A DNA stretch of 47,208 nucleotides, taken from IMG/VR virus record IMGVR_UViG_2721755498_000001; one strand, written 5' to 3'. A model generated the notes under the pieces. The model worked only from the letters and a program-made list of their open reading frames with translations, searched no databases and was not told where the DNA came from. Shown here piece after piece: positions 1 to 47,208 of the stretch. This DNA is from a virus. Its lineage: Duplodnaviria; Heunggongvirae; Uroviricota; Caudoviricetes. The translations under genes and the position numbers were made by a program. Numbering within the stretch: position 1 is the stretch's first letter; the number at the start of each line of letters is the position of its first letter.

Positions 1-300
1 ATGGATGATGTGATCATCTCGTCAAACGATTTGGCCCAATTACAAGCGGCTTACGACGAAGCACTAGTGGCAATGCGTAAATCTGGTTATCAAGCCAACA
101 TGAGTAAAACTCAGGCACCATCGTCAAAGATTAGCGTGTTTAATTTAACTTTGAGTAAGGGAGTTATGAAAGTCACATCTCAGAAAATGAGTGACTTCCT
201 GATTGATTTCTATTCAAGCAATTATGAGCCGCACAGAATAGGGGTCAAAAACTACGTCGAAGCTGTTAATCCAGGGCAAGCGAAACTCTTTAAGTTGTAA
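1..300 (+). CDS. Hypothetical protein, possibly N-terminally truncated by the window edge; lies outside the prophage
   Basis: 99-codon ORF ending at 300; no motif recognised; sits left of the att repeat. Confidence 0.3.
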   Translation: MDDVIISSNDLAQLQAAYDEALVAMRKSGYQANMSKTQAPSSKISVFNLTLSKGVMKVTSQKMSDFLIDFYSSNYEPHRIGVKNYVEAVNPGQAKLFKL

Positions 301-408
301 TTGCGATCGCATGTAGTAGCAACTGGGCTTGACTGAATGTCTGCCGCCATTTTGCCGCCACTACTAAAGAAAAAAGGGCTACGCTTTCACGTAACCCCTT
401 GATTTATT

Positions 409-441
409 TGGTGGAGCTGGCGGGAGTTGAACCCGAGTCCG
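409..441. repeat. attL: direct repeat of the ssrA 3' end (prophage boundary)
   Basis: 409-441 tggtggagctggcgggagttgaacccgAgtccg matches 46807-46839 at the ssrA 3' end with one mismatch; the first 27 bp are identical. Confidence 0.85.
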
Positions 442-513
442 TATTTTTATAATTAGCTGAAATAAAACGATTAATACTAACCATTTTATTCTGCGGATCT
501 TTTGCGGCTCCTT

Positions 514-1413
514 TTATGTCTGGATGTGGTCGTCAACACATCCTCTTTTAAATACAGGCGCTTTTACCTTAGTTGGATCATCTGTTTTAAAGATTTTCAA
601 TCGTTCACTGAAGAACATTACCTCAGATCCTTTGTACCGATCTTGAGCACTGTAGTTTATTCCATATACTAATGAGGATGTCTTATACATAGCTTGGATC
701 TCAGGAGTGTTATCGTAAGAAACAATCCAAGGCGTTTTAATATTATTCTGTACGACTTTTGCAACCCTAACATGATCATCATGATCATAATGGTTGATAT
801 ATAAGCCTTTACCTTTTATGTAATAAGGTGGATCCAAATAGGTTAATGAGTTTTGTGGCAATTGAATAACTATTTTTTTTATGAAATCAATTGCATCCAT
901 GTTATATAAATCTATTCTGTGACGATTTTCTGATATTCTATGGATTCGAGAAATCAAATCACTCTTATTATAGCGAGCGTCAAGCTTCCATTTCCCTTCT
1001 TGATTTTTACCGCCAATTACACCACCTTTTAATATTCCAGAACGATTTGTTCTATTGAGAAAAAAGGTTGAGAAACCAATTGTTAAAAGATCATGGTCTT
1101 TAGGATTATTAATTATATCTTTCTGCCTAAACCATTCATCCATTGTAACTTCTGTTCTTTCAACTAAAGAACATAATTGATCTGCATGATTTAATACACT
1201 GTGCCAAAAAGCATAAACAGAAATATTAATATCATTAAGGATGATTTTTTCAGCTGCATTTAGATGTAACAGTTTCAATGCTAAACCAGCACCCCCAGCA
1301 TATGGTTCGGCATAATGTATAGGCGAAAGATTATTTTCTTCAATAATCCGAAGCATGAAATTTGCAAGCTTGCCTTTACCGCCAGGATAGCGAAGTGGGG
1401 TGTTAAAACGCAT
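514..1413 (-). CDS. Dam-family (alpha-class, D12-like) DNA N6-adenine methyltransferase
   Basis: Motifs YPGGK, EPYAGGAG, LNRTNRSG and DPPYY align with E. coli Dam WAGGK / EPFVGAGS / LNRYGYNG / DPPY; RBS AGAGGT before the ATG; visibly AT-rich region. Confidence 0.85.
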   Translation of the reverse strand: MRFNTPLRYPGGKGKLANFMLRIIEENNLSPIHYAEPYAGGAGLALKLLHLNAAEKIILNDINISVYAFWHSVLNHADQLCSLVERTEVTMDEWFRQKDIINNPKDHDLLTIGFSTFFLNRTNRSGILKGGVIGGKNQEGKWKLDARYNKSDLISRIHRISENRHRIDLYNMDAIDFIKKIVIQLPQNSLTYLDPPYYIKGKGLYINHYDHDDHVRVAKVVQNNIKTPWIVSYDNTPEIQAMYKTSSLVYGINYSAQDRYKGSEVMFFSERLKIFKTDDPTKVKAPVFKRGCVDDHIQT

Positions 1414-1492
1414 ATGATACCTCTAAATGTCAGATCTAAAGTATATCAAAAAAAGGGCTTTATGGCCATCACATAAAACCCTTTTTAATCAA

Positions 1493-3226
1493 TTAGTTAT
1501 TTGACAGATATGATGAGATGGTAGCAGAATCGACACCATGTCCACTTATCATAATAACTTTAAGACTCTTTATTAGTTCATTCTTGAAGCTATCCGATTG
1601 CACAGGATTTTTCTCGACCCAATATCGATATGGGTTATCTTTAACTCGTCCTTTGACTTGGTCCTGAAATTGAGTCGTATGTGCAAAATCTTTAAACAGT
1701 TTTCTCACTCTCCCGCCATGATTTTTGTTAACTTTTTTATAATTATCTATAAGGATTTTTAAATCAATCGGAGCGTTACCAATCTTTAGCGTTGTAATTA
1801 TGTCTTTAGCTGTTTTCATAAAAACAGATTTTGTAAATTTATTTTTATTTTCCCAATATGCATCATCAGGTGGTAAATTATATAAAAACTCAAAAATCAT
1901 TTGATCTGGAGGTAAGGTGCTTGGAAGCAAACATAAGTTTTTTTCTTTTTTGGCTTTTTTTGCATTAGCACTGTTGTCGTGAACAACATCACCGTCTAAG
2001 ACGATCAAGCTTTTAGCTGTAAATTCTGGTATTTTTCTTGCCATTAAGTCAAGCATGGCAGAGCAGCTAATATTTATATTCCCTAATGGATTTAATATTT
2101 TATTTATTTTTCGATCTGTTATCAATTGTTTGAAAAAGTCGAAACCTTCTTTGTCTTCAAAATATACATTTGCTTTTGGAAGACAAATGTCATCATTAAT
2201 TTTTACAGTTTCAACATGTAAATCAGCGTGGATATCTGTCCATGAAAGATTATTCTTTGTTTTAATATCTCCATATGTGTCTGTAAGATATATTGTTTTA
2301 AAGCTATCACTATCTTGTTTTGAACGATTATAGATATCCTCTATTATTAATGGAGAGTGCGAGGTCATGATTATTTGCAGATCGTATTGTTTTGCTGCTT
2401 TAGTTAGAATATTAATTAACTCTAACTGTGCAGCAGGGAAAAGACCTGCATCGGCTTCATCAATTAACAATATTCCGCCATGATAATCAGAATAAGTTTC
2501 CTTCAATCTTTTAAATGAAAAAATTGCTTGGATTAATTGTCCAACATTATCTTCACCAACAGATACTGATTGGTGATCATAATTGTCACCATGGACAACC
2601 ATTGAATCGATAGTACCTTTTGTTGCTGTTACTGAGCTTCCATTGTTTTTTAGTAAGAGTTGGTTACTCATCATTCTGATTTCATCAGAATTTTCATTGA
2701 TGTACTGAACATCCCGTGTTGAGTAATTAGTCCTTAATGTAATAGGAAGAAGTCGTGCTAAGCTTAAAAAAATAACAGGATGAGTAACGTTTCTACTTTG
2801 GTTTTTTTCCGGTATTGAATCATTTCCCCTGACTACAGGCCTTGATTTATCTCTGTCACTGTAGCTGTATAAACCTAATGTTAGTTTTTCAAGATGTTTG
2901 TTCGATGCACCATCATAGACACTAATTTTGACGTCCATTGAACCAGGAACATCAAATTGTTCTGAAAGCCTAAAATGTTCGCTGAAAGCTGACTTGAAGC
3001 TGCCATTTGTTAATGTTTTATATTGTGTTAAATCAGTCTCAGGTTTTTTGGTAAAGTCCTTTGTAAAGCTAAATATTTGGGCGATAATGCCAAGAATTGT
3101 GGATTTAGATGTGCCATTTTTACCACAAATAACAGTTAGGCGAGAACCAAACTCGATGTTTATATTTTTCAGTCCGCGAAACTTCACAACATTTATATTT
3201 TTTAGTTTGGTAATTTGATTTGCCAT
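1493..3226 (-). CDS. ABC-type ATPase (OLD/GajA-like) with putative C-terminal TOPRIM nuclease domain
   Basis: Walker A GKNGTSKST, Walker B ILLIDEADAGL, H-loop TSHSP; C-terminal E...DxD pattern (YFEDKEG ... IVLDGD) typical of TOPRIM. Start taken at the internal ATG (MANQITK) with upstream GGAG; the ORF is open to 3277. AT-rich; co-oriented with int. Confidence 0.7.
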   Translation of the reverse strand: MANQITKLKNINVVKFRGLKNINIEFGSRLTVICGKNGTSKSTILGIIAQIFSFTKDFTKKPETDLTQYKTLTNGSFKSAFSEHFRLSEQFDVPGSMDVKISVYDGASNKHLEKLTLGLYSYSDRDKSRPVVRGNDSIPEKNQSRNVTHPVIFLSLARLLPITLRTNYSTRDVQYINENSDEIRMMSNQLLLKNNGSSVTATKGTIDSMVVHGDNYDHQSVSVGEDNVGQLIQAIFSFKRLKETYSDYHGGILLIDEADAGLFPAAQLELINILTKAAKQYDLQIIMTSHSPLIIEDIYNRSKQDSDSFKTIYLTDTYGDIKTKNNLSWTDIHADLHVETVKINDDICLPKANVYFEDKEGFDFFKQLITDRKINKILNPLGNINISCSAMLDLMARKIPEFTAKSLIVLDGDVVHDNSANAKKAKKEKNLCLLPSTLPPDQMIFEFLYNLPPDDAYWENKNKFTKSVFMKTAKDIITTLKIGNAPIDLKILIDNYKKVNKNHGGRVRKLFKDFAHTTQFQDQVKGRVKDNPYRYWVEKNPVQSDSFKNELIKSLKVIMISGHGVDSATISSYLSNN

Positions 3227-3250
3227 GTTTGTATCTTGCTCCGTAAAATG

Positions 3251-3267
3251 GCCACAAATTGTGGCCA
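3251..3267. promoter_or_regulatory. Perfect 17-bp palindrome between int stop and ATPase start (terminator or operator candidate)
   Basis: ggccacaaattgtggcc at 3251-3267; followed by ATTTTA on the minus strand. Confidence 0.3.
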
Positions 3268-3284
3268 ATAGTTTCATGCTTGGA

Positions 3285-4451
3285 TTATATTGTTATCTTC
3301 TTCAAGCTTGTTTGTCCATCATATTCCTTCAGATATGAGCCATAGTGCCTGAAAAGCATCTCCGGTCCTTTATGCCCCATTTGAGCTGCAAGCCAAAACA
3401 GGTTTGCTCCCCGGCTGATATGGCGGGTGGCGAATGTATGCCTAGTTTGATATGGATTTCTGTAACGAATACCTGCTTTTCGCAATGTTGGCACCCATGC
3501 TTTTTTTCTGATTGCATCAGCACTTGCCCATGGCTTATTGGTCTTTGGATCTTCAAAGACAGTAGCATCCTTCATGAATGTAAATGGCTTCTGGTTTATC
3601 AACGCCAACATTGCTTCTTCAGTCAGTTCAACTTTACGGGTACCGGCTTTTGTCTTTGTTCCTTTGATAACTCCGACAACACTTGCGCTCTGAACATGGG
3701 CTGTTTTTCCAACAAAGTCGATATCATGCCATCGTAGGGCACATAATTCAGAACTACGCAGGCCTGTATGTATGGCGAACCGGAACAGATTTTCCCATTG
3801 TTTGTTTCCGGCTGCTGCTAGTAATGCATCAACTTCTGCTGGTGATAGCGGATCAACCACATAGCTGCTTTCTGCTTCTGACTTATCACTTTGGTAGCGC
3901 GAAGCTGTTACTAACGATACGGGGTTAATTTGAAGTACCCCATCGGTCACGGCTTCATCAAGTGCTGACCGTAGGAAAGATAACTGGTTGCGAATGGTTT
4001 TTAAGGTTGTTTTCTGGCTTTGAATCCACGCTTTCAGGGTTGCTGGTGTTAATTCACTTGCAGGGCAAATGTGAAGTGAGGCTAACGCACTACGGCATTT
4101 TTTATAGCCACCAATCGTAGAGGGTGAAAGTTTTCTTGTTTCGCAGATTTCAAGATATTCGTCCAGGTACATCTTTACCGTTTTGCCTGCAGCAGCATTA
4201 CCAAAAATTTTCAAACGAGCAGAACGGGGAAAATATTCTGCATAAATGAATGTTCCCCTTTCGATCTTATTATGGATTTCGCCGAGTGTACGCTCGGCGT
4301 ATTTAATGTTCTTTGGTGTTACTTCCAGATTGGAAAGCGGCTCACGACATCTAACTCCTTTGTAGGTGAAAGTTATATTGATCGTTTCTCCCTGGCGGTG
4401 TTTCCTGATTGTTACGCCGCGCGGTAGTTTGAGCAGTTTTGTCTGGCCCAT
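3285..4451 (-). CDS. int: Phage integrase, tyrosine recombinase
   Basis: 388 aa; C-terminal catalytic region with R...H..R...Y context (HTFATRHISRGANLFWLAAQMGHKGPEMLFRHYGSY); next to xis and the att end. Confidence 0.9.
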   Translation of the reverse strand: MGQTKLLKLPRGVTIRKHRQGETINITFTYKGVRCREPLSNLEVTPKNIKYAERTLGEIHNKIERGTFIYAEYFPRSARLKIFGNAAAGKTVKMYLDEYLEICETRKLSPSTIGGYKKCRSALASLHICPASELTPATLKAWIQSQKTTLKTIRNQLSFLRSALDEAVTDGVLQINPVSLVTASRYQSDKSEAESSYVVDPLSPAEVDALLAAAGNKQWENLFRFAIHTGLRSSELCALRWHDIDFVGKTAHVQSASVVGVIKGTKTKAGTRKVELTEEAMLALINQKPFTFMKDATVFEDPKTNKPWASADAIRKKAWVPTLRKAGIRYRNPYQTRHTFATRHISRGANLFWLAAQMGHKGPEMLFRHYGSYLKEYDGQTSLKKITI

Positions 4452-4657
4452 TTTGCAACCTCACTAAGATCAATCCACCTCTCCTTAACGCCTTCAACCT
4501 TTAAAACCTGAACACCTTCACGCCAAACACCGCGCTGTACACGTTTGTTTATTGCTTCAGGAGTTTCGCCAGTTTCTTTGCAATAAGTTGAGATAGGAAC
4601 ACAATCGAGGTTCAGCATACGTTTCTCCATTATCCCGTCTGCACACGGGAGCAACAT
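4412..4657 (-). CDS. xis: Excisionase-like DNA-binding protein (start may be an internal ATG)
   Basis: Small ORF overlapping the int start by about 40 nt; winged-helix-like KERWIDLSEVAKWAR segment; classic xis-int overlap arrangement. Confidence 0.55.
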   Translation of the reverse strand: MLLPCADGIMEKRMLNLDCVPISTYCKETGETPEAINKRVQRGVWREGVQVLKVEGVKERWIDLSEVAKWARQNCSNYRAA

Positions 4658-4659
4658 TA

Positions 4660-5550
4660 TTAACGAATAGTGTCGTTACTTTGAAGTACAGCAAATGCCA
4701 TTAATACTTCTAAAGTATATCTTCTATAAAATTTAACAAAACCAACATAGAAAACATAGACGAAGAAAAAGCTAAGCATTATTGAAAGTAAACTATAAAG
4801 ATAATCACTATGAGTACATAATCGATAAATAAAGGTTGGAACTGATACCCAAAATGAAATTATAAAGATTAAACATATGTTTCTGCAAAAACCATATAAT
4901 GCAACATAGTTTTGAATTTTTGTTTGATGTTGTTTTGAAAACTCATAAACATAATGATATGCCAATCTGAAGAGATCATCATCAAGTCCGTTTTTATCTT
5001 GTAATAATTGGCGATTTGTTATGAACTTTTTCTCATAACCTTCTTTGATCATTAACCATGTTGTATTAGCTAAATGAAATGGTAGAGATTGAGAATAACA
5101 TAGTTTTTGTGTTATAAAATCCCATAGTATTATTGGACATAATACGCATTTGATTATGCGATTCTTTATTTTTGTTTTTTTATCAGCGCTTCTCTCATCG
5201 CATGATGGGCTACAAATGCTTTCTGAGGTATCTATCAATTTTTTAAATAGATATTTGGAAGGATATCCTAATTCTTTATTCATGTATTTTTCGATAAAAA
5301 ATGCTGACGTGATAGAAATAAAATGTCCAGCTATATAAGATATAATAACTATTGAAGCGTAGTTCAAAATGCCAAAGATTTGACTTTGACCTCTGAGCAA
5401 TTCACTTAAGTCAATAACAATATCTAGATCGAATGTCAAACCACAGAAATACATTAATAGGATAAAAAAACCACCTGGTATTAAATATCCAAGAAAGTCA
5501 TAGAATGAGAATGGATTTTGATTCATTGTTGCTCTCCAATAATTTTTCAA
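4660..5550 (-). CDS. Multi-pass membrane protein of unknown function (AT-rich moron)
   Basis: 296 aa with hydrophobic helices at both ends and a soluble middle; strongly AT-rich DNA unlike the flanking phage genes. Confidence 0.55.
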   Translation of the reverse strand: MKNYWRATMNQNPFSFYDFLGYLIPGGFFILLMYFCGLTFDLDIVIDLSELLRGQSQIFGILNYASIVIISYIAGHFISITSAFFIEKYMNKELGYPSKYLFKKLIDTSESICSPSCDERSADKKTKIKNRIIKCVLCPIILWDFITQKLCYSQSLPFHLANTTWLMIKEGYEKKFITNRQLLQDKNGLDDDLFRLAYHYVYEFSKQHQTKIQNYVALYGFCRNICLIFIISFWVSVPTFIYRLCTHSDYLYSLLSIMLSFFFVYVFYVGFVKFYRRYTLEVLMAFAVLQSNDTIR

Positions 5551-5634
5551 TTTGTAATATAACCTATATCTATATGTTAATAAATTACTTATATGTTCTT
5601 TTATGGCAGAGTTTGAATTCGTACGTGCTGATTT

Positions 5635-6186
5635 TTACGACTCAGTTAACTCTTTAAAGCGTTCCATAAACATCCCATAGGTATGGCCTGGCGACAGTGG
5701 AATAACTTTGAACATCTCTGTTGCCGGGATACCTTCCAGTACGGGCCAGAAAGAGCCATCATCAAGCCCGAGATCGCGGCGTTCGGTTGCCAGCATGATG
5801 AGATCGGCATATTTCACGGGCGTACTCATAACCGGGGGTAACCCGTATTTCTCACGGATTACGGCGTCTATTTTTTCTTCCATCCGTTTATAGTCAGGAA
5901 GAAGGCGTTTCAGTGGCGCCGGGATGTCCTGGCAATACGCTTCTGTTGCATCATGCATTAACGCTTCAAAAGCAAATTCCTGCGGTACCAGCTGGCTGCA
6001 AAGCACCGCATGTTGGGCGACGCTGTAGAAATGTGAAAGATGTCCTGCAAAGCGACAGATATTTGAAAGAGAAACCGCGATATCGTTAATAACGATGTCG
6101 TCTTTATTTATCCTGTCATAATAAAAATGCTTCCCGGAAAAAGTTTTAATAAATGACATTTTGTTCTCCACGTATATGCGCTGCAC
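5635..6186 (-). CDS. HD-domain phosphohydrolase-like protein, resembling CPS-53 YfdR
   Basis: 183 aa with H...HD...D pattern (FAGHLSHFY...LMHDATEAYCQD); assignment from memory of the YfdR family. Confidence 0.6.
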   Translation of the reverse strand: MQRIYVENKMSFIKTFSGKHFYYDRINKDDIVINDIAVSLSNICRFAGHLSHFYSVAQHAVLCSQLVPQEFAFEALMHDATEAYCQDIPAPLKRLLPDYKRMEEKIDAVIREKYGLPPVMSTPVKYADLIMLATERRDLGLDDGSFWPVLEGIPATEMFKVIPLSPGHTYGMFMERFKELTES

Positions 6187-6286
6187 CGCGCTGAATTCTG
6201 GTAAAAGAAAGCCCTCACCATCCGGCGATTATTGAGTCAATTACGTTTCCATAAATGCCCCCGCAGGGGCATTTGCAGTAATGAAA

Positions 6287-7111
6287 TCAGGCGGTAAAAG
6301 TACCAATAAAGGTTTCTACTTTGCTGTCCTTGAATTTCTCAACAAGCAGATCACGAAATTCGTTAGCCATTTCTTCCTGCACTGCTTCCAGCTGAATAAT
6401 GCGCAGAACCAGTACAGGACGATCGCCAGTGATAATGCTGAGGCGTAATTTAAACGGACGTTCTTTCAGGCCTTCAAACGGAACGCATTTAAATTCAAAT
6501 GCCACTGGCATAATATCTTTGGTCTTCGCTTCGACAGACTCCATCAGGGAGCGTTTGCCGCTGAAGTCATTGTCTTCAAAATCAGCGGTCTGGTTTGCTT
6601 CAATCGTGATTTTACGGACTGCCGCAGCCGCTTTTGTTGCCTGAATGGCATCACCATTAGCATCAAAGCCCACAAGGTAGTCGGCCCAGTCTTCAATCCA
6701 TTCTGCCAGTGACTTCTGGGAGTTACGCTCGCCGTTAACAGACAACAGAGCAGAGAACGGTGCTGTCTTTTTCAGTTTGAGAGTGGCGGTGTTATCTGCG
6801 TGACCTGGTTCATCAATAGTACCCAGGTTAAGCACACTGACGGCACGCATATTATCGGCATCGATAAAGCAGCGGGTGCCTTCATCTGCAAGATCTTTAG
6901 AATAACGGGTAAAGTCATCGATGCTGGCAGTGGAAAGTGCACCACGGAAACGGAAGCGATTTAAATTAAATTTTTCCAGATCATGAATGCGGAAATTCTC
7001 AGGCAATGCCACAGCATCGGCACCAATCTTACTGATAATTTCATTAACACCCTGAGCAGAAATAAGGGCATGGATTTGATTAATTGCGGTTGCGTCTAAG
7101 TTCTGAGACAT
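6287..7111 (-). CDS. Phage early protein, YfdQ-like (DUF2303-like)
   Basis: 274 aa, the same length as CPS-53 YfdQ; position in the leftward early operon; assignment from memory. Confidence 0.5.
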
Positions 7112-7176
7112 AATAAGTCCTCACTATATAAAGATATTCAGTGATGAGATAAATAATCAGTTAATTAAGAACGATA

Positions 7177-7539
7177 TTAATGACCTGCTGCGCGTAGTTT
7201 TCCGTCAGGTTCACCGGCAAGAGTCAGTAATTGTCCCTGGTCTTCCTGCAGAATAGTCAGGCGACCACCGCGATTGACATACATCGGTGTTTCGGTGGTG
7301 TCTTCTTCGGAAATTTTCCCGCGGTTAGTCGGGCGAACATATGAGAGTTTGTGTTTGATTTTCACACGGTTCTCATCAAATGGTTCGATTTCCAGGTTGA
7401 GCGAGACCTTACCTTTGGTTTTCGTGTTCATCACACCGGAAGCGACTTCACTGAGAACTGCGCCGATTTTGGTTTCAAATACGCCGCCGTCCAGCTCCCC
7501 GATAAATGCCTGCACATCAGTACTGCGTTCGCTAGCCAT
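7177..7539 (-). CDS. Small early protein, YfdP-like
   Basis: Start chosen at the internal ATG (MASERSTDV) preceded by GGAGCAGC; the longer 197-aa ORF upstream has no RBS and overlaps the structured leader. Confidence 0.5.
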   Translation of the reverse strand: MASERSTDVQAFIGELDGGVFETKIGAVLSEVASGVMNTKTKGKVSLNLEIEPFDENRVKIKHKLSYVRPTNRGKISEEDTTETPMYVNRGGRLTILQEDQGQLLTLAGEPDGKLRAAGH

Positions 7540-7587
7540 TTTGCTGCTCCTCATCATATCGACCCTGCAAGGTCGGTTAGTTTCTCC

Positions 7588-7723
7588 ACAAAACAGAGAA
7601 GAACACCTGCGGTGGCAGCCGCCCGGATGGATTGGGTTATGAGCCCGTCGTCCGGTGATGCTCTTCTCTGTTTTGTAAAAAGAGCGGTACCAGCCGGAAG
7701 CAAGGGTACAAACTGGTACCGCC
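7588..7723 (-). ncRNA. Structured non-coding leader / candidate sRNA in the leftward early transcript
   Basis: 15-bp perfect inverted repeat acaaaacagagaaga (7588-7602) / tcttctctgttttgt (7662-7676) with a GC-rich internal loop; second hairpin gcggtaccag (7683-7692) / ctggtaccgc (7714-7723); no ORF with an RBS in 7540-8240. Confidence 0.3.
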
Positions 7724-8170
7724 AAAGCAGTGGCTGTTGTGGTGGGGTTGTCACTCAGGCGTATGGTCAACCTGACAATCCGGTGTCCTCAACGGGGAAA
7801 GAGTAACCCCGCCATACTTACCGCCGCGCCATTTCGCGGATTACCACAACGCTGAGAGCACTTAGCCAGTTACAGCACCACACTTTGTCGCGGCTCCATA
7901 AATGCCCTCATCGTTGCACCCTGGTCTCTTCCCAGGCGTCAAACCGAATCGCCACGCTGGTTAGGCGTCTTATCAGCATCATCATTGACTTGCACATTCC
8001 GGCTACCTGGTTTGTTTGCCCGAGCAAGGAGTGGATTGTCCCCTTTAACGTCCCCAGACCGCTAACGACGCATGTGCCATACACCGTGTTACAACCAAAT
8101 TTTGTTAGTACCTTGTTTGTTTGTCTGGAAAGAAAGATAAAATGAAGTTGCGCATTATGCAAGTGTTTTT

Positions 8171-8187
8171 ATTGCGAGATATGCAAT
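8171..8187. promoter_or_regulatory. Candidate oL operator palindrome
   Basis: ATTGCgagatatGCAAT, a TTGC-N7-GCAA palindrome resembling the site between cI and cro. Confidence 0.35.
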
Positions 8188-8195
8188 TTAAAGGG

Positions 8196-8222
8196 TAATG
8201 AAAAGCCACCTTTGGGTGGCTA
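8196..8222 (-). terminator. Rho-independent terminator downstream of cI
   Basis: Hairpin gccacc-ttt-gggtggc (8205-8220) followed by a T-run on the minus strand, 20 nt after the cI stop. Confidence 0.45.
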
Positions 8223-8241
8223 ATTGATGAGGAGGTAAGGG

Positions 8242-8934
8242 TTAATTGTGTCGCTTAAGGGTTTGTGACTGGCTGATTAAGACCTTTCCAAAGACCATAA
8301 ACCGGTGTTCATTTTCGCTGGTAATTCCCCATTCACGGTAAATCTGGTTATCAGAAATCACCAGTAGTTTGTCAGGTATCATTTGCAGTCGTTTGACATA
8401 AATTTTATCATCAAAACCAAATACATAGATACCATCTCCATCAAACTGATTGATACTGACATCAACGAAGATGAGATCTCCTGGCTCAATGGTTGGACAC
8501 ATACTGTCCCCACGAACGTTGATAACTTTAATGTGATTGGCTGGCCGTCCGCCAAACATCGATACAGCATTATCAGTTCTGTATTCAATGGCATGAATCA
8601 CATCAATGACATCACCGCCCTGGATAAGGCCATTTCCCGCACTGGCACTGACATCCAGCATTTCAATACGGAATACATCCTTCACCTGCGCAACATCCTC
8701 ACTAATACTGTTTTTACATACAGTATTACTTTTGACGTCTGAGGTAAAGAGATCTGCAATATCAACACCTAAGCTCCTGGCAATATTACTCAGGGCTTGT
8801 TCAGTGAATTGTTTCTGCTTACCTGTTTCCAGGCGTGAGATATTCGCCGCATCCACTCCTATTGCTTCAGCGAGATCGGCGATCTTCATGTTCTTCGCCT
8901 GGCGAAGTTGTCTGACTCGGTTTCCTATGTTCAT
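8242..8934 (-). CDS. cI: CI-like prophage repressor (HTH plus S24 LexA-like peptidase domain)
   Basis: N-terminal HTH (MKIADLAEAIGVDAANISRLETG) and C-terminal S24 region (VRGDSMCPTIEPGDLIFVD ... KRL); divergent from cro. Confidence 0.9.
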   Translation of the reverse strand: MNIGNRVRQLRQAKNMKIADLAEAIGVDAANISRLETGKQKQFTEQALSNIARSLGVDIADLFTSDVKSNTVCKNSISEDVAQVKDVFRIEMLDVSASAGNGLIQGGDVIDVIHAIEYRTDNAVSMFGGRPANHIKVINVRGDSMCPTIEPGDLIFVDVSINQFDGDGIYVFGFDDKIYVKRLQMIPDKLLVISDNQIYREWGITSENEHRFMVFGKVLISQSQTLKRHN

Positions 8935-9031
8935 GCGTTTATTACATTTCTTTATTGCGCGTTAAGCAAATCAACTTGCGCAAAATATTTGCGTGAAATA
9001 ATATGCTCATCACGCAATATGTGGAGGTCAT
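8935..9031. promoter_or_regulatory. Divergent promoter/operator region (oR, pRM/pR) between cI and cro
   Basis: Repeated TTGCG-containing sites: ttgcgcgttaagcaa (8955-8969), ttgcgcaaaatatttgcgtgaa (8976-8997), cacgcaatatgtg (9010-9022); RBS GGAGG before the cro ATG. Confidence 0.6.
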
Positions 9032-9292
9032 ATGCAATCACCATTACGGAATGTGCGTAAGGCGCACGGATTTACTTTGCAGCATGTTGCTGCTGGCGTT
9101 CAGGTCAATCCAGCGACGCTGAGTCGTATTGAAAGACTGGAACAAGTTCCATCTATCGATCTTGCAGAACGTCTGGCCAATTTTTTTAAGGGTGAAATCA
9201 GCGAAATGCAGATTCTTTATCCGGCACGTTTTCAATCTAGCCAAAACCAGAATGGGTTTAAACCACAGGAACAGGAGGTAAGCCGTGGGTAA
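9032..9292 (+). CDS. cro: Cro-like HTH regulator
   Basis: 86 aa, HTH (GFTLQHVAAGVQVNPATLSRIE); divergent partner of cI. Confidence 0.75.
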   Translation: MQSPLRNVRKAHGFTLQHVAAGVQVNPATLSRIERLEQVPSIDLAERLANFFKGEISEMQILYPARFQSSQNQNGFKPQEQEVSRG

Positions 9293-9836
9293 TCATCACT
9301 GGAAAGTGGAAAAACAGCCTGAGTGGTACGTGAAAGCTGTCAGAAAAACTATCGCAAAGTTGCCGGGTGGTTACGCTGAAGCAGCTGACTGGCTGGATGT
9401 AACAGAGAACGCATTATTTAACCGCCTTCGTGCCGATGGCGATCAGATTTTCCCGCTGGGATGGGCAATGATTTTGCAACGTGCTGGTGGAACTCACTTC
9501 ATTGCTGACGCTGTGGCGCAGTCTGCAAATGGCGTCTTTGTGTCTCTTCCTGACGTCGAGGATGTGGACAACGCCGATATTAACCAGCGCCTGCTGGAAG
9601 TCATTGAACAGATCGGCAGTTATTCAAAACAGATTCGTTCAGCAATTGAAGACGGTGTAGTGGAACCGCATGAGAAGACAGCAATTAACGACGAGCTGTA
9701 CCTCTCAATTTCGAAGCTGCAGGAGCATGCAGCACTGGTCTACAAAATTTTTTGCATTTCAGAAAGTAATGACGCCCGCGAGTGTGCAGCTCCGGGCGCC
9801 GTGGCGTGTCGTGACTGTGGAGAAACTAACGCATGA
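9285..9836 (+). CDS. Early regulatory protein of uncertain function (cII-position gene)
   Basis: 183 aa immediately after cro; function not assignable from sequence alone. Confidence 0.35.
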
Positions 9837-10180
9837 ACAGTTTAACAACACACTACCGTCGCTCGCAACTGATTGCGCTTCCTGTACCGGGTGGAAAAGC
9901 GAAGGTGGAGTATTGCTATGCAGTAAATGTACTAGGTGACAGGGAAATTGTAACCCACAGCTTTGCAGAGTGGGCTGTGGGTGATTTCAACCGGCAGAAG
10001 GAGACAGTCCTTTGCGACAAGTTAACCGCTGGTTCAAAGATCACTACGGAGTGCCCGTCAGAGTCATTCGTTGGGAGCCGGAAACACAACGGGTTATCTA
10101 CCTCCGCGAAGGCTATGAGCATGAGTGCTTCAGCCCGCTCGAACAGTTTCGTCGTAAATTCAGGGAAGTAGAGGTCGGTC

Positions 10181-11137
10181 ATGAGCACTAAATTAACCGG
10201 CTATGTATGGGATGGTTGCGCTGCATCAGGCATGAAATTATCCAGCGTGGCAATTATGGCCCGCCTGGCTGATTTCAGTAATGACGAAGGTGTGTGCTGG
10301 CCATCAATTGAAACCATTGCCCGTCAGATTGGCGCGGGGATGAGTACCGTCAGAACGGCTATCGCACGGCTGGAAGCAGAAGGCTGGTTAACGCGTAAGG
10401 CGCGTCGCCAGGGTAACCGCAATGCGTCGAATGTTTATCAGCTTAACGTTGCGAAGCTTCAGGCAGCGGCATTTTCTCAACTGTCAGATTCTGACCCGTC
10501 AAAATCTGACGCATCAAAATCTGACGCATCAAAATCTGACCCGTCAAAATTTGATGCGTCGAAATCTGGCAAAAAAGCGGGTTTTCACCCGTCAGAATCT
10601 GGCGGGGATCCGTCAGTAAAATCAAAACATGATCCGTCAGATAAAAAACCTTCTCGTCCGGACGCTTCGCAACCGGACACGCAGACGGCTGAACAGGATT
10701 TTTTAACTCGCCATCCTGATGCGGTTGTATTCAGCCCTAAAAAGCGCCAGTGGGGGACGCAGGATGATTTGACCTGCGCACAGTGGCTCTGGAAAAAAAT
10801 CATCGCCCTGTACGAGCAGGCTGCCGAATGTGACGGCGAGGTGGTTCGTCCCAAAGAACCGAACTGGACAGCCTGGGCAAACGAAATTCGCCTGATGTGT
10901 GTGCAGGATGGTCGTACTCACAAACAAATCTGCGAGATGTACAGCCGCGTCAGCCGCGATCCGTTCTGGTGCCGTAACGTGCTCAGCCCGTCGAAGCTGC
11001 GGGAAAAATGGGATGAGCTTTCTCTGCGCTTATCGCCGTCCGTCAGCACGTACACAGAAAAACGCGAAGACCCGTACTTCAAAGCCAGTTACGACAACGT
11101 GGACTACAGCCAGATCCCGGCAGGATTCAGGGGGTGA
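10181..11137 (+). CDS. Replication initiator, lambda O-like, with internal origin iterons
   Basis: N-terminal HTH region; internal DNA iterons encode an SKSD-repeat peptide. Confidence 0.65.
   Translation: MSTKLTGYVWDGCAASGMKLSSVAIMARLADFSNDEGVCWPSIETIARQIGAGMSTVRTAIARLEAEGWLTRKARRQGNRNASNVYQLNVAKLQAAAFSQLSDSDPSKSDASKSDASKSDPSKFDASKSGKKAGFHPSESGGDPSVKSKHDPSDKKPSRPDASQPDTQTAEQDFLTRHPDAVVFSPKKRQWGTQDDLTCAQWLWKKIIALYEQAAECDGEVVRPKEPNWTAWANEIRLMCVQDGRTHKQICEMYSRVSRDPFWCRNVLSPSKLREKWDELSLRLSPSVSTYTEKREDPYFKASYDNVDYSQIPAGFRG
10486..10650. repeat. Origin-like iterons inside the O-like gene
   Basis: Five 15-bp units at 10486-10560 with the core TCAAAATCTGAC (e.g. ccgtcaaaatctgac, gcatcaaaatctgac), then degenerate CCGTCAG-containing copies to about 10650. 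Confidence 0.6.
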
Positions 11138-11628
11138 TCATGAGTCTTTTGAATGAAGTTCAGAAATTCATTGAAGCCCATCCGGGGTGTACTTCCGGAG
11201 ACATTGCGGATGCTTTTGCAGGTTACTCACGGCAGCGCGTTCTGCAGTCAGCAAGCAAGTTACGTCAGAGTGGGCGTGTGGCTCACCGTTGTGAAGGAGA
11301 TACACGCAGACATTTCCCACGCCTGACTGAGAGAGCGCAGGAGCCGGAACCACAACCAGTTCGTGAAACCAGACCTGTGCGCAATTTCTATGTCGGCACT
11401 AACGATCCCCGGGTGATTTTGTGCCTGACCCGCCAGGCGGAAGAACTGGAGTCCAGGGGCTTATACCGTCGTGCTGCAACGGTGTGGATGGCGGCATTCC
11501 GTGAAAGCCACTCCCAGCCAGAACGAAACAATTTTCTGGCGCGTCGTGAGCGGTGCTTACGGAAAAGCAGCAAGCGCGCTGCATCGGGTGAAGAGTGGTA
11601 TCTGTCAGGGAATTACGTGGGGGCTTAA
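11134..11628 (+). CDS. Hypothetical regulatory protein, possibly PerC-like
   Basis: 164 aa; LYRRAATVWMAAFRES segment recalled as PerC-like; stop overlaps the next start (TAATG). Confidence 0.35.
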   Translation: MIMSLLNEVQKFIEAHPGCTSGDIADAFAGYSRQRVLQSASKLRQSGRVAHRCEGDTRRHFPRLTERAQEPEPQPVRETRPVRNFYVGTNDPRVILCLTRQAEELESRGLYRRAATVWMAAFRESHSQPERNNFLARRERCLRKSSKRAASGEEWYLSGNYVGA

Positions 11629-12053
11629 TGAGTAATAAATATTGCCAGGCGCTGGTGGAGCTGCGGAACAAACCAGCCCATGAACTGAAGGAAGTGGGCG
11701 ATCAGTGGCGCACGCCGGATAACATTTTCTGGGGAATTAACACCCTGTTTGGCCCGTTTGTTCTGGATCTGTTCACTGATGGTGATAACGCCAAATGTGC
11801 CGCTTATTACACTGCGGAAGACAACGCGCTGGCGCATGACTGGTCTGAACGTCTTCCCGCCAACCAATCAGGAGGTGGCAACCATGCTGGGATACCGTTC
11901 GGTGAATGCAGCGGTGGAGCATCTTCGCGCACTGGAGAAAAAAGGCGTCATCACGATAAAGCGTGGCGTGGCCCGGGGGATAACGCTTCATACCGCGGTG
12001 AAGGACGACGACAGCGAGGCGGTCGGGATTATCCGCGCACTGCTTGCCGGTGA
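11628..12053 (+). pseudogene. Truncated phage-type Dam N6-adenine methyltransferase (N-terminal about 80 aa only, yfdM-like)
   Basis: [49 protein letters not shown]...AHDWSERL matches the phage Dam N-terminus; no DPPY/NPPY catalytic motif follows; the rest of the frame is low-complexity. Confidence 0.5.
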
Positions 12054-12111
12054 GGAAAACGCAAGGCTGCGTGCAACCCACTGGTTACATGAGAGGGACC
12101 TGAAAGTATGA
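11884..12111 (+). CDS. Small protein with LexA-like winged-helix DNA-binding domain (no peptidase domain)
   Basis: Strong RBS AGGAGGTG before the ATG; [35 protein letters not shown] aligns with LexA [34 protein letters not shown]. Confidence 0.5.
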
Positions 12112-12497
12112 AGCTGATCCTGCCTTTTCCGCCCAGCGTGAACACGTACTGGCGACACCCCAACAAAGGGGCGTTTGCTGGTAAGAGCCTGATAAGCGCG
12201 GCGGGGCGAAAATTCCAGAGCGCGGCGTGCGCAGCAATAGTTGAGCAGTTACGTCGTCTGCCGAAACCAACGTCGGCACCTGCTTCAGTGGAGATCGTGT
12301 TGTTTCCTCCGGATAACCGGATCCGCGATCTGGACAACTATAACAAGGCGCTGTTTGACGCCCTGACCCACGCGGGTGTGTGGGAAGACGACAGTCAGGT
12401 GAAAAGAATGCTGGTGGAGTGGGGACCGGTTATCCCGAAAGGGAAGGTCGAGATCACTATCAGTAAGTATGAGAAACCGGCGGGTGCAGCCGCCTGA
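12108..12497 (+). CDS. rusA: RusA-family Holliday junction resolvase
   Basis: 129 aa; [25 protein letters not shown] matches the RusA catalytic region (DLDN...DD.Q). Confidence 0.85.
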
Positions 12498-12516
12498 TTA
12501 AGAGGAGAAACGAAGT

Positions 12517-13314
12517 ATGAATAATCTGATGGTCATTGATGGTATTGAAGTTCGTCGTGATGCTTATGGGCGTTACAGCCTGAACGATCTGCACAGGGCT
12601 GCCGGTTCTCTGGATAAGCATAAGCCTGCATTCTGGCTCCGCAATGAGCAAACTGAACGTTTAATAAGCGAGTTGCAGATTTGCAACTCGGTCAATATAG
12701 AGCCAGTTAACGTTATTCGTGGCGGAAATAACCAGGGGACGTATGTCTGCAAAGAACTGGTGTATGCCTATGCAATGTGGATCAGCCCGGCATTCCATCT
12801 GAAGGTGATCCGTACTTTCGATATGGTAACCAGCGCACCGGAAAAATTATCCGGGCAGGCTGCTGACAAGATGCAGGCTGGTGTGATTCTGCTGGACTTT
12901 ATGCGCAGGGAGTTAAACCTGTCTAACTCTTCAGTGCTTGGTGCCTGTCAGAAACTCCAGGAGGCTGTTGGCTTACCGAATCTGGCACCGCGCTATGCCA
13001 TTGATGCTCCTGCTGACGCGCCTGATGGCTCAAGTCGCCCTACGCTGTCGCTGAGTGCACTGCTGAAACAGTATGGTATCCGCCTGACGGCTAATCAGGC
13101 ATATCACCAGATGGCTAAGCTGGGGATCGTTGAACAACGCGAACGATACAGCCGTACCGCGATTAACAACATCAAAAAATTCTGGTCGCTGACAGCGAAA
13201 GGCTGCATGTTCGGCAAGAACATCACCAGTCCCGCAAATCCGCGCGAGACGCAGCCGCATTTCTTCGAATCCCGATTCCCTGAGCTGTTAAAGCTGCTCG
13301 ATACCGTTCATTGA
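12517..13314 (+). CDS. KilA-N domain protein (antirepressor-like)
   Basis: N-terminal pattern DGIEVRRDAYGRYSLNDLHRAAG...KPAFWLRNEQT typical of KilA-N. Confidence 0.55.
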   Translation: MNNLMVIDGIEVRRDAYGRYSLNDLHRAAGSLDKHKPAFWLRNEQTERLISELQICNSVNIEPVNVIRGGNNQGTYVCKELVYAYAMWISPAFHLKVIRTFDMVTSAPEKLSGQAADKMQAGVILLDFMRRELNLSNSSVLGACQKLQEAVGLPNLAPRYAIDAPADAPDGSSRPTLSLSALLKQYGIRLTANQAYHQMAKLGIVEQRERYSRTAINNIKKFWSLTAKGCMFGKNITSPANPRETQPHFFESRFPELLKLLDTVH

Positions 13315-13315
13315 G

Positions 13316-14311
13316 GTGACCGTGAGAGCACTACTGACCCCTGAAATTGCCCCGCGTATGGGGATCGTATTGTTCAGGCCCGGTTCAGAGCTGATGCCCC
13401 TGTTTATGCAGGGGCGTGTCCTGCTGGAGCCTGAGCCGGAGCATTATTCATCTTTCGCCAGTGGTGCCGTTCCCGCGGCGTCACAACCGCTGGCGGATGA
13501 TCCTGCTGTTCGGGCCGTGTTCCGCAATGAGGCAGTGATCCGTCGTGCTGGTGGCGTGGAATGTCTTGAAAGCTGGTTACTTCGTGAAAAAGGCTGCCAG
13601 TGGCCTCATTCCGACTGGCACAGCGAGAACATGACCACAATGCGACACGCTCCGGGTGCAATCCGTCTGTGCTGGCACTGCGATAACCAGCTGCGCGATC
13701 AGTTCACGGAACGGCTGGAATCAATGGCAACGGATAACTGTGCCCGCTGGGTGTTGTCTGTTGTGCGTCGGGATCTCGGTTTTGATGACAGTCACGTTGT
13801 GACAATGCCGGAACTGTGCTGGTGGCTGATTCGTAATGACCTGGCGGATGCCTTACCGGAAAGTGCAGCCCGTAAGGCACTGAGATTACCGAAGCCTGTT
13901 GTGCCGTCTGTCACCCGGGAAAGTGACCTTGTGCCTTCGGTTCCTGCTACCAGCATCATCCAGGATAAGGCGAAAAAGGTGCTGGCGCTGAAAGTGGATC
14001 CGGAGTCGCCGGAGTCTTTTATGTTACGCCCAAAACGTCGCCGCTGGGTTAATGAAAAGTACACGCGCTGGGTTAAGACACAGCCGTGTGCATGTTGTGG
14101 AAAGCCCGCTGATGATCCCCACCACCTGATAGGTTACGGTCAGGGTGGAATGGGAACAAAAGCGCATGACCTTTTTGTGTTGCCTTTGTGCAGAAAGCAT
14201 CACGACGAGCTGCATGCGGATACCGTGGCATTTGAAGAAAAGTATGGCTCCCAGTTGGAGCTGATATTTCGTTTTATCGATCGCGCGCTGGCAATTGGCG
14301 TATTGGCGTAA
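13316..14311 (+). CDS. Phage protein with C-terminal Cys/His zinc-binding motif (DUF968-like)
   Basis: 331 aa; C-terminal CACCGKP...HH...CRKHHDELH; position in the nin-like region. Confidence 0.45.
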   Translation: MTVRALLTPEIAPRMGIVLFRPGSELMPLFMQGRVLLEPEPEHYSSFASGAVPAASQPLADDPAVRAVFRNEAVIRRAGGVECLESWLLREKGCQWPHSDWHSENMTTMRHAPGAIRLCWHCDNQLRDQFTERLESMATDNCARWVLSVVRRDLGFDDSHVVTMPELCWWLIRNDLADALPESAARKALRLPKPVVPSVTRESDLVPSVPATSIIQDKAKKVLALKVDPESPESFMLRPKRRRWVNEKYTRWVKTQPCACCGKPADDPHHLIGYGQGGMGTKAHDLFVLPLCRKHHDELHADTVAFEEKYGSQLELIFRFIDRALAIGVLA

Positions 14312-14324
14312 GTGGAGAACGAGC

Positions 14325-15077
14325 ATGAACCTTGAAGCCTTACCAAAATATTACTCCCCAAAATCTCCAAAATTGAGCGATGACGCACCGGCGACAGGCT
14401 CAGGTGGTTTAACGATTACGGATGTGATGGCTGCGCAGGGGATGGTGCAGTCGAAAGCACCGCTTGGGTTTGCCTTATTCCTGGCAAAAGTTGGTGTTCA
14501 GGATCCTCAGTTTGCGATTGAAGGTCTGCTCAATTACGCGATGGCACTGGATAACCCGACATTGAACAAATTGAGTGAAGAAACCCGGTTACAGATCATC
14601 CCTTACCTTGTGAATTTTGCCTTTGCTGATTATTCCAGGTCTGCGGCAAGTAAGGCTCGCTGTGAGCATTGTGCTGGTACTGGATTTCATAACGTATTGC
14701 GCGAAGTGGTGAAACACTCCAGAAGCGGGGAATCTGTTATCAAGGAAGAGTGGGTGAAGGAACTATGTCAGCATTGCCATGGTAAGGGAGAAGTCAGCAC
14801 AGCGTGCAGAGGGTGTAAGGGAAAAGGTATTGTCCTGGATGAAAAAAGGACCCGACTTCATGGCACGCCTGTTTATAAGATTTGTGGGCGTTGCAATGGA
14901 AACCGGTTTAGCCGTTTACCAACCACACTGGCGCGGCATCATGTCCAGAAGCTGGTACCAGACCTGACGGATTATCAGTGGTACAAAGGATATGCAGATG
15001 TCATTGATAAACTGGTTACAAAGTGCTGGCAGGAAGAAGCATATGCAGAGATACAATTGAGAAAGGTAACAAGATAA
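14325..15077 (+). CDS. Q: Late-gene antiterminator Q-like protein
   Basis: Cys-rich zinc motif (CEHCAGTG...CQHCHGKG...CRGCKGKG...CGRCNG); RBS GGAG before the ATG at 14325; followed by a strong terminator. Confidence 0.65.
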   Translation: MNLEALPKYYSPKSPKLSDDAPATGSGGLTITDVMAAQGMVQSKAPLGFALFLAKVGVQDPQFAIEGLLNYAMALDNPTLNKLSEETRLQIIPYLVNFAFADYSRSAASKARCEHCAGTGFHNVLREVVKHSRSGESVIKEEWVKELCQHCHGKGEVSTACRGCKGKGIVLDEKRTRLHGTPVYKICGRCNGNRFSRLPTTLARHHVQKLVPDLTDYQWYKGYADVIDKLVTKCWQEEAYAEIQLRKVTR

Positions 15078-15183
15078 ATGGTTTTCGCCGAAGATGACGA
15101 CATGATGCTTGCATTTTTCAAAAAATATGGATAAGATTTTCCCAACGATGGGCTTTGTATGTCTACCGTTGATAAGATTTAAG

Positions 15184-15210
15184 AACCCGCCGCTGAGCGG
15201 GTTTTTTTGT
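15184..15210 (+). terminator. Rho-independent terminator (tR'-like) downstream of Q
   Basis: aacccgccgctgagcgggtttttttgt: GC stem plus T7 run. Confidence 0.65.
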
Positions 15211-15357
15211 GCCTGATGTCTCATGAAACTATGAAATGGATTGGTGCGTTAAACATTTTTTCTTATTATTTTTTAGATTTTGGAGAGATGGTTAACGTCT
15301 GTATTCCAGAAACTCGATGAATATTTAATAAATTAGTTTCAATGATGCTTCTAGGTT

Positions 15358-15783
15358 ATGAGTGTAATGAAAAAGGTATTAATAGCAGCGATAGGTTTTT
15401 GTTTGATTGGTTGTGCAGGTATGAAATTACCTGAGTATTCGCAAGTTAAAGCAAGTCCGTATTATACAGATTGCCGTGCGTTTGCCATGGATGTTTATAA
15501 AAATGATGGATACAGCAAAATTGCGAAAACTACTATCCTTAGCATGGATGATGTGAAGGCTAGATATATTGTGACAGGGTGTGTAGTTGCTATGGGAAAA
15601 AACACTGTAGAGGAAGTCAAAGCTGATCTCTCTGCTAAAGGGAGTTCTTTTGGGCTTATCAGTGGAGCTTGCTCTAGTGCGGCATGTCGGGTTGATGTAG
15701 AGCAGCAAATGAACGCTTATGTACTTGGTAGTTATTATGCTGCAAATAAAAAATTCCCGGATAACATGAAAGCAGAGTTTTAA
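15358..15783 (+). CDS. Lipoprotein of unknown function (moron)
   Basis: Signal peptide with lipobox LIGC (MKKVLIAAIGFCLIGCAG); AT-rich; bracketed by near-identical terminators. Confidence 0.7.
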   Translation: MSVMKKVLIAAIGFCLIGCAGMKLPEYSQVKASPYYTDCRAFAMDVYKNDGYSKIAKTTILSMDDVKARYIVTGCVVAMGKNTVEEVKADLSAKGSSFGLISGACSSAACRVDVEQQMNAYVLGSYYAANKKFPDNMKAEF

Positions 15784-15860
15784 GAAAACCTTGTTTTCGA
15801 TTATATGCCGAAGATAAATGTTAGTAACGGCATAATAAGTAAATATATAGCTGTGATAGC

Positions 15861-15887
15861 AACCCGCCACTGAGCGGGTTTTTTGTA
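15861..15887 (+). terminator. Rho-independent terminator, near-duplicate of the one at 15184
   Basis: aacccgccactgagcgggttttttgta; one substitution in the stem and one shorter T-run relative to 15184-15210. Confidence 0.65.
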
Positions 15888-15982
15888 CCTGTAAACCTGG
15901 TGCAGTACAGTAAACACGCTGGTGGTCGTGAATACTGACTTTTTATCTTGCTGGCTTTTTAGACAAGAGTTATTGGTATGTC

Positions 15983-16210
15983 ATGTTAACCAGAAGGGAA
16001 AAAGACATGCTAAAACAGCAAGATATGACAGAAACCGCCGCCGCAGTCCTTCATTTCTTACCTGCTGACAAGTGGGTAACGCCACGCATGATGACGAGAA
16101 CTACCGGAGTAAGCGAAGCCCGGTGCCAGTTAATACTGACTCAGTTAGTTCTGGCGGGTCTGGCGAAGGATAACGGCGGGTACGGGAATAAATTCAGACG
16201 CTGCCAGTAA
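15983..16210 (+). CDS. Small hypothetical protein
   Basis: 75-aa ORF; no motif recognised. Confidence 0.3.
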   Translation: MLTRREKDMLKQQDMTETAAAVLHFLPADKWVTPRMMTRTTGVSEARCQLILTQLVLAGLAKDNGGYGNKFRRCQ

Positions 16211-16360
16211 TGGCGGTTTCCTGCTGTGAAAATGGGCGGCTGGTGGGTGTTGGTAGCACCTGCCAGCCATTCGCTCATGCTTACTGGTCACAAGCGAACC
16301 ACGGCCCACTGCTTTAGCGCAAAAGCAGAGTGAGCCTACCAGAGTTACGCTTACTGATCC

Positions 16361-17413
16361 ATGAAAAATACTGTAAAAATAAACAGTGTTGATTTAATCA
16401 ACGCTGATTGCCTGCATTTTATTCAGTCCCTGCCTGATGATTCCATTGACCTGATTGTTACCGATCCGCCGTACTTCAAGGTGAAACCCAACGGCTGGGA
16501 CAATCAGTGGAAAGGGGACGAAGATTACCTTAAGTGGCTGGACCACTGTCTGGCCCAGTTCTGGCGGGTGTTAAAACCTGCCGGAAGCCTTTACCTGTTC
16601 TGTGGGCATCGCCTGGCATCTGATATTGAGATCATGATGCGTGAACGTTTCAACGTGCTTAACCATATCATCTGGGCGAAGCCGTCCGGACGTTGGAATG
16701 GGTGTAATAAAGAAAGTCTGCGCGCATATTTTCCTGCCACAGAGCGCGTTCTGTTTGCTGAACATTACCAGGGGCCATATCGCGGCAAAAGTGACGGCTA
16801 TGCGGCAAAAGAAAGGGAACTCAAACAGCACATAATGGCACCGCTGATATCGTATTTCAGGGATGCTCGTGCCGAACTGGGTATAACGGCAAAACAAATT
16901 GCCGAAGCCACAGGTAAGAAAAATATGGTTTCCCACTGGTTTGGTGCCAGTCAGTGGCAGTTGCCGAATGAGGCTGACTATCGGAAGTTACAGGCACTGT
17001 TTTCCCGTATAGCGGCAGAGAAGTTTCAGGAACAACAACTGGAACAACCACACCACCAGCTGGTGGCATCTTATGATTCACTGAATCGCAAATATTCTGA
17101 ATTGCTGGATGAGTTTAAATCTCTCCGGCGCTATTTCTCCGTATCAGTCTCCGTGCCTTATACCGATGTCTGGATGCATAAACCCGTTCAGTTCTACCCG
17201 GGTAAACATCCGTGTGAGAAACCGGCGGATATGCTCAGGCAAATAATCAATGCCAGTAGTCGACCTGGTGATCTGGTTGCTGATTTTTTTATGGGATCCG
17301 GTTCCACAATAAAAGCAGCAATGGCGCTGGGGCGTCGGGCCTTAGGTGTTGAGCTTGAGTCAGAGCGGTTTAACCAGACAGTGAAAGAGATAAACGAGCT
17401 GGTGGGGAAATAA
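16361..17413 (+). CDS. Orphan beta-class DNA methyltransferase (N6-adenine or N4-cytosine)
   Basis: Motif [11 protein letters not shown] near the N-terminus and motif I FFMGSGST near the C-terminus (beta-class order); no adjacent nuclease gene. Confidence 0.8.
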
Positions 17414-17480
17414 TCTGGTGGCCACGTCAGGTGGCCTTTTTATTTCCATTACACAGCACCCGCATCTGCGAGGTGGGGTT

Positions 17481-17696
17481 ATGAAATCCATGGATAAGTT
17501 AACAACGGGTGTCGCCTATGGCACCTCAGCAGGTAGTGCCGGGTACTGGTTTTTACAGTTGCTCGATAAAGTCACGCCCTCACAGTGGGCGGCAATAGGT
17601 GTGCTGGGTAGTCTGGTATTTGGCCTGCTGACGTACCTGACAAACCTTTATTTCAAGATTAAAGAAGATAAGCGCAAGGCTGCGAGAGGTGGATAA
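17481..17696 (+). CDS. S: Pinholin, phage 21 S21-like
   Basis: Dual-start MKSMDK motif; [13 protein letters not shown]...[13 protein letters not shown] transmembrane segments; 71 aa. Confidence 0.8.
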
Positions 17697-18193
17697 TGCC
17701 TCCATCATTACGAAAAGCTGTTGCTGCTGCTATTGGTGGCGGAGCAATTGCTATAGCATCAGTGTTAATCACTGGCCCAAGTGGTGACGATGGCCTGGAA
17801 GGTGTCAGCTACATACCATACAAAGATATCGTTGGCGTATGGACTGTATGTCACGGACACACCGGAAAAGACATCATGCTCGGTAAAACGTATACCGAAG
17901 CAGAATGCAAAGCCCTCCTGAATAAAGACCTTGCCACGGTTGCCAGACAAATTAACCCGTACATCAAAGTCGATATACCGGAAACAACGCGCGGCGCTCT
18001 TTACTCGTTCGTCTACAACGTGGGTGCTGGCAATTTCAGAACATCGACGCTTCTTCGCAAAATAAACCAGGGCGATATCAAAGGCGCATGTGACCAGCTA
18101 CGTCGCTGGATATACGCTGGCGGTAAGCAATGGAAAGGCCTGATGACTCGTCGTGAGATTGAGCGTGAAGTCTGTTTGTGGGGGCAGCAATGA
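17696..18193 (+). CDS. R: SAR endolysin (lysozyme with N-terminal signal-anchor-release domain), R21-like
   Basis: Gly/Ala-rich N-terminal SAR segment ([18 protein letters not shown]) followed by a lysozyme-like region; directly after the holin. Confidence 0.8.
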
Positions 18194-18633
18194 GCAGAGT
18201 AACCGCGATTATCTCCGCTCTGATTATCTGCATCATCGTCTGCCTGTTATGGGCTGTTAATCATTACCGTGATAACGCCATCGCCTACAAAGAGCAGCGC
18301 GACAAAGCCGCATCCACTATCGCTGATATGCAGAAGCGTCAACGTGATGTAGCAGAACTCGACGCCAGATACACAAAGGAGCTTGCTGATGCTAACGCGA
18401 CTATCGAAAGTCTTCGTGCTGATGTTTCTGCTGGGCGTAAGTGGCTGCGCGTCAAAGCTGTCTGTCCAGACATGCATAAAATCACCGCCGCCTCCGGCGT
18501 GGATGATGGCACCAGCCCCAGACTTACTGACACCGCTCAACGGGATTATTTCACCCTTAGAAAGCGGATTGAAACCAGTGATAAAATGATCCGAGGCTTG
18601 CAGCAATACATTCGCACGCAGTGTGTAAGATGA
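18190..18633 (+). CDS. Rz: Rz-like inner-membrane spanin
   Basis: N-terminal transmembrane segment, coiled-coil-like remainder; overlaps the endolysin end. Confidence 0.7.
18383..18589 (+). CDS. Rz1: Rz1-like outer-membrane lipoprotein spanin, embedded in Rz in the +1 frame
   Basis: Signal peptide with lipobox VSGC ([12 protein letters not shown]) and a proline-rich segment; fully nested in Rz. Confidence 0.6.
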
Positions 18634-19013
18634 GCAATCTTTGCTAATTAGCCATGAAATAGATAAATATCAGGCCAACGATGATTAGTGCCAGGCATCC
18701 TAATTGGTCAGAATGGCTGGCATTTGATCGTCTTGCTCTTCTTGCAGTTGATTGGACAGCCCTCTGTCCTCGACTTCCTCTTGGCATTCCTCTCATTTAT
18801 TCTCTCTCAACATTGATATTGAACTGACAGATGATAATTATTTCATGAAAGTGGTATCTCGTTGATTTGATTACGCTACATAGTCGCCGGATTTTCGCAT
18901 TTATCGGCATCGGGCGGTGCAAAATTGGCATAATCGAAACGTAGAGTTTTTGGCTGACAACAGCATTAGCGGTCACCCGGAGAGTGTTGTGAACATGTTA
19001 ATTACATGACGCT

Positions 19014-19334
19014 TTAGATGCATCGACATTTGATGATGCTTGTCAGACCTGTCATTTTCTTTGCTTCATTTTCAACATTGATGAAGTTGGTTGAGCATAT
19101 TTTTTGATAATCTCCAGTTGTGAATCCTGTTTTATCGATCTTGCGTTTCAAGGGATTAATCGTTTTGCAAGATGCTCTATGGATTCTGGTAAAGCGTTCG
19201 TCAGATTTATTACCTTTACCTCTGGTTCGCTTCAATGCATTGACAACATATCCGTCTGGATTATCGCCAAGCCAATTACGATAGTCTGATTCACTCTCAG
19301 TCTGAAGGTCACTTCTGAATACCTTTATGGACAT
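19014..19334 (-). CDS. Small basic hypothetical protein (antisense moron between lysis and packaging genes)
   Basis: RBS AGGAG 7 nt before the internal ATG (MSIKVFRSDL); AT-rich; opposite strand to the late operon. Confidence 0.4.
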   Translation of the reverse strand: MSIKVFRSDLQTESESDYRNWLGDNPDGYVVNALKRTRGKGNKSDERFTRIHRASCKTINPLKRKIDKTGFTTGDYQKICSTNFINVENEAKKMTGLTSIIKCRCI

Positions 19335-19480
19335 GAAGATACTCCTGTGCATTTATGGTACGAAGAAATAGCAAAAGTATTTTTACCGTAAATTGCGAAT
19401 CTACAAAAGCAAAACAATGCGTAATATCAGAGTGAATATTCTGCCTTTAATGTGGGTCCTTCTGATGACCTGAGCTCTCA

Positions 19481-19560
19481 CGGGGCGGGAGCGTCGCGGA
19501 AAAAGGCTAGTTTTTGAAATTTCATTCGTCATCACCACTATTGTAATATATTGATATTAC
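19481..19560. other. Candidate cos site (cohesive end and terminase binding region)
   Basis: cggggcgggagcgtcgcgg resembles lambda cosN GGGCGGCGACCTCGCGG (recalled); about 110-190 bp upstream of the small terminase gene. Confidence 0.4.
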
Positions 19561-19668
19561 AGTGGTTTTATTTTTGTGGTGTCGATTTTGATTGTTTTTT
19601 GTTCATCACCAACACCGTTTGCCTAAAGTTGTTCGCAAGATGCATGTTTAAAACATTCTGGAGCGGGT

Positions 19669-20163
19669 ATGGATCGAGAGTTAAAAAATCTGACGCTGAA
19701 TATCAGTCAACTGGCGGCACTGTCAGGTGTACATCGCCAGACTGCTGCGGCAAGGCTGCAAAATCTACCCGTTGCAGGGGGGCATGAAAGCAACCTCAAG
19801 CTTTATCGGGTGGTTGATATTGTGTCGGCATTTCTGGCATTACCACCGCCGGTTGCAGAAGGCGAAATGGACGCGCATGAGCGCAAAGCCTGGTATCAGT
19901 CTGAACGTGAGCGTCTTAAGTTCGAACAGGAAACGGCACAACTCATTCCGGCCAGTGATGTCAGACGGGAGTTTGCCATCTGGGCAAAAGCGGTCGTGCA
20001 GGTGCTGGAGACATTACCGGATATTCTTGAACGTGACTGCGGTCTGCAGCCTGCCGCTGTGAGCCGTGTTCAGTCCATTATTGATGATCTGCGCGATCAG
20101 ATAGCCCTGCGGGTGACTGAAGCAGGTGCGGATGATGAGGAGGAATTACAGCAGGAGGAGTAA
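19669..20163 (+). CDS. Terminase small subunit (Nu1-like)
   Basis: 164 aa directly upstream of the large terminase; N-terminal HTH-like region; acidic C-terminus. Confidence 0.7.
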   Translation: MDRELKNLTLNISQLAALSGVHRQTAAARLQNLPVAGGHESNLKLYRVVDIVSAFLALPPPVAEGEMDAHERKAWYQSERERLKFEQETAQLIPASDVRREFAIWAKAVVQVLETLPDILERDCGLQPAAVSRVQSIIDDLRDQIALRVTEAGADDEEELQQEE

Positions 20164-22265
20164 TGCTGAATCAGGAAACCGCAAAGGCAGCACGAACCGA
20201 TTCAGGTTATATCCTTCGCGCACCGAGACGAATGCGGGTTGCTGATGCCGTTGCTCAGTATATGCGGGTGCCCATGGGGGCAGGGAACTCAGTCCCGTGG
20301 GATCCGCTGGTGGCACCGTATGTTATTGAGCCGATGAACTGCCTGGCCTCGCGTGAATACGACGCAGTGATATTTGTTGGCCCGGCACGAACCGGCAAGA
20401 CTATCGGCCTGATTGACGGCTGGGTGATTTACAACGTGATTTGCGATCCTGCTGATATGCTGATTATTCAGATGACGGAGGAAAAAGCCCGCGAACACTC
20501 CAAAAAACGACTCGCCAGAACGTTTCGCGTCAGCCCGGAAGTGGTCAGTCGCCTGAGTCCGAACAAAAATGACAACAACGTTTATGACAGAACATTCCTT
20601 GCTGGTAACTACCTGAAAATCGGCTGGCCGTCAGTCAATATCATGTCCTCATCAGATTATAAATGCGTCGCGCTGACGGATTATGACCGTTTTCCGGAAG
20701 ATATTGATGGCGAGGGGGATGCTTTCTCTCTTGCCTCAAAACGTACCACAACATTTATGTCCAGTGGTATGACGCTGGTGGAGAGTTCCCCCGGCAGGGA
20801 TGTGAAGGATGTGAAATGGCGACGGACTTCACCGCATGAGGCTCCACCAACCACGGGGATACTGTCGCTCTATAACCGTGGCGATCGCCGTCGCTGGTAC
20901 TGGCCCTGTCCACACTGTGGTGAGTATTTTCAGCCCTGCGGCGATGTGGTTGCTGGTTTCCGTGATATTGCCGATCCCGTGCTGGCAAGTGAGGCGGCTT
21001 ATATTCAGTGTCCTTCCTGTTCAGGACGGATTATGCCTGAACAAAAACGTGAGCTGAACGGACGTGGGGTCTGGTTGCGGGATGGTGAATCCATCAATGC
21101 GGATGGCAGTCGTTATGGTGATCCCCGACGCTCACGTATTGCGTCATTCTGGATGGAGGGTCCGGCAGCTGCTTACCAGACACTCTCGCAACTCGTTTAC
21201 AAACTGCTTACTGCAGAACAGGAATACGAGACAACCGGAAGTGAAGAGACACTCAAGACGGTTATCAATACCGACTGGGGATTACCTTATCTTCCCCGCG
21301 CCAGCATGGAGCAACGAAAAAGTGAACTGCTTGAGCAGCGGGCAGAGCCAGTTCCTTCCCGCAGTGTGCCGGATGGCGTTAATTTTCTTGTGGCGACAGT
21401 GGATGTGCAGGCGGGACGTCATCGCCGTTTTGTGGTTCAGGTAACGGGCTATGGCAGCCGTGGCGAACGCTGGATTATTGATCGTTACAACATCACGCAG
21501 TCATTGCGCGGTGACAGCGACGGGGAGAGCCAGCGAATTGATCCGGCCAGCTATCCGGAAGACTGGGATGTCCTGCTGACGGATGTTTTTCATAAAAGCT
21601 GGCCGCTGGCCTCCGATCCTTCTCAACAAATGCGACTGATGGCAATGGCGGTGGACTCCGGCGGTGAAGACGGGGTCACTGATAATGCCTATAAATTCTG
21701 GCGTCGTTGCCGTCGTGATGGCCTTGGTAAACGTATTTACCTGTTTAAGGGCGACAGCATCCGGCGCGCAAAACTGATCACCCGTACATTCCCTGATAAC
21801 ACCGGACGAACGGGCCGACGGGCGCAGGCTGCAGGTGATGTGCCGCTCTGGCTTCTTCAGACGGATGCACTGAAAGACCGGGTGAATAACGCGTTATGGC
21901 GTGACTCGCCAGGTCCCGGCTATGTGCATTTCCCTGACTGGCTGGGGAGCTGGTTTTACGACGAACTGACGTATGAAGAGCGGAGCAGTGACGGGAAATG
22001 GAGTAAGCCGGGTCGCGGTGCCAACGAAGCTTTTGACCTGATGGTGTATGCCGAGGCTCTGGTCATTCTGCATGGATACGAAAAGATCCGCTGGCCGGAT
22101 GCACCGGAGTGGGCGAGCCGGGAAACCTGGCTGGAGTGTGTCCCGGACAGTACCGAACCGTCACCCTCACCGGAACCGGTATCCACGCCTGTTAAAAAAC
22201 AAAAACGGAAGAAAACAGTAACTGACGATGTTAACCCCTGGCTGACTTCCGGAGGATGGTTATGA
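20163..22265 (+). CDS. Terminase large subunit (gpA-like)
   Basis: 700 aa; ATPase motif VIFVGPARTGKT; position between small terminase and portal. Confidence 0.85.
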   Translation: MLNQETAKAARTDSGYILRAPRRMRVADAVAQYMRVPMGAGNSVPWDPLVAPYVIEPMNCLASREYDAVIFVGPARTGKTIGLIDGWVIYNVICDPADMLIIQMTEEKAREHSKKRLARTFRVSPEVVSRLSPNKNDNNVYDRTFLAGNYLKIGWPSVNIMSSSDYKCVALTDYDRFPEDIDGEGDAFSLASKRTTTFMSSGMTLVESSPGRDVKDVKWRRTSPHEAPPTTGILSLYNRGDRRRWYWPCPHCGEYFQPCGDVVAGFRDIADPVLASEAAYIQCPSCSGRIMPEQKRELNGRGVWLRDGESINADGSRYGDPRRSRIASFWMEGPAAAYQTLSQLVYKLLTAEQEYETTGSEETLKTVINTDWGLPYLPRASMEQRKSELLEQRAEPVPSRSVPDGVNFLVATVDVQAGRHRRFVVQVTGYGSRGERWIIDRYNITQSLRGDSDGESQRIDPASYPEDWDVLLTDVFHKSWPLASDPSQQMRLMAMAVDSGGEDGVTDNAYKFWRRCRRDGLGKRIYLFKGDSIRRAKLITRTFPDNTGRTGRRAQAAGDVPLWLLQTDALKDRVNNALWRDSPGPGYVHFPDWLGSWFYDELTYEERSSDGKWSKPGRGANEAFDLMVYAEALVILHGYEKIRWPDAPEWASRETWLECVPDSTEPSPSPEPVSTPVKKQKRKKTVTDDVNPWLTSGGWL

Positions 22266-22474
22266 ACCAGAATGATATCGAAGCCATGATTCAGCGTTAT
22301 ACGGAAGCTGAAATGGCGGTGCTGGACGGAAAATCCGTCACCTTTAATGGTCAGCAGATGACCATGGAAAACTTATCTGAGATCCGGCAGGGACGGCAGG
22401 AGTGGGAGCGCCGCCTTGCGGCTCTGATTACACGACGACGGGGGCATCCCGGGTACCGGCTGGCGAGGTTCTGA
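22256..22474 (+). CDS. gpW-like head-tail joining protein
   Basis: 72 aa; C-terminus RRRGHPGY resembles lambda W; stop overlaps the portal start (ATGA-type overlap). Confidence 0.55.
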   Translation: MVMNQNDIEAMIQRYTEAEMAVLDGKSVTFNGQQMTMENLSEIRQGRQEWERRLAALITRRRGHPGYRLARF

Positions 22475-23982
22475 TGGCAATTCTTGATGATGTGATTGGC
22501 GTTTTTTCACCAGGATGGAAAGCGGCAAGGCTGCGTTCCCGGGCGGTGATCCAGGCTTATGAGGCCGTAAAAACGACGCGGACACACAAAGCCCGGCGGG
22601 AAAACCGAACTGCCGACCAGTTAAGCCAGTACGGGGCCGTGTCGTTACGTGAGCAGGCCCGTTACCTTGATAACAACCACGATCTGGTCATTGGTGTATT
22701 TGACAAGCTGGAAGAACGGGTGGTGGGGAAAAACGGGATTATTGTCGAGCCACATCCGGTATTACGCAATGGGGCCATTGCCCGTGATCTGGCTGCGGAG
22801 ATTCGCACCCGATGGAGTGAATGGTCTGTCAGCCCGGAAGTCACCGGGCAGTTTACCCGTCCGATGCTGGAACGTCTGATGCTGCGTACCTGGCTGCGCG
22901 ATGGTGAGGTGTTTGCCCAGATGGTTTCCGGGCGCATAAACAGCCTGACGCCTTCTGCCGGTGTTCATTTCTGGCTGGAGGCGCTCGAGCCGGACTTTAT
23001 TCCCATGACCAGTGATGAGAGCAACAGGCTGAATCAGGGCGTGTTTGTTGATGACTGGGGGCGTCCCGAAAAATATCTGGTGTATAAAAGCCGTCCCGTA
23101 TCCGGGCGGCAGATGGAAACCAAAGAAGTGGATGCAGAGCGAATGCTGCATCTTAAATTTGTTCGCCGTCTGCACCAGATGCGCGGGACGTCTTTATTGT
23201 CCGGTGTGCTGATCCGCCTCAGCGCCCTGAAAGAGTATGAAGATTCTGAGCTGACTGCAGCAAGGGTCGCCGCTGCTCTGGGGATGTACATCCGCAAAGG
23301 CGACGGACAGAGCTATGAAACGGATGGTAATGACAGCAAGGAGAATGAACGCGAGCTTACCATTCAGCCAGGCATTATTTACGACGATCTGAAACCCGGC
23401 GAAGAAATCGGAATGGTGAAGTCGGATCGCCCAAATCCTAACCTTGAAACTTTTCGTAATGCTCAGTTGCGTGCCGTGGCGGCGGGCAGTCGTCTGAGTT
23501 TTTCCAGTACAGCGCGCAACTATAACGGCACTTACAGCGCCCAGCGTCAGGAGCTGGTTGAATCCACTGATGGCTACCTGATCCTGCAGGACTGGTTTAT
23601 TGGTGCCGTCACCCGTCCGATGTATCGTGCCTGGCTGAAACAGGCTGTGGCATCCGGTGTTATCAGGCTACCCCGCGATCTTGACCGTTCTTCACTGTAT
23701 ACCGCGGTGTATTCCGGACCGGTGATGCCGTGGATTGACCCTGTTAAGGAGGCTGAGGCCTGGAAAATCCAGATTCGTGGTGGCGCGGCGACAGAATCAG
23801 ACTGGGTACGTGCTGGTGGTCGTAATCCGGATGATGTCAAACGTCGGCGCAAGGCCGAAATTGATGAAAACCGCAAACTGGATCTGGTATTTGATACCGA
23901 TCCGGCCAGTGATAAAGGAGGCAGCAGTGCCGCAACGAAACGACAGGAGCCGCAGCACACCGACGACCAGTCCGAAGAATAA
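22474..23982 (+). CDS. Portal protein
   Basis: About 500 aa, directly after terminase and W; start at the ATG overlapping the W stop. Confidence 0.8.
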   Translation: MAILDDVIGVFSPGWKAARLRSRAVIQAYEAVKTTRTHKARRENRTADQLSQYGAVSLREQARYLDNNHDLVIGVFDKLEERVVGKNGIIVEPHPVLRNGAIARDLAAEIRTRWSEWSVSPEVTGQFTRPMLERLMLRTWLRDGEVFAQMVSGRINSLTPSAGVHFWLEALEPDFIPMTSDESNRLNQGVFVDDWGRPEKYLVYKSRPVSGRQMETKEVDAERMLHLKFVRRLHQMRGTSLLSGVLIRLSALKEYEDSELTAARVAAALGMYIRKGDGQSYETDGNDSKENERELTIQPGIIYDDLKPGEEIGMVKSDRPNPNLETFRNAQLRAVAAGSRLSFSSTARNYNGTYSAQRQELVESTDGYLILQDWFIGAVTRPMYRAWLKQAVASGVIRLPRDLDRSSLYTAVYSGPVMPWIDPVKEAEAWKIQIRGGAATESDWVRAGGRNPDDVKRRRKAEIDENRKLDLVFDTDPASDKGGSSAATKRQEPQHTDDQSEE

Positions 23983-23995
23983 TTCCTGGTTCAGG

Positions 23996-25954
23996 ATGCA
24001 GGCTGGTCACCAGAGTGACGCGGATATTTATATTTATGACGAGATTGGTTTCTGGGGTGTTACAGCGAAGCAGTTTATCAGTGATCTGAATGCACTGGGC
24101 GATATCACCCACATTAATCTCCATATTAATTCACCGGGTGGCGATGTCTTTGAAGGCATCGCCATTTTTAATGCGCTGAAAACACATGGTGCGTCCATTA
24201 CCGTTTATGTCGACGGTGTGGCGGCGTCAATGGCGTCGGTCATTGCGATGGTGGGAAACCCGGTCATTATGCCGGAAAACACCTTCATGATGATTCATAA
24301 ACCATTTGGCTTTACGGGCGGTGATGCGGAGGACATGCGCACCTATGCCGACCTGCTCGATAAAGTTGAGGCGGTTCTGTTACCCGCTTATGCACAGAAA
24401 ACCGGGAAAACCACCGATGAAATTGCTGCCATGCTGGCGGATGAGACCTGGATGTCCGGTGCCGAATGTCTGGCACATGGATTTGCTGATCAGGTAACGC
24501 CAGCCGTTAAGGCAATGGCATGTATTCAGTCAAAACGTACAGAGGAATTTAAAAAGATGCCGGAATCCATTCGAAACATGATTACTCCGCCACGCAACAG
24601 TGCTCCACGCGTACAGGATAATGAACCTGAAGCCTCCCGGACGCCAGTGCAGGCAGCAGCACCCGTGGTGGATGAAAACAGCATCCGTGCGCAGGTACTG
24701 GCAGAGCAAAAAGCGCGTGTAAACGGTATTAATGATCTGTTTGCCATGTTTGGCGGGCGTTATCAGACGCTGCAGACTCAGTGTCTTGCCGATCCTGAAT
24801 GTTCGCTGGAGCAGGCCCGCGAAAAGCTGTTGAACGAGATGGGGCGCGAGTCCACGCCATCCAATAAAAATACCCCGGCTCATATTTATGCCGGTAACGG
24901 TAATTTTGTGGGGGACGGGATCCGCCAGGCGCTGATGGCGCGTGCCGGATTTGAAAAAACCGAACGTGATAATGTCTACAACGGGATGACCCTGCGTGAA
25001 TATGCCCGTATGTCACTGACTGAACGGGGTATTGGGGTTTCCAGTTATAACCCGATGCAGATGGTCGGTGCGGCGTTCACACACAGTACGTCTGACTTCG
25101 GTAATATTCTGCTGGATGTTGCGAACAAAGCCATTCTGCAGGGCTGGGAAGATGCCCCTGAAACCTATGAACAGTGGACGCGGAAAGGTCAGTTGTCTGA
25201 TTTTAAAATTGCCCATCGTGTGGGTATGGGGGGCTTCAGTGCTCTGCGTCAGGTGCGTGAAGGGGCGGAATATAAATACGTCACCACCGGAGATAAACAG
25301 GCCACTATTGCACTGGCGACCTATGGCGAGCTGTTCAGTATCACCCGTCAGGCCATTATCAATGATGATCTGAATATGCTGACCGATGTCCCGATGAAAC
25401 TGGGCCGTGCGGCGAAATCCACTATTGCCGATCTGGTTTATGCCATTCTGACGTCTAACCCGAAAATCTCCACAGATAATGTAAGTCTGTTCGATAAAGC
25501 GAAACATGCAAACGTACTGGAGAGCGCTGCAATGGACGTGGCATCGCTGGATAAAGCCCGCCAGTTGATGCGCGTTCAGAAAGAGGGGGAGCGTCATCTG
25601 AATATTCGTCCTGCGTTCGTACTGGTACCGACGGCGATGGAGTCTGTTGCTAACCAGGTCATTCGCTCCTCAAGTGTCAAGGGGGCTGACATTAACGCCG
25701 GTATTATTAACCCGGTGAAAGATTTTGCGACCGTTATTGCAGAGCCTCGTCTTGATGATAACAGCCAGACCACCTTCTACCTGGCTGCGTCAAAAGGCTC
25801 CGATACGATTGAAGTGGCTTATCTCAACGGTGTGGATACGCCATATATTGATCAGATGGAGGGCTTCAGTGTGGATGGCGTGACAACGAAAGTGCGTATT
25901 GACGCCGGTGTCGCGCCAGTTGATCACCGCGGTCTGGTGAAATGTACGGCGTAA
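23996..25954 (+). CDS. Prohead protease (ClpP-like) fused to HK97-fold major capsid protein
   Basis: N-terminal ClpP-like region (INSPGGDVFEGIAIFNALK...MASVIAMVG...MMIHKP); C-terminal about 350 aa capsid-like; followed by a strong terminator. Confidence 0.75.
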   Translation: MQAGHQSDADIYIYDEIGFWGVTAKQFISDLNALGDITHINLHINSPGGDVFEGIAIFNALKTHGASITVYVDGVAASMASVIAMVGNPVIMPENTFMMIHKPFGFTGGDAEDMRTYADLLDKVEAVLLPAYAQKTGKTTDEIAAMLADETWMSGAECLAHGFADQVTPAVKAMACIQSKRTEEFKKMPESIRNMITPPRNSAPRVQDNEPEASRTPVQAAAPVVDENSIRAQVLAEQKARVNGINDLFAMFGGRYQTLQTQCLADPECSLEQAREKLLNEMGRESTPSNKNTPAHIYAGNGNFVGDGIRQALMARAGFEKTERDNVYNGMTLREYARMSLTERGIGVSSYNPMQMVGAAFTHSTSDFGNILLDVANKAILQGWEDAPETYEQWTRKGQLSDFKIAHRVGMGGFSALRQVREGAEYKYVTTGDKQATIALATYGELFSITRQAIINDDLNMLTDVPMKLGRAAKSTIADLVYAILTSNPKISTDNVSLFDKAKHANVLESAAMDVASLDKARQLMRVQKEGERHLNIRPAFVLVPTAMESVANQVIRSSSVKGADINAGIINPVKDFATVIAEPRLDDNSQTTFYLAASKGSDTIEVAYLNGVDTPYIDQMEGFSVDGVTTKVRIDAGVAPVDHRGLVKCTA

Positions 25955-25978
25955 ACGTCGCAGACAACAACTCTGATG

Positions 25979-25997
25979 GCCCGTAAGGGCTTTTTTT
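25979..25997 (+). terminator. Rho-independent terminator after the capsid gene
   Basis: gcccgtaagggc hairpin plus T7 run. Confidence 0.6.
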
Positions 25998-26040
25998 GTA
26001 CCTGAAATCAGCCCCTGAACGGGGCTGTGCGGAGACAGTT

Positions 26041-26364
26041 ATGGCAAAGAATTTTGTAGAAGAAGGAAAAACGGTGGCGATTGTTGCCAGTGCAGCCATC
26101 AGCAGCGGAGATCTGGTGCAGGTGGGTGATGTTTTTGCGGTGGCGCTGACCGATATTCCACAGGGTGAAACAGGCGACGGCATGACCGAAGGTGTGTTTA
26201 TGCTGCCTAAGCTGAAAACGGATGATATGAAAACGGGTAAGAAGGTTTATCTGAAGTCCGGAAAAGTTCAGCTGACTAACAGCGGCTCTGATCCGCTGGT
26301 CGGGGTTGTCTGGGCAGATGCCGGAACCAGTGCAGAAGAAGTGCCGGTAAAACTCAATGTCTGA
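26041..26364 (+). CDS. Head decoration/cement-like protein
   Basis: Small Gly-rich protein directly after the capsid gene; start at the internal ATG (MAKNFVEEG). Confidence 0.45.
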   Translation: MAKNFVEEGKTVAIVASAAISSGDLVQVGDVFAVALTDIPQGETGDGMTEGVFMLPKLKTDDMKTGKKVYLKSGKVQLTNSGSDPLVGVVWADAGTSAEEVPVKLNV

Positions 26365-26632
26365 TCCCTTTTCCCGGCTGGCAGCGCGTATGGATGCGAT
26401 CACGGTCAGAAAGATGGGAAAGACAGCCTCGATTAATGATGCCGATATGACTGTGATCCCGGGAGAAACACTGGCAGAGCTGAATGCTCTGTCCGGACCT
26501 GCGGTCTCTCTGGTGGTGTTTTCTTCGGGATACCGCCCACGGCGCGGGGATCGCGTTGTTTATGACGGACAACAATGGACGGTCACACGGCATGAACGTT
26601 TTAACGGTAAGCCAATGATCTTTATTGAGTAA
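26357..26632 (+). CDS. Head-tail connector/completion protein (hypothetical)
   Basis: 91-aa ORF in the head-tail joining module; position only. Confidence 0.4.
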   Translation: MSDPFSRLAARMDAITVRKMGKTASINDADMTVIPGETLAELNALSGPAVSLVVFSSGYRPRRGDRVVYDGQQWTVTRHERFNGKPMIFIE

Positions 26633-26643
26633 AGAGGTGTGGG

Positions 26644-27222
26644 ATGAAGGGGCTTGAGAATGCCATCCGTAATCTGAACAGCCTTGATACCCGTATGGTG
26701 CCACAGGCCAGCGCATGGGCGATAAATCGTGTGGCACAGAAAGCGGTCTCGGTCGCCACCCGGCAGGTTGCCGGGAATACCGTTGCGGGAGATAACCAGG
26801 TGAAAGGGATCCCCCTGAAACTGGTACGTCAGCGTGTCCGGGTGTTTAAAGCCAGTCCGTCAGGAAAAATGACGGCCAGGATCCGCGTTAACCGGGGCAA
26901 TCTGCCCGCTATTAAGCTGGGGACAGCCCGGGTCAGACTGGCCCGGCGTGGTGGAAAACTGCAGTACCGTGGCAGTGTGCTGAAGGTGGGTAAATATCTT
27001 TTCCGGGATGCGTTTATTCAGCAACTGGCGAATGGTCGCTGGCATGTGATGCGGCGTATTGATGGCAAAAATCGTTACCCCATTGATGTGGTGAAAGTCC
27101 CGTTGTCCGGACCGCTGACACAGGCATTTGAAGATGCCCGCGACCGCATTATTGCTGCGGAAATGCCGAAACAGCTGGGGTATGCACTGAAACAACAACT
27201 GAGGTTATGGCTGACCCGATGA
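26644..27222 (+). CDS. Z: Tail completion protein, lambda Z-like
   Basis: 192 aa, the same length as lambda gpZ; precedes the U-like and V-like genes. Confidence 0.55.
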   Translation: MKGLENAIRNLNSLDTRMVPQASAWAINRVAQKAVSVATRQVAGNTVAGDNQVKGIPLKLVRQRVRVFKASPSGKMTARIRVNRGNLPAIKLGTARVRLARRGGKLQYRGSVLKVGKYLFRDAFIQQLANGRWHVMRRIDGKNRYPIDVVKVPLSGPLTQAFEDARDRIIAAEMPKQLGYALKQQLRLWLTR

Positions 27223-27620
27223 ACCGACATACACAAATCCGCCAGGCCGTACTGGCACGCCTTCGGGAACAGTGTGGAGACAGCGCCACGTTTTTTGACG
27301 GGCTTCCGGCATTTATTGATGCGCAGGAACTGCCTGCCGTGGCGGTGTGGCTGAGTGATGCTCAGTACACCGGAAAAATGACGGATGAAGATGACTGGCA
27401 GGCTGTTCTGCATATTGCTGTCTTCATCCGGGCACAGGCACCGGATTCAGAGCTGGATATGTGGATGGAGAGCACCATTTTCCCGGCTCTGAATGATATA
27501 CCGGCACTTTCCGGACTCATCGACACCCTGATCCCTCTCGGTTTTAACTATCAACGTGATAATGAGATGGCCACCTGGGCGATGGCGGAAATCACGTACC
27601 AGATCACGTACACGAATTAA
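27207..27620 (+). CDS. U: Tail terminator, lambda U-like
   Basis: 137 aa immediately upstream of the major tail protein. Confidence 0.55.
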   Translation: MADPMNRHTQIRQAVLARLREQCGDSATFFDGLPAFIDAQELPAVAVWLSDAQYTGKMTDEDDWQAVLHIAVFIRAQAPDSELDMWMESTIFPALNDIPALSGLIDTLIPLGFNYQRDNEMATWAMAEITYQITYTN

Positions 27621-27625
27621 AGGAG

Positions 27626-28375
27626 GTGGCAATGACCACACCAAATCCACTGGCAAAAACGAAAGGTGCGGGAACGACGTTCTGGATGTACACCGGCAAG
27701 GGCGATGCGTTTGCGAACCCTTTATCGGACACTGACTGGCTGCGTCTTGCGATGGTGAAGGATCTGCAACCTGGCGAAATGACCGCTGATGCAGAAGATG
27801 ACACTTATCTCGATGATGAAGATGCAGACTGGAAAACGACAACCCAGGGGCAGAAATCCGTCGGTGATACTTCGGCGACGCTGGCCTGGCGTCCGGGTGA
27901 CAGCGGGCAGAAAAAACTGGTTCAGTTGTTCGACTCCGGTGAAGTCTGCGCGTTTCGTATCAAATATCCCAACGGCACTGTTGATGTTTTCCGTGGCTGG
28001 CTGAGCTTACTGGGTAAAACCATTGCCTCAAAAGACGTGATGACCCGCACAGTGAAAATCAGCGGTGTGGGGCGTCCGTATCTGGCAGAGGAAGGCACTG
28101 AAACAGTGAGCGTTACCGGGCTGACGGTGGCACCGGCATCTGCCAGTGTAAAAGTGGGAGCAACCACCACGCTGACCTTTACAGTAAAACCTGACGGAGC
28201 CAGTGACAAAGCGATCAGTGTGCATTCGACAGATCCACAGACTGCCACGGTGACCCTGAACGGGCTTGTGGCCACGGTGAAAGGCGTGAAGCAGGGCAGT
28301 GTCAGCATTGTGGGCATGACTTCTGACGGCGATTTTGTGGCAGTGGCTGCGGTGGCTGTCAGCGCCGCAGGTTAA
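27626..28375 (+). CDS. V: Major tail protein V with C-terminal Ig-like domain
   Basis: 249 aa; KGAGTTFWMYTGKGDAFANPLSD...YLDDEDADWKTTTQGQKS...FRIKYPNGTVDVFRGW resembles lambda gpV. Confidence 0.85.
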   Translation: MAMTTPNPLAKTKGAGTTFWMYTGKGDAFANPLSDTDWLRLAMVKDLQPGEMTADAEDDTYLDDEDADWKTTTQGQKSVGDTSATLAWRPGDSGQKKLVQLFDSGEVCAFRIKYPNGTVDVFRGWLSLLGKTIASKDVMTRTVKISGVGRPYLAEEGTETVSVTGLTVAPASASVKVGATTTLTFTVKPDGASDKAISVHSTDPQTATVTLNGLVATVKGVKQGSVSIVGMTSDGDFVAVAAVAVSAAG

Positions 28376-28435
28376 CAGGACGATACTCATCATTTGCCCC
28401 GGTTATCCGGGGCTTTTTTGCAGGTGGAGAACATG

Positions 28436-28822
28436 ATGTTTCTGAAACAGGGCACGTTTAATTATGAAAAGCAGTCCGTGGTGCTCAGTGAGCTGTCCGG
28501 GCTGCAGAGAATTGAATATCTGGCGTTTGTTCAGCAGCGAACGGCAAAGTTTGATGCCGGGGAGGGAGAACTGCCGGAGGCTGAACGACAGATTGCTTTT
28601 CTGCGGATGGGGATGGATATCAATGCCTGGCTGGTTTCCCGCTCACTGTGGAATGCGGAACAGTCTCAGGATGTTGAGACGCTTTGCGCATCCGTTATTA
28701 CAACATGGTCGTATGATGCCCTGGGAGCGGGGGCGGAGATGGTTCTGTCGCTGAGCGGTATGGGAGCCATTGAGAATGCCGGGGATTTGGAGCATGAGGT
28801 GCTGACGCCGGAAAAGTCCTGA
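28436..28822 (+). CDS. G: Tail assembly chaperone G
   Basis: Starts MFLKQ (lambda G starts MFLKTE); directly upstream of T and the tape measure gene. Confidence 0.65.
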   Translation: MFLKQGTFNYEKQSVVLSELSGLQRIEYLAFVQQRTAKFDAGEGELPEAERQIAFLRMGMDINAWLVSRSLWNAEQSQDVETLCASVITTWSYDALGAGAEMVLSLSGMGAIENAGDLEHEVLTPEKS

Positions 28823-28830
28823 CGCGGGAA

Positions 28831-29160
28831 ATGCAGTTTGTCATGCGGCTTGCCCGGGAGTTCCGGCGGGCAGACTGGCGGCGGATGCTGTCGGAAATGT
28901 CGGCCACTGAGCTTGGTGAATGGGGCGATTATTTCCGGATGCAGAGCTTCAGTGATGTGTGGATGGATGCGCAGTTTGCCTCGCTGAAGGCATTGATCGT
29001 GAGAATGGTGTCCGGTAGCAGTGATGCTGCGGTGGCTGATTTCAGCCTTTTACCGGAAGAGAACGGGATACCGGAGCGAACGGACGAAGAACTGATGCAT
29101 CTTGGGGAAGGTATTTCCGGAGGTGTGCGTTATGGACCAGATAGCCAACCTGGTCATTGA
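28831..29160 (+). CDS. T: Tail assembly protein T, the -1 frame extension of G (probable G-T frameshift product)
   Basis: ORF in the -1 frame relative to G, open across the G stop; A-rich CCGGAAAAG just before the G stop; the actual product probably begins inside G. Confidence 0.5.
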   Translation: MQFVMRLAREFRRADWRRMLSEMSATELGEWGDYFRMQSFSDVWMDAQFASLKALIVRMVSGSSDAAVADFSLLPEENGIPERTDEELMHLGEGISGGVRYGPDSQPGH

Positions 29161-32100
29161 TTTGGGGATTGATGCGGCAGAGTTTAAAAATGAAATTCCC
29201 CGTATCAAAAACCTTCTGAATGGTGCAGCCAGCGATGCAGAACGGTCTTCTGCCCGTATGCAGCGTTTTATGGAGCGTCAGACTCAGGCCGCCCGGCAGA
29301 CAATGCAGGCGGCTTCTTCGGCTGCAACAGCCGCATCCGTCCATGCGCAGACGGTGGAGAAGAGCGCACAGGTTCATGAACGCATGGCCCGCGAGGTGGA
29401 GCAAACCCGCCAGCGTATGGAGGCACTGAGCCAGAAAATGCGCGAGGAACAGGCGCAGGCCATGGCTCTGGCGGAGGCTCAGGATAAAGCGGCTGCCGCG
29501 TTTTATCGTCAGATTGACAGTGTGAAACAGGCCAGTGCGGGGCTGCAGGAATTACAGCGTATTCAGCAGCAGATCCGACAGGCCAGAAACAGTGGCGGGA
29601 TTGGTCAGCAGGATTATCTGGCGCTGATTTCTGAGGTTACGGCGAAAACCCGTGTTCTTACGCAGGCTGAGGCAGAGGCTACCCGACAGAAAGTGGCGTT
29701 TATCCGTCAGCTTAAAGAGCAGGCAACCCGCCAGAATCTTTCTTCTTCTGAGTTGCTTCGTGCTAAGGCTGCCCAGCTGGGGGTAAGCAGTGCTGCAGAA
29801 GTGTATATCCGCAAAATGGAGCAGGCAGGAAAAGCCACGCATTCGCTGGGTCTGAAAAGTGCAGCGGCCCGCCAGGAGATAGGCGTTCTGATAGGTGAAC
29901 TGGCTCGCGGCAATTTAGGTGCGCTGAGGGGATCCGGGATAACGCTGGCTAACCGTGCCGGATGGATAGACACACTGATGTCACCGAAAGGCATGATGCT
30001 GGGCGGGGTTATTGGCGGTATTGCCGCGGCCGTCTATGGTCTGGGTAAAGCCTGGAATGATGGTCAGAAGGAGGGGGAAGAATTTAACCGCCAGTTGTCG
30101 CTGACGGGGCATTATGCCGGAGTCACTGCCGGGCAGCTGTGGACGCTCAGTCGTGCTATTTCCGGGAATGGTATTACGCAACATGCTGCAGCCGGTGCGC
30201 TGGCTCAGGTGGTGGGGAGTGGTGCATTTCGTGGAAACGATATCGGTATGGTGGCGAGAGCTGCCGCACAGATGGAGCGATCGGTTGGCCAGTCGGTCAG
30301 CGATACCATAAATCAGTTTAAGCGGCTGAAGGATGATCCTGTAAATGCCGCGAAGGCTCTGGACAATGAGCTGCATTTTCTTACTGCCACTCAGCTTGAG
30401 CAGATACGCGTCCTTGGGGAGCAGGGGCGGTCCAGTGATGCTGCACGGATAGCCATGTCTGCACTGGCAGAGGAAACCGGTCGGCGTACTGCGGATATTG
30501 ATAATAACCTCAATGCGCTTGGCAGTACGCTGAAGTATCTGTCTGATTTGTGGAGTCGTTTCTGGGATGCGGCCATGAATATTGGTCGTGAAGACTCGCT
30601 GGATGAACAGATTGCCGCTTTACAGGAGAAAGTGTCGCGGGCGAAAAGACTCCCCTGGACGGCATCATCTTCTCAGGTTGAGTACGATCAGCAGCGTCTT
30701 AACGAGCTTCAGGAGAAAAAACGCCAGAAGGATTTGCAGGATGCAAAAGAGCAGGCAGAGCGGAATTATCAGGAGCAACAGAAACGCCGTAATGCTGAAA
30801 ATGCTGCACTGAACCGGATGAATGAAACGGAAGCAGCACGACATCAGCGTGAAATTGCGCGTATTAATGCCATGCAGTACGCCGATCAGGCTGTCAGGGA
30901 TGCGGCGATACAACGTGAAAATGAACGTTACGAGAAAGCCCTGGCATCCGGTAAGAAAAAAACACGCGAACCCCGTAATGATGAGGCCACCCGGTTATTG
31001 CTGCAGTACAGTCAGCAACAGGCACAGGTGGAAGGACAGATTGCTGCTGCCAGACAGTCAGCAGGCATTGCCACGGAAAGGATGACAGAAGCGCATAAAC
31101 AGCTTCTGGCTCTGCAGCAGCGCATCAGCGACCTGGACGGGAAAAAACTGACGGCAGATGAAAAGAGTGTGCTGGCCCGTAAAGATGAACTGATTCAGGC
31201 ACTGACGCTGCTGGATGTAAAACAGCAGGAGCTTCAGAAACAGACGGCACTCAACGAGCTGAAGAAAAAAACAATTCAGCTGACCAGTCAACTGGCTGAA
31301 GAAGAGCGCGCTCAGCGTCAGCAACATGACCTGGATATCGCCACGGTGGGTATGGGTGATCAGCAGCGGCAGCGATATCAGGTACAACTGAGTCTTCGCC
31401 AGAAATACCAGCAACAGCTGGAGCAGTTGAGGCGGGATAGTGAGCAGAAAGGAACATATAACACGGATGACTACAGAAAGGCCGAGCAGGCGCTGACGGA
31501 GAGCCTGAACCGACAACTGAATGAGAATCGCCGTTACTGGCAACAGCTTGAAGTTGTGCAGGGTAACTGGAAAAACGGAGTCCTGCGTGCATTTCAGGAT
31601 TTTACCGTGGATGCAGATAATACGGCAGGAACAGCAGAACAGGTGTTCTCGTCAGCCTTCAGCAACATGGGAAATGGCCTGGCAACTTTTGTCACTACCG
31701 GCAAACTCAATTTCAAATCCTTCACCTCTTCTGTGCTGTCAGATATGGCGAAAATCCTGGCGCAGGCAACCATGATGAAATCGATAAAAGGGATTGGCAG
31801 TGTACTGGGATTTGATCTCAGCAGCCTTTCCCTGAATGCCAATGGGGGGATTTATCAGTCTGCTGATTTGAGCCGTTACAGTGGCACGGTGGTTAACCGT
31901 CCGACGTTTTTTGCTTTTGCAAAAGGCGCGGGTGTGATGGGGGAAGCGGGACCTGAAGCCATTCTGCCACTGCGTCGTGGTGCTGACGGTAAGCTGGGGG
32001 TTGTGGCGGATATTGGTGGTTCAGGTATGGCGATGTTTGCCCCGCAGTACAACATCGAGATCAATAACGATGGCACGAACGGGCAGATAGGTCCGGCTGC

Positions 32101-32197
32101 CCTGAAGGTGGTTTATGACCTTGGGAAAAAAGCGGCAGCGGACTTTATGCAACAGCAGGCCCGTGATGGTGGTCGGTTAAGTGGAGCATATCGGTAA
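29132..32197 (+). CDS. H: Tail tape measure protein
   Basis: About 1020 aa, coiled-coil-rich and Q/A/R-rich; between G/T and M. Confidence 0.85.
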   Translation: MDQIANLVIDLGIDAAEFKNEIPRIKNLLNGAASDAERSSARMQRFMERQTQAARQTMQAASSAATAASVHAQTVEKSAQVHERMAREVEQTRQRMEALSQKMREEQAQAMALAEAQDKAAAAFYRQIDSVKQASAGLQELQRIQQQIRQARNSGGIGQQDYLALISEVTAKTRVLTQAEAEATRQKVAFIRQLKEQATRQNLSSSELLRAKAAQLGVSSAAEVYIRKMEQAGKATHSLGLKSAAARQEIGVLIGELARGNLGALRGSGITLANRAGWIDTLMSPKGMMLGGVIGGIAAAVYGLGKAWNDGQKEGEEFNRQLSLTGHYAGVTAGQLWTLSRAISGNGITQHAAAGALAQVVGSGAFRGNDIGMVARAAAQMERSVGQSVSDTINQFKRLKDDPVNAAKALDNELHFLTATQLEQIRVLGEQGRSSDAARIAMSALAEETGRRTADIDNNLNALGSTLKYLSDLWSRFWDAAMNIGREDSLDEQIAALQEKVSRAKRLPWTASSSQVEYDQQRLNELQEKKRQKDLQDAKEQAERNYQEQQKRRNAENAALNRMNETEAARHQREIARINAMQYADQAVRDAAIQRENERYEKALASGKKKTREPRNDEATRLLLQYSQQQAQVEGQIAAARQSAGIATERMTEAHKQLLALQQRISDLDGKKLTADEKSVLARKDELIQALTLLDVKQQELQKQTALNELKKKTIQLTSQLAEEERAQRQQHDLDIATVGMGDQQRQRYQVQLSLRQKYQQQLEQLRRDSEQKGTYNTDDYRKAEQALTESLNRQLNENRRYWQQLEVVQGNWKNGVLRAFQDFTVDADNTAGTAEQVFSSAFSNMGNGLATFVTTGKLNFKSFTSSVLSDMAKILAQATMMKSIKGIGSVLGFDLSSLSLNANGGIYQSADLSRYSGTVVNRPTFFAFAKGAGVMGEAGPEAILPLRRGADGKLGVVADIGGSGMAMFAPQYNIEINNDGTNGQIGPAALKVVYDLGKKAAADFMQQQARDGGRLSGAYR

Positions 32198-32526
32198 TGG
32201 AGACGTTTCACTGGAAAGTGCGCCCGGATATGAATGTGGTATCAGAGCCGAAAGTGGTGACAGTGAAGCTGGGCGATGGTTATGAACAGCGTCGTGCGGC
32301 GGGACTGAATAACCAGTTGTCGATTTACAGCGTGACGATACGTGTTCGTAAATGTGAACACCCATCTTTAAAAGCCTTTCTGGAACGGCACGGTGGCGTC
32401 CGCGCATTTCAGTGGACGCCACCTTATGACTGGAAGCCGATCAGGGTGGTTTGTCGTAAATGGTCGGCAAGCGTGGGGGCGCTGTGGGTAACCATAACGG
32501 CAGATTTTGAACAGGTCGTGGCATAG
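32197..32526 (+). CDS. M: Minor tail protein M
   Basis: 109 aa, the same length as lambda gpM; position. Confidence 0.7.
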   Translation: METFHWKVRPDMNVVSEPKVVTVKLGDGYEQRRAAGLNNQLSIYSVTIRVRKCEHPSLKAFLERHGGVRAFQWTPPYDWKPIRVVCRKWSASVGALWVTITADFEQVVA

Positions 32527-32535
32527 GAGGCTCTG

Positions 32536-33234
32536 ATGCAGGATATTCCACAGGAAACACATCATGAGACGACACGCCTCACTCAGTCAGCCCAGGTGGT
32601 GCTCTGGGAAATCGATCTGACAGAGGTCGGTGGTGAACGTTATTTTTTCTGTAATGAGCAGAACGAAAAAGGTGAGCCGGTTACCTGGCAGGGGCGGCAG
32701 TATCAGGCATACCCCATTCAGGGGACGGGATTTGAGATGAACGGCAAGGGCAGTGCTGCCCGTCCGACACTGACGGTTTCTAACCTGCACGGCATGGTCA
32801 CCGGGATGGCGGAAGACCTGCAGAGTCTGGTCGGCGGAACGGTGGTCCGGCGTAAGGTTTACGCCCGTTTTCTGGATGCGGTGAACTTCGTCAACGGAAA
32901 CAGTGACGCCGATCCGGAGCAGGAGGTGATCAGCCGCTGGCGCATCGAGCAGTGCAGCGAACTGAGCGCGGTGAGTGCCTCTTTTGTACTGTCCACGCCG
33001 ACGGAAACGGACGGCGCTGTTTTTCCGGGCCGCATCATGCTGGCTAATACCTGCACCTGGACCTATCGCGGTGATGAGTGCGGTTATCACGGTCCGGCTG
33101 TCGCGGATGAATATGACCAGCCGACGTCCAATATCACGAAGGATAAATGCAGCAAATGCCTGAGTGGCTGTAAGTTTCGCAATAACGTCGGCAACTTTGG
33201 CGGCTTCCTTTCCATTAACAAACTTTCGCAGTAA
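32536..33234 (+). CDS. L: Minor tail protein L
   Basis: 232 aa, the same length as lambda gpL; C-terminal Cys cluster. Confidence 0.75.
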   Translation: MQDIPQETHHETTRLTQSAQVVLWEIDLTEVGGERYFFCNEQNEKGEPVTWQGRQYQAYPIQGTGFEMNGKGSAARPTLTVSNLHGMVTGMAEDLQSLVGGTVVRRKVYARFLDAVNFVNGNSDADPEQEVISRWRIEQCSELSAVSASFVLSTPTETDGAVFPGRIMLANTCTWTYRGDECGYHGPAVADEYDQPTSNITKDKCSKCLSGCKFRNNVGNFGGFLSINKLSQ

Positions 33235-33239
33235 ATCCC

Positions 33240-33983
33240 ATGACAGAGACAGAATCAGCGATTCTCGCGCACGCCCGGCGATGTGCGCCAGCGGAGTCGT
33301 GCGGCTTCGTGGTGAGAACGCCGGAAGGGGAAAGATATTTTCCCTGCGTGAATATCTCCGGTGAGCCGGAGGCGTATTTCCGGATGGCTCCGGAGGACTG
33401 GCTGCGGGCAGAAATGCAGGGTGAGATTGTGGCGCTGGTCCACAGTCACCCCGGTGGTCTGCCCTGGCTGAGTGAGGCCGACCGGCGGCTGCAGGTGCAG
33501 AGTGATTTGCCGTGGTGGCTGGTCTACCGGGGGGCGATTCACAAGTTCCGCTGTGTGCCACATCTTACCGGGCGGCGCTTTGAGCACGGGGTGACGGACT
33601 GTTACACGCTGTTCCGGGATGCTTACCATCTGGCGGGGATTGAGATGCCGGATTTTCATCGCGGGGATGACTGGTGGCGTCACGGTCAGAATCTCTATCT
33701 GGATAATCTGGAGGCAACGGGGCTATATCAGGTGCCGTTGTCAGCGGCGCAGCCGGGCGATGTGCTGCTGTGCTGTTTTGGTTCATCGGTGCCGAATCAT
33801 GCCGCTATTTACTGCGGCGACGGCGAGCTGCTGCACCATATTCCTGAACAACTGAGCAAACGAGAGAGGTATACCGACAAATGGCAGCGACGCACACACT
33901 CCCTCTGGCGTCACCGGGCATGGCGCGCATCTGCCTTTACGGGGATTTACAACGATTTGGCCGCCGCATCGATCTGCGTGTGA
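33240..33983 (+). CDS. K: Tail assembly protein K (JAB/MPN plus NlpC/P60-like)
   Basis: HSHP metal-binding motif (VALVHSHPGG) and a Cys/His peptidase-like region; position. Confidence 0.7.
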   Translation: MTETESAILAHARRCAPAESCGFVVRTPEGERYFPCVNISGEPEAYFRMAPEDWLRAEMQGEIVALVHSHPGGLPWLSEADRRLQVQSDLPWWLVYRGAIHKFRCVPHLTGRRFEHGVTDCYTLFRDAYHLAGIEMPDFHRGDDWWRHGQNLYLDNLEATGLYQVPLSAAQPGDVLLCCFGSSVPNHAAIYCGDGELLHHIPEQLSKRERYTDKWQRRTHSLWRHRAWRASAFTGIYNDLAAASICV

Positions 33984-34522
33984 AAACGGGGGCCGAAGCC
34001 ATCCGGGCGCTGGCCATGCAGATCCCGGCGTTTCGTCAGAAGCTGAGCGACGGCTGGTATCAGGTACGCATTGCCGGGCGTGATACAGGTGAAACGGAAT
34101 TATCAGCCCGTCTTAATGAACCGCTGGCAAATGGTGCTGTGATCCATATCGTGCCGCGTCTGGCGGGAGCCAAAAGTGGCGGTGTGTTTCAGGCTGTGCT
34201 GGGGGCGGCTGTTATGGCGGTTGCTATATGGATGCCGGGGGTAGGAATTATGGCGAGTAATCTGCTGTTTTCTCTCGGTGCCAGTATGACGCTTGGCGGT
34301 GTTGCACAGATGCTGGCCTCTAAACCCAAAACCCCCCGCACACAGACAACGGATAACGGCAAACAGAACACCTATTTTTCTTCACTGGATAACATGGTTG
34401 CCCAGGGCAATGTTCTGCCTGTTCTGTACGGTGAAATGCGCGTGGGGTCACGCGTGGTTTCTCAGGAGATCAGCACGGCAGACGAAGGGGATGGTGGTCA
34501 GGTTGTGGTGATTGGTCGCTGA
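33881..34522 (+). CDS. I: Tail assembly protein I (start uncertain; overlaps K)
   Basis: About 200 aa between K and J; Gly-rich hydrophobic C-terminus. Confidence 0.6.
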   Translation: MAATHTLPLASPGMARICLYGDLQRFGRRIDLRVKTGAEAIRALAMQIPAFRQKLSDGWYQVRIAGRDTGETELSARLNEPLANGAVIHIVPRLAGAKSGGVFQAVLGAAVMAVAIWMPGVGIMASNLLFSLGASMTLGGVAQMLASKPKTPRTQTTDNGKQNTYFSSLDNMVAQGNVLPVLYGEMRVGSRVVSQEISTADEGDGGQVVVIGR

Positions 34523-34579
34523 TGCAAAATGTTTTATGTGAAACCGCCTGCGGGCGGTTTTGTCGTTTATGGAGCGTGA

Positions 34580-37981
<3,402 letters not shown>

Positions 37982-38047
37982 ATTTTATAACCCAGAACGG
38001 GCGTCAGAAATGACGCCTTTTTTATTGCAGAAAAGCGAGAGGTAATT

Positions 38048-38647
38048 ATGCGTAAACTTTATGCCGCCATTTTGTCCGCAGCCATTTGTCTGGCCGTATC
38101 CGGTGCGCCTGCATGGGCGTCTGAACATCAGTCCACGCTGAGCGCGGGGTATCTTCATGCCCGGACGAACGTTCCCGGCAGTGATGATCTGAACGGGATT
38201 AACGTGAAATACCGTTATGAGTTTACGGACACACTGGGGATGGTGACGTCGTTCAGCTATGCAGGAGACAAGAATCGCCAGATTACCCGTTACAGCGATA
38301 CCCGCTGGCATGAAGATTCCGTTCGTAACCGCTGGTTCAGCGTGATGGCGGGGCCGTCTGTACGCGTGAATGAATGGTTCAGCGCGTATGCGATGGCGGG
38401 TGTGGCTTACAGCCGTGTGTCGACTTTCTCCGGGGATTATCTCCGCGTAACTGACAACAAGGGGAAAACGCACGATGTGCTGACCGGAAGTGATGACGGT
38501 CGCCACAGCAACACGTCTCTGGCGTGGGGGGCTGGCGTGCAGTTTAACCCGACCGAATCCGTGGCCATTGATATTGCTTATGAAGGCTCCGGCAGTGGCG
38601 ACTGGCGCACTGACGGTTTCATCGTGGGTGTCGGTTATAAGTTCTGA
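38048..38647 (+). CDS. lom: Lom-like outer-membrane protein (Ail/OmpX/PagC family)
   Basis: Signal peptide and beta-barrel-like alternating pattern ending in the aromatic residue YKF; immediately after J as in lambda. Confidence 0.8.
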
Positions 38648-38711
38648 TTAGCCAGGTAACACAGTGTTATGACAGCCCGCCGTTTCAGGTGGGCTTTTTT
38701 GTGGGGTGAAT

Positions 38712-41700
38712 ATGGCAGTAAAAATTTCAGGTGTACTGAAAGACGGCACAGGAAAACCGGTACAGAACTGCACAATCCAGCTGAAAGCAAAACGTAACAG
38801 TACCACGGTGGTGGTGAACACGCTGGCATCTGAAAATCCGGATGAAGCCGGGCGTTACAGTATGGACGTTGAGTACGGTCAGTACAGCGTTATTCTGTTG
38901 GTGGAAGGATTCCCGCCGTCACATGCCGGGACCATCACAGTGTATGAAGATTCCCGACCCGGTACGCTGAATGATTTTCTCGGTGCCATGACGGAGGATG
39001 ATGCCCGTCCGGAGGCACTGCGCCGTTTTGAGCTGATGGTGGAAGAGGTGGCGCGTAACGCGTCCGTGGTGGCACAGAACACGGCAGCCGCGAAGAAGTC
39101 AGCCAGTGATGCCAGCACATCAGCCCGTGAGGCGGCAACCCATGCGACTGATGCTGCAGGCTCAGCACGCGCAGCCAGCACATCAGCCGGGCAGGCCGCT
39201 TCGTCGGCTCAGTCAGCGTCTTCCAGCGCAGGAACGGCATCAACAAAGGCCACTGAAGCGGAAAAAAGTGCTGCCGCTGCAGAGTCCTCAAAAAGCGCGG
39301 CAGCTACCAGTGCCGGTGCGGCGAAAACGTCAGAAACGAATGCGGCAGCGTCACAAAAATCTGCAGCCACTTCTGCATCCGCAGCGACCACAAAGGCGTC
39401 AGAAGCTGCCACCTCAGCCCGGGATGCGGCGGCCTCAAAAGAGGCAGCGAAATCATCAGAAACGAACGCATCATCAAGCGCCAGTAGTGCCGCTTCCTCG
39501 GCAACGGCGGCAGGAAATTCCGCGAAGGCGGCAAAAACGTCCGAGACGAACGCCAGGTCTTCTGAAACGGCAGCGGGACAGAGTGCCTCAGCTGCGGCAG
39601 GCTCAAAAACAGCGGCTGCATCATCTGCCAGTGCCGCATCAACAAGTGCCGGGCAGGCCTCAGCCAGTGCCACCGCTGCCGGAAAGTCGGCAGAAAGTGC
39701 CGCATCGTCTGCTTCAACAGCCACAACGAAGGCTGGCGAAGCCACTGAACAGGCCAGCGCAGCAGCGAGGTCAGCTTCCGCAGCGAAGACATCCGAAACG
39801 AACGCGAAAGCGTCGGAAACCCGTGCAGAATCCTCAAAAACGGCTGCCGCATCGTCAGCCAGTTCGGCGGCGTCATCGGCATCATCGGCGTCTGCTTCAA
39901 AAGATGAGGCGACCAGACAGGCGTCAGCAGCGAAGGGCAGCGCCACGACGGCATCCACGAAGGCGACAGAGGCAGCTGGCAGTGCGACGGCGGCAGCTCA
40001 GAGCAAAAGTACGGCGGAATCTGCAGCAACGCGCGCTGAGACAGCGGCAAAACGGGCAGAGGATATTGCATCCGCCGTGGCGCTTGAGGATGCAAGTACG
40101 ACGAAAAAGGGGATAGTACAGCTCAGCAGTGCGACCAACAGCACGTCTGAAACGCTGGCGGCAACGCCAAAGGCAGTAAAAGCAGCCTATGACAATGCAG
40201 AGAAACGTCTGCAGAAAGACCAGAACGGCGCTGATATACCCGATAAGGGACGCTTCCTGAACAACATTAACGCGGTCAGTAAAACAGACTTTGCTGATAA
40301 GCGTGGTATGCGTTATGTGCGGGTTAACGCTCCTGCAGGTGCAACATCTGGAAAATATTACCCTGTTGTTGTTATGCGTTCTGCTGGCTCAGTAAGCGAA
40401 CTGGCATCAAGGGTCATTATCACCACGGCAACGCGAACCGCAGACGATCCGATGAATAACTGCGAGTTTAACGGATTTGTTATGCCTGGTGGCTGGACTG
40501 ACAGGGGGCGTTATGCTTATGGAATGTTCTGGCAATATCAAAACAATGAACGAGCCATCCACTCAATAATGATGAGTAATAAGGGCGATGATTTGCGCTC
40601 TGTGTTCTATGTTGATGGCGCTGCTTTCCCTGTTTTTGCGTTCATCGAAGATGGCCTGTCAATATCCGCACCTGGTGCTGATCTCGTTGTTAATGATACG
40701 ACCTATAAGTTTGGGGCAACAAATCCGGCGACTGAATGTATCGCGGCGGACGTTATCCTTGATTTTAAGAGTGGGCGTGGTTTTTATGAGTCCCATTCGT
40801 TAATCGTTAACGATAACTTGTCGTGCAAAAAACTTTTTGCCACAGACGAAATTGTAGCGCGTGGTGGTAATCAGATTCGAATGATAGGTGGGGAGTATGG
40901 TGCATTATGGCGTAATGATGGCGCTAAAACTTACCTGCTGCTTACCAATCAAGGTGATGTTTATGGTGGCTGGAATACATTAAGACCGTTTGCTATTGAT
41001 AACGCAACCGGCGAACTGGTTATTGGAACCAAACTGTCCGCAAGTCTGAACGGTAACGCATTGACAGCAACAAAGCTGCAAACGCCAAGACTGGTTTCTG
41101 GTGTTGAGTTTGATGGTTCCAGAGATATTACTTTAACCGCCGCGCATGTGGCTGCTTTTGCCAGAAGGGCAACGGATACATATGCCGATGCGGATGGTGG
41201 CGTTCCCTGGAATGCCGAATCAGGTGCTTACAATGTCACCCGCTCTGGCGACAGCTATATTCTGGTTAACTTCTATACCGGAGTCGGAAGTTGCCGGACC
41301 TTGCAGATGAAGGCGCATTACAGAAATGGTGGTCTGTTCTACCGTTCTTCAAGAGACGGTTATGGTTTTGAGGAAGACTGGGCAGAAGTTTATACCTCGA
41401 AAAATCTTCCACCAGAAAGCTACCCAGTCGGCGCACCAATCCCGTGGCCATCAGATACCGTTCCGTCTGGTTATGCCCTGATGCAGGGGCAGACTTTTGA
41501 CAAATCTGCTTACCCGAAACTTGCAGCCGCTTATCCGTCAGGCGTGATCCCTGATATGCGTGGCTGGACGATTAAGGGCAAACCTGCCAGTGGTCGGGCC
41601 GTATTGTCTCAGGAACAGGACGGCATTAAATCGCATACCCACAGCGCCAGCGCATCCAGTACGGATTTGGGGACGAAAACCACATCGTCGTTTGATTACG

Positions 41701-42062
41701 GCACTAAATCCACGAATAACACTGGTGCGCATACCCATAGTGTTAGCGGTACGGCTGCTTCAGCCGGTGCACATACCCATTCGATGACATTTGTTTCAGG
41801 TGGTTCCAGTGGTGCTCCGGGAAGTGGATCACCTGATTATTCTAAATACAGTGTTAACACTTCTTCTGCAGGCGCTCATACGCACTCTGTATCGGGTACT
41901 GCTGCAAGCGCAGGTGCACACGCACATACTGTCGGTATTGGTGCTCATACGCACTCCGTTGCGATTGGCTCACATGGACACACCATCACCGTTAACGCTG
42001 CTGGTAACGCGGAAAACACCGTCAAAAACATCGCATTTAACTATATTGTGAGGCTTGCATAA
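38712..42062 (+). CDS. stf: Side tail fibre protein with Ala/Ser/Thr-rich repeats and C-terminal His-x-His repeats
   Basis: Low-complexity central region with repeated AAKTSETNA units; C-terminal GAHTHS repeats; followed by tfa. Confidence 0.8.
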
Positions 42063-42646
42063 TGGTATTCAGAATGAGTGAACAACCACGGACCATAACA
42101 ATTTATAATCTGCTGGCCGGAACTAATGAATTTATTGGTGAAGGTGATGCATATATTCCGCCTCATACAGGTCTGCCAGCAAACAGTACCGATATTGCAC
42201 CGCCAGATATTCCGGCAGGCTTCGTGGCTGTTTTCAACAGTGATGAGGCATCGTGGCATCTCGTTGAAGATCATCGGGGTAAAACGGTTTATGACGTAGC
42301 GTCAGGGGACGCGTTATTTATTTCTGAACTCGGTCCGTTACCGGAAAATGTTACCTGGTTATCGCCGGAAGGGGAGTTTCAGAAGTGGAACGGCACAGCC
42401 TGGGTGAAAGATGCAGAAGCAGAAAAACTGTTCCGGATCCGGGAGGCGGAAGAAACAAAAAACAGCCTGATGCAGGTAGCCAGTGAGCATATTGCGCCAC
42501 TTCAGGATGCTGTAGATCTGGAAATCGCAACGGAGGAAGAAACCTCATTGCTGGAAGCCTGGAAAAAGTATCGGGTGTTGCTGAACCGTGTTGATACATC
42601 AACTGCACCGGATATTGAGTGGCCAGAAGAACCAGACACCGTGTAA
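42062..42646 (+). CDS. tfa: Tail fibre assembly protein
   Basis: 194 aa immediately after stf; N-terminal region resembles Tfa. Confidence 0.75.
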
Positions 42647-42649
42647 GCA

Positions 42650-42697
42650 AAAAAGAAAAACCGCAGACACGACGTATGCATGACGTGCTGCGGTTTA
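42650..42697. terminator. Bidirectional terminator between tfa and the GIY-YIG gene
   Basis: A-tract, hairpin ccgcag ... ctgcgg (42661-42692), then tttatg; lies between convergent genes. Confidence 0.5.
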
Positions 42698-42715
42698 TGC
42701 TTATCACTTAAAGAC

Positions 42716-43534
<819 letters not shown>

Positions 43535-43895
43535 TCATTGCAAGGGCTCACAACCAGTAGTGTTGAGAAAACCATCGGAGAAATGAGGCTAAGCCTTTGA
43601 ATTTACATAGTACAAAAAAGATACTTTTCCTCATAATGTGAGCTAATTTTATGTTTCGTTTGATGATTGGACCGGTCTCGAAAACCGTAGACACATAGTA
43701 TGCGTTAATTTATGAACAAACTACTTGTCTGCTGTTTTTCTGTCATTAGTCGTATATAGAATGATTCTCTATGCCTAACAAAGCATCACCAGTGCTAGAT
43801 TACGTTGTAGTCACTGTTTAAATATCCAGATAAAACATTTCCTTCTGGGTTGAATGAGTGATAAAGTTTCACCCATTAGACCCCTTGGAGGAATT

Positions 43896-45329
43896 ATGTC
43901 TGAATTTGAAGTGTTGGCACAGCATCTGCTGAAGGAAGCCGAGGCGGAAGAAAAGCTGCGACAGGAAAATGATAAAAAGCTTATCGAGAAAGTGCTGGAA
44001 ATCTATGATCAGAAGTATGTGGCTGAATTACTGAGAAAAGTCGGAAAAAATGAGTGGAGCCGTGAAACCATTAACCGCTGGATTAATGGCAAGTGTTTAC
44101 CAAAATCGTTGACTTCAGTAGAAGAGTCTCTTCTGCGTAAGATGCTACCAGAACCACCTGCAAACCATCCGGAATATGCTTTCCGCTTCATTGACTTATT
44201 TGCTGGAATTGGAGGGATACGGAAAGGTTTTGAGGCCATTGGAGGCCAGTGTGTTTTTACCAGTGAATGGAATAAAGATGCTGTGCGTACATACAAGGCC
44301 AACTGGTTTAACGATGAACAGGTGCATAAATTCAATCTCGATATTCGGGAAGTCACGCTGAGTGATAAAACCGATGTATTGGAAACGGATGCTTATGCAT
44401 ATATTGATGAGCATGTGCCGGATCATGATGTGCTTCTTGCGGGGTTCCCGTGCCAGCCATTTAGCCTTGCTGGTGTTAGTAAGAAAAACTCACTTGGTCG
44501 TGCGCATGGTTTTGAATGTGAAGCACAAGGAACACTTTTTTTTGACGTGGCACGTATTATACGAGCAAAAAAACCGGCAATTTTTGTGCTGGAAAATGTC
44601 AAAAATCTGAAGAGCCATGATAAGGGTAAAACTTTCAAAGTCATTATGGAGACCCTTGACGAGCTGGGCTACGAAGTTGCCGATGCTGCAGAAATGGGAA
44701 AAAACGATCCAAAGATTATCGATGGGAAGCATTTTTTGCCTCAGCATCGTGAACGCATTGTTCTGGTCGGATTTAGACGAGATCTGAATATTCACAAGGG
44801 GTTTACCTTGCGTGATATCAGTCGTTTTTATCCGGAACACCGCCCATCATTTGGTGAATTGCTGGAGCCTGTAGTCGACAGTAAATATATACTTACGCCA
44901 AAACTATGGGAGTACCTTTATAACTACGCCAAAAAGCATGCAGCCAAGGGGAATGGTTTTGGCTTTGGGTTGGTCAATCCTGAGAATAAGGAAAGCATTG
45001 CACGCACACTTTCTGCCAGATATCACAAAGACGGATCAGAAATTCTTATTGATCGTGGTTGGGATATGGCAACGGGAGAGGCTGACTTTATGAATGAGAG
45101 TAATCAGGCTCGTCGACCACGCAGGCTGACTCCCCGAGAGTGCGCACGCCTTATGGGATTTGAAAAACCTGGAGGGAAACCATTCCGTATTCCGGTTTCA
45201 GATACTCAGTCATATCGGCAGTTCGGTAACTCAGTTGTGGTGCCAGTATTTGAAGCTGTTGCCAGACTTCTGGAACCCTATATCCTCAAAGCTGTTTCTG
45301 CTGATGCTGGTAAGACTGGGCAGCCTTGA
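43896..45329 (+). CDS. DNA cytosine-5 methyltransferase, Dcm / M.EcoRII-like
   Basis: Motif [16 protein letters not shown], motif [10 protein letters not shown], motif VI ENVKNL; N-terminal region close to E. coli Dcm; 477 aa from the RBS-supported ATG, the length recalled for M.EcoRII. Confidence 0.9.
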
Positions 45330-45363
45330 GAACATCTCCCGGCCTTTTAAGCCGGGAGTCAGC

Positions 45364-46578
45364 CTATGATAGTTCAGCGTAAAGCTCTATCAGCTCAGTA
45401 ATGAATGCTCCGAGCGTTATTAATTCTTCTCTAACTGCTTCTGGGTATTTTTTATGTAAAGTTGATGGTACAACGAGTCTGACACCCGCATCTTTCATTT
45501 CTCGGTATTGTGCTGAAGAAACACCTTCTTGCAGTGTAAATAAATGTACCTGATGGATTTTATCTGCTTCATTCAGTATCTGACGCCAGCGATCTTTGCA
45601 GGTGGTCTTTACTGCCAGCATACGTAAGTTTTCTACAGGAAATTCAACGTTATGATATGCCTCTGCTGAAGGAAACAGGAAATCTGGTTTTTTATTACCT
45701 TCAGTAACTGCCTGAGTGGAGAAATGCCGTAGTCCGTGCTCGATAAAAAGCTTCTCTAGGTGAAGTTCAAGTGATTTGCCTGCCCTTGATTTACGTCGAT
45801 TACTGACAGAGTTGGCTAATGCAATAAACTCATCTACAGAATCGAATCCTTTCTTAATAATATCAAGAACATGTAATTCCTCGACGAGTAGAAAAATATC
45901 ATACTCGACACGCCGACGGTCAATCAGTTGCTCATCTGGATCCTTGGAGTTTTTAGCATAATGGCCAGCAGCATATTGAATAATTTCGTTTCCAGAAGGA
46001 AAACGCTTCTTCCAGTCTTCAGGAATAACATATTTATGATTTACTGGAGTTTGCTGAAGAGACAATCCGCCCAAAATTTGTCCGGCAGGGCCGGAAATTA
46101 GGGTTCCAGGTATGATTTCGCCAATAGCAGACTCGATGATATCCTCTTCATCGGGATTGACGCAGACCCATATATCTACCTCGGAACAGTCAGTGTTCTG
46201 TTCGTTTAACCTGAAAGCAAGAATTGTGAGGGCTCCTGTATTTTCAGGGTTCTGTAATGGACTTCCTCTCCCCCAGCGCGTAATTCTTTTTTCGTTTCGG
46301 GTCTTACCAAAATAACGGTTGTTGTAATAAATTGCGCGTGCTTGGGTATCAGGGCAATCATGGGATGATACATGCGCAGTAAGGAAGACTGAAGGGTTCA
46401 GTTCGCGAGTATGATTGATAGATGGAAAAAGCTTTTCAACGATATTTGAGGGGATATAAAGTCCGACCTGATGGCCACCTGTTGCGCCTGTGTCGTTTGC
46501 AGAAAGGCGTTTGATGTAGATAAAGTAATTCCCGCTTGCGATATCAAGCAGCCAGTTATGAAAAACCGACATATACAT
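45364..46578 (-). CDS. Type IIE restriction endonuclease, EcoRII-like
   Basis: 404 aa, the length recalled for R.EcoRII; convergent with a Dcm-like methyltransferase; identity from memory, not search-confirmed. Confidence 0.65.
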   Translation of the reverse strand: MYMSVFHNWLLDIASGNYFIYIKRLSANDTGATGGHQVGLYIPSNIVEKLFPSINHTRELNPSVFLTAHVSSHDCPDTQARAIYYNNRYFGKTRNEKRITRWGRGSPLQNPENTGALTILAFRLNEQNTDCSEVDIWVCVNPDEEDIIESAIGEIIPGTLISGPAGQILGGLSLQQTPVNHKYVIPEDWKKRFPSGNEIIQYAAGHYAKNSKDPDEQLIDRRRVEYDIFLLVEELHVLDIIKKGFDSVDEFIALANSVSNRRKSRAGKSLELHLEKLFIEHGLRHFSTQAVTEGNKKPDFLFPSAEAYHNVEFPVENLRMLAVKTTCKDRWRQILNEADKIHQVHLFTLQEGVSSAQYREMKDAGVRLVVPSTLHKKYPEAVREELITLGAFITELIELYAELS

Positions 46579-46651
46579 CCCTTTGTTAACATACAGTCAG
46601 GGTTAACATTTTTCCATAGTTATAGATAAGCGGCTAGGAACTTAAGGGAAA

Positions 46652-46683
46652 AACAAAAAGCCCGCATAAGCGGGCTTTTGTGT
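46652..46683 (-). terminator. Rho-independent terminator downstream of ssrA (bidirectional hairpin)
   Basis: aaagcccgc-ataa-gcgggcttt flanked by an A-tract and a T-tract. Confidence 0.55.
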
Positions 46684-46806
46684 CACTCGAGAGCCGCGGC
46701 TCCTTTGCGTATCCTTTTTTGTCTCCTCACCGTCTGGTCGGTGTCCTGCTGAGACTGCTAACTTCCTGTTTTTGTTGGTGTTGTCCTTACACCGTCCAAT
46801 CATGAT

Positions 46807-46839
46807 TGGTGGAGCTGGCGGGAGTTGAACCCGCGTCCG
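46807..46839. repeat. attR core: ssrA 3' end, duplicated at 409-441
   Basis: Matches 409-441 with one mismatch. Confidence 0.85.
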
Positions 46840-47169
46840 AAATTCCTACATCCTCGGTACTACATGCTTAGTCAGTCTTTACATTCGCTTGCCAGCTGCG
46901 GACGGACACGCCACTAACAAACTAGCCTGATTAAGTTTTAACGCTTCAACCCCAGGCAGGACTTCCACGCGATCTCTTTTGGGTTTGACCTCTCTTGATC
47001 CCCGTCCTAAGAGCGGAGGCTAGGGAGAGAGGGCTCTAAGCAGGTTATTAAGCTGCTAAAGCGTAGTTTTCGTCGTTTGCGACTATTTTTTGCGGCTTTT
47101 TACGAGGCCAACCGCCCCTCGGCATGCACCTTGGGTTTCGCAAATCCCGTCGAATCCAGAATCAGCCCC
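46807..47169 (-). ncRNA. ssrA: tmRNA (SsrA), 363 nt
   Basis: Reverse complement runs from GGGGCTGATTCTGGATTCGACGGG to the tRNA-like 3' end CCAGCTCCACCA; tag-encoding region recognisable. Confidence 0.95.
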
Positions 47170-47183
47170 AATGTGTAAAGGTA

Positions 47184-47189
47184 AGTATA
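47184..47189 (-). promoter_or_regulatory. Candidate -10 element of the ssrA promoter
   Basis: TATACT on the minus strand shortly upstream of the tmRNA 5' end. Confidence 0.35.
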
Positions 47190-47208
47190 CCAGATTTATG
47201 AGCGCCAT

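Follow-up and report, generated by a model that had tools for sequence, protein, structure and literature searches.

The closest described relatives of the locus analysed here are two phages that use ssrA, the tmRNA gene, as their integration site. For phiNP, experiments with E. coli K-12 lysogens placed attP and attB at the 25-bp end of ssrA, TGGTGGAGCTGGCGGGAGTTGAACC (PMC6456863), and for LLS, which its authors classed as lambdoid, integration into the ssrA 3' end was deduced (PMC12315714). LLS has neither an N homologue nor a helicase loader, a substantial subset of lambdoid phages carries an O homologue only, and the early-left gene types yfdR/yfdQ/yfdP were described for the LLS class (PMC12315714). 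Tandem arrays of elements at tDNA sites are likewise known (Islander, PMC4383910). The window examined herein, that is, the whole stretch of 47,208 nucleotides, very probably holds a 46.4-kb lambdoid temperate phage inserted into the 3' end of E. coli ssrA by tyrosine-integrase-mediated site-specific recombination. Its features are summarized in Table 1.

Table 1. Features of the prophage, its attachment sites and its flanks (window coordinates).
Feature	Position	Strand	Basis
Neighbouring element, right end of P2/186-like prophage, outside the lambdoid prophage	1-408	+	Pfam RVT_1; C2 identity
attL core, displaced copy of last 33 nt of ssrA; A436 phage-derived variant	409-441	-	repeat comparison, shuffles, other strains
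Phage arm of attP (P side), non-coding	442-513	.	homologous to sequence after core in LLS attP
D12-class N6-adenine DNA methyltransferase (PD-Lambda-5_B family), cargo	514-1413	-	Pfam MethyltransfD12 4e-19; PADLOC PD-Lambda-5_B 1e-123
Predicted OLD-family ATP-dependent nuclease (ABC ATPase, Toprim, helical C-terminal domain), cargo	1493-3277	-	Pfam AAA_15/AAA_21, AlphaFold
Tyrosine integrase, N-terminal arm-binding domain (DUF3596/Arm-DNA-bind_2) + Phage_integrase	3285-4451	-	Pfam
Excisionase, overlaps start of int	4412-4657	-	phrog_2917, 8e-45
Early-left operon: phrog_12528 (unknown function), YfdR 5'-deoxynucleotidase, YfdQ, YfdP-like	4660-7770	-	profile matches
Immunity region (CI, Cro-like, CII-like)	8242-9836	.	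PHROGs
CI-type repressor with S24 autocleavage domain	8242-8934	-	PHROGs
Cro-like protein	9032-9292	+	PHROGs
CII-like protein	9285-9836	+	PHROGs
Replication and nin-like region: O-like initiator, PerC-like activator, truncated Dam fragment, RusA, KilA-N protein, DUF968/HNH protein, Q	10181-15077	+	PHROGs, Pfam
Q antiterminator	14295-15077	+	PHROGs
Methyltransferase, then holin, endolysin, Rz spanin	16361-18633	+	profile matches
N6/N4 DNA methyltransferase	16361-17413	+	profile matches
Putative cos region (GGGCGGGAGCGT), inferred only	19480-19495	.	ends of related phage records
Packaging/head: TerS, TerL, head-tail adaptor, portal, protease-major capsid fusion, decoration protein	19669-26364	+	PHROGs
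Lambda-type tail (Z, U, V, G, T, tape measure, M, L, K, I, J), Lom, side tail fibre, tail-fibre assembly protein	26357-42646	+	PHROGs
Side tail fibre	38706-42062	+	PHROGs
PD-T4-3/CMoRE, GIY-YIG type IV restriction endonuclease, cargo	42716-43489	-	PADLOC 7.6e-140
Dcm-type C5 methylase of EcoRII R-M, cargo	43854-45329	+	Pfam DNA_methylase + DNA_meth_N
EcoRII endonuclease, cargo	45364-46578	-	Pfam EcoRII-N + EcoRII-C
Phage-borne copy of native ssrA trailer, P' side arm of attP	46652-46806	-	alignment to DEF10, MS6198, LLS
attR core, 3' end of functional ssrA	46807-46839	-	repeat comparison; phiNP attP mapping PMC6456863
Intact ssrA	46807-47169	-	ARAGORN

ARAGORN identified a single tmRNA gene in the window, encoding the tag ANDENYALAA, and the segment containing it (46806-47208) was 99.75% identical to the same region of E. 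coli C2. The last 33 nt of this gene, TGGTGGAGCTGGCGGGAGTTGAACCCG[A/C]GTCCG, were found again at 409-441 with A436 versus C46834 as the sole difference, and the repeat amounts to 34 bp once the common T (408/46806) is counted. With up to 3 mismatches permitted, its 23-nt core still had just two occurrences in the window, and it never arose in 100 shuffles. Both copies start with TGGTGGAGCTGGCGGGAGTTGAACC, the attP core of the phiNP/LLS type, and roughly 25 terminal nt of ssrA at attR (46807-46831) would be supplied by the phage. The displaced fragment lies on the downstream side of ssrA in the same orientation, with the tyrosine integrase gene between the two, which is the arrangement of the Islander signature, and the two repeat copies enclose intact lambdoid genes over about 46.4 kb. 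The original prediction had described an intact ssrA with a displaced 3' end, 33-bp direct repeats differing by one substitution, an integrase remote from the intact gene with two genes between it and the left repeat, and a full int-to-tail-fibre gene set; all of this, including every coordinate, was reproduced by ARAGORN, the repeat comparison and the family profile matches.

The empty site was demonstrated by alignment to prophage-free ssrA loci, the check proposed together with that prediction: in C2 and 27 other complete genomes, the sequence of window 1-408 was joined straight to the 3' end of a C-type ssrA with nothing between, so that the window differs from the C2 layout by an insertion of 46.4 kb. 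Related prophages adjoin ssrA beside other left neighbours in strains M10 and 2 HS-C, and that of M10 was 97-98% identical to the window prophage, with annotated CDS lengths equal to the ORF lengths in the window. Since the A variant accompanies the prophage in both strains despite their different left flanks, while the empty site of C2 has C, the A belongs to the attP sequence of the phage; the substitution noted in the left repeat was real, but does not reflect decay of the displaced host copy.

The integration module was of a known and well-understood kind. The integrase carried the Arg, His-x-x-Arg and Tyr motifs and was 93% and 86% identical in amino acids to those of Citrobacter phage phiNP and of LLS, respectively, and this DUF3596 orthologue with its overlapping xis and the att cores constitutes the phiNP/LLS-type int-xis-att set. 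In LLS, an isolated plaque-forming phage, both ends of the window element are joined as one contiguous attP beside the integrase gene. An 11-mer, GCGGCTCCTTT, of which one copy lies at 504-514 on the P side and another at 46696-46706, is a weak candidate for an arm-type site.

The remaining genes followed the lambda-like order of int-xis, early left, cI/cro, replication, nin, Q, lysis, cos-terminase, head, tail, tail fibre and att, and the expected lambdoid functions were found with full-length family matches, the exceptions being N, P/helicase loader and Rec. In the CI translation, the GDSM serine motif and the lysine (in VKRL) were visible. The family profile search detected no Exo/SAP/Gam-type Rec genes in the early-left operon, and neither a lambda N-type antiterminator nor a P-type helicase loader was found among the annotated ORFs of the window; given the composition of LLS and the O-only subset, N and P are not strictly defining for lambdoid phages. 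The Chi sequence GCTGGTGG occurred 12 times on the + strand versus once on the - strand, and nine sites lay in 9483-17398, upstream of the putative cos. This agrees with the 'no Rec module, high Chi' class of lambdoid phages, in which numerous actively oriented Chi sites cluster toward the right end of the virion map. Window 19479-19483 corresponds to the first positions of the linear records for three phages, cdtI, Tritos and mEp460_4F5, which points to a cos region there; the exact lambda/LLS cos pattern was absent from the window. The packaging/head module shared 99% DNA identity with phages mEp460 and Ayreon.

The element could be correctly delimited and yet cryptic, grounded by an inability to excise or to form particles, a rival that we consider rather unlikely. 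E. coli lambdoid prophages are often defective, the N, P and Rec genes were undetected among the window ORFs, the shortened Dam remnant at ORF 11595-12053 (Pfam) attests to some decay, and the A436 mismatch adjoins the core. However, the missing N, P and Rec are not evidence of a defect because the viable LLS has the same architecture without these functions, and the decay of the Dam ORF is minor and concerns a non-essential region. The mismatch, in turn, belongs to attP itself, equivalent single mismatches being present at position 26 in phiNP and at position 30 in LLS, both of which are active phages. Furthermore, the structural, lysis, regulatory and integration ORFs were all full length against the family profiles, and their lengths agreed with those of annotated relatives. 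The prophage is apparently intact, and we infer that it is still inducible.

The two genes between attL and int had already been recognized as cargo; our analysis adds that the cargo at both ends of the prophage consists of putative anti-phage defence systems, three modules in all. For the methylase gene, assignment to the two-gene system PD-Lambda-5 (RM+Abi-like) was considered and rejected: component B was present (1e-123), while PD-Lambda-5_A was not among the top PADLOC matches of the partner gene, which gave only weak P-loop matches (best PtuA, 3e-20). The partner, the likely true span of which is 1493-3226 from the start choice, fits the OLD family of nucleases, its N-terminal ABC ATPase preceding a predicted Toprim domain that has a conserved Glu and DxD. 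Its AlphaFold model (pLDDT 89) gave the Thermus OLD nuclease 6P74 and Gabija GajA as top fold matches over the full length, at TM-scores of only ~0.3, and E357, D358, D411 and D413 were invariant in 32 homologues. Since the C-terminal 255 aa gave no sequence-profile match, the Toprim domain is called from the predicted fold together with these motifs.

At the other end, the PD-T4-3 match covered residues 1-256 of 256, as expected for this single-gene system, and the protein was nearly identical to the crystallised O157:H7 protein (PDB 9U75; 570 bits over 257 aa); CMoRE is specific for 5hmC/glucosyl-5hmC DNA (PMC12923530). The adjoining genes form an EcoRII type IIE R-M system, in which the two-domain endonuclease (810 bits over residues 1-403 against EcoRII, PDB 1NA6) lies next to a Dcm-type C5 methylase. 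Inside the trailer copy, at 46679-46656, a terminator scan picked up a terminator pointing the same way as ssrA. Downstream of ssrA in the island-free strains DEF10 and MS6198, megablast matches of 305-309 bp, including 154 bp of ssrA, showed 95.5-96.1% identity, and the copy also aligned with the free phage LLS at lower conservation. Judging from these alignments, attP holds, besides the ssrA 3' end, ~155 bp copied from the native trailer with its terminator; the predicted 33-bp repeat stands, yet the phage and the native locus have ~190 bp in common.

The resemblance of 46652-46806 to native DNA (~96%), together with the fall in G+C to 41-46% in 42716-46806, could also mean that the latter block, comprising PD-T4-3, EcoRII R-M and the trailer copy, represents an islet of its own or leftover chromosomal DNA, with the right prophage boundary near the tail-fibre assembly gene. 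This is highly improbable, since the block lies inside the insertion relative to the empty site of C2, lacks both an integrase and repeats that would mark it out, and ends in a trailer copy that in free LLS directly adjoins the attP core. In addition, the same PD-T4-3/EcoRII block follows the same tail-fibre genes in the KKa014 prophage at thrW, indicating that it travels with the phage.

The ssrA gene is very highly transcribed. As a tentative extension that we hold to be possible though doubtful, the ~190-bp host copy may be functional, restoring termination and 3' processing of ssrA and so shielding the prophage from read-through, and also offering sufficient homology for RecA-mediated, integrase-independent insertion or loss. 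Separately, the OLD-family nuclease and the Dam-like methylase, a conserved pair next to int, may constitute an uncharacterised methylation-gated defence distinct from PD-Lambda-5.

The left flank is the end of a P2-like prophage rather than host chromosome, as judged from its sequence: window 1-408 was 100% identical to the C2 region between ogr and ssrA, and positions 1-300 comprise the 99 terminal codons of a cargo gene for a retron-type reverse transcriptase (Pfam RVT_1), with a weak match to retron RT models. The P2-like element has 47 bp of ssrA duplicated, and with such a neighbour the two prophages form a tandem array at ssrA. The exact layout of the window (P2-like RT flank plus lambdoid prophage) was not among the matches listed in the complete-genome set. 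That the 409-441 repeat, although its position coincides with the border of a P2-like prophage also using ssrA, is part of this neighbour or a chance match rather than the lambdoid end can be dismissed as barely conceivable, because the P2-like end joins C-type ssrA in C2, the A-type sequence and the arm following it accompany the lambdoid element both here and in strains whose left flanks are unrelated, and the shuffles yielded no core.

The preferred reading, a site-specific insertion of a lambdoid phage, implies the following course of events. The attP carries a copy of the ssrA 3' end. Strand exchange would fall within the initial 25-27 bp, TGGTGGAGCTGGCGGGAGTTGAACC(CG), which correspond to the acceptor stem and T arm of tmRNA, at a position that can be placed only by inference. 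The ssrA gene would be rebuilt at attR with phage-supplied terminal nucleotides and the earlier 3' end pushed to attL, and a P2-like prophage would already have occupied the site when the lambdoid phage integrated, giving tandem prophages. The genome itself is a mosaic of a phiNP/LLS-type int-xis-att set, an mEp460-type head, a lambda-type tail and a Rec-less early region, accompanied by abundant Chi sites, with variable slots flanking attP that hold defence genes (OLD-family nuclease/Dam-like methylase between attL and int; PD-T4-3/CMoRE and EcoRII R-M between the tail fibres and attR).

The original observation is correct and concerns an ordinary lambda-like E. coli prophage, integration of its phage family into ssrA having already been shown experimentally, and by itself it raises no new question. 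Its value lies mainly in annotation, with the prophage boundaries set to the single nucleotide; the present analysis identifies a tandem prophage array at ssrA with the probable crossover within a 25-27-bp block common to the att sites, and assigns three putative defence modules to a mobile phage. The locus is a clear example of known themes, namely ssrA as a hot spot for unrelated integrases, att-proximal defence slots in temperate phages, and lambdoid mosaicism.

In comparison with the known systems, phiNP of Citrobacter rodentium (OR565852; Petty 2011; Magaziner 2019) shares the integrase with overlapping xis, the same 25-bp ssrA core, its mismatch lying at position 26 rather than 28, and an OLD-type ATPase 87% identical to that of the window directly downstream of int, between int and att. 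In contrast, phiNP was described as a myovirus with tail genes unlike those of the window, and its cargo at the other end (a dinI-like gene, hicAB and an acetyltransferase) also differs. LLS resembles the window phage in its contiguous attP with ssrA end and trailer copy and in its membership of the 'no Rec module, high Chi' class (PMC12315714), with no Rec genes in the early-left region, an O-like initiator only, and abundant, strongly oriented Chi, whereas it has an mEp213-type head, invertible tail fibres, different morons, and a single gene of unknown function between attP and int instead of an mEp460-type head and defence cargo. The phages mEp460 and Ayreon, nearly identical in packaging and head genes, were unmatched at the attP core and left arm in the attP search, in which the right arm of Ayreon matched only partially. 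Finally, CP4-57 and the P2/186-like prophages share the target gene and the logic of a displaced 3' fragment, and such elements occur in tandem with the window phage type in C2, M10 and 2 HS-C, but their integrases are unrelated to that of the window phage, IntA and LLS Int being 17% identical according to the LLS authors (PMC12315714), and CP4-57-type islands carry int beside the intact gene whereas the window phage carries it at the far end.

As summarized in the table, the window contained a single tmRNA gene, identified by ARAGORN and encoding the tag peptide ANDENYALAA, and the 33 nt at its 3' end (TGGTGGAGCTGGCGGGAGTTGAACCCGCGTCCG on the plus strand) recurred as a second copy at the left of the element, with A436 versus C46834 as the sole mismatch. 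The repeat becomes 34 bp once the T common to positions 408 and 46806 is counted. The 23-nt core occurred exactly twice in the window with up to 3 mismatches permitted, and in none of 100 shuffles. The coordinates of the original prediction and its description of 33-bp repeats with one substitution bracketing the element were right. The source organism is E. coli, and the ssrA locus called for as a comparison, one empty of this element, was provided by E. coli strain C2. Upon alignment with both window junctions, the C2 junction consisted of the left flank, a C-type core and the ssrA body, while the left junction of the window comprised the left flank, an A-type core and a phage arm, and the right junction a phage arm, the C-type core and the ssrA body. 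C2 thus represents the empty site, relative to which the window carries an insertion of 46.4 kb.

Features of the ssrA-borne prophage and its surroundings (window positions, unless a locus is named)
Feature	Position (strand)	Remark
P2/186-like prophage, right end	1-408; L002 11385-12408; L009	ogr, small ORF, retron-type reverse transcriptase (257 aa)
attL core	409-441	A-type
Shared 11-mer GCGGCTCCTTT	504-514; 46696-46706	one per side of the att core, same orientation
D12 N6A methylase	514-1413 (-)	beside int
OLD-family ATPase	1493-3277 (-)	C-terminal 255 aa, 1493-2260
int	3285-4451 (-)	
Chi octamers (GCTGGTGG)	9483-23812	12 plus strand, 1 minus; 9 clustered in 9483-17398
Dam remnant ORF	11595-12053	nin-like region
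ORF after Q	15358-15783 (+)	
N6/N4 methylase	16361-17413	
Rz-cos segment	18634-19480	contains ORF 19014-19352 (-)
PD-T4-3/CMoRE	42716-43489 (-)	beside ssrA
EcoRII restriction-modification pair	43854-46578	Dcm-type C5 methylase, 43854-45329
Trailer stretch (155 bp)	46652-46806	EcoRII gene to ssrA 3' end
attR core	46807-46839	C-type
ssrA	46807-47169 (-)	
Predicted attP junction	...46806 + TGGTGGAGCTGGCGGGAGTTGAACCCGAGTCCG + 442...	
Predicted attB junction	...408 + C-type core + 46840...	
KKa014 loci	L004 29818-29860; L006 6844-8052	thrW prophage

The two window ends were joined in silico and used to search phage genomes. In LLS, an isolated, plaque-forming Escherichia phage, the homologous right arm, core and left arm lay in one contiguous stretch, annotated by its depositors as a tmRNA pseudogene and attP and adjoining an integrase 86% identical to the window Int; integration of LLS into the ssrA 3' end has been deduced by its authors (PMC12315714). 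The closest integrase was that of the Citrobacter rodentium phage phiNP (93% identity), whose attP and attB, found experimentally in E. coli K-12 lysogens, correspond exactly to the 25-mer at the ssrA 3' end, and whose integration regenerates an intact ssrA (PMC6456863). The C2 empty site, the contiguous LLS attP and the mapped phiNP sites together supported the reading as a lambdoid prophage integrated in ssrA, whereas corrections were needed as to what the left flank is, where the mismatch came from, how far attP and host are homologous and what the cargo encodes.

With regard to the extent of homology, the 155-bp trailer stretch, which holds a strong terminator co-oriented with ssrA, closely matched the native DNA downstream of ssrA in two island-free loci, glaH-ssrA of DEF10 and ypjA-ssrA of MS6198, with 95.5-96.1% identity over megablast matches of 305-309 bp that include 154 bp of ssrA. 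In free phage LLS this stretch, though less conserved, also adjoins the core directly. Phage and host locus thus have ~190 bp in common rather than the 33 bp of the repeat. Of 5426 complete E. coli genomes, 2527 covered 80% or more of a junction query made up of 167 bp of arm and 154 bp of ssrA, a count in which empty and occupied sites are mixed. We infer that the trailer copy would restore the ssrA terminator after integration, and integration into an empty site would leave the prophage flanked by ~190-bp imperfect repeats, long enough for RecA-mediated loss. The 11-mer found on either side of the core may be an arm-type integrase site, but its occurrence is only marginally above chance, and it was missing from the examined left-arm sequence of LLS.

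The mismatch had been noted as a C-to-A substitution in the left repeat. In strains 2 HS-C and M10, the A-type sequence and the arm after it (GTATTTTTATAATTAGC...) travel with the lambdoid prophage, to the left of which lies a CP4-57-type integrase gene or what remains of one. Since both accompany the prophage beside other left neighbours, the A variant represents the phage's own attP sequence rather than a decayed host copy. Related attP sites likewise bear a single mismatch to ssrA just past the 25-mer TGGTGGAGCTGGCGGGAGTTGAACC, at position 26 in phiNP, 28 in this phage and 30 in LLS, and on the basis of these positions strand exchange would have to fall inside the first 25-27 bp of the core, by inference around the T-arm-coding dyad CGGG-AGTTGAA-CCCG. 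Islander classifies this site as the T-loop/T-stem-junction type (PMC4383910).

The left flank (1-408) matched the right end of a P2/186-like prophage at 100% identity; this end joins ssrA directly in C2 and 27 other complete genomes, indicating that the flank is a prophage end and not chromosome. Given the C2 empty site and the 46.4-kb insertion beside the P2-like end, the locus is a tandem prophage array, of a kind catalogued at tDNA sites (Islander, PMC4383910). In C2 a CP4-57-like island forms a tandem with the P2-like prophage, which duplicated 47 bp of ssrA, and three elements are probably stacked at ssrA in the source strain. Between ogr and att, the P2/186-like neighbour, itself a user of ssrA, carries two cargo genes, the 257-aa reverse transcriptase and an ORF of 57 aa.

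In some matches, such as E. coli KKa014, homology ended at 46833. Around 50% of the top right-half matches from other genomes stopped there too, which suggests that recombination joined the sequences at the att core or close to it. Secondary-site integration was rejected as an explanation of these matches, as the KKa014 prophage is a mosaic in thrW (tRNA-Thr) that has another integrase, keeps the tail, PD-T4-3 and EcoRII arm and ends in a 23-bp remnant of an ssrA-like core. Matches of this type carry no evidence on the attB of the present element. The right-hand block follows the same tail-fibre genes in that thrW prophage, which argues that it is phage cargo and not a separate islet.

Pfam, PADLOC, PDB and fold matches identified the cargo genes at both ends as defence modules. 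Beside ssrA lie PD-T4-3/CMoRE and a complete EcoRII pair. The former is a type IV enzyme cleaving DNA with 5hmC or glucosyl-5hmC (PMC12923530), and its sequence is near-identical to that of the O157:H7 protein solved by crystallography; the EcoRII endonuclease scored 810 bits against 1NA6. Beside int, the methylase belonged to the PD-Lambda-5_B family (1e-123); assignment of its partner ATPase to PD-Lambda-5_A was rejected by PADLOC. The C-terminal 255 aa of the ATPase had no match in Pfam or PADLOC; as sequence profiles could not place this part, the family was assigned only via structure prediction and fold search. The best full-length fold matches of a confident model (pLDDT 89) were the Thermus OLD nuclease and Gabija GajA, with TM-scores of only ~0.3, and a Glu and a DxD motif were invariant among homologues. 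Based on these fold matches and invariant residues, we call the partner an OLD-family ATPase-Toprim nuclease, with 1493-2260 predicted to form a Toprim domain followed by a helical domain. An 87% identical orthologue occupies the same position in phiNP, where the pair of OLD-type nuclease and Dam-like methylase is conserved by int, and the pair is widespread in Enterobacterales. We found no experimental characterisation of this pair, which is not the PD-Lambda-5 pair, the partner being without a close PADLOC match. The prophage has three intact DNA methyltransferase genes (D12 N6A, N6/N4 and Dcm-type C5) together with the type IV enzyme against modified cytosine.

Rightwards from attL, the D12 methylase, the ABC-ATPase protein, int and an overlapping xis are followed by an early-left operon (phrog_12528, yfdR, yfdQ and yfdP-like), immunity genes (CI repressor with an S24 autocleavage domain, Cro-like and CII-like), a replication/nin-like region (O-like initiator, PerC-like activator, truncated Dam fragment, RusA, KilA-N protein, DUF968/HNH protein and Q), the N6/N4 methylase with holin, endolysin and Rz, head genes (TerS, TerL, adaptor, portal, protease-capsid fusion and decoration protein) and the lambda tail set through J, then Lom, side tail fibre and assembly protein. 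Family matches were full length, ORF lengths were in line with the CDSs annotated in M10 for a prophage that lies beside ssrA and shares 97-98% identity, and Int active-site and CI serine/lysine motifs were seen in the translations. The element thus looks like an intact, typical mosaic lambdoid genome, as judged from its sequence. Of a phage Dam methylase (PF05869, TIGR01712), the Dam fragment has kept no more than the first ~60 residues. Small ORFs occupy moron positions after Q and in the Rz-cos segment, where M10 and KKa014, relatives with 97-98% identity elsewhere, diverge from the window; ORFs 19014-19352 and 15358-15783 had no informative family match.

The attL-methylase-OLD-int module was found in at least 84 complete E. 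coli genomes, and most of the right half in 122. The element belongs to the phiNP/LLS-type group of ssrA-integrating temperate phages, with structural modules that come from the mEp460 group, the head module sharing 99% identity with those of mEp460 and Ayreon. The lambda/LLS cos pattern GGGCGGCGNNCT was searched for and not found, and cos was provisionally placed at ~19.48 kb from where related linear phage records begin; the mEp460 record start was rejected as a marker, being the terS start. Genes for N, P or a Rec module were not detected in the element, and the viable phage LLS also does without these functions (PMC12315714). The Chi cluster lies within 10 kb upstream of the putative cos, and this Chi pattern and the Rec absence agree with the 'no Rec module, high Chi' lambdoid class (PMC12315714).

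Follow-up and report, generated by a model that had tools for sequence, protein, structure and literature searches.

The locus and its elements

The window, i.e. the whole stretch of 47,208 nucleotides that was analysed (IMG/VR record IMGVR_UViG_2721755498_000001), holds a 46-kb prophage of E. coli H1, which hosts two minus-strand genes between the stop codon of its integrase gene (3285) and the att core (408–441). The features are the following:

408–441, minus strand: att core, a copy of the ssrA 3′ end that marks the prophage end beside the cassette
514–1413, minus strand: D12-class DNA methyltransferase of the PD-Lambda-5_B family, 299 aa (PF02086, PADLOC)
1440–1468, minus strand: promoter-like element for the methyltransferase (TGGCCA, 17 nt, TATACT, extended TG), from a promoter scan
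1448–1486, minus strand: terminator-like hairpin and T-run right after the ATPase stop codon, with TGGCCA in the loop
1493–3226, minus strand: predicted ABC ATPase with a TOPRIM-like domain, 577 aa, start as in RefSeq and distant homologues
1496–2194, minus strand: TOPRIM-like domain and helical extension (residues 345–577), from model topology and conserved acidic residues
2222–3226, minus strand: ABC ATPase module (residues 1–335), from AAA_15, AAA_21 and SMC_N matches
3249–3267, no strand: perfect 19-bp palindrome, TGGCCACAA-T-TTGTGGCCA, between the integrase stop codon and the ATPase ATG
3285–4451, minus strand: tyrosine integrase of the prophage (Arm-DNA-bind_2, 1e-23; Phage_integrase, 1e-16), context outside the cassette
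46807–47169: complete tmRNA gene (ssrA)

The att core spans 34 bp with one mismatch to the 3′ end of the tmRNA gene, and similarity to other E. coli genomes starts next to it, at 405–407. The GC content of the cassette DNA is 0.30–0.36 over positions 600–3200, compared with 0.42–0.46 in the integrase gene and 0.41–0.43 in the left flank. Both the co-oriented gene pair between integrase and att and its AT richness agree with the first-pass annotation; the cassette extent it gave also fits, except that at its right end it runs into the integrase stop codon, whose last base is 3287. The ATPase gene is flanked by the integrase and methyltransferase genes and, as had been proposed, the cassette has no UvrD-like (GajB) gene beside it.

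The methyltransferase matches MethyltransfD12 (PF02086) with an E value of 4.1e-19 and 69.8 bits, against a gathering score of 22, and carries an FxGxG-like motif I (residues 36–44) and a DPPY motif (194–197). Indeed, G40, G41 and D194-P195-P196-Y197 are invariant among 13 family members. The PADLOC model PD-Lambda-5_B (PDLC04018) covers residues 1–282 of 299 with an E value of 1.1e-123, and MTase_II (PDLC03358) also matches (8e-108). The protein had been read as a complete Dam-family N6-adenine methyltransferase. The Dam attribution does not stand, as the NCBIfam model TIGR00571 ‘dam’ gives 55.2 bits, under its cut-off of 114.85. Nor is the N6-adenine assignment established, because the closest characterised relative, M.CbeI, produces m4C: it is annotated as D12 adenine-specific and carries DPPY, yet it modifies GGCC (PMC3425538). 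M.CbeI (7M6B) is the sole PDB relative of the methyltransferase, and a remote one (E 1e-16, 64 bits); it belongs with DmtB to the alpha-class m4C GGCC methyltransferases and, unlike the window protein, works alongside the CbeI endonuclease in a classical type II system. Candidates for the modification are m6A and, at a site containing GGCC, m4C. No recognisable restriction endonuclease lies beside the methyltransferase at the cassette, and domain-profile and PADLOC searches found no PD-(D/E)XK, HNH, GIY-YIG or PLD domains in it.

A TGGCCA element occurs 45–61 nt (mostly 53–61) upstream of the methyltransferase ATG in 27/43 unique intergenic regions, including those of Pseudomonas lineages, against a chance expectation of about 0.8% per 21-nt window; it is also found upstream of methyltransferases partnered with PD-Lambda-5_A. 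The 83-nt spacer between the two genes folds with a minimum free energy of −25.9 kcal/mol. The hairpin is kept in close relatives only, whereas the pair formed by TGGCCA and the −10 element is kept widely. On this comparative basis the methyltransferase has a predicted promoter-like element of its own, conserved across lineages, and the GGCC-containing palindrome within it recalls the target of M.CbeI and DmtB. Two further TGGCCA sites, at 3249 and 3262, lie within the 19-bp palindrome, and paired sites at −21 to −41 are retained in three relatives (L017, L018 and L021; 76–78% identity). The palindrome could be an operator or a terminator-like element of the integrase gene.

The ATPase and its C-terminal domain

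The longest open reading frame of the upstream gene (1493–3277, 594 aa) begins at an alternative upstream ATG at 3277; its M17 is the start used by RefSeq and by distant homologues, giving 577 aa. The protein matches phrog_3940 (‘unknown function’) at 5e-200. The ABC-ATPase motifs noticed at first reading were confirmed by Pfam (AAA_15, 1.9e-15; AAA_21, 4.5e-12): Walker A at G35–T43 (K41), a signature-like SVSVGEDNVGQ, Walker B at D256-E257 and an H-loop at H290, i.e. the N-terminal ABC ATPase expected of the OLD family. These residues are invariant across 36 homologues, with identity down to 50%, and the module includes a conserved beta-rich insert at about residues 55–215. Among PADLOC models, PtuA, AriA and GajA match best, with NsnB also scoring (1e-14 to 3e-20), and the best PDB fold matches of the full-length model are the Thermus OLD protein 6p74 and GajA (E 1e-10, 573–691 columns).

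The C-terminal E...DxD pattern described previously proved real: the candidate catalytic residues E357 and D358, at the end of strand 1, and D411xD413, at the end of strand 3, are invariant in the same 36 homologues, and LPPDQ (438–442) is likewise conserved. The predicted structure has the TOPRIM topology (beta-alpha-beta-alpha-beta-alpha-beta, pLDDT 93), as had been supposed, but its Foldseek matches are weak; OLD, GajA and AriB rank first, the top two being Xanthomonas OLD C-terminal domains (best E 0.26). The domain alone has no match in Pfam, PADLOC or PDB sequences, and hhalign of the ATPase with P2 Old is restricted to the Walker B region. Among the Pfam families named by the first-pass annotation, AAA_15, AAA_21 and MethyltransfD12 are represented in the cassette, while neither an OLD-type nor a DUF4435 TOPRIM model matches the ATPase protein.

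A profile of the C-terminal domain retrieves 418 relatives. Proteins of about 500 aa among them align with the window protein's domain (hhalign E 7e-40) and match the retron I-B ATPase-Toprim at full length and the HEC-04 model over residues 3–410. These intermediates appear to tie the ATPase protein to retron I-B ATPase-TOPRIM and HEC-04. Fold, motif and transitive homology support a TOPRIM-like domain. From sequence and structural model, the product of the upstream gene is predicted to join an OLD-like ABC ATPase and a divergent domain of TOPRIM type.

The protein resembles the OLD family in its N-terminal ABC ATPase, its best full-length fold matches and its carriage by prophages as a lysogenic-conversion gene, and probably also in a metal-binding C-terminal domain that contains Glu and DxD. 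However, the sequence similarity is limited to the Walker A and B regions, and a beta-rich insert stands where OLD has a helical dimerisation insert. OLD proteins are classified by context as single genes (class 1, P2 Old and TsOLD), with a UvrD-like helicase (class 2, GajA), in retrons (class 3, retron I-B/Eco8) or as split AriA/AriB (class 4, PARIS) (PMC10568477), and a methyltransferase partner matches none of these class-defining contexts. Indeed, the cassette differs from Gabija in having no adjacent GajB UvrD/PcrA-like helicase, and from PARIS in having no DUF4435-type TOPRIM (AriB) recognisable by its model. HEC-04 and IbfA are single-gene ABC ATPase-TOPRIM defence proteins (PMC12111858). 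The 500-aa relatives match HEC-04 across both ATPase and TOPRIM, whereas the match of the window protein (2.5e-16) comes from two short ATPase stretches, the best at residues 25–70; it also has about 120 additional C-terminal helical residues and its tie to a methyltransferase.

Pairing and relation to PD-lambda-5

The methyltransferase is the neighbour of the ATPase in 71/75 assessable loci. It is present in 63 of the 79 IMG/VR loci with the ATPase, while four end before its position and the 12 without it consist of an orphan clade and a contig end; adding eight loci from Pseudomonas, Yersinia and Enterovibrio gives the 71 with both genes. In 58 IMG/VR loci it is the next gene downstream and co-oriented, and in two of these frameshifts split the ATPase reading frame; in 64 of the 71 loci with both genes the frames were called intact, co-oriented and 4–102 bp apart. 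Furthermore, the identities of the ATPase and of the methyltransferase to the window copies are correlated (r = 0.90).

The cassette is found in phages of Gammaproteobacteria and Streptococcus, in at least six contexts: the integrase–att junction at ssrA (in the window), the end of an icd/e14-type prophage, a position next to cI in prophages of Pseudomonas aeruginosa, one flanked by the lysis genes and Q in Yersinia, the P2 gpA–portal hotspot, home of distant versions, and one flanked by cI and int in the Streptococcus phage Javan645 (ATPase 25% and methyltransferase 46% identity). By this comparison the two genes form one unit, inherited and moved together, and the conserved pairing supports the earlier suggestion of a functionally linked defence cassette. 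In four loci the ATPase is frameshifted or split by an insertion next to an intact methyltransferase, and the reverse occurs in none; these are four cases only, and some could be assembly errors. In a sister ATPase clade (identity about 41%, every motif intact) no member of this methyltransferase family lies within 5 kb, so the nuclease does not inherently depend on one.

Among 79 loci found via the methyltransferase, the partner is an ATPase relative in 36, a PD-Lambda-5_A relative in 30, both in two and neither in 11. Other three-gene versions (ATPase, PD-Lambda-5_A and methyltransferase) are L008/L009, L052 and L060. Partners of the methyltransferase family are thus the PD-lambda-5 ParB/HEPN protein, the ATPase, or both together. 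In the two-gene cassette the ATPase sits in the exact PD-Lambda-5_A slot, upstream of the same methyltransferase family; in the three-gene loci it looks like an add-on, because a complete PD-lambda-5 is already there.

PD-lambda-5 is a validated two-gene prophage anti-phage system whose other gene encodes a ParB/HEPN protein (PMC9519451; Vassallo et al. 2022). The ECOR7 A+B pair was isolated by phage-resistance selection and protected against nearly all phages tested (PMC9519451). The cloning host carried a deletion of the mrr region (PMC9519451), which suggests that the methyltransferase of the pair is active in E. coli. The cassette resembles it in the methyltransferase (the B component), in the arrangement (an NTPase-nuclease-type protein of about 500–580 aa, a gap of roughly 70 bp and a methyltransferase of about 290 aa), in the prophage niches, including the P2 hotspot, and in the TGGCCA element, which precedes the methyltransferase gene at many loci. 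It differs in the partner, an ABC ATPase-TOPRIM rather than a ParB/HEPN protein: the PD-Lambda-5_A model is absent among the best PADLOC matches of the ATPase, whereas a genuine PD-Lambda-5_A protein from Enterovibrio scores 4e-207, and the other flank of the cassette is the att site. Rules that require A and B would therefore miss the cassette. The first-pass annotation knew of no described system with this pairing. No name for the cassette was found in the defence-model libraries and literature searched, but the methyltransferase is clearly PD-Lambda-5_B, so the pair is related to a validated system.

Possible modes of action

Since the methyltransferase belongs to the PD-Lambda-5_B family, the cassette would be an effector-swapped variant rather than an entirely novel combination of parts without relation to each other. 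Our preferred interpretation, held tentatively and at slightly less than an even chance, is a mobile two-gene, temperate-phage-borne, effector-swapped relative of PD-lambda-5. The methyltransferase would mark resident DNA (host and prophage) at a short motif, and the ATPase-TOPRIM protein would act as an NTP-driven effector on nucleic acid, either DNA or tRNA, once unmarked phage DNA enters, in the style of a restriction–modification pair. A separate methyltransferase promoter would let modification establish independently of the nuclease. Self-marking is plausible, with the caution that the ATPase sister clade lacks a methyltransferase.

Most of the OLD-type proteins characterised are abortive sensors, which fits a guard model at least as well. 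Here the ATPase-TOPRIM protein would be a suicide effector of the PARIS or PrrC kind, perhaps a tRNase, which the methyltransferase, or continuing methylation, keeps silent and which fires when a phage inhibits or depletes that activity, e.g. by anti-restriction proteins or SAM hydrolases, so that the methyltransferase would be bait and not a self-marker. We regard this as rather unlikely, although several observations point to it. PrrC-EcoprrI and RloC are ABC-type ATPase-anticodon nucleases linked to restriction–modification systems. Like these, and like the OLD-ABC/TOPRIM modules described as backup suicidal effectors on BREX and RM-like systems, with modification proposed as the first line (PMC12839542), the cassette encodes an ABC-type NTPase-nuclease beside a DNA-modification function. 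Its modification side is, however, one small methyltransferase, without HsdR/HsdS, PglZ or another effector, and its nuclease domain is TOPRIM-like rather than HEPN as in PrrC and RloC. Cleavage of tRNA is reported for P2 OLD (PMC12445682) and AriB (PMC12409363), and sensing of the anti-restriction protein Ocr for PARIS (PMC12839542); PD-lambda-5 itself is interpreted by Vassallo et al. as a compacted ‘RM+Abi’ system (PMC9519451). In the three-gene loci the ATPase supplements an A+B pair that is already complete, and the orphan clade tolerates an ATPase without methyltransferase; both are also consistent with this model. On the other hand, the common two-gene form offers the methyltransferase no other nuclease to serve, and a bait would retain full catalytic motifs for no restriction purpose. 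A decayed ATPase beside an intact methyltransferase is what a toxin–antidote or restriction–modification pair predicts, though a guard predicts the same.

The effector-swapped reading must also be weighed against two co-travelling, independent morons: a methyltransferase giving the phage anti-restriction after induction or infection, and a stand-alone defence ATPase like class 1 OLD or HEC-04. Such stand-alone genes are known (HEC-04, IbfA and P2 Old), partnerless prophage methyltransferases are common (PMC4659465), the orphan clade favours ATPase autonomy, and the methyltransferase has its own predicted promoter. We consider this explanation improbable, as the two genes stay adjacent, keep their order and diverge in step in both Gammaproteobacteria and Streptococcus, and in at least six insertion contexts, which is hard to explain without functional linkage; the ATPase also fills the PD-Lambda-5_A slot. 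More doubtful still is a prophage-stabilising addiction module, acting mainly by post-segregational killing or retention, in the manner of some restriction–modification systems, and serving phage defence secondarily or not at all. The lysogeny-module positions (beside int, att or cI), the decay asymmetry and the restriction–modification-like layout with a separate methyltransferase promoter are consistent with it. However, the related PD-lambda-5 came from phage-resistance selection and protects broadly, and distant versions of the cassette occupy the P2 hotspot, a known defence locus (PMC9519451); moreover, addiction and defence are not mutually exclusive.

An AT-rich gene pair at the end of an ssrA prophage

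The window is a 100% match to the chromosome of E. coli strain H1 (NZ_CP010160.1) and contains a 46-kb lambdoid prophage inserted at ssrA. Similarity to other E. coli genomes starts at 405-407 and extends rightwards only; therefore, the cassette region fills the gap from the stop of the integrase gene int (3285) to the prophage end. The first-pass annotation had placed two co-oriented AT-rich genes in this interval, and both the ORFs and the GC content (0.30-0.36 in the cassette vs 0.42-0.46 in the integrase gene) confirmed it.

Features of the prophage ends and of the cassette
373-400, original ssrA terminator hairpin, at the left end of the prophage with the 34-bp copy
408-441, 34-bp copy of the 3' end of the tmRNA gene, 1 mismatch, left end of the prophage
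514-1413, minus strand, methyltransferase ORF, 299 aa
1463-1468, TGGCCA site
1493-3277, minus strand, ATPase ORF, 594 aa
1493-3226, minus strand, ATPase as started by RefSeq and all distant homologues (17th codon), 577 aa
3249-3254, TGGCCA site
3249-3267, perfect 19-bp palindrome TGGCCACAA-T-TTGTGGCCA, between int and the ATPase start
3262-3267, TGGCCA site
46807-47169, complete tmRNA gene, right end of the prophage

Two observations concern the surrounding DNA. Positions 1-300 (plus strand) lie inside the gene for a 186-aa "reverse transcriptase domain-containing protein" (C-terminal part of RVT_1, E 3.6e-05), which adjoins an IS1 element in strain H1 just beyond the prophage end (7001-8300 of the collected contig L001); in other E. 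coli genomes this position is occupied by unrelated sequence or otherwise different DNA. A second AT-rich island (4660-5550, minus strand, GC 0.28-0.30) encodes a 296-aa, apparently membrane-associated protein, assigned to phrog_12528 (unknown function) and with a weak match to the PADLOC Csx27 model (1.4e-05). Strain JJ1886 has other small genes in this slot, which thus looks like a variable moron position.

Domains of the ATPase and of the methyltransferase

The N-terminal 335 residues of the ATPase form an ABC ATPase module, which matches AAA_15, AAA_21, and SMC_N, as well as, with E values of 1e-14 to 3e-20, the models of PtuA, AriA, GajA, and NsnB. The ABC-ATPase motifs noticed in the first-pass annotation were borne out: Walker A, the signature-like motif, Walker B, and the H-loop showed no variation among 36 homologues, with identity down to 50%. 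The TOPRIM nuclease proposed for the C-terminal part fared less clearly, and we regard a divergent TOPRIM nuclease domain as likely, not proven. On one side, residues 345-577 alone gave no match in the Pfam and PADLOC scans, the profile of the domain gave only chance matches to INCENP in the PDB, and the hhalign alignment of the ATPase to P2 Old was confined to the Walker B region. On the other side, structural models and transitive homology argue for it. For the full-length AlphaFold model (pLDDT 86), the leading fold matches were Thermus OLD and GajA (E 1e-10), with alignments covering 573-691 columns, above the ATPase-only PtuA structures. Modelled separately (pLDDT 93), the C-terminal domain alternates strands and helices; strand 1 ends at E357/D358 and strand 3 at D411xD413. 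Its profile retrieved 418 cluster representatives; relatives of ~500 aa aligned to it at an hhalign E value of 7e-40 and match the PADLOC retron I-B ATPase-Toprim model over their full length, and also HEC-04. Residues ~55-215 form a highly conserved, beta-rich insert, whereas OLD and GajA carry a helical dimerisation insert at this place, and residues 455-577 form a conserved all-helical tail that is missing from the ~500-aa relatives; our searches found no known counterpart for either the insert or the tail.

The methyltransferase passes the Pfam D12-class model (4.1e-19), and its SAM-binding glycines and DPPY motif are invariant among 13 family members. The Dam-family label that it had initially received was not sustained, as it scored 55 bits vs the NCBIfam Dam cut-off of 114.85. 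Its PADLOC matches include the PD-Lambda-5_B model (1.1e-123) and a model for type II methyltransferases (8e-108). M.CbeI (7M6B) was the only solved structure with sequence kinship (E 1e-16 with the single sequence, 1.8e-30 with the profile), the match to DpnM being much weaker (2e-09). M.CbeI has the DPPY motif and a D12 "adenine" annotation, yet its product was experimentally shown to be N4-methylcytosine in GGCC (PMC3425538). Therefore, the "DNA adenine methylase" label on the family may be wrong, a caution for methylome work that relies on such labels. The ST131 methylome paper gives no motif for accessory methyltransferases, though JJ1886 has the cassette.

Avoidance of GGCC, a possible trace of a system directed at this site, was considered and rejected: the observed/expected ratio of GGCC is 0.54 in the prophage vs 0.52 in 50 kb of the H1 core genome, and this similarity makes the depletion uninformative. 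TGGCCA occurs 15 times in the window vs 16.4 expected.

Pairing of the two genes and relation to PD-lambda-5

Starting from the ATPase, we collected 79 IMG/VR loci. The methyltransferase was also present in 63/79, and in 58 loci it was directly downstream and in the same orientation, including two with a frameshift-split ATPase ORF. Twelve loci had no methyltransferase (10 from one orphan clade, L067-L076, the orphan-like L086, and L087 at a contig end), and four stop just past the ATPase gene, where the downstream position is not visible. Adding eight Pseudomonas, Yersinia, and Enterovibrio loci gave 71 with both genes, 64 of them with ORFs called intact, co-oriented, and separated by 4-102 bp. 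Percent identity to the window copy was correlated between the ATPase and the methyltransferase (r = 0.90). The ATPases of the orphan clade and L086 form a sister clade (~41% identity) with all catalytic motifs intact; they lie directly downstream of a cI-like S24 repressor, and no methyltransferase of the cassette family was found within 5 kb. Overall, viral contigs gave more than 150 loci. The prophage positions of the cassette are unrelated.

Positions of the cassette
Window, between int and att at ssrA
E. coli L65, icd-side end of an e14-like element
Pseudomonas aeruginosa prophages, beside a cI-type repressor
Yersinia, lysis genes / Q interval
P2 gpA-portal hotspot, gene order reversed, ATPase ~25% identical
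Streptococcus phage Javan645, cI / int interval, ATPase 25% and methyltransferase 46% identical

Citrobacter phage phiNP has the gene arrangement of the window. In its record (OR565852.1, our locus L176, 43.9-44.85 kb) the ATPase is annotated and the methyltransferase gene that follows is not; the DNA match to the window continues through this unannotated stretch at 85% identity.

PD-lambda-5, a ParB/HEPN protein (A) plus a methyltransferase (B), was obtained from ECOR7 by phage-resistance selection, affected 9/10 phages tested, was cloned in a host with an mrr-region deletion, and was read by its authors as a compacted prophage "RM+Abi" system (PMC9519451). In a second sample of 79 loci, collected starting from the methyltransferase, the gene adjoined a relative of the ABC ATPase in 36/79, a relative of PD-Lambda-5_A in 30/79, and both in 2/79, a ratio that is only indicative because the sample is biased to query-like methyltransferases. 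The other 11/79 had no recognisable partner (4 without upstream sequence, 1 with an ATPase remnant). Loci with all three genes recur in several gene orders (L008/L009, L052, L060, L104, and L166): in Enterovibrio the ATPase is convergent with an A-B pair, whose A scores 4e-207, and L060 is an A-B-ATPase operon. Thus, judging from gene neighbourhoods, one methyltransferase family seems to pair with the ATPase and with the ParB/HEPN protein, either in place of or in addition to each other. The canonical A+B form of E. coli is found in the P2 hotspot and also after Q.

The view that this pairing is undescribed stood as regards its name, as none was found in PADLOC-DB 2.0, NCBIfam, or PHROGs, but not as regards the methyltransferase, which belongs to the PD-Lambda-5_B family. 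In PHROGs the ATPase is phrog_3940, "unknown function", and the names of both proteins in public sources are generic. The literature that could be searched on PD-lambda-5, on OLD/TOPRIM/methyltransferase combinations, and on prophage ATPase/methylase genes yielded no name for the pair; Krishnan et al. (2020), whose subject is ABC ATPase conflict systems, may show such neighbourhoods. The DefensePredictor text and supplements contain no identifiable match to the pair, and the Rousset et al. (2022) paper has no methyltransferase in its main text. The general idea of OLD-type ABC ATPases joining R-M-like systems is already published (PMC12839542). The four OLD classes of PMC10568477 have no methyltransferase context, and the cassette would add to them a fifth, methylation-linked one.

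Regulatory sequences and candidate modes of action

The 79-bp spacer between the genes contains a hairpin with a T-run immediately 3' of the ATPase stop and a promoter-like TGGCCA-17-TATACT for the methyltransferase. The hairpin was discarded as a conserved terminator, being kept in close relatives only. In 27/43 unique spacers, a TGGCCA with a -10-like hexamer after it lies 45-61 nt (in most cases 53-61) upstream of the methyltransferase start codon, an arrangement that reaches Pseudomonas lineages with methyltransferases ~45-50% identical. The background rate of TGGCCA is 0.8% per 21-nt window, and the binomial value takes no account of relatedness. TGGCCA was also present 45-65 nt upstream of the methyltransferase in 9/30 loci with PD-Lambda-5_A and in 4/8 without a recognised partner. 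The palindrome at 3249-3267 is retained in relatives of 76-78% identity. TGGCCA could serve as a -35 element, as an operator, or as the target of the enzyme itself: it contains GGCC, the target of M.CbeI, which suggests that the methyltransferase could have its target in its own promoter.

The two genes are coupled in inheritance, both keep their catalytic motifs intact, and the methyltransferase family is validated in defence. We consider that they probably form a functionally coupled, PD-lambda-5-related defence cassette; that they are independent morons is quite unlikely, and a mainly addictive role for the pair very unlikely. In restriction-modification systems, the methyltransferase typically has a promoter that does not depend on the nuclease gene. 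The reading that we favour, tentatively, is that the methyltransferase would mark the resident DNA and the ATPase-TOPRIM protein would act as an effector against unmarked invading DNA. We favour it because the ATPase occupies the PD-Lambda-5_A slot, because the methyltransferase has a promoter-like element of its own, and because of the direction of decay: in four loci (L066, L088, L063, and L023) a frameshift or a 1.1-kb insertion disrupts the ATPase beside an intact methyltransferase, and the reverse was seen at no locus.

In the main alternative, the ATPase-TOPRIM protein could be a PrrC/PARIS-like abortive guard (a tRNase, perhaps) that is set free once phage factors interfere with the methyltransferase. 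This is possible, if on the unlikely side, and the three-gene loci and the sister-clade ATPases beside a repressor speak for it. P2 OLD and AriB are reported to cleave tRNA (PMC12445682, PMC12409363), and PMC12839542 describes OLD-ABC/TOPRIM modules that serve BREX and RM-like systems as backup effectors.

An extended form of the marking-and-restriction reading, which we judge unlikely as a whole, would make the pair a restriction-modification system of a new kind. Restriction would fall to the ATP-driven OLD-type ABC ATPase through a TOPRIM nuclease domain. The M.CbeI-like D12-class methyltransferase would mark a site that contains GGCC (TGGCCA being one candidate, and m4C a candidate mark) and would autoregulate through the copy of this site in its -35 region; the ATPase and the ParB/HEPN protein of PD-lambda-5 would then read one mark interchangeably. 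To our knowledge, TOPRIM is not among the catalytic folds described for restriction endonucleases. The cassette would offer a compact two-gene system to study self/non-self discrimination by an ABC-TOPRIM effector, a point still debated as an open question in P2 Old and Gabija.

Should the pairing prove functional, PD-lambda-5 would be one face of a modular family, in which one small methyltransferase serves a ParB/HEPN protein, an ABC-TOPRIM effector, or both at once. PADLOC-type rules requiring A + B would not call the window locus, and about half of the family, including the copies that we found in 85/5426 complete E. coli genomes, escapes rules that demand the ParB/HEPN gene. These genomes, among them 042 and the ST131 strain JJ1886, always have one chromosomal copy; M.Eco1886ORF14565P may be the cassette methyltransferase of JJ1886.

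Follow-up and report, generated by a model that had tools for sequence, protein, structure and literature searches.

A predicted four-helix membrane protein encoded beside xis in a lambdoid prophage and its relationship to the CRISPR accessory protein Csx27

Gene organization and composition

The window is the whole stretch of prophage DNA that was analysed, 47,208 nt in length (IMG/VR record IMGVR_UViG_2721755498_000001). Its minus strand carries a gene for a predicted membrane protein, preceded by an AT-rich spacer:

4660..5526, minus strand: coding sequence of 288 aa plus the TAA stop codon (4662-4660), for a standalone Csx27-superfamily four-helix membrane protein, WP_001075212.1, PHROG 12528
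5527..5634, minus strand: AT-rich spacer of 108 nt from the yfdR stop to the start codon of the gene, with weak promoter-like matches and no terminator

The ORF listing gives a stop-free minus-strand frame at 4660-5550 that counts 296 aa from a TTG codon, and this length was adopted in the original prediction. The start had thereby been set eight codons too far upstream. Translation almost certainly begins at the ATG at 5526, for a product of 288 aa, because the ribosome binding site, the RefSeq annotation, the start of the PHROG profile and the N-termini of the homologues all agree. The sequence GGAG at 5537-5534 lies 7 nt 5' of this ATG, and the copy in UTI89, which is 100% identical, has a RefSeq coding sequence of 867 nt (WP_001075212.1). 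PHROG 12528 matches with an E-value of 8.9e-174 and aligns residues 9-296 of the 296-residue ORF with profile positions 1-288 of 288, and the N-termini in an alignment of 82 members read M-x-QNPFS throughout. The protein is already present in databases, where it is named hypothetical protein and is listed under PHROG 12528 (function unknown).

The location between xis and a yfdR-like gene holds up, with both neighbours matching PHROG profiles. On the downstream side lies an excisionase (phrog_2917, E 8e-45) and beyond it an integrase ORF at 3285-4451. The upstream neighbour is a YfdR-like HD phosphohydrolase (phrog_318, E 4e-108), which is followed farther upstream by YfdQ (DUF2303) and then by a cI-like repressor at 8242-8934. 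An Rfam scan of positions 4300-5800 gave no match. The gene has a GC content of 28.4% (21% at third codon positions), and in 300-nt windows the values are 26-30% across the gene, 42-46% across xis and int and 43-51% across yfdR. A sharp AT-rich patch had been noted at this site, and a gene at 28% GC against flanks of 42-50% fits that description.

The gene reads in the same direction as yfdP, yfdQ, yfdR, xis and int. A promoter scan of the 108-nt upstream spacer found none, the best match by eye being TTTATT-17-TATATT (8 of 12 positions), and a terminator scan found none between the gene and either yfdR or xis. Since no terminator flanks the gene, transcription that continues through it from the early-left operon is no less likely than expression in the lysogen, and because no promoter of its own was detected and it has the early-left orientation, it may be silent in the lysogen. 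In the Enterobacter version a perfect TATAAT is located about 45 nt 5' of the start codon.

Membrane topology and predicted structure

Hydropathy analysis identifies four hydrophobic segments at about aa 10-32, 52-78, 207-235 and 243-265. The 128 residues of the centre (aa 79-206) include 21 lysines and arginines, and the two short loops include 1 and 0. Because these residues concentrate in the centre and are nearly absent from the short loops, the predicted topology is N-in/C-in with a cytoplasmic centre, and the periplasmic loops would be short at about 17 and 8 residues. The earlier description of a multi-pass membrane protein with a soluble centre is thus borne out by a topology prediction that puts two helices at each end around a K/R-rich middle. 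The resulting elements, all encoded on the minus strand, are as follows:

5431..5499, minus strand: predicted transmembrane helix 1 (aa 10-32), preceded by the invariant NPFSxYDFLGYxIPG, a motif in common with Csx27 FSxYDxLxxLxPG
5293..5373, minus strand: predicted transmembrane helix 2 (aa 52-78), with conserved Y64, G67, H68 and S74 and with E79 at its cytoplasmic end
4909..5292, minus strand: predicted central cytoplasmic helical domain (aa 79-206), with GYPSKYLL, LLPI (invariant P131) and FRxxYHYxxExxxxHxxKxQN
4822..4908, minus strand: predicted transmembrane helix 3 (aa 207-235), which starts with conserved YVALYGFxR and includes invariant R215
4732..4800, minus strand: predicted transmembrane helix 4 (aa 243-265), from hydropathy and the structure model
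4663..4731, minus strand: predicted C-terminal cytoplasmic helix (aa 266-288), with conserved KFYRRxTLExLMA and invariant K265 and E273

An AlphaFold2 model computed with the 82-member alignment (A1) is all-helical with a pLDDT of 89.3 and a pTM of 0.88, and it agrees with the topology from hydropathy. Its long helices span residues 8-27, 45-86, 198-237 and 243-287. Within the cytoplasmic domain the model predicts a hydrophobic helix-kink-helix that contains the invariant P131, and the linker at about aa 100-110 is of low model confidence and variable among alleles. Foldseek comparison of the predicted model with the PDB and with BFVD returned nothing below an E-value of 0.3, and a sequence-profile search of the PDB returned nothing at E <= 1. 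In gross topology the protein is like MotA, which also has helices 1-2, a large cytoplasmic domain and helices 3-4 in about 290 aa. The MotA/PomA/ExbB stator family was nevertheless rejected, with Foldseek probabilities of at most 0.18 and TM-scores of at most 0.24, which are at noise level, and with no MotB/ExbD-like partner.

Family size, conservation and selection

A word-indexed search yielded 593 homologues, every one of which is named 'hypothetical protein' and none of which has a Pfam domain. The HMMER family search, exhaustive over 1.84 billion cluster representatives, returned 659 clusters (50% identity) at E <= 1e-3 and 369 at E <= 1e-10, with nearly all matches being full length at 265-310 aa. 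Its members come from Gamma-, Beta- and Deltaproteobacteria, Bacteroidota, Firmicutes, Chloroflexi, Acidobacteria, Gemmatimonadota, Spirochaetes and other taxa. Pfam and NCBIfam assign no family to the window protein.

Eleven positions are invariant in the 82 diverse members of A1: F6, D10, Y14, G18, Y64, G67, E79, P131, R215, K265 and E273. Conservation is organized in five motif blocks, QNPFSxYDFLGYLIPG, GHxLSxxSSxTIE, GYPSKYLL, FRxxYHYxxExxxxHxxKxQNYVALYGFxR and KFYRRFTLExLMA, which map to the cytoplasmic helix ends or close to them. The window gene is under purifying selection, with a dN/dS of 0.23 relative to an E. coli allele of 78% identity. Low GC content is common to all enteric alleles (28-32%).

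Relationship to Csx27

A PADLOC scan of the window protein returned Csx27 as a weak match (E 1.4e-5). The same PADLOC model is matched by 59 of the 82 family members with a best E-value of 2.2e-10, and tm_4, a second type VI-B-associated model, is matched by 17 of the 82. The NCBIfam model CAS_Csx27 is matched by 11 of the 82, all below threshold, with a best E-value of 4.5e-6. In a control with reversed sequences, none of 50 family sequences matched PADLOC Csx27 or NCBIfam CAS_Csx27.

For a reciprocal search, 120 metagenomic loci were fetched using a direct-repeat pattern that is presumably that of type VI-B systems, and their 739 ORFs of at least 100 aa were collected. Most of the fetched loci listed have arrays with a 66-nt period. 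Searching the 739 ORFs with the A1 HMM gave only 10 matches, all proteins of 206-259 aa with three to four hydrophobic segments (best E 3.6e-9), and a further profile search added 2 more for a total of 12. Ten of the 12 adjoin ORFs of 1,119-1,213 aa, the size of Cas13b, and the 2 remaining loci are too short to contain one. The ten that were scanned pass the curated Csx27 equivalog model NF040557, with 102-209 bits against a cut-off of 65. Alignment of A1 with the ten Csx27 sequences (A6) by hhalign gave a probability of 96.3% and an E-value of 1.5e-9 over 158 columns, spanning the N-terminal motif through helix 3.

Three motif pairs illustrate the correspondence. FSxYDFLGYxIPG of the window family pairs with FSLYDLLSFLLPG of Csx27, FRxxYHYxxE..K.QNYVALYGFxR pairs with FDxAYYYLEY..K..AFQSFYFFFRN, and KFYRR pairs with FYRxK. 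In more general form, the colinear motifs are FSxYDxLxxLxPG, a G/H-containing helix 2, (F)D/RxxYxYxxE...K..Q(N/S)(Y/F)...FxRN before helix 3 and (F)YRx(K/R) after helix 4. Both proteins also have four predicted transmembrane helices arranged as 2 + 2 around a cytoplasmic loop. The consistency across family members, the reversed-sequence control, the reciprocal search and the hhalign result all concur in indicating that the family of the window protein is homologous to Csx27, the accessory membrane protein of type VI-B1 CRISPR systems. Remote homology had been proposed as a check on the original prediction, which had itself missed this relationship. The homologues form a bacterial and phage family that is large, patchy in its distribution and a sister group of Csx27.

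The window protein is not Csx27 proper, which was ruled out on the basis of a score below the curated cut-off, the absence of cas13b and of a CRISPR array, and a cytoplasmic domain larger by about 80 aa. No match to the NCBIfam equivalog NF040557 was obtained for the window protein at E <= 0.01. At 288 aa it exceeds the approximately 206-259 aa of Csx27, and the extra ~80 aa fall in the cytoplasmic domain, which has GYPSKYLL and LLPI motifs of its own. Csx27 belongs to type VI-B1 systems, whereas the window protein is borne by prophages of Enterobacteriaceae, hosts that are without type VI-B systems. Neither a multi-repeat CRISPR array nor a recurrent Cas13b-sized neighbour is present in 80 family loci. 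Short direct repeats in three copies occur at 2 of the 80.

Homologues of Csx27 outside CRISPR loci were reportedly noted by Makarova et al. in 2019 and predicted to act on the passage of nucleic acids through the membrane, and their contexts are said to include competence genes, ubiquitin-system proteins, WYL-HTH proteins and DNA-modification genes. Competence, ubiquitin-system, WYL and DNA-modification domains do not recur at positions +/-1 and +/-2 of window-family members in the 80 loci. As far as the 2019 proposal is relayed in later articles that cite it (PMC7642515, PMC8209922), it treats Csx27 as part of a wider four-helix membrane family concerned with DNA uptake or modification. Experimentally, Csx27 lowers rather than raises Cas13b interference in E. 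coli (10.1101/092577). The searchable literature, membership in the family of Makarova et al. 2019 aside, has no mention of WP_001075212 or of 'Csx27-like', and with the same reservation the Csx27 link, the standalone architecture and the positional pattern described below appear to be undescribed there.

Position in prophages and neighbouring genes

Of 5,426 complete E. coli genomes, 204 contain the gene, in single copy in each. With a frequency of only 3.8%, and with the lysis-like ORFs far away, it is not a housekeeping phage membrane protein, homology to which would have counted against the original prediction. The great majority of the E. coli copies (175 of 204) are at least 99% identical. 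In UTI89 the xis-gene-yfdR arrangement is the same as in the window and the cargo past the integrase is different. DSM 30083 (= ATCC 11775) likewise has a copy of 100% identity. Most related lambdoid phages are without the gene, and in two of those lacking it, PhiR40_1 and Stx2a_1447, ea22/eaE-type genes fill the slot. The gene is therefore accessory cargo gained by horizontal transfer rather than part of the phage core, and its slot directly upstream of xis-int is variable. This agrees with the earlier proposal of AT-rich foreign cargo beside xis in the distal early-left operon, given a GC content of 28% and slot contents that vary.

In lambdoid prophages this position immediately before xis-int is always the one occupied. 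The 78% E. coli allele is at the same place beside another xis-like gene (PF11112), and the prophage that holds it is close to zur/dinF/lexA. No integrase is called there between the xis-like gene and the host genes, and this allele is intact on more than 1,000 contigs. In Enterobacter and Klebsiella prophages, homologues of 48-52% identity immediately precede a small ORF, of DUF4224 type or another, and an integrase. IMG/VR contains 43 viral contigs in which a same-strand integrase starts 200-285 nt after the homologue, and the integrases of these contigs fall into 6 clusters at 60% identity, with some pairs only 22-27% identical.

A second position is found in P2-like prophages, where a homologue (42% identity by tblastn, 48% by HMMER) is located between the portal gene gpQ and the replication gene gpA, with a DUF4760 protein before it and StbB/ParM after it. 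The gpQ-gpA hotspot of P2-like phages carries old/tin and several validated defence systems (Rousset et al., PMC9122126). A five-gene arrangement that matches this one, by arrangement and not by accession, is listed at least 160 times in a table of the same study, outside the systems that were tested there. The family thus recurs at two cargo positions in temperate phages, before xis-int and in the gpQ-gpA hotspot.

Neighbouring genes were compared by all-against-all clustering of up to 4 ORFs per side, and no conserved partner gene was found in more than 3 of the 80 loci, so the window gene is a standalone one. Outside Enterobacteriaceae, the genes one or two places away (+/-1 and +/-2) form a mixed set. 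Among them are integrases, type I restriction-modification genes, a CBASS cyclase, Old, AbiL, patatins and AAA_21 ATPases, as well as glycosyltransferases, an epimerase, WecG, ribonucleotide reductase and housekeeping genes. Many members of the family are also found in bacterial chromosomes away from any phage genes. Other defence-type cargo in the prophage of the window consists of a PD-lambda-5_B-like methylase with an AAA ATPase, an EcoRII restriction-modification pair and a GIY-YIG protein.

Functional interpretation

The reading that is tentatively preferred is that the gene encodes a single-gene exclusion or defence factor at the cytoplasmic membrane, which may interfere with the entry of nucleic acids or act as a gated conduit. 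It is favoured because of the hotspot positions, the retention of the gene in an integrase-less prophage, the defence cargo of the window prophage and the CRISPR-accessory relative. The defence genes beside some distant homologues, among them the CBASS cyclase, Old, type I restriction-modification genes and AbiL, point the same way. In the proposed mechanism, a four-helix bundle that is probably oligomeric would form or gate a conduit, and residues of the cytoplasmic face (D10, H68, E79, H191, E195, H200, K203, N206, R215, K265 and E273) would be where sensing or gating takes place. Entry of incoming nucleic acid would be disturbed as a result. Within this scheme we infer the anti-phage activity, the oligomerisation, the channel or gate and the timing of expression. 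The searchable literature describes no phenotype for the window protein or its family, and WP_001075212 is absent from the DefensePredictor supplements.

Several observations limit the confidence placed in this interpretation. The site had been described as typical of superinfection-exclusion and abortive-infection morons; the variable slot and the homologue in the P2 defence hotspot uphold that part, while similarity to known proteins of either kind does not accompany it. Known superinfection-exclusion proteins are narrow in distribution and fast-evolving, and the exclusion reading is weakened because the invariant residues here span phyla and sit on the cytoplasmic side, unlike those proteins. 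Defence in general is made less secure by the mixed contexts in other phyla, which include housekeeping and polysaccharide-synthesis neighbours, and by the finding that Csx27 represses rather than enhances Cas13b interference (10.1101/092577).

Among the other explanations, a membrane function outside defence is fairly unlikely. The protein would then be a solute or ion channel, or an enzyme modifying inner-leaflet lipids or the envelope, carried as a fitness or lysogenic-conversion gene. The D, E, H, K and R residues that are invariant across phyla do resemble those of an active site or a binding site, a number of distant homologues have polysaccharide genes (glycosyltransferase, epimerase, WecG) or housekeeping genes around them, and the gene has no obligate defence partner. 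Against this, there is no enzyme or transporter match in Pfam, NCBIfam or the PDB and no fold neighbour by Foldseek, a CRISPR accessory protein is the one relative that could be detected, and occurrence is very uneven and linked to mobile elements. An abortive-infection pore, a second form of the preferred membrane-level defence role, is about equally unlikely: the cytoplasmic domain would sense a phage cue, and the bundle would oligomerise and depolarise the membrane, killing or arresting the infected cell. Such a protein would resemble RexB, Csx28, Cam1 and the CBASS/Pycsar transmembrane effectors, with sensor and effector in one polypeptide. Conservation centred on the cytoplasmic face and the cytoplasmic helix ends speaks for a pore of this kind, as do the predicted hydrophobic helix-kink-helix with invariant P131 in the cytoplasmic domain, the homologue in the P2 hotspot and the lack of a partner gene, so that the protein would have to do the sensing itself. 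In the sister VI-B2 systems, the accessory protein Csx28 is a membrane pore (PMC12669027). The PADLOC transmembrane effector models show no similarity to the window protein, however, Cas13b interference is repressed by Csx27, and the gene is kept on more than 1,000 contigs in an integrase-less prophage with no obvious antitoxin or regulator.

A function for the phage itself is improbable. On infection or induction, early-left transcription would express the gene, whose product would serve lytic-phase exclusion, host takeover or counter-defence. Consistent with this, it shares one strand and operon with yfdP, yfdQ, yfdR, xis and int with no terminators and no clear promoter, its position before xis-int is kept across six integrase clusters, and Csx27, which down-regulates Cas13b, is an inhibitor of an immune effector. 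The family is nevertheless frequent in chromosomes without phage genes nearby, an intact allele is kept in the integrase-less prophage, the P2-like homologue is in the lysogen-expressed old/tin hotspot, and the gene is missing from most related lambdoid phages. The remaining alternative, a non-functional ORF or annotation artefact in AT-rich DNA, has next to no probability. It can appeal to the fact that AT-rich sequence has few chance stop-free frames on only one strand and to database names that are all 'hypothetical protein'. Full-length homologues in many phyla, the 11 invariant residues, a dN/dS of 0.23, a confident structure model and a good ribosome binding site speak against it, and conservation indicates that it is already refuted.

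Comparison with known systems and significance

Csx28 of type VI-B2 systems is also a small membrane accessory to Cas13b and a phage-defence component that acts at the membrane, where it forms an octameric pore and enhances defence (PMC12669027). It differs from the window protein in having a HEPN-like domain, and sequence similarity between the two was not detected. Lambda RexB, P22 SieA, T4 Imm and HK97 gp15 are likewise small multi-pass inner-membrane proteins encoded by non-essential phage genes. RexB has four transmembrane helices as well, although it depends on RexA and the window gene has no conserved partner. The taxonomic ranges of RexB, SieA, Imm and gp15 are narrow, whereas the window family is cross-phylum. 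The window protein gave no Pfam, PHROG or PADLOC match to SieA, SieB, Imm, Cor or gp15. For RexB, Cap15, the Pycsar/CBASS transmembrane effectors and Csx28, there was no PADLOC effector match and no conserved partner gene.

A wider proposal, that the protein is the founding member of a widespread single-gene membrane immunity family, a standalone Csx27 borne by temperate phages in the P2 hotspot and next to xis-int, is doubtful. If it is true, Csx27 derives from, or gave rise to, an autonomous device that controls the passage of foreign nucleic acids or the integrity of the membrane. Among CRISPR accessory proteins, Csx27 is one of a small number that lack an established mechanism, and studies of it have always included Cas13b. 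A standalone homologue native to E. coli, with a confident structure model, would make the Csx27 question testable in the best-developed phage-host system, and candidate functional residues and natural alleles of the window protein are at hand. Should the protein be protective, it would represent a new cross-phylum family of single-gene membrane defence, and the yfdR-xis junction of lambdoid prophages would be a place to seek further cargo. Should it not be, the family is still a large one with conserved residues and no fold relative in the PDB.

Two further roles were considered for the window protein and rejected. An O-antigen conversion enzyme would be in the wrong position and have the wrong number of helices, and no family match supports it. 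A holin or lysis role does not fit a gene that is rare among related phages, and lysis-like ORFs lie elsewhere in the window, at around 17.7-18.6 kb, as judged by ORF sizes and order only.

A hairpin ahead of xis

The following hairpins are identified in the window and in the compared loci.

Window 4633-4650, minus strand: TCCCGT-GTGCAG-ACGGGA, directly upstream of the xis ribosome-binding site
L084, L090 and L003: counterparts right after the stop codon of the membrane-protein homologue
L096 1529-1542: counterpart

The window hairpin is followed by TGGAGAA and then the xis start codon at 4618 (minus strand). Among the other lambdoid prophages the arms vary yet remain complementary (CCGG...CCGG, ACCGG...CTGGT), with a constant loop of GTGCAG or TTGCAG, and this pattern is kept even where the downstream xis proteins come from different families. 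Because the related phage PhiR40_1 has the hairpin while lacking the membrane-protein gene, the hairpin is part of the xis module. Folding confirms the predicted structure of the window hairpin, with unremarkable energy (z = -1.46), and the hairpin has no match in Rfam.

Variation and partners of the membrane-protein gene

The window gene is compared with its allele in another E. coli locus (window 4660-5700 versus L084 5870-6870). The encoded proteins are 78% identical, and the upstream spacer and the first ~150 nt of the gene are 100% identical, past which identity falls unevenly, to 40-90% per 50 nt, a pattern that suggests recombination within the gene. Changes are concentrated in amino acids 95-130, 168-181 and 228-250, the last of which runs from the end of helix 3 through the outer loop into the beginning of helix 4.

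In P2-like prophages (L002 4464-5843; L098-L100), a gene for a 165-aa DUF4760 protein is always located 39 nt upstream of the homologue, and the two may form a two-gene unit. No DUF4760 gene is found near the window copy or within lambdoid contexts.

A search with a repeat pattern assembled from Cas13b direct repeats recovers at least 120 loci from metagenomes, and in many of these the arrays have a period of 66 nt. Csx27 proteins are encoded in 12 of the 120 loci fetched (L101-L220), and in 10 of these 12 an open reading frame of Cas13b size adjoins the Csx27 gene; L107 has two such frames.

Candidate and defence-type genes

The Serratia proteamaculans homologue is followed immediately downstream by a gene (L004 8917-10005) that hits PDC-M68A, a candidate-defence model of PADLOC, as well as effector models for CBASS-type endonucleases, with E from 1e-28 to 1e-22. 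Four members of the membrane-protein family weakly match PDC-M48A (E about 7e-4); that model could represent a further branch of this membrane superfamily, sitting within a candidate defence system.

Just past the integrase, the window prophage has two AT-rich genes.

514-1413, minus strand
1493-3277, minus strand

One encodes an adenine methylase of the D12 type, which hits PADLOC PD-Lambda-5_B at E 1e-123. The other encodes a 594-aa AAA_15/AAA_21 ATPase (phrog_3940) whose best PADLOC matches, PtuA, Gabija or AriA-like, reach only ~1e-20. PD-lambda-5, in the account of Vassallo et al., is a compacted restriction-modification plus Abi system, and the pair looks like a variant of it with a different partner protein.

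Further genes are annotated at the window ends.

1-300: C-terminal region of a reverse transcriptase (weak match to RVT_1, E 3.6e-5)
42716-43489, minus strand: GIY-YIG protein (right end)
43854-45329: Dcm-type C5 methylase (right end)
45364-46578, minus strand: EcoRII-type restriction enzyme (right end)

With these genes at the window ends, the element is thus flanked by, or itself carries, several predicted defence-type genes.

Follow-up and report, generated by a model that had tools for sequence, protein, structure and literature searches.

The window examined here (the whole 47,208-nt stretch of DNA that was analysed) is a lambdoid prophage adjoining a tmRNA gene (46807-47169), and the 702 bp between its repressor gene and its first early-left gene hold, in our reading, an untranslated and densely folded leader of the early-left (pL) transcript that carries a small-RNA cassette of the DicF kind. 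A hairpin in this leader would be both the 3' end of a regulatory RNA and an attenuator, and a likely RNase III hairpin lies downstream of it; for this reading taken as a whole we estimate a probability of roughly 0.65. The leader is read from the minus strand and contains, in the order of transcription, a branched RNA (module B), a pseudoknotted domain homologous to the body of the DicF precursor (module C), a short hairpin unit that takes the position of DicF and has the features of an intrinsic terminator, and a Y-shaped hairpin (module E). These elements are exchanged as modules among related phages and are widely distributed in Escherichia coli genomes. The unit appears to be an unannotated relative of DicF within a locus of Qin-like architecture, and what appears to be new is the pseudoknotted domain, module B and a combinatorial exchange of parts that includes a tRNA.

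The early-left leader and its promoter region

The LexA-type (cI-like) repressor gene occupies 8242-8934 on the minus strand, its ORF ending at 8242, and the cro-like gene (9032-9292, with a cII-like gene next) lies on the plus strand, hence the early-left operon is read from the minus strand. The early-left genes follow in the order YfdP-like ORF, DUF2303, YfbR-like and integrase. The first of them (7177..7539, minus strand, ATG at 7539) encodes 120 aa without a Pfam family, and its homologue is annotated as YfdP in phiSTEC1575-Stx2k. The initial annotation had remarked that no N-like protein was evident, and indeed the canonical position of such a gene is taken by the YfdP-like, DUF2303 and YfbR-like genes, the Q gene (14295-15077) being the sole antiterminator recognised in the window. 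On the other side of the repressor, the next ORF (9285-) begins within the cro-like gene, so that no leader separates them.

The distance from the end of the repressor ORF (8242) to the first early-left ATG (7539) is 702 bp, in keeping with the gap of about 700 bp, free of ORFs with a ribosome-binding site, that had been described before. The ORFs that can be drawn inside it are unsupported, as insertions of 22 and 25 nt within them set homologues apart, and the covariation of paired positions in the gap counts against them as well. The description of this stretch as GC-rich also holds, its GC content being 0.53-0.565 where cI and the promoter region have 0.38-0.45. The gap is a mosaic, as became evident from BLAST searches of complete E. 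coli genomes. No strand had been given to the region before, and both of the inverted repeats reported for it belong to the minus strand, i.e. to the pL transcript.

The terminator scan placed an intrinsic terminator hairpin after the cI-like gene (8204..8221, minus strand; AGCCACCCAAAGGUGGCU followed by UUUC). A direct-repeat search recovered operator-like repeats of the form TTGCG-N6-GCAA (8148-8162 and 8172-8186, assigned to no strand), which we take as OL; a third exact copy (8955-8969) lies on the opposite side of cI, and in a pattern search three of the five exact matches in the window flanked this gene. The repeats presumably serve as operators. A putative pL promoter on the minus strand (8134..8162; -35 TTGCAT at 8157-8162, -10 TATCTT at 8134-8139, 17-nt spacer) would start transcription near 8127; we hold this assignment with low confidence, and the consensus promoter scan did not call it.

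Folded modules of the leader RNA

The pL-proximal part of the leader is module B (7900..8108, minus strand), a conserved branched RNA of ~200 nt without an Rfam family. RNAalifold, applied to 13 diverse copies, predicted 35 pairs, eight of them with compensatory changes, and the covariance model built from the module (R2) scored 215 bits in the window, where it found one copy only. The same model matches phage P1 (between tRNA-Ile and ban) and, when searched against Qin, e14 and SfV, found the module absent from all three; a further setting is that of Stx-type prophages, where the module stands directly upstream of tRNA-Arg. At its 3' end lies a long helix (7847..7916, minus strand) in which CAACGAUGAGGGCA (7916-7903) faces UGCUCUCAGCGUUG (7860-7847), with 13 of 14 positions pairing. 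Both strands of this helix are kept in the tRNA-Arg version, divergent copies have GUAGUGAAGAGAGCA / UGCUCUCUUCACUAC in their place, and the 3' strand shares bases with the helix that opens module C; the long helix is a candidate for the cut site that would create the long form of the small RNA. Two further features of module B were considered and rejected, namely a small ORF (reading MCKSMMMLIRRL...), which is not conserved in the tRNA-Arg version, and a boxA/nut-like site at the end of the module (UGCUCUCAG), which is base-paired within the module B helix.

Module C (7736..7850, minus strand) is a 115-nt pseudoknotted domain. For its analysis, 120 IMG/VR phage contigs were collected with a 16-base pattern and 48 distinct copies (Qin and P1 included) were aligned; the 16 pattern positions are invariant through this way of collecting and say nothing about the conservation of the module. 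The structure was read from compensatory changes and then tested on the alignment of the 48 distinct sequences, in which 94.6% of the cells were paired, as compared with 28-52% when the partner was slid by 1-3 columns. Thirteen pairs had changed on both sides, and the observed score was reached by none of 500 shuffles. Six helices are named here (the counting tool splits P1 and arrives at seven), all on the minus strand: P1 (7843-7850 / 7736-7743), P2 (7835-7839 / 7824-7828), P3 (7820-7823 / 7781-7784), P4 (7812-7817 / 7761-7766), P5 (7807-7811 / 7793-7797) and P6 (7773-7778 / 7748-7753). P4 (GUAUGG/CCAUAC) is the pseudoknot and crosses two other helices. The covariance model of module C (R1) found one copy in the window at 155 bits and scored 148 bits in Qin and 98 bits in P1 (range 98-149 over P1, Qin and phage Evi), against a maximum of 19.6 bits in 728 kb of unrelated DNA. 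This negative control was made of loci from a scan of the species-dereplicated genome collection with GCGGCGGNAAGNATGG, a scan that had returned chance matches in unrelated bacteria only.

The relationship of this domain to DicF is close. Positions 7744-7850 of the window are ~93% identical to the stretch of Qin between ydfC and dicB, the similarity ending ~25 nt upstream of dicF, and the Rfam match to DicF puts the 5' end of the 190-nt species at position 4113 of locus L002, a few bases ahead of module C. Judged from these positions, that module is thus the body of the known long (190-nt) form of DicF. Of 5426 complete E. coli genomes, 4260 (~79%) carry the module, in up to eight copies each and annotated in none, and P1-type phage-plasmids have it as well. 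The copy in P1 closely follows the C1-controlled Pban promoter, beside the 'dicF-like region' of the P1 annotators (AF234173). An Rfam search, which the initial annotation had named as a check, returned no match in the leader (7300-8400), whether at the gathering threshold or at E <= 10, and module C is without a family there; a literature search found no published description of its fold, and full-text searches with leader sequences gave no matches. The module is not a tRNA: the Rfam tRNA model had no match in 7300-8400, and ARAGORN reported no tRNA in the leader and the tmRNA as the only RNA gene of its kind in the window. This most conserved element of the leader had been missed before, situated as it is between the two reported repeats and the promoter.

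Directly after module C follows the DicF-position small RNA (7677..7735, minus strand, ~59 nt). Its parts, all on the minus strand, are a linker or seed of 12 nt (AGCCACUGCUUU, 7724-7735), a hairpin of 13 bp (7683-7723) whose 15-nt loop is pyrimidine-rich and contains UGUACCCUUGCUUCC, and a CUUUUU tail (7677-7682); read side by side with Qin, the order is AGCCACUGCUUU, GGCGGUACCAG, loop, CUGGUACCGCU and CUUUUU. The start of the stem, UUUGGCGGUACCAGUUU, is identical to that of DicF, UUUGGCGGUAUCAGUUU, at 16 of 17 positions (UUUGGCGGUAYCAGUUU). In minus-strand folding the hairpin reached z = -3.13, with one of 200 shuffles as good. A second stem of 10 bp had been reported at this place; the stem is real (7684-7693 / 7713-7722, 10 of 10 pairs, extending to 13 pairs on the minus strand), but its coordinates had been off by one base. 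By its sequence context it is the predicted terminator hairpin of the DicF-position small RNA. A 13-bp stem (7683-7723) followed directly by CUUUUU is what the criterion for an intrinsic terminator describes, and we take the hairpin to double as such a terminator within the pL leader. The simple terminator scan missed it because its loop exceeds the 8-nt limit, and called the equivalent hairpin in locus L001. The terminator nature of the 10-bp stem had likewise gone unnoticed in the initial annotation.

The DicF covariance model (RF00039) gave no match in the window at its gathering threshold (48 bits), nor at E <= 10 in 7300-8400; in the same Rfam search DicF was recovered at 76.7 bits in Qin and at 76.4 bits in phage Evi. 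The 5' seed of DicF (UUUCUGGUGAC) and its ftsZ-pairing loop are absent from the window, their places being taken by AGCCACUGCUUU and the UGUACCCUUGCUUCC-containing loop, and it is for want of these two parts that the Rfam model does not see the unit. These departures from DicF, together with a single-stranded 5' segment of no more than 12 nt, count against the DicF reading. In full-length duplex prediction with the ftsZ leader, even DicF itself could not be told from shuffles. A search of 5426 E. coli genomes recovered the small RNA of the window type in 1991, none of which annotates it as RNA, and the loop of this type is nearly invariant over 55 loci (18 sequence variants). A boxA/nut-like site at the terminator tail (CGCUCUUUUUACAA) was considered and rejected, as relatives have CGCCCUUUUU instead.

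Module E (7588..7676, minus strand) follows the U tail immediately, and its end is 36 nt upstream of the Shine-Dalgarno sequence of the first early-left gene. This hairpin is Y-shaped, two apical arms rising from a base stem of 21 bp, and its base is the 15-bp perfect inverted repeat that the initial annotation had pointed out (7588-7602 / 7662-7676), now seen as the core of a longer repeat with arms of 25 nt and 84% complementarity (7588-7612 / 7652-7676). On the minus strand the module folds at -47.5 kcal/mol, as compared with -23.7 +/- 3.4 kcal/mol for shuffles (z = -7.08, 0 of 200 as good). Over nine homologues 92% of the cells are paired (39-47% when slid), six pairs have changed on both sides and the 21-bp base stem by itself is 95.8% paired; folding and covariance across related phages, earlier proposed as a check of this region, thus found the pairing kept, with modules C and E both covarying. 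One apical arm is conserved in sequence (CCGGACGACGGGCUCAUAACCCAAUCCAUCCGG), and the other varies by 22-25 nt, so that module E contains no conserved reading frame. Conserved copies of the module precede different first genes in SfV, in several IMG/VR contigs and in e14, where the dubious ORF ymfH has been drawn over it. Hairpins cut by RNase III offer about two turns (at least 20 bp) of near-perfect double-stranded RNA, and module E has 21 bp, in part covarying; from this stem length and from its position we propose that it may be an RNase III site. The alignment of the nine homologues further exposed an invariant GGAGAAAC motif directly after module E (7580..7587), beyond which lie a small hairpin, CCGACCUUGCAGGGUCGA (7559-7576), that is not significant alone (z = -0.38) and the Shine-Dalgarno sequence GAGGAG (7547-7552), all three on the minus strand.

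Exchange of units and domains across related phages

Downstream of module C, at least ten different hairpin/seed units were found in IMG/VR phage contigs, DicF being among them and the window type being the commonest in this sample. Nearly all of the units begin with UU(U)GGCGG, fold as a hairpin and end in a U run, and linkers and loops recombine independently across them. The loops of the variant units are C/U-rich, as is the region of DicF that pairs with the ftsZ ribosome-binding site (PMC5069750). Both e14 and SfV share the stem of the window with another linker, and e14 has another loop as well; in these two the window-type small RNA stands behind a different closed domain, which is STnc100-like (29-39.5 bits, under the 47-bit threshold of RF02076) and which also follows DicF in Qin. 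In mEp460-type phages a third kind of domain fills the slot before the small RNA. Stx/TL-2011b-type prophages carry a genuine tRNA-Arg(UCU) in the slot after module B, and then a GGCGG...CCGCC hairpin with a U run. Counted over the IMG/VR loci, the element before the hairpin was module C in 73, a tRNA in 30, the third domain in 25 and something else in eight, and the non-tRNA domains of the slot are all closed by the helix GUUGUGG/CCACAAC. The presence of tRNA-Arg in the slot fits a processed stable-RNA operon, and its substitution suggests that modules B and C have a role as a processing or stability handle. The Pas small RNAs were considered as representatives of this locus and rejected: PasB belongs to an operon of structural genes close to IS009, and the neighbours of PasA, PasC and PasD are Q and the lysis genes.

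DicF has so far been regarded as one small RNA on its own; this pattern suggests that it belongs to a combinatorial family, the logic of which is a common terminator-stem start with varied seeds and loops, placed behind varied folded domains or a tRNA. The window type alone is present in more than one third of complete E. coli genomes, where it either has no annotation or is masked by spurious 'hypothetical protein' or ymfH calls. For the 115-nt domain, the greater part of the long DicF species, there is now a pseudoknotted fold supported by covariation; with it comes a handle on the purpose of the long form of DicF and on how N-less lambdoid phages express their early-left genes past a leader terminator.

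Proposed mechanism, rival readings and known systems

In Qin, the 5' end of the 190-nt DicF species depends on RNase III, RNase E converts this species to the 53-nt form, and terminated and read-through transcripts of the operon both exist (PMC10448788). We reason that in the window, once the repressor is lost, pL would transcribe module B, module C and the ~59-nt unit in turn, and that the hairpin with its U tail would stop part of the polymerases, so that the unit would both form the 3' terminus of a small RNA and attenuate transcription into the early-left genes. By analogy with Qin, trimming of the terminated RNA would leave a stable long species of ~175-180 nt, made of module C and the small RNA, from which an RNase E cut in the short single-stranded linker would release the short form. 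The latter may depend on Hfq and base-pair with targets through the linker and through the pyrimidine-rich loop, which resembles an anti-Shine-Dalgarno sequence, and since seed and loop are not those of DicF, these targets should differ from the targets of DicF. Transcripts that read through would reach the 21-bp Y-shaped hairpin, where RNase III would cut, as it does in the lambda N leader, and so free the mRNA of the first gene from the RNA cassette. Both cleavages are assigned to this leader by analogy, and we likewise infer the processing, the Hfq binding and the targets of the small RNA. The earlier suggestion of a DicF-like processed small RNA is supported by the ~93% identity upstream of dicF, by the position of the unit and by the shared start of the stem, its processing being the part that is argued by analogy.

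The hairpin at 7683-7723 could instead be only a terminator or insulator of the leader, one that blocks read-through from cI, damps pL and yields no trans-acting RNA, the variation of seeds and loops being drift. All the features of an intrinsic terminator are indeed there, at a site between the repressor gene and possibly harmful early genes, and loops and linkers do differ widely among phages; yet within the window type the loop is near-invariant (55 loci, 18 variants), which is unlike drift, and the U-rich run before the stem together with the U tail would fit the usual Hfq-binding module. No target was found, in a duplex test on the ftsZ leader that is weak in that DicF itself was not separated from shuffles. 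The unit in the same position of Qin, however, is the proven regulator DicF (PMC10448788, PMC5069750). We regard the terminator-only explanation as rather unlikely.

Somewhat less probable still is that module B and/or module C are cis-acting RNAs that modify the polymerase, put-like in function and not in ancestry, and allow it to read through 7683-7723 and later terminators without N. Such a role would suit a prophage in which Q is the only antiterminator recognised and in which complex, strongly conserved domains precede a strong terminator that expression of the operon must pass; put itself needs no protein factor (PMC9378689), and module C of P1 sits just downstream of the C1-controlled Pban. 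The initial annotation had raised an HK022 put-like element, and as a statement of homology this did not stand. With putL and putR taken from the HK022 phage record, local alignment to the leader scored 20 and 18, against 17.5 +/- 2.1-2.2 for shuffles (46 of 300 as high as putL), and the two sites scored 35 against each other, being clearly related; membership of the put family was rejected on this lack of similarity, on the other fold, on the single copies and on the missing pR leader. The functional version of the idea meets the same absence of putL/putR similarity and the same difference in fold, as well as the occurrence of one copy per window with none in the pR operon. Moreover, module C follows three ORFs in Qin and termination at dicF is still prominent there (1146-nt transcript), tRNA or unrelated domains replace module C before the same kind of terminator, and Qin, e14 and SfV share the terminator but have no module B. 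The 15-nt loop might by itself make this terminator leaky.

Very improbable, in our view, is a riboswitch, with module C as a ligand-sensing aptamer and the next hairpin as its expression platform. A pseudoknotted and highly conserved domain directly upstream of an intrinsic terminator invites the thought, but the linker between the two ranges from ~10 to 45 nt with unrelated sequences, inspection by eye showed no conserved pairing of the terminator arm with an alternative partner, and tRNA and other domains are interchangeable with module C; there was no match to an Rfam riboswitch, and the phage-operon context has no metabolic logic. A bolder proposal, to which we give about as little weight as to the terminator-only explanation, is that modules B and C and the alternates C' and C'' are undescribed stable RNAs of phages with a function of their own, interchangeable with tRNA in a 'stable-RNA slot' of early or moron transcripts. 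They might then constitute a structurally new factor-independent antiterminator for N-less lambdoid phages and the P1 ban operon, or a tRNA surrogate that recruits processing enzymes or decoys host defences aimed at tRNA.

The preferred reading, a pL-leader small-RNA cassette of the DicF kind, can be set against several known systems. Small RNAs may derive from tRNA trailers, as with 3'ETS-leuZ, and the tRNA cluster of T4 yields the stable 'species 1 and 2' RNAs. Phages related to the one in the window carry the same kind of hairpin and U run as the 3' trailer of tRNA-Arg, whereas in the window the place of tRNA-Arg is filled by module C, which is not a tRNA; that RNase P might process module C would be pure conjecture. 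In the lambda N leader, an RNase III hairpin lies between the leader elements and the Shine-Dalgarno sequence of the first pL gene. Module E differs from it in being unrelated in sequence and Y-shaped, with a conserved side arm and the invariant GGAGAAAC after it.

The putL and putR sites of HK022 resemble the leader as structured RNAs in the early leader of an N-less lambdoid phage, upstream of terminators. One put copy follows pL and another pR, and put suppresses terminators independently of factors through the beta-prime zinc-binding domain. They differ in fold, size and copy number, put being a 73-nt, two-stem V with a triplex (PMC9378689) and modules B and C being larger. STnc100 (RF02076) and PasD likewise have a folded domain closed by a helix and then a terminator hairpin, and both are associated with Hfq (bioRxiv 10.64898/2026.05.13.724894); the window has module C in this role and no STnc100 match at the 47-bit threshold. 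PasD lies near Q (bioRxiv 10.64898/2026.05.13.724894) and one copy of STnc100 lies 75 nt downstream of the stx2 operon (PMC12370729), both of them in the late region and not in a pL leader.

The 'dicF-like region' of the P1 ban operon (AF234173) shares with the window module C (98 bits with R1), a hairpin with a U run and a location just past a repressor-controlled promoter, and module B is present there too, between tRNA-Ile and ban. In P1, which is not lambdoid, module C comes first and module B 2.3 kb further on, and the sequence of the hairpin differs. With DicF and the dicBF operon of Qin (RF00039), the window has in common a repressor-controlled early operon of a lambdoid prophage, the same 115-nt domain upstream (~93% identity), the stem start UUUGGCGGUAYCAGUUU with a U tail, and downstream genes that are reached by read-through only. 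The stem of the window is a perfect one of 13 bp with a 15-nt loop, and the DicF seed (UUUCUGGUGAC) and loop have been replaced. The cassette of the window stands directly in the pL leader after module B and is followed by the Y-shaped hairpin, whereas that of Qin stands after three small ORFs and is followed by the STnc100-like domain.

Occupants of the slot before the terminator hairpin

In the window, the slot preceding the terminator hairpin of the small RNA is filled by module C (7736-7850, minus strand), a pseudoknotted domain homologous to the body of the long DicF precursor, for which three alternatives were encountered: a genuine tRNA-Arg(UCU), an STnc100-like domain (in e14 and SfV) and a third domain (mEp460 type). 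A GGCGG...CCGCC hairpin and a U run follow the slot, whichever of these three occupants is present. Replacements were located in L001 (the Stx-type prophage with tRNA-Arg; 2849-3004), L247 (e14; 2625-2846), L248 (2336-2551), and L251, L253 and related loci.

The units found after module C also varied. At two loci (L017 and L055) the hairpins were much longer than in the other slot variants, and in their loops AGGAGGA, which resembles a Shine-Dalgarno sequence, precedes GUG or AUG; these units might code for a very short peptide or mask a sequence akin to a ribosome-binding site. In two further contigs (L057 and L079) the terminator hairpin 3' of module C was replaced by AACAGGCAAGAGCACU..., which resembles the beginning of the terminal helix of the leader RNA termed module B and indicates that the module order is variable.

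Annotated ORFs and other prophage features

ORFs overlie the small RNA (7677-7735, minus strand) and the adjacent Y hairpin (7588-7676, minus strand) in e14 (L247, 2502-2813; annotated as ymfH in K-12), L329 (1068-1406; SfII_35) and the window (7554-7754 and 7177-7770), and carry the label 'hypothetical protein' in several phages. This region shows covariation at the RNA level and indels whose lengths are not multiples of three; the overlying ORFs (ymfH included) are probably spurious.

Elsewhere in the window, the late region of the prophage contains a full-length Rfam match to IS009 (42405-42603, plus strand), which scores 229.5 bits; a small RNA, PasB, has been described near IS009 (2026 preprint). 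The tmRNA gene at the window end (46807-47169, minus strand) suggests that the prophage integrated at ssrA. At the prophage end, past the integrase gene, two adjoining minus-strand ORFs may form a cargo module of the defence or toxin type: the one at 1493-3277 encodes an ATPase of 594 aa (domains AAA_15 and AAA_21, N-terminus weakly SMC_N-type), and its neighbour at 514-1413 a product of 299 aa.

Module B and its genomic settings

Module B RNA adopts a branched fold of approximately 200 nt, and its copies (window 7900-8108, minus strand; L003 4764-4976; L001 3057-3266) share the blocks UAUGGCACAUG, AGCGGUC, GGUAGCCGGAAUGUGCAAGUC, CACCA...GGCGAU and GGAAGAG; Rfam holds no family for it. In a P7-like contig (L008, ~1693-1760) the stretch separating module B from the ORF that comes after it includes UUUUCUGGUGA, an exact match to the DicF 5' seed that may be due to chance. 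Module B lies downstream of pL in the window; in phage P1 it has tRNA-Ile on one side and ban on the other, and in Stx-type prophages it is immediately followed (3') by tRNA-Arg.

What the first reader, a model, noticed from the sequence alone, without database searches (positions are those of the whole stretch)
11628..12111. Mosaic junction: truncated phage Dam fused to a LexA-DNA-binding-domain-like ORF with its own strong RBS
The first about 80 codons match the phage-type Dam N-terminus, but the catalytic motif is missing. At about 11865 the Dam-like frame degenerates, and a +1-frame ORF begins at 11884 behind AGGAGGTG. That ORF has roughly 60 percent identity to the LexA recognition helix and wing but lacks the cleavage domain. 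A non-cleavable LexA-like DNA-binding protein could occupy SOS boxes or phage operators and modulate induction.
Basis: partly seen in the sequence, partly recalled or inferred. Interest (0 to 1): 0.5.

Follow-up and report, generated by a model that had tools for sequence, protein, structure and literature searches.

The report
Deletion scar joining two broken prophage genes
This is the scar of a 493-base deletion in an E. coli lambdoid prophage that cut off the back of a phage Dam methylase gene and the front of a small LexA-like gene, leaving two gene fragments rather than a new regulator, so it is ordinary prophage decay.

Summary
Window 11628-11855 encodes residues 1-76 of a 217-aa phage Dam, without its NPPY motif. 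A 75-codon ORF (11884-12111) behind AGGAGGTG matches the LexA recognition helix and wing at about 61% identity.

The interpretation does not hold. Close relatives (97-100% identical flanks: phages mEp460, SfV, SfII, Stx2c phages, and at least the 60 best-matching of 1,661 complete E. coli genomes with a full-coverage match) carry intact dam (654 bp), then an intact 108-codon 'LexA DNA-binding-domain protein' gene, then rusA. The window lacks 493 bp between them. The junction is GAACGTCTT|CCCGCC, with a 3-bp CTT microhomology.

The deletion removed Dam residues 77-217 and LexA-like codons 1-23, and it shifts the frame. The 'own RBS' and ATG are internal codons Q29-M34 of the ancestral gene. An ORF starting there lacks helices 1 and 2 of the winged helix-turn-helix, whose residues are nearly invariant in the family.

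The allele is real but rare. It is absent from 5,426 complete E. coli genomes. It is identical in two other public assemblies, which are the same prophage and possibly the same sample.

Verdict: pseudogene remnants of two known, annotated genes. Low interest.

The parts
11134..11628 (+). Intact upstream neighbour, a PerC/YfdN-family gene. Its stop overlaps the dam start (TAATG).
   Evidence: PF06069 PerC, E 7.8e-09. Annotated 'yfdN, PerC family transcriptional regulator' in the relatives.
11628..11855 (+). dam' remnant: codons 1-76 of a 217-codon phage N-6-adenine methyltransferase. The catalytic NPPY motif and everything after it are deleted.
   Evidence: PF05869 E 3.6e-20 over profile 3-60/169. 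TIGR01712 over 1-62/165. Residues 1-76 identical to the intact Dam. DNA collinear with mEp460, SfV and Br_190 up to this point.
11853..11855 (+). Deletion junction: CTT is shared by both parental flanks (3-bp microhomology). 493 bp are missing after it.
   Evidence: Br_190 left flank GAACGTCTT|GCGG, right flank AGTGGCTT|CCCGCC; window GAACGTCTT|CCCGCC. The blastn pieces lie 493 bp apart in the relatives.
11854..12111 (+). 'lexA-like remnant: codons 24-108 plus the stop of the 108-codon 'LexA DNA-binding-domain protein' gene (SfV orf42, mEp460_046). It is in the +1 frame relative to dam'.
   Evidence: The 120-aa frame matches PF01726 profile 24-65 (E 6.4e-11). 98-100% DNA identity to the 3' part of the intact gene.
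11870..11877 (+). AGGAGGTG, a Shine-Dalgarno-like octamer 6 nt upstream of ATG 11884. In the ancestral gene it falls within codons Q29-E30-V31.
   Evidence: Sequence read. The same bases lie inside the intact ORF of mEp460, Br_190, D5 and others.
11884..12111 (+). It keeps helix 3, the wing and the C-terminal two-helix tail, and lacks helices 1 and 2.
   Evidence: Aligns to LexA residues 35-70/86. Secondary structure of the intact model: H6-22, H28-35, H40-52, E56-59, E65-68, H74-87, H93-103. The single-sequence model of the remnant is poor (pLDDT 56).
11628..12053 (+). Chimeric reading frame: 76 Dam codons, then 65 out-of-frame codons read through the lexA-like remnant. It stops 55 nt before the rusA start.
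   Evidence: ORF list and alignment. This exact product is not in the 15-billion-protein collection.
12108..12497 (+). Intact rusA. Its ATG overlaps the lexA-like stop (ATGA), the arrangement of translational coupling.
   Evidence: PF05866 RusA, E 6.6e-15. Annotated as RusA in the relatives.

Best explanation
A single 493-bp deletion in the early-right (replication/nin-like) operon of an E. coli lambdoid prophage joined codon 76 of a phage dam gene to codon 24 of the adjacent 108-codon LexA-DNA-binding-domain gene. The join used a 3-bp microhomology (CTT).

Shown:
- The ancestral order is perC-like, dam, lexA-like, rusA, with overlapping stop/start codons.
- The deletion endpoints are as stated.
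- The deletion length is 1 mod 3, so the two remnants are out of frame.
- Dam loses its NPPY catalytic motif and two thirds of its domain.
- The LexA-like gene loses its start codon and helix 1.

Inferred:
- Both genes are null alleles.
- The event was illegitimate (slipped-strand or microhomology-mediated) recombination.
- The internal AGGAGGTG-N6-ATG may still start translation of a 75-residue fragment. That fragment should not fold into a winged HTH.
- Any such translation would matter mainly by keeping ribosomes arriving at the ATGA overlap with rusA.
- Loss of these accessory genes need not affect phage viability, because the rest of the prophage looks intact.
For: - 51 phage records match the 1.5-kb region at 97-98.5% identity. 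All 30 listed match in two pieces spanning about 1,993 bp for 1,501 query bases.
- mEp460 and SfV annotate dam (654 bp), a LexA DNA-binding-domain protein or orf42 (327 bp), then rusA.
- 2,653 of 5,426 complete E. coli genomes carry the module. All 60 best hits have the extra 493 bp, and two have 100% identical flanks.
- Domain truncation is shown by Pfam, NCBIfam and PDB alignments.
- The intact protein model superposes on the LexA N-terminal domain at 1.3 A over 68 columns.
- N-terminal residues 1-33 are nearly invariant in the family.
- The identical junction occurs in an ENA metagenome scaffold (L007) and a Logan SRA assembly (L009), each 100% identical to the window over 6.2 and 4.4 kb.
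- Other independent lesions of the same gene pair are common in public assemblies: in-frame Dam-LexA-like fusion P0113, perC'-'lexA-like deletion L010, ymfL'-'lexA-like fusion P0054, the 1-nt insertion in L008, and many frameshifted forms.
Against: - The SD-like octamer with ideal spacing means translation of the 75-codon fragment cannot be excluded.
- The fragment keeps the recognition helix, the wing and a C-terminal two-helix tail.
- No expression or binding data exist.
- L007 and L009 may come from the same strain or even the same sample as the window, so independent confirmation of the allele is not proven.
- A 3-bp microhomology is weak evidence for any particular deletion mechanism.
Confidence: 0.9

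Rival explanations
1. The 75-codon ORF is a working gene with its own RBS. Its product is a non-cleavable mini-LexA that occupies SOS boxes or phage operators and modulates induction.
For: - There is a perfect 8-nt SD complement 6 nt before ATG 11884.
- Identity to LexA helix 3 and the wing is 61%, with S39, N41, A42 and E45 retained.
- SOS-box-like palindromes exist in the same prophage at 8706-8725 and 16369-16388.
- A characterised phage protein made only of a LexA DNA-binding domain exists: GIL01 gp6 (PMC6182141).
Against: - The ORF is the 3' part of a 108-codon gene that is intact in the relatives examined.
- It lacks helices 1 and 2 of the three-helix core. GIL01 gp6 and the intact relatives keep all three.
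- The missing residues are nearly invariant in the family.
- The allele is absent from 5,426 complete E. coli genomes.
- The remnant model is poor, with pLDDT 56 and no wing predicted (weak evidence, because it was a single-sequence run).
Confidence: 0.04
2. Dominant-negative fragment. The remnant is translated and cannot bind DNA alone. Through its C-terminal two-helix tail (ancestral residues 74-103) it pairs with intact 108-aa paralogues from co-resident prophages and poisons them.
For: - The SD-ATG is retained.
- The C-terminal helices are predicted with good confidence in the intact model and are fully retained in the remnant.
- E. coli genomes carry up to 4 copies of the module, so partners can exist.
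Against: - There is no evidence that the C-terminal tail mediates oligomerisation.
- There is no sign of selection for the allele, which is rare.
- The function of the intact protein is itself unknown.
Confidence: 0.03
3. Assembly or sequencing artefact. The 493 bp are present in the organism but were collapsed during assembly.
For: The junction is absent from complete E. coli genomes, GTDB representatives, IMG/VR and JGI metagenomes.
Against: - The identical junction appears in contigs from two other collections built with different assemblers (ENA scaffold L007, Logan contig L009).
- No repeat longer than 3 bp flanks the deleted segment that could cause a collapse.
- The junction reads cleanly and both flanks are collinear with the relatives.
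Confidence: 0.02

Closest known systems
Phage N-6-adenine methyltransferase (Pfam PF05869 'Dam', NCBIfam TIGR01712), e.g. SfV dam and mEp460_045
   Same: Residues 1-76 are identical or nearly identical to these proteins. The genomic position is the same, directly after the perC/yfdN-like gene with an overlapping start.
   Different: Only the first third is present. The NPPY motif and the remaining 141 residues are deleted, and the frame runs on into 65 unrelated codons. It is a pseudogene, not an enzyme.
The 108-aa 'LexA DNA binding domain protein' or 'LexA family transcriptional regulator' of lambdoid prophages (SfV orf42, mEp460_046, WP_052894503.1, WP_000210155.1)
   Same: Window 11854-12111 is 98-100% identical in DNA to codons 24-108 of this gene. 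It has the same downstream ATGA overlap with rusA.
   Different: The start codon and codons 1-23 (helix 1) are deleted. The only SD-preceded start left (M34) also removes helix 2. I found no experimental study of the intact protein's function in four literature searches.
E. coli LexA (PDB 1lea, 3jso, 1jhh; TIGR00498)
   Same: The intact phage protein aligns residue for residue with LexA 2-69 (E 6.9e-16), and its model superposes at 1.3 A with 50% identity. The remnant keeps the part aligned to LexA 35-70.
   Different: There is no S24 peptidase domain, no Ala84-Gly85 cleavage site and no LexA dimerisation domain, in either the intact or the truncated form. Scores of 70.8 and 34.9 bits fall below the 110.95-bit cut-off. 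A 40-residue two-helix tail takes their place.
GIL01 gp6, a phage-encoded 'truncated LexA homologue' that activates late promoter P3 (Fornelos et al. 2018, PMC6182141)
   Same: The concept is the same as for the intact 108-aa protein: a phage protein consisting mainly of a LexA-type winged HTH without the cleavage domain.
   Different: It is a Bacillus tectivirus protein and was not compared here by sequence. gp6 has the complete three-helix wHTH, which the window's ORF lacks. It is an analogy for the ancestral gene, not for the remnant.

Membership tests
Phage Dam methyltransferase (PF05869 / TIGR01712) | Homologous N-terminal region | tested here: met
   PF05869 E 3.6e-20. TIGR01712 99.8 bits against a 97.05-bit cut-off. 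Residues 1-76 identical to the intact Dam.
Phage Dam methyltransferase (PF05869 / TIGR01712) | Full-length methyltransferase domain | tested here: not met
   Only profile positions 3-60 of 169 (Pfam) and 1-62 of 165 (NCBIfam) are matched. Residues 77-217 are absent.
Phage Dam methyltransferase (PF05869 / TIGR01712) | Catalytic (D/N)PPY motif | tested here: not met
   GNPPY at residues 83-87 of the intact protein lies inside the deleted 493 bp.
LexA repressor (TIGR00498 equivalog) | Complete N-terminal winged helix-turn-helix (helices 1-3 plus wing) | tested here: not met
   The 75-aa ORF aligns from LexA position 35 onward. Helices 1 and 2 (residues 6-22 and 28-35 of the intact model) are missing.
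LexA repressor (TIGR00498 equivalog) | C-terminal S24 peptidase domain with a self-cleavage site | tested here: not met
   No PF00717 hit. TIGR00498 gives 34.9 bits against a 110.95-bit cut-off, matching profile 35-91 only. The intact 108-aa relatives lack the domain as well.
108-aa prophage LexA_DNA_bind protein (PF01726-only family; SfV orf42 type) | Near-identical sequence and the conserved position between dam and rusA | tested here: met
   98-100% DNA identity over codons 24-108, with the ATGA overlap with rusA retained.
108-aa prophage LexA_DNA_bind protein (PF01726-only family; SfV orf42 type) | Intact ORF with the native start and the conserved residues 1-33 | tested here: not met
   Codons 1-23 are deleted. 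Most of residues 1-33 (about 22, among them M1, T2, L4, T5, Q8, Q9, V11-S17 and T33) are invariant or nearly invariant in 17-20 homologues.
Functional DNA-binding regulator of the GIL01 gp6 type | Sequence-specific DNA binding and an effect on transcription | not testable with these tools
   Requires EMSA and reporter assays. There is only the analogy from PMC6182141.

The most novel reading that the evidence does not exclude
The fortuitous internal Shine-Dalgarno/ATG lets the deletion allele produce a 75-residue fragment holding the LexA-type recognition helix, the wing and a C-terminal two-helix tail. This fragment would act in trans, for example by poisoning intact 108-aa paralogues from co-resident prophages or by weakly occupying the SOS-like boxes seen at 8706-8725 and 16369-16388. 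The scar would then have a regulatory phenotype.
Probability: 0.03. Interest if true: 0.3.

Novelty: already known. Interest (0 to 1): 0.08.

Why it matters
It matters little in itself. It is a rare null allele of two accessory prophage genes that are already catalogued and routinely annotated.

There are two modest uses:
- It shows how an internal SD-like coding sequence plus a Met codon can pass for an independent gene once the 5' end is deleted. Gene callers do call this 75-aa ORF.
- The allele is a natural double knock-out of the phage Dam and of the uncharacterised LexA-DNA-binding-domain-only protein, which is found in about half of complete E. coli genomes. Comparing it with an isogenic intact prophage could help find what that protein does.

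Tried and rejected
- Functional mini-LexA: rejected on the domain truncation and on the intact relatives.
- Mosaic join of unrelated modules: rejected. Both flanks are contiguous neighbours in relatives with 97-100% identity, and only 493 bp are missing.
- In-frame Dam-LexA fusion protein: rejected for the window, because 493 is 1 mod 3 and the frames differ. Such in-frame fusions do exist elsewhere (P0113).
- Private or artefactual junction: exact-pattern scans of GTDB genomes, IMG/VR and JGI metagenomes, and a junction-specific megablast against 5,426 E. coli genomes, all found nothing. An exact-protein look-up then found the same junction in ENA and Logan contigs.
- Deletion hot spot at lexA-like codons 23-26: three independent deletions end there (the window, L010, L006). 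Many other rearranged forms break elsewhere, and the look-up by the exact 75-aa product biases towards this site. Not claimed.
- Local promoter for the small ORF: none was found in 11000-12700 apart from one weak site at 12498, which is no more than chance gives.
- Literature on the intact 108-aa protein or on SfV dam/orf42: four searches found nothing specific, and the SfV genome paper is not held.
- Two run_python calls failed and were replaced by DNA alignment.
It was redone with P0001 as the first sequence.

Full report
WHAT IS IN THE SEQUENCE

Window 11628-12111 lies in the rightward early operon of a lambdoid prophage. The gene order is:
- a replication gene (10181-11137);
- a PerC/YfdN-like gene (11134-11628);
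- the region in question;
- rusA (12108-12497);
- a KilA-N gene (12517-13314);
- a DUF968 gene (13316-14311).

From ATG 11628 the frame encodes a sequence that hits the phage Dam family (PF05869, E 3.6e-20; TIGR01712, 99.8 bits). Only the first third of either profile is matched.

A second frame (+1) carries ATG 11884, which lies 6 nt downstream of AGGAGGTG (11870-11877). It encodes 75 residues that match the LexA DNA-binding domain:
- PF01726, E 7.8e-07, profile positions 35-65;
- E. coli LexA residues 35-70, E 4.8e-07, 22 identities in 36 columns.

WHAT THE RELATIVES SHOW

A megablast of 11100-12600 against phage records gave 51 hits, 50 of them at 95-99% identity. They include mEp460, SfV, SfII, vB_EcoS-569R4 and Stx2/Stx2c-converting phages. 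All 30 listed hits matched in two pieces spanning about 1,993 bp for the 1,501-bp query.

In mEp460 and SfV the annotated order is hypothetical/PerC, dam (654 bp), 'LexA DNA binding domain protein' or orf42 (327 bp, 108 aa), then rusA. Stop and start codons overlap between these genes.

Against 5,426 complete E. coli genomes, 2,653 carry the module. All 60 best hits span 804 bp for a 311-bp query, which is 493 bp extra. Two of them (Br_190_kylling and 2017.20.01CC) have flanks 100% identical to the window. RefSeq annotates the pair there as 'phage N-6-adenine-methyltransferase' and 'LexA family transcriptional regulator'.

THE JUNCTION

In Br_190_kylling:
- the left flank reads ...GACTGGTCTGAACGTCTT|GCGGAGCTTAAAGGTGCTGCCTTTGGTAATCCCCCGTAC... 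(Dam ...D-W-S-E-R-L76|A-E-L-K-G-A-A-F-G-N-P-P-Y);
- the right flank reads ...CAGAAAGAAAGTGGCTT|CCCGCCAACCAATCAGGAGGTGGCAACCATG... (LexA-like ...Q-K-E-S-G23-F24[10 protein letters not shown]34).

The window reads GAACGTCTT|CCCGCC. Exactly 493 bp are missing, with a 3-bp CTT microhomology at the joint (window 11853-11855). In alleles of the mEp460 type, a GAACGT block sits 2 nt out of register next to it.

Because 493 is 1 mod 3, the two remnants are out of frame. The dam frame reads 76 native codons and then 65 nonsense codons to a stop at 12051-12053. The lexA-like frame retains codons 24-108 but has no native start.

CONSEQUENCES FOR THE PROTEINS

Dam loses residues 77-217, including GNPPY at 83-87. 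It cannot be an active methyltransferase. This follows from the established role of the (D/N)PPY motif in N6-adenine methyltransferases.

The intact LexA-like protein aligns residue for residue with LexA 2-69 (E 6.9e-16). Its AlphaFold model (mean pLDDT 78.8) contains:
- helices at 6-22, 28-35 and 40-52;
- a two-strand wing at 56-59 and 65-68;
- a two-helix tail at 74-87 and 93-103.

The model superposes on the LexA-DNA complex 3jso at 1.3 A over 68 columns with 50% identity.

The deletion removes helix 1, and starting at M34 also removes helix 2. About 22 of residues 1-33 are invariant or nearly invariant among 17-20 homologues from Escherichia, Citrobacter, Salmonella and Hafnia, so that part is under constraint.

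A single-sequence model of the 75-aa fragment is poor, with pLDDT 56 and no wing predicted. This is weak evidence, because the two runs differ in alignment depth.

The 'own strong RBS' is the coding sequence cag-gag-gtg-gca-acc-atg of the ancestral gene. It may still act as a start site. That is inference and could not be tested here.

IS THE ALLELE REAL, AND HOW COMMON IS IT?

The junction sequence was not found in:
- GTDB species representatives;
- IMG/VR;
- JGI metagenomes;
- 5,426 complete E. coli genomes, using a junction-specific 58-mer.

The chimeric 141-aa product is not in the 15-billion-protein collection. The exact 75-aa product is in it, on 39 contigs.

Of the contigs read for that product:
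- L007 (ENA ERZ28638468, 40-kb scaffold, plus two similar places not shown) and L009 (Logan ERR13731104) carry the identical junction. They are 100% identical to the window over 6,228 and 4,433 bp.
- The others yield the same 75-aa call for different reasons: contig ends, a 1-nt insertion (L008), or a different deletion (L010) that joins the perC-like gene to the same spot through a 7-bp CCCGCCA repeat.

The allele is therefore real but rare. It may be confined to one clone, and the independence of the samples is unverified.

THE REGION DECAYS OFTEN

The homologue search returned many rearranged forms:
- an in-frame Dam(1-73)-LexA-like(51-108) fusion (P0113);
- a YmfL-LexA-like fusion (P0054);
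- RusA-LexA-like fusions;
- frameshifted C-termini that carry the same out-of-frame peptide as the window's dam read-through (P0088, P0094).

Some of these may be assembly noise. Taken together they fit ordinary prophage decay in accessory genes.

CONTEXT

The window is an E. coli prophage and island region next to ssrA:
- tmRNA at 46807-47169;
- right flank 100% identical to several E. coli chromosomes;
- an integrase (3285-4451);
- a CI-like S24 repressor (8242-8934);
- complete-looking head, tail and lysis modules.

No promoter-like site beyond chance lies near the small ORF. Transcription would come from the early operon.

COMPARISON WITH KNOWN SYSTEMS

Both parental genes are known and routinely annotated. 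Four literature searches found no experimental study of the 108-aa protein.

The nearest characterised analogue in concept is GIL01 gp6. It is a phage 'truncated LexA homologue' made of the LexA winged HTH, and it activates the late promoter P3 (PMC6182141). That analogy applies to the intact ancestral gene, not to the remnant, which lacks two of the three core helices.

From my own recollection of the 3jso paper (not tested here), the base-contacting LexA residues S39, N41, A42 and E45 are conserved in the phage family. The intact protein may therefore recognise CTGT-type half-sites.

VERDICT

The feature is a 493-bp deletion scar that left two pseudogene fragments of known genes. Confidence is 0.9, interest is low (0.08), and novelty is 'already known'.

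Noticed in passing
window 8706-8725 and 16369-16388: There are two SOS-box-like palindromes (TACTGT-N8-ACAGT[A/G]). One lies inside the CI-like S24 repressor gene (8242-8934, minus strand). The other covers codons 3-9 of an N6_N4 methyltransferase gene (16361-17413). At up to 1 mismatch there are 4 strand-matches against 0.47 expected, and 1 of 100 shuffles reaches that. The second site is conserved in the E. coli D5 prophage (L004 30743-30761). Another relative (L011 698-716) has such a box between rusA and the KilA-N gene. These could be host LexA sites or targets of the intact LexA-like protein.
   Followed up: partly
window 10490-10568: A tandem repeat of 15 bp x 5.3 copies (consensus TCTGACCCGTCAAAA) lies inside the replication-initiator-like gene 10181-11137. 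It encodes the SDASK/SDPSK repeats. It looks like origin iterons embedded in an O-like gene.
   Followed up: no
L010 736-742; L006 2165-2180; L005 2501-2899 (P0113); L008 about 2950: Other public assemblies carry independent lesions of the same gene pair. L010 has a perC'-'lexA-like deletion through a 7-bp CCCGCCA repeat. L006 has a ymfL'-'lexA-like in-frame fusion. P0113 is a Dam(1-73)-LexA-like(51-108) in-frame fusion. L008 has a 1-nt insertion. Three deletions, including the window's, end within lexA-like codons 23-26. Many other variants break elsewhere, and the look-up method biases towards this site.
   Followed up: partly
window 43854-47169: The right flank holds an EcoRII-type restriction-modification pair and the ssrA tmRNA gene. 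The C5 cytosine methyltransferase is at 43854-45329, the EcoRII endonuclease at 45364-46578 on the minus strand, and ssrA at 46807-47169. The region is 100% identical to several E. coli chromosomes.
   Followed up: partly
window 514-3277: A D12-class Dam methyltransferase gene (514-1413, minus strand) and a 594-aa AAA/SMC-like ATPase gene (1493-3277, minus strand) sit next to the integrase gene (3285-4451). They may be defence or moron cargo. The element therefore still encodes at least two other DNA methyltransferases despite losing the PF05869 Dam.
   Followed up: no
window 11884-12111, in public annotations: Gene callers in public collections do call this 75-aa ORF and name it 'LexA family transcriptional regulator' or 'repressor LexA' (P0121, 39 contigs). 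The annotation overstates what the fragment can be.
   Followed up: yes

Follow-up and report, generated by a model that had tools for sequence, protein, structure and literature searches.

A candidate lipoprotein moron between near-identical predicted terminators in the late-control slot of a lambdoid Escherichia coli prophage

Behind the late-control unit of a lambdoid E. coli prophage lies an optional cassette of 677 bp, which encodes a small lipoprotein and is bracketed by two near-identical hairpins. It was analysed within a 47,208-nucleotide stretch of viral DNA (referred to below as the window; features lie on the + strand unless stated otherwise). Morons are defined as DNA that is extra compared with relatives, of deviant G+C content and equipped with its own promoter and terminator (PMC3594210). 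The cassette is quite probably of this type: a promoter, a lipoprotein gene and an intrinsic terminator, lodged in the cargo slot after pR'/tR' through recombination at the hairpins. It is thus an ordinary kind of phage accessory gene, and current ideas are not overturned.

The late-control unit and the optional cassette

The left-hand module encodes the late-gene antiterminator Q (14325-15077, 250 aa from the ATG at 14325, in an ORF that opens with a TTG at 14295). The protein matches the Pfam family PF03589 (Antiterm, E=1e-53), is homologous to the lambda Q chains 7ubm (E=1e-37) and 4mo1 of the PDB, and is annotated 'antitermination protein Q' in RefSeq entries of identical DNA. It is followed by a pR'-type late promoter (15109-15152), which consists of TTGCAT (15109-15114), a 17-nt spacer, TAAGAT (15132-15137), 6 nt and the element AACGATGGG (15144-15152). 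Its position weight matrix (PWM) score of 10.2 is the highest within 15080-15184, and transcription would start at about 15144. In lambda, the AACGATGGG element is the sigma-70-dependent pause site where Q loads. Both the spacing and this element are identical in lambda pR' (NC_001416), which reads TTGACT-17-TAAATT-6-AACGATGGG. Judged by these homologies, Q and pR' form a late-control unit of the lambda family, whose tR' is the hairpin that comes next, copy 1. An earlier note, made from the DNA alone, had placed the cassette beside a Q-dependent terminator, and the lambda-family Q upstream, with pR' and pause element in register with lambda, bears this out. The unit shares with the pR'-6S RNA-tR' element of lambda its Q family, its promoter geometry, AACGATGGG and a downstream terminator, here a predicted one, that Q would have to override. 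It differs in the predicted length of the terminated RNA (about 62 nt, versus 194 nt in lambda), in the hairpin sequence, which is unrelated to lambda tR', and in the second hairpin copy that follows the cassette.

The two hairpins form a 24-nt direct repeat, AACCCGCC[G/A]CTGAGCGGGTTTTTT, at 15184-15207 and 15861-15884, identical at 23 of 24 positions and with a start-to-start distance of 677 nt. These are the only two copies in the window at up to three mismatches, versus no match in 100 dinucleotide shuffles. The single mismatch lies in the loop (G at 15192, A at 15869). Both are predicted to fold into a 7-bp stem (five of its pairs G-C) that is capped by a 6-nt loop and followed by a U-tract, with energies of -14.1 kcal/mol for copy 1 and -12.0 kcal/mol for copy 2. 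The predicted terminator copy 1, the tR' equivalent (15184-15208), has the stem AACCCGC/GCGGGTT, the loop CGCTGA and seven T; the predicted copy 2 (15861-15884) has the same stem, the loop CACTGA and six T. Past the T-run, the E. coli copies remain alike for 7 nt (GT[G/A]CCTG). A terminator annotation is carried by the copy 1 site in the SfV and Ayreon records and by copy 2 in the Ayreon record. In a terminator scan of the window, copy 2 was the top terminator-like match and copy 1 was not listed, perhaps owing to additional pairing by which its stem can run on into the T-run.

The present or absent unit, i.e., the interior plus one hairpin copy, spans 15208-15884 by alignment with vB_EcoM-720R4, SfV and Ayreon, and its boundaries can slide anywhere inside the repeat. 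The G+C content is 36.1% in the interior (15208-15860) and 39.1% in the coding sequence, compared with 49.2% for the window and 47-50% for the neighbouring Q, orf75 and methylase genes. The near-identical terminators that had been noticed around an AT-rich lipoprotein segment are thus real features of the DNA. The right-hand module (15983-17413) comprises a 75-aa ORF (15983-16210) and a DNA methyltransferase gene (16361-17413; PF01555, phrog_331). Downstream of the methylase come a further terminator-like hairpin (17420-17436) and then the holin, lysozyme and Rz/Rz1 genes.

The comparison of relatives revealed a discrete presence/absence polymorphism. Of 5426 complete E. coli genomes, 214 (about 4%) carry the full-length interior at 97.5-100% identity, and filled sites with the same Q and methylase flanks occur in 166 E. 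coli genomes. Empty sites, seen in about 186 E. coli genomes, have the same flanks and a single hairpin, and are exactly 677 bp shorter. Ayreon carries the cassette; vB_EcoM-720R4 and SfV, with flanks 96-99% identical to the window, have one hairpin and no cassette. The 720R4 empty site joins the upstream flank of copy 1, one hairpin and the downstream flank of copy 2. In SfV, the hairpin is followed by GTGCCTTGATGT, which equals the first 11 nt of the cassette. Insertion and deletion both fit the SfV and 720R4 alleles, so that the SfV type may represent either the target in its ancestral state or the scar of a deletion. Carriers of the cassette include ST131 strains such as JJ1886, in O111:H8 strains and in Stx2c and Stx2k phages. 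Strain NADC1036 is 99.75% identical over the late region 11847-18306 and 100% identical over 14900-16400; its identification with the whole window was rejected, since the match is limited to the late region.

The lipoprotein gene and its product

The lipoprotein gene (15367-15783) encodes 138 aa from the ATG at 15367, or 141 aa from the ATG at 15358 chosen by PGAP and the gene callers. The product begins MKKVLIAAIGFCLIGC|AG..., with the lipobox L-I-G-C and its Cys codon at 15412-15414. The predicted signal peptide, MKKVLIAAIGFCLIG, is followed by the lipobox Cys16 and an Ala at +2, and MKKVLIAAIGFCLIG-C satisfies the signal peptide and lipobox pattern [LVI][ASTVI][GAS]C. The G-C pair of the lipobox and the four cysteines C36, C72, C102 and C107 are invariant in the nine of nine aligned homologues; the +2 residue is Ser in one homologue. 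Lipoprotein sorting depends on residue +2, and proteins that lack Asp at this position go to the outer membrane. The Ala at +2 therefore predicts outer-membrane sorting. An AlphaFold2 model, with a pLDDT of 81.6, is helical and suggests a small helical periplasmic domain with two disulfides.

The coding character of this segment is also well supported by its evolution. The ratio dN/dS versus homologues is 0.09-0.16, with saturated dS, and by this measure the gene is under purifying selection. The lipoprotein proposed by the earlier note, with its LIGC lipobox, has thus been borne out by the conservation of the lipobox and by the low dN/dS. That the reading frame is a chance opening in an AT-rich, non-coding spacer is hardly conceivable. 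The lack of a family annotation and the RefSeq name 'hypothetical protein' would fit such a view, but homologues at 54-77% identity retain the full length, the lipobox and the four cysteines, selection has constrained the protein and the fold is predicted with confidence. By contrast, a neighbouring 37-aa ORF (15207-15320) is broken by a stop in Salmonella.

The family is small and confined to a few Enterobacteriaceae mobile elements, with only 8 representatives among 1.84 billion clusters in an exhaustive profile search. No match was found in Pfam (E<=0.01), NCBIfam or PADLOC, and no fold match in the PDB or BFVD; a profile search of PDB sequences returned only spurious uL14 matches (E ~0.05). 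The PHROG match, phrog_4748, is labelled 'unknown function'. A Bor- or Cor-like relationship, which had been suggested for this lipoprotein, finds no counterpart in these Pfam, PHROG and fold comparisons. The search of the literature and of transcriptomes found nothing on the gene or its expression.

The homologues are found in varied settings. A Salmonella prophage repeats the bracketed layout behind an unrelated Q (DUF1133/PF06530), with a 77% identical lipoprotein (dS 1.6) that likewise lies behind Q and ahead of the holin. Other homologues, in prophages and on a plasmid, are solitary genes preceded by genes of divergent orientation, such as in the early-left region of Salmonella prophages; those of phage-plasmids adjoin DNA polymerase genes, and one neighbours a lipocalin gene in a chromosomal context.

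Recurrence and descent of the hairpins

The bracketing hairpin is far more widespread than the cassette. It recurs in no fewer than 82 further flank contexts and 39 upstream protein clusters, which include three unrelated Q families and structural genes. Its left partners are Q260-pR', another pR' type (PhiR40_1, cdtI) or the cassette end; its right partners are orf75-methylase, the cassette, stx1 (Lys8385Vzw) or a tRNA region. The breakpoint in O111:H8 falls exactly behind the T-run. These junctions show the hairpin to be a mosaic joint of general use, at which several modules meet. Both copies would belong to a stock terminator of phages whose short homology joins modules, and the cassette would have been gained, lost and moved via recombination at the hairpins.

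Two other accounts of the hairpin pair have to be weighed against this probable recombination origin. The insertion may itself have duplicated the original tR', as a long target-site duplication or by a Campbell-type single crossover of a circular one-hairpin cassette, which would leave direct repeats. The earlier note had indeed described the terminator as duplicated on insertion, and filled sites do exceed empty ones by precisely the interior and one repeat. In the same direction point the identical pairs of 24-mers in Ayreon, mEp460 and the Stx2c phages, the likeness past the T-run, which extends to 11 nt in Salmonella (GTACCTGAAAC versus GTATCCGAAAC), and the IMG/VR sample, in which two exact copies bracket this lipoprotein cassette only; the stx1 cargo of the same slot is not bracketed in this way. 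However, the 653-bp interior contains no transposase, integrase or terminal inverted repeats by ORF and repeat search, and a target duplication of 24-35 bp would be unusual. The interior holds only the lipoprotein ORF, the spurious 37-aa ORF and an antisense ORF, and so lacks the marks of a transposable element with target-site duplication. The repeat is far beyond chance within the window, but since this terminator sequence is very frequent in phages elsewhere, the identity of the two hairpins is weaker evidence of duplication than it might seem at first. Because the hairpin and the downstream motif nT[G/A]CC[T/C]G recur in at least 82 unrelated contexts, the bases common to both copies lie within the consensus of this terminator class. 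Furthermore, different single-copy alleles of cassette-free phages resemble copy 1 (loop G, T7, GTG) on the one hand and copy 2 (loop A, T6, GTA) on the other, and the right hairpin of the Salmonella version has another loop. Duplication by the insertion event is a possible but not a probable cause of the exact 677-bp difference, and a transposition-style target duplication is less likely than recombination at the hairpins.

Alternatively, the two hairpins could be unrelated by descent, the cassette simply ending in its own terminator of the commonest form of the class; the pair would then say nothing on the insertion mechanism. The exact 22-mer is indeed present in Pseudomonas, Marinobacter, Nitrosomonas, Arthrobacter and others. 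The hairpin presumably differs from that of the E. coli trp attenuator in its loop alone, and Rfam gives only weak, sub-threshold Trp/Leu-leader matches caused by the hairpins (Trp_leader at both copies). Homologues found elsewhere finish with terminators of very different sequence, so terminators are readily swapped. Such independence is nevertheless unlikely for a near-exact pair 677 bp apart, in which each copy is a breakpoint common to other phages, and the arrangement recurs in Salmonella, with no other cargo of the sample bracketed likewise. Recombination at a shared stock hairpin remains the probable origin.

Expression, function and relation to known systems

A candidate sigma-70 promoter of the cassette (15241-15269) consists of TTGGTG, a 17-nt spacer and TATTAT. 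Its PWM score (8.9) is the highest in 15184-15400, which is only a moderate match, with about 28-77 equally good ones on the + strand of the window. Transcription would start at about 15276, with a 5' leader of about 90 nt. The aligned position holds TTGGTA-18-TATCAT in the Salmonella homologue L012 (PWM 9.8), TTGCTG-16-TATCTT in the chromosomal homologue L014 (6.8) and TTTTCA-15-TATTCT in the Klebsiella phage-plasmid homologue L007 (6.6). The candidate promoter position is thus kept in diverged homologues and fits a classic moron. That the cassette is autonomous, as the earlier note proposed, is plausible in view of this conserved position and of the homologues that follow divergent genes, although a stricter promoter scan of the window reported none at this site.

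In the absence of Q, polymerase starting from pR' would halt at hairpin 1. In the lysogen, the lipoprotein gene would be transcribed from the cassette promoter, which escapes hairpin 1 because it lies downstream of it. Hairpin 2 would end this transcript ahead of the methylase and the holin, endolysin and spanin genes, and would therefore replace the barrier bypassed by the cassette promoter. After induction, Q-modified polymerase should pass both hairpins, so that late transcription would yield the lipoprotein as well. Export, lipidation at Cys16 and sorting to the outer membrane are predicted for the product. Expression of the cassette could also occur only via Q read-through.

The last possibility belongs to a broader alternative, in which the lipoprotein is a late-phase phage function rather than a lysogenic-conversion factor: transcribed essentially only from pR' by Q-modified polymerase, it would, for example, block re-adsorption of the progeny to debris or modulate lysis. 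The gene does lie inside the Q-dependent late unit, on the same strand and upstream of the lysis genes, Salmonella keeps the position between Q and holin, and the cassette promoter is a prediction. Against this, the gene is dispensable in otherwise near-identical phages, homologues are not confined to late operons (others sit in the early-left region of Salmonella prophages, in phage-plasmids and in the chromosome beside lipocalin), the promoter-like element is conserved in position, and a spanin pair already exists at 18178-18633. A purely late role is thus doubtful. An o-spanin of the Rz1 type was likewise rejected: a separate Rz (18178-18633) with an embedded Rz1-like lipoprotein ORF (18383-18589) is present, 2.4 kb downstream of the dispensable cassette. 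A protein with its own promoter in the lysogen is the preferred reading, and one may guess at a protective or exclusion factor that acts on the envelope and has a role in lysogenic conversion. If it alters the lysogen envelope, it would be a lysogenic-conversion factor, acting in phage exclusion, in serum or toxin resistance, or in progeny protection.

Several known systems resemble this locus in part. With the morons of lambdoid phages, a concept derived from HK97 and HK022, the cassette shares extra low-G+C DNA with a single small gene between conserved modules, a predicted promoter in front and a predicted intrinsic terminator behind (PMC3594210). The cassette differs in that its predicted closing terminator nearly copies the tR' of the phage itself instead of being unrelated to it, so that direct repeats flank the unit. 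Lambda Bor, a relative of Iss, is a lipoprotein that prophages place in the outer membrane and that has been linked with serum resistance (PMC3594210, ref. 24). Like the cassette product, it is a small prophage lipoprotein, encoded in a lambdoid late region and a candidate lysogenic-conversion factor. Bor/Iss (Pfam Lambda_Bor) has no sequence relationship to the cassette lipoprotein (Pfam E<=0.01; PHROG 4748), which is predicted to be all-helical with two disulfides and whose gene lies upstream of the lysis genes, not downstream. Cor, of phi80, N15 and mEp phages, and T5 Llp are small outer-membrane lipoproteins that block the FhuA receptor. A functional analogy, through superinfection exclusion, is plausible; no similarity in sequence or fold was detected, and the cassette lipoprotein is about twice as long. 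A role at one receptor is disfavoured by the presence of the lipoprotein in phage-plasmids, in a chromosomal context and in phages whose tail modules differ.

A wider proposal would combine an undescribed family with a new mobility principle. The proteins would be disulfide-bonded helical outer-membrane lipoproteins of lambdoid prophages, SSU5-like phage-plasmids and plasmid-like contigs, with a new envelope function unrelated to Bor, Cor, Llp and TraT; the hairpin CCCGCC[A/G]CTGAGCGGG-T6-8, with its loose downstream motif, would be a portable homologous-recombination joint that moves bracketed cassettes among the tR' slots of unrelated Q modules, as a recombinase-free analogue of a cassette site. 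This proposal is speculative and rather improbable as a whole. More modestly, the value of the locus is that of a tidy test case with an uncharacterised protein family. It would offer a clean natural example of how a moron behind tR' must bring a replacement terminator for the lysis genes to stay silent, and illustrates how a short, widely shared terminator can be a breakpoint of module exchange.

Some minor features of the cassette were also considered. An inverted repeat, TATGCCG/CGGCATA (15805-15835, 7 bp, 17-nt loop), overlaps the listed inverted repeat I1 and lies within a 77-nt AT-rich 3' untranslated stretch that is absent from the Salmonella version. The 37-aa ORF, annotated in Ayreon and PhiR47_1 and matching phrog_37626, was rejected as a gene, with its early stop in the Salmonella version and its overlap with the predicted promoter. 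A 147-aa antisense ORF (15427-15870) and an antisense promoter-like match (15488-15461) were taken as by-products of the AT-rich composition. The prophage sRNA-17 of E. coli K1 has been placed in an mEp460-like prophage (PMC7719688); a link to the cassette was rejected, since its sequence, taken from the primers and alignment of that paper, maps to 7684-7713 of the window, outside the cassette.

The same slot, from Q/pR'/tR' to the lysis genes, houses stx in Stx phages. Lys8385Vzw has the same Q, the same pR' and a variant hairpin, followed by stx1AB, and the lipoprotein cassette of Stx2c phages separates this Q from stx2c. Both the toxin and the lipoprotein cargo are proposed to be read by Q-modified polymerase on induction; the stx1 cargo differs in having no closing second hairpin and in yielding a toxin instead of an envelope lipoprotein. 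In the Stx2c and Stx2k phages, the cassette puts a second predicted terminator between pR' and stx2.

The cassette and the predicted Q-controlled terminator

Lambdoid prophage DNA of E. coli makes up the window, and its 677-bp lipoprotein cassette is most probably a textbook-type moron: terminators bracket it, the lipoprotein it encodes is a "dark" one, and its site is the cargo slot best known among lambdoid phages. Over the late region (11847-18306), a prophage of strain NADC1036 shows 99.75% identity (100% over 14900-16400), and mEp460, Ayreon and a set of Stx2c phages show about 99% identity across the region. On the plus strand, a DUF968/HNH gene is followed by Q (14325-15077), a 106-nt spacer, hairpin 1 (15184-15208), an AT-rich stretch with one good ORF, that of the lipoprotein (15358/15367-15783), hairpin 2 (15861-15884), a 75-aa ORF and a DNA methyltransferase gene; holin, lysozyme and Rz/Rz1 come last. 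A third terminator-like hairpin, GGCCACGTCAGGTGGCC with a T-run (17420-17436), lies directly past the methyltransferase stop and ahead of holin. The SfV and Ayreon annotations call it a terminator, so Q would have three terminators or more to overcome in the late operon.

Homology of the Q protein to Pfam Antiterm (E=1e-53) is accompanied by a match to the solved chains of lambda Q (7ubm, E=1e-37). Between its gene and hairpin 1 lies TTGCAT-17 nt-TAAGAT-6 nt-AACGATGGG, to be compared with TTGACT-17-TAAATT-6-AACGATGGG for lambda pR' (NC_001416). Promoter geometry and initial-transcribed element thus coincide with those of lambda, the AACGATGGG element being the sigma-dependent pause site for Q engagement. 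Judged by sequence, hairpin 1 is a Q-controlled terminator, and the terminated pR' RNA would be about 62 nt long here. The two hairpins form a 24-nt direct repeat (23/24 identical, 677 nt apart), which has only these two matches across the window and none in 100 shuffles. In each, a 7-bp stem rich in G+C carries a 6-nt loop and is followed by a U-tract, and the interior has 36.1% G+C vs 49.2% for the window. The earlier note had described twin terminators around an AT-rich segment encoding a lipobox protein, next to a Q-dependent terminator, and both points are borne out. A 7-bp inverted repeat, TATGCCG/CGGCATA with a 17-nt loop (15805-15835), is also seen inside the 77-nt AT-rich stretch separating the lipoprotein stop codon from hairpin 2; this stretch is absent in the Salmonella version, where 13 nt separate stop codon and terminator.

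Empty sites have been found in vB_EcoM-720R4 (flanks 99.1% identical) and SfV (96%), both with the order Q, pR', single hairpin, 75-aa ORF, methylase, and both lacking exactly the interior and one repeat. The interior occurs in 214 of 5426 complete E. coli genomes, always full-length at 97.5-100% identity, and 166 of the 214 have both flanks as in the window; about 186 of the complete genomes have the empty arrangement. Relatives with a single terminator and no cassette do exist; this is the comparison that the earlier note proposed, and it supports a discrete add-on. Insertion sequences are met in this region in two genomes. In E. coli 23CRST030 an IS21-family element lies directly 5' of the start of the cassette match (window ~15239, beside the predicted -35), with no Q gene annotated there, and a second genome (match H20, NZ_OZ501612.1) has the region split by an IS1.

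Origin of the paired hairpins

It had been proposed that the terminator was duplicated on insertion, a view that finds partial support. The bracketing itself is in favor of this view: among the IMG/VR matches listed, only this cassette lies between two exact copies, and the Salmonella version is bracketed also, with a left hairpin almost identical to that of E. coli and a right hairpin of different loop and similar 11-nt tail, whereas the stx1 cargo is not bracketed by two copies. In one Salmonella prophage (locus L012, 4440-4810), no more than the C-terminal third of the methyltransferase gene is left, directly 3' of the right-hand hairpin; deletion has removed the 75-aa ORF together with the greater part of the methylase.

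The hairpin is, however, a widespread stock terminator, of the form CCCGCC[A/G]CTGAGCGGG followed by 6-8 T (loci L023-L202). At least 120 IMG/VR contigs contain the exact 22-nt core, which lies, among the matches listed, in at least 82 distinct flank contexts, with at least 39 protein clusters upstream. Among these clusters are three mutually unrelated families of Q (PF03589, PF06530/DUF1133 and PF06323) as well as structural genes (P22-type portal, ClpP-like protease, tail completion protein, baseplate plug). A set of species-representative genomes gave 60 more core matches, Pseudomonas, Marinobacter, Nitrosomonas and Arthrobacter among them. Past the T-run a loose consensus, nT[G/A]CC[T/C]G.AA, often leads into GGAG..ATG. 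Given these recurrent contexts and the T-run consensus, the bases shared by both copies fall within the consensus of the terminator class. This recurrence may reflect convergence, loop selection or horizontal spread. On its left, the hairpin is joined to the window's Q-pR', to a different pR' region (PhiR40_1, cdtI) or to the cassette end; on its right, to the orf75-methylase module, the cassette, stx1 or a tRNA region, the break in the O111:H8 tRNA-region join falling exactly past the T-run. The hairpin is thus a general module junction.

Loop base, T-run length and GTG vs GTA also distinguish the two copies, and the states of each are found in cassette-free phages as an allele present once; both copies share their loop base in Ayreon and the Stx2c phages. 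The 720R4 junction runs from the upstream flank of copy 1 into the loop base and downstream flank of copy 2. That of SfV has the loop base of copy 1, T7 and GTGCCTTGATGT, which is the window's first 11 nt past hairpin 1, before the common downstream sequence; this allele fits a deletion scar keeping 11 nt of the cassette edge, and it fits an ancestral target as well. Neither transposase nor terminal inverted repeats were found in the cassette, so nothing suggests transposition. In our reading, the cassette moves and is lost through homologous recombination at short shared hairpins, and a Campbell-type event would leave exactly its repeat-flanked structure. Duplication at the moment of insertion is not required by the evidence, and is one mechanism among several possibilities.

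The lipoprotein, its family and its promoter

Full length, the lipobox [LIMS][VIAT]GC and another four cysteines, all invariant, are conserved in nine homologues (54-99% identity), whose +2 residue is Ala or Ser. Comparison with the Salmonella homologues gives a dN/dS of 0.09-0.16, with dS saturated (1.4-1.6). By these sequence criteria the gene is real. The annotated 37-aa ORF at 15207-15320 was discounted as a gene, since it overlaps the predicted promoter and, in our reading of the sequence, a stop breaks its Salmonella version. The family is small, with 11 clusters in a 5.8-billion-protein set and 8 representatives from an exhaustive search of a 1.84-billion set. Its members occupy the Q-to-lysis slot in E. 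coli, as in the window, and in Salmonella behind a different Q; in other Salmonella prophages they lie in the early-left region after divergently transcribed genes. Klebsiella and Buttiauxella phage-plasmids carry them next to a second small lipoprotein gene, and one chromosomal case lies beside a lipocalin gene.

Since homologues stand alone after opposite-strand genes, the gene can be taken to have a promoter of its own, and it is probably autonomous. The best prediction of a simple PWM scan is TTGGTG-17-TATTAT at 15241-15269 (score 8.9, a moderate match), and promoter-like hexamers stand at the aligned position in the versions from Salmonella, from Klebsiella and from the chromosomal case; a stricter scan of the window did not report this site. 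In the phage-plasmids, the second gene starts 10 nt past the homologue (3428-3727 in the Klebsiella locus L007, 4446-4745 in the Buttiauxella locus L017). It encodes 99 aa, with lipobox LSGC in L007, and is followed by the terminator AACCCGCCAAACGGCGGGTTTTTT in L007 and by an unrelated hairpin in L017. The pair may represent a two-gene ancestral unit.

The Bor/Cor-like relationship suggested earlier holds as an analogy only. Searches of Pfam, NCBIfam and PADLOC gave no match, a profile search of PDB sequences no relative, and fold searches only generic helical or non-significant matches; a Bor, Cor or Llp identity was rejected on these grounds, and a spanin identity because a separate Rz/Rz1 pair is present. 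The PHROG family is listed as of unknown function, and a literature search found no mention of the protein. The AlphaFold2 model is helical (pLDDT 81.6). Lipoproteins with no Asp at +2 are sorted to the outer membrane, and the protein is predicted to be lipid-anchored, outer-membrane sorted and helical, with two disulfides. It is found in phages that differ in their tails, in phage-plasmids and on a chromosome, and this speaks against a role bound to a single phage receptor. The weakly favoured reading is a lysogen factor that acts at the envelope in protection or exclusion, and that is made late too.

Proposed mode of action and other cargo

Without Q, hairpin 1 would end the pR' transcripts. 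The cassette promoter would lie beyond it, and its transcripts, if unstopped, would enter the methylase and lysis genes; hairpin 2 would halt them ahead of these genes. After induction, Q-modified polymerase would ignore both hairpins and the lipoprotein would be co-expressed with the late genes, in parallel with stx in Stx phages. Phage Lys8385Vzw has stx1 in the same slot, with Q and pR' as in the window and a loop variant of the hairpin, and Stx2c phages have the cassette with Q on one side and stx2c on the other.

In phage PhiR40_1 (L004 1430-1876, minus strand), the interval from a different Q, a short one, to the same hairpin holds a 148-aa ORF in opposite orientation. Its N-terminus is by eye of lipoprotein type (..LLSATIISGC..) and, if this holds, the neighbourhood of Q-tR' has another lipoprotein cargo, unrelated to the first. 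Elsewhere in the window, the AT-richest part (~4650-5600, 27-29% G+C in 653-nt windows) overlaps a hypothetical-protein gene near the integrase, by approximate correspondence to the NADC1036 prophage, and may be another acquired cargo gene. At the prophage end by ssrA, the near-identical NADC1036 locus is annotated with a type II restriction endonuclease and a DNA cytosine methyltransferase (L020 782-3458, corresponding to window ~43750-46430), which look like defence cargo at the attachment-site edge. In the early region, unrelated to the cassette, positions 7684-7713 (+) match 29/30 nt of the start of sRNA-17, an ArcA-repressed small RNA of a mEp460-like prophage in E. coli K1 RS218 (PMC7719688).

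Follow-up and report, generated by a model that had tools for sequence, protein, structure and literature searches.

What kind of DNA methyltransferase is encoded directly upstream of the lysis genes of this prophage, and what would the phage gain from it? In the stretch of DNA that was analysed, a window of 47,208 nucleotides, the gene is a 350-aa ORF on the plus strand at positions 16361–17413. Previous inspection of the letters, referred to below as the sequence-only reading, had described an orphan beta-class methyltransferase with motif IV before motif I, and this description held when the protein was compared with profiles and with characterized enzymes. The protein matched the Pfam family PF01555 (N6_N4_Mtase) with 145.9 bits against a cut-off of 26.7 (E=2.2e-42), over profile positions 1–220 of 221. 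The sequence DPPY (motif IV) was found at aa 35–38 and FMGSG (motif I, FxGxG) at aa 310–314, that is, with motif IV N-terminal to motif I and the target-recognition domain between them, which is the arrangement of the beta class.

The same order of DPPY, target-recognition domain and FxGxG is present in M.EcoGII (GenBank EGT69837.1), which was described together with M.EcoGI from prophages of E. coli O104:H4 C227-11 (Murray et al. 2018; PMC5778455) and which, like the enzyme studied here, is prophage-borne and has no cognate nuclease. Over the full length (350 aa against 349 aa, with two one-residue gaps), 281 of 349 residues were identical (81%), an approximate value and probably a lower bound, because the reference sequence was machine-read from the PDF of Table S1 of PMC11551740 and shows visible misreadings, such as NHHIWAK in place of the NHIIWAK of natural homologues. 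This full-length identity settles the membership of the enzyme in the M.EcoGII family. With regions delimited according to the M.EcoGII model, the N-terminal catalytic part was 89% identical and the target-recognition domain (aa 160–237) 77% identical and gap-free. The segments aa 97–110 and aa 116–140, which are reported to form the dimer interface (PMC11551740), carry one conservative substitution each in the alignment, and residue 179 is Q, as in M.EcoGII. A tblastn search with M.EcoGII returned phage homologues in a continuous series of 93%, 87%, 80%, 63%, 56% and 50% identity. A single-sequence AlphaFold2 model of the protein had a mean pLDDT of 38, too low for use. Specificity for N4-cytosine was also considered and was judged unlikely, given the DPPY motif and the closeness to a proven adenine enzyme. 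We estimate a probability of about 0.8 that the product of the gene is an M.EcoGII-family N6-adenine methyltransferase, orphan and of the beta class, that is expressed late, has little or no sequence preference and serves anti-restriction. The gene represents a phage enzyme type that is already known and catalogued, rather than a new one. Membership of the M.EcoGII family had gone unremarked in the sequence-only reading.

The surroundings of the gene bear out the earlier statement that it belongs to the late operon and immediately precedes the lysis genes. Upstream, the late antiterminator Q was identified at 14325–15077 (+) by PF03589 (E=1e-53) and by the annotation of phage Ayreon; the program-made ORF begins at 14295, and the Ayreon-type start lies at about 14325. 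Directly after Q, a candidate late promoter pR' (TTGCAT, 17 nt, TAAGAT) was read by eye at 15109–15137 (+); a consensus promoter scan around the methyltransferase gene did not call it, and the sites found by that scan were no commoner than in shuffled sequence. The candidate promoter is followed by a tR'-like intrinsic terminator, AACCCGCCGCTGAGCGGGTTTTTTT, at 15185–15210 (+), in the same place as a terminator annotated in Ayreon and SfV. A low-GC moron encoding a lipoprotein-like protein of 141 aa (15358–15783, +; phrog_4748) is inserted in the late leader and is absent from SfV; it is closed by a second terminator hairpin (15861–15886, +) nearly identical to the first. Next come a 67-aa ORF at 16007–16210 (+), which matched phrog_331 (E=5e-26), and the 5' leader of the methyltransferase gene at 16211–16360 (+). 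This leader is structured (fold z-score −3.1) and conserved in five phages, and contains a 12-bp hairpin at about 16239–16269 that survives three one-sided changes among the phages compared, while a search of the leader against Rfam gave no match.

Downstream of the methyltransferase gene, a terminator-like hairpin with a T-run (17420–17444, +), which the annotations of Ayreon and SfV give as a terminator, separates it from an S21-type pinholin with a dual start (MKSMDK) at 17482–17696 (+; PF04971, E=4e-35). The pinholin is followed by an endolysin at 17696–18193 (+; PF00959, E=2e-45), whose hydrophobic N-terminal segment we read from the translation as a putative SAR signal-anchor, and by the spanin Rz at 18190–18633 (+; PF03245, E=6e-39). 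According to the Pfam and phrog matches, none of the neighbouring ORFs (Q, the moron, the 67-aa ORF, holin, endolysin and Rz) is a nuclease, in agreement with the proposal that the enzyme has no partner nuclease.

To place this arrangement among other phages, gene orders were compared. The order Q, terminator, small ORF, methyltransferase, terminator, holin is identical in Ayreon and SfV, and lysis genes also follow the methyltransferase immediately in Serratia phage OS31, the N15-like phage YDC107_1 and Vibrio phage MAR. In Stx2a phages the gene is upstream of tRNA genes and stx2; the gene studied here differs from the M.EcoGII-type setting in that it directly precedes an S21-type lysis cassette. 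With the Stx2 phages included, the order of methyltransferase and then lysis genes recurs in all of these phages, and the position had rightly been called typical. The homologue of Stx2a phage WGPS2, which is 93% identical to M.EcoGII, lies at the same place, downstream of both Q and a phrog_331-type ORF, the latter being 52% identical to the 67-aa ORF. This ORF accompanies the methyltransferase in lambdoid phages of E. coli and Shigella, and is absent from OS31, YDC107_1 and MAR.

The protein itself is 100% identical to that of Ayreon (ATE85487.1), a phage for which a complete genome has been deposited and E. coli K12 is given as host. A 1.8-kb region containing the gene is 97–99.7% identical at the DNA level in Ayreon, mEp460, cdtI, vB_EcoS-569R4 and SfV, and was covered to at least 80% in 981 of 5426 complete E. 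coli genomes. In the comparison with the WGPS2 homologue, dN/dS was 0.09, and the gene is therefore under purifying selection. The entries for this methyltransferase in Ayreon-type phages, including orf48 of SfV, are annotated merely as 'DNA methylase' or 'unknown'.

On this basis we propose the following course of events. In the lysogen, the methyltransferase would be silent, because its gene is preceded by the proposed late promoter and by at least two intrinsic terminators, a position seen in the sequence and in the comparison with Ayreon. After induction, RNA polymerase modified by Q would pass the terminators and transcribe the methyltransferase gene together with those of the holin, endolysin and spanin. 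The enzyme would then methylate adenines of the replicating phage DNA before packaging, with little or no sequence preference, and the released virions would bring into the next host DNA that is heavily m6A-modified and resistant to many restriction enzymes of types I, II and III. The gene itself, its motifs, family, position and conservation, and the purifying selection acting on it, were established in this analysis. The non-specific activity, the silence in the lysogen and the toxicity upon expression are carried over from published relatives and would apply here by analogy: in vitro, methylation by M.EcoGII reaches as many as 99% of adenines and prevents cleavage by many restriction enzymes, while the enzyme is unexpressed in the lysogen and slows growth upon expression (PMC5778455); ST131 carries a near-identical homologue that is silent at the level of transcription (PMC4659465). 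Late expression of the gene and protection in vivo are what we infer for the phage; our literature search returned no direct demonstration of virion DNA methylation, or of phage protection in vivo, by an M.EcoGII-family enzyme. Heavy m6A could also make the DNA a better target for type IV enzymes that depend on m6A, such as Mrr.

The enzyme falls in a subclade with the methyltransferases of Ayreon, mEp460, cdtI and SfV, distinct from that of M.EcoGII, from which 19% of its residues differ, and our literature search found no assayed enzyme of this subclade. With overall identity at 81% and that of the target-recognition domain at 77%, specificity may have changed. If the 23% of residues that differ in this domain had created a preference for one defined motif, the enzyme would protect against a single restriction system only, and the nearest solved structures are those of site-specific enzymes such as M.RsrI. 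We nevertheless regard such a sequence-specific enzyme as unlikely, as the target-recognition domain shows neither insertions nor deletions relative to M.EcoGII, and the protein is nearer to Anc291 (310 of 348 residues identical; 89%) than to M.EcoGII itself. Anc291 and the deeper ancestor SUPREM are synthetic reconstructions of ancestors of the M.EcoGII clade (PMC11551740). Anc291 methylates both DNA and RNA, its RNA methylation shows no visible sequence motif, and the same lack of a motif in RNA applies to SUPREM; all ancestors tested were active on DNA and RNA (PMC11551740). These observations suggest that the relaxed specificity goes back to the ancestor of the clade.

The activity on RNA also bears on what the enzyme mainly acts upon. 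In vitro, M.EcoGII also accepts RNA and DNA:RNA hybrids as substrates (PMC5778455), the leader of the gene is structured and conserved, and the tight linkage with lysis genes persists across unrelated phages, all of which would suit an enzyme whose main role is regulatory or RNA-directed, such as placing m6A on phage or host RNA or controlling late gene timing or packaging. The activity of M.EcoGII on RNA, however, is about 100-fold below that on DNA (Table S3, PMC11551740), and SUPREM, whose RNA activity is far higher, has E at position 179, where M.EcoGII and the enzyme studied here have Q; changing E179 to Q lowered the RNA activity of an engineered variant (PMC11551740). Moreover, the methyltransferase is an accessory gene, because there are lambdoid phages without it or with only a remnant, the 933W-type Stx2a phages retaining 34 C-terminal residues. 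A mainly regulatory or RNA-directed role is consequently, in our judgement, very improbable. We give even less credence to the idea that the gene is a silent passenger, inactive or decaying in a cryptic prophage. Homologues of M.EcoGI and M.EcoGII gave no methylation signal in lysogens in published work, and the prophage contains another methyltransferase gene that a deletion has reduced to a remnant; against this, the full length of the ORF is preserved and so are its two catalytic motifs, its dN/dS is low, and an identical protein is encoded by Ayreon, a deposited complete phage genome. In the prophage, too, the att sites, integrase, repressor, Q and lysis genes are intact and the set of head and tail ORFs is complete. 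The reading that we retain as probable is that of a functional, late-expressed and non-specific anti-restriction methyltransferase.

To evaluate how this gene relates to the other methyltransferase loci of the window, the limits of the prophage were determined. The prophage measures 46.4 kb and is integrated in ssrA, between exact 27-bp direct repeats at 409–435 (attL, a copy of the ssrA 3' end) and 46807–46833 (attR, inside the ssrA 3' end; the tmRNA occupies 46807–47169 on the minus strand). No 27-bp repeat is expected by chance, and related prophages in other genomes begin at about 404–416. The integrase, a tyrosine recombinase, is encoded at 3285–4451 (−; PF12167 and PF00589). The sequence-only reading had counted four methyltransferase genes or remnants in one prophage, and all four were found where it had placed them; they belong to a single att-bounded prophage, because the repeats at the ssrA 3' end flank them all. 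The possibility that the first and last of them lie outside the prophage was excluded, as the repeats enclose both, no third att copy was present and the related prophages begin at about the same point. The element combines common modules in mosaic fashion; a search for the exact prophage among 5426 complete E. coli genomes gave at best 84% coverage of the first 25 kb.

The gene at 514–1413 (−, 299 aa) had been assigned to the Dam family. A D12-class adenine methyltransferase is indeed encoded there (PF02086, E=4e-19), although on the minus strand and with a score of 55.2 bits against the NCBIfam Dam cut-off of 114.85 (TIGR00571), which makes it a D12-class enzyme and not a Dam equivalog. It matched PD-Lambda-5_B of PADLOC, the methyltransferase component of the PD-lambda-5 defence system, over its full length (E=1e-123) and is co-oriented with a gene for a 594-aa ABC/AAA_15 ATPase (PtuA/AriA/GajA/OLD-like by profile matches) at 1493–3277 (−), located between it and the integrase. 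The label PD-lambda-5 was considered for this pair and rejected, since the methyltransferase matches but its partner is an ATPase instead of the ParB/HEPN protein; PD-Lambda-5_A was missing from the 25 best PADLOC matches of the ATPase. At 11628–12053 (+), described before as a truncated phage Dam, the first 76 codons run out of frame into a LexA-like gene, and only positions 3–60 of the 169 of PF05869 are left. Compared with vB_EcoS-569R4, a deletion of about 480 bp has removed residues from about 77 to 218, including GNPPYS with the catalytic NPPY, and the gene is, by its sequence, dead.

The Dcm-like gene, at 43896–45329 (+; alternative start 43854), likewise proved to be what it had been taken for, an M.EcoRII/Dcm-type C5-cytosine methyltransferase (PF00145 and PF18284, the Dcm N-terminal domain; RefSeq 477 aa), with 927 bits against the NCBIfam PRK10458 cut-off of 710. 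Convergent with it, at 45364–46578 (−), lies a gene for an R.EcoRII-type restriction endonuclease with complete PF09217 and PF09019 domains, which matched PDB 1NA6 (R.EcoRII) over residues 1–403 (E=3e-243). The Dcm-like protein is thus the M subunit of an EcoRII restriction-modification system (type IIE) that is complete and is carried as defence cargo of the prophage. Adjoining this system, at 42716–43489 (−), is a gene for a GIY-YIG type IV restriction endonuclease of the CMoRE/PD-T4-3 type (PADLOC, E=8e-140; PDB 9U75, E=5e-171), CMoRE having been described as a type IV nuclease (PMC12923530). The methyltransferase loci therefore sort into what is likely one late-expressed anti-restriction enzyme, two genes accompanied by defence-type genes and one remnant. 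The notion of a layered set of self-protection functions fits the gene upstream of the lysis cassette but not the others, which are the M subunit of EcoRII, the PD-lambda-5-like gene with its ATPase and the dead Dam. The further idea that four such genes signal pressure from several host restriction systems was not borne out, for the same two genes accompany defence genes and the Dam is dead; a single non-specific enzyme of the M.EcoGII type already accounts for broad protection.

The proposed use of the enzyme follows the same logic as that of Mom of phage Mu and of the promiscuous alpha-class phage adenine methyltransferases, namely broad modification confined to the lytic phase by enzymes that are silent and toxic in lysogens. 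The chemistry of Mom is unrelated, and the alpha-class enzymes (Drozdz et al. 2012), as they are cited in PMC5778455, have the opposite motif order. As a decidedly speculative extension, the phrog_331 ORF, the structured leader of 150 nt with its conserved hairpin and the methyltransferase might together form a timing or dosage control that limits the toxic enzyme to a short window before packaging, perhaps coordinated with the EcoRII, CMoRE and D12-methyltransferase/ATPase cargo as one modification-based toolkit of attack and protection; or the Ayreon/SfV subclade might differ from M.EcoGII in specificity or substrate.

Our results indicate that the proper label for this gene is M.EcoGII-family, probably non-specific, adenine methyltransferase, and not the generic 'DNA methylase'. 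The finding has little importance beyond the right annotation, although the DNA of phage induced from such lysogens may be hypermethylated, which would affect host range, restriction mapping and methylation calls from long reads.

The ORF at 16361-17413 (+ strand) encodes a protein of 350 aa that matched the whole profile of Pfam PF01555 (N6_N4_Mtase; E=2.2e-42, 145.9 bits against a cut-off of 26.7). Its DPPY motif occupies aa 35-38 and FMGSG aa 310-314, placing motif IV N-terminal to motif I and hence the protein in the beta class. The closest solved structures were beta-class adenine methyltransferases (8URK/9C3U, M.RsrI, M1.MboII and CcrM), the aligned portion being the two catalytic-core halves only. 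As no nuclease was found among the adjoining ORFs by Pfam and PHROG matches, the earlier description of the gene as an orphan beta-class methyltransferase was borne out.

Phage Ayreon encodes an identical protein (100%), annotated as "putative DNA methylase", and the 1.8-kb region around the window gene showed 97-99.7% identity in mEp460, cdtI, vB_EcoS-569R4, PhiR40_1 and SfV. At least 80% of this region was covered in 981 of 5426 complete Escherichia coli genomes, where RefSeq names the gene "DNA-methyltransferase". When compared with the M.EcoGII reference sequence from Table S1 of PMC11551740, 281 of 349 residues were identical (81%, with two one-residue gaps), while 310 of 348 (89%) were shared with the reconstructed ancestor Anc291; because the table was machine-read, with visible errors such as NHHIWAK for the NHIIWAK of all natural homologues, both figures are approximate and probably lower bounds. 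In a separate check, tblastn with the same M.EcoGII sequence gave 80.5% identity to PhiR55_1, the methylase region of which is 98.9% identical to the window at the DNA level. Divided according to the published M.EcoGII model, identity was 89% in the N-terminal catalytic part, 72% in the linker, 77% in the target-recognition domain (aa 160-237) and 76% in the C-terminal catalytic part. The two reported dimer-interface segments carry one conservative substitution apiece, and residue 179 is Q, as in M.EcoGII. Against the homologue of the Stx2a phage WGPS2, dN/dS was 0.09 (dS 1.36), indicating strong purifying selection.

M.EcoGII methylates adenine in any sequence context, reaching up to 99% of dA in vitro, and this methylation blocks many restriction enzymes (PMC5778455). 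It was not expressed in the lysogen and slowed growth when expressed; as proposed in the same paper, its activation on prophage excision would serve to overcome host restriction (PMC5778455). All reconstructed ancestors were active on DNA and RNA, and RNA assays of two of them, Anc291 and SUPREM, revealed no sequence motif (PMC11551740). M.EcoGI-like genes were likewise silent during laboratory growth in ST131 (PMC4659465) and O111 STEC. Our literature search found no paper assaying methylases of the Ayreon, mEp460, cdtI and SfV type, nor any report of virion hypermethylation or in vivo protection for a member of the M.EcoGII family. In many Stx2a phages (933W-type, Stx2 phage 86 and others), all that is left of the M.EcoGII-type methylase is a C-terminal stretch of 34 residues (aa 315-348, 82-85% identity), pointing to repeated loss of the gene in that lineage.

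The methylase lies downstream of Q, which ends at 15077. Directly after Q, a candidate pR'-like promoter (TTGCAT, 17 nt, TAAGAT; ~15109-15137) was recognised by visual inspection; a consensus promoter scan did not call it. This candidate is followed by a strong intrinsic terminator (15185-15210) and by a lipoprotein-like moron of low GC content (38%; phrog_4748, 15358-15783), closed by a near-identical terminator (15861-15886). The two flanking hairpins have the sequence AACCCGCC[G/A]CTGAGCGGGTTTTTT, so that the moron looks like an insertion that duplicated tR'. A 67-aa ORF with no assigned function (phrog_331, 16007-16210, + strand) comes next; in lambdoid phages of E. coli and Shigella it is always found 5' of the methylase (52% identity in Stx2a WGPS2), and neither the N15-like relative nor the Serratia and Vibrio ones carry it. 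Between the methylase and the lysis genes there is a terminator-like hairpin (17420-17444), after which come a pinholin of the S21 type with a dual start (MKSMDK), an endolysin with a putative SAR signal-anchor, read from its hydrophobic N-terminus, and Rz. The genes are arranged alike in Ayreon and SfV, whose annotated terminators occupy the corresponding sites, although the moron is missing from SfV. The focal gene is thus part of a Q-dependent late transcription unit, and from this observed layout we infer its late expression. A 112-aa ORF encoded in the reverse direction (19014-19352, - strand), located after the lysis cassette and before the small terminase subunit, matched nothing in Pfam, PHROG or PADLOC.

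The 150-nt leader of the methylase (16211-16360) is structured, folding better than 200 of 200 shuffles (z-score -3.1). It is kept across five phages, although as only two sequence variants, which leaves this conservation with no statistical power; a 12-bp hairpin within it (~16239-16269) is preserved despite three one-sided base changes. An Rfam search of the leader returned no match. In SfV and Stx2a phages, the sequence immediately 3' of the small ORF forms a more distinct terminator-like stem, with a T-run behind it. It is possible that the elements upstream of the methylase are control elements.

Homologues were also found directly upstream of the lysis genes in the lambdoid Serratia phage OS31 (64% identity to the window protein), the N15-like Escherichia phage YDC107_1 (56%) and the VHML-like myovirus Vibrio phage MAR (48%, similar to VHML ORF17), confirming the sequence-only reading that this position is typical. 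The Stx2a phages have a relative with 93% identity to M.EcoGII downstream of Q, ahead of the tRNA genes and stx2. The focal gene therefore belongs to a characterised family, has been catalogued before and occupies the genomic position usual for it.

An exact 27-bp direct repeat, TGGTGGAGCTGGCGGGAGTTGAACCCG, occurs at 409-435 and 46807-46833, with no third copy in the window and none expected by chance. The right copy coincides with the 3' end of ssrA, the tmRNA gene (46807-47169, - strand). In E. coli EC01440 this right arm borders on ssrA and smpB, and related prophages in other genomes start at approximately window positions 404-416. Taken together, these observations indicate that the window contains a lambdoid prophage of 46.4 kb, inserted in ssrA. 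It encodes an integrase (3285-4451, - strand) and a cI-like repressor (8242-8934, - strand); between the latter and Q are genes for CII-like, PerC, RusA, KilA-N and DUF968/HNH proteins and a replication protein with helix-turn-helix domains. The lysis cassette follows Q, and a long run of putative head and tail ORFs ends with the tail fibre and tail-fibre assembly genes. The latter contains a match to the Rfam IS009 RNA family (42405-42603, + strand; 229 bits against a gathering threshold of 117). This exact mosaic was absent from the 5426 complete E. coli genomes, the best coverage of its first 25 kb being 84%. Just outside attL, the 3' end of a reverse-transcriptase gene (1-300, + strand; weak matches to PF00078 and PADLOC RT models) suggests a second mobile or defence island in tandem at ssrA.

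Inside attL, a D12-class methylase (514-1413, - strand; PF02086) scored 55 bits against NCBIfam Dam, below the cut-off of 115, and matched the PD-lambda-5 defence methylase over its full length (PADLOC PD-Lambda-5_B, E=1e-123). According to Vassallo et al., PD-lambda-5 is an RM plus Abi system in a compacted prophage form, for which an mrr-deleted host was needed. We rejected this assignment for the pair, since the ParB/HEPN partner is replaced by a co-oriented ABC/AAA_15 ATPase of 594 aa (phrog_3940, with N-terminal similarity to PtuA, AriA, GajA and OLD). Only 8 bp separate the integrase stop codon (3285) from the start of the ATPase ORF (3277), indicating that integrase, ATPase and methylase form one block (514-4451, - strand), which is co-oriented and of low GC content. 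The block is also present in ST131 strains such as JJ1886, where its methylase is probably M.EcoMIV, reported to be transcriptionally silent (PMC4659465). The methylase and ATPase may constitute an uncharacterised defence module.

At the other end, a Dcm/M.EcoRII-type methylase (43896-45329, + strand; PRK10458, 927 bits) converges with an R.EcoRII-type nuclease (45364-46578, - strand; PDB 1NA6, residues 1-403 of 404, E=3e-243), and the two make up a complete type IIE restriction-modification system. Adjoining them is a GIY-YIG type IV nuclease of the CMoRE/PD-T4-3 type (42716-43489, - strand); CMoRE targets 5hmC and glucosyl-5hmC DNA (PMC12923530). Two defence systems are thus stacked at 42716-46578, between the tail-fibre assembly gene and attR.

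Of the phage Dam gene (11628-12053), only the first 76 codons are left. Compared with vB_EcoS-569R4, a deletion of ~480 bp begins at codon 77 of Dam and reaches into the 5' end of the LexA-like gene that follows; its junction lies at 11847-11855, where the flanking alignments overlap by 9 bp. The deletion removes the GNPPYS catalytic motif as well as the start of the LexA-like gene and shifts the frame, joining the Dam 5' part out of frame to that gene. The Dam gene is dead.

The prophage does carry four methylase genes or remnants as proposed, three intact and one a remnant. Their interpretation as layered self-protection stands only in part, since the roles of the loci differ, and the suggested pressure from several host restriction systems is unsupported: one M.EcoGII-type enzyme already covers broadly, and the remainder is for the most part defence cargo at both ends of the prophage. 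The Dcm-like methylase would protect the lysogen from its own EcoRII nuclease and the D12 methylase is paired with a defence-type ATPase, while the focal enzyme, by analogy with M.EcoGII, is probably a late-expressed adenine methylase without sequence specificity, and would serve to cloak the progeny DNA.
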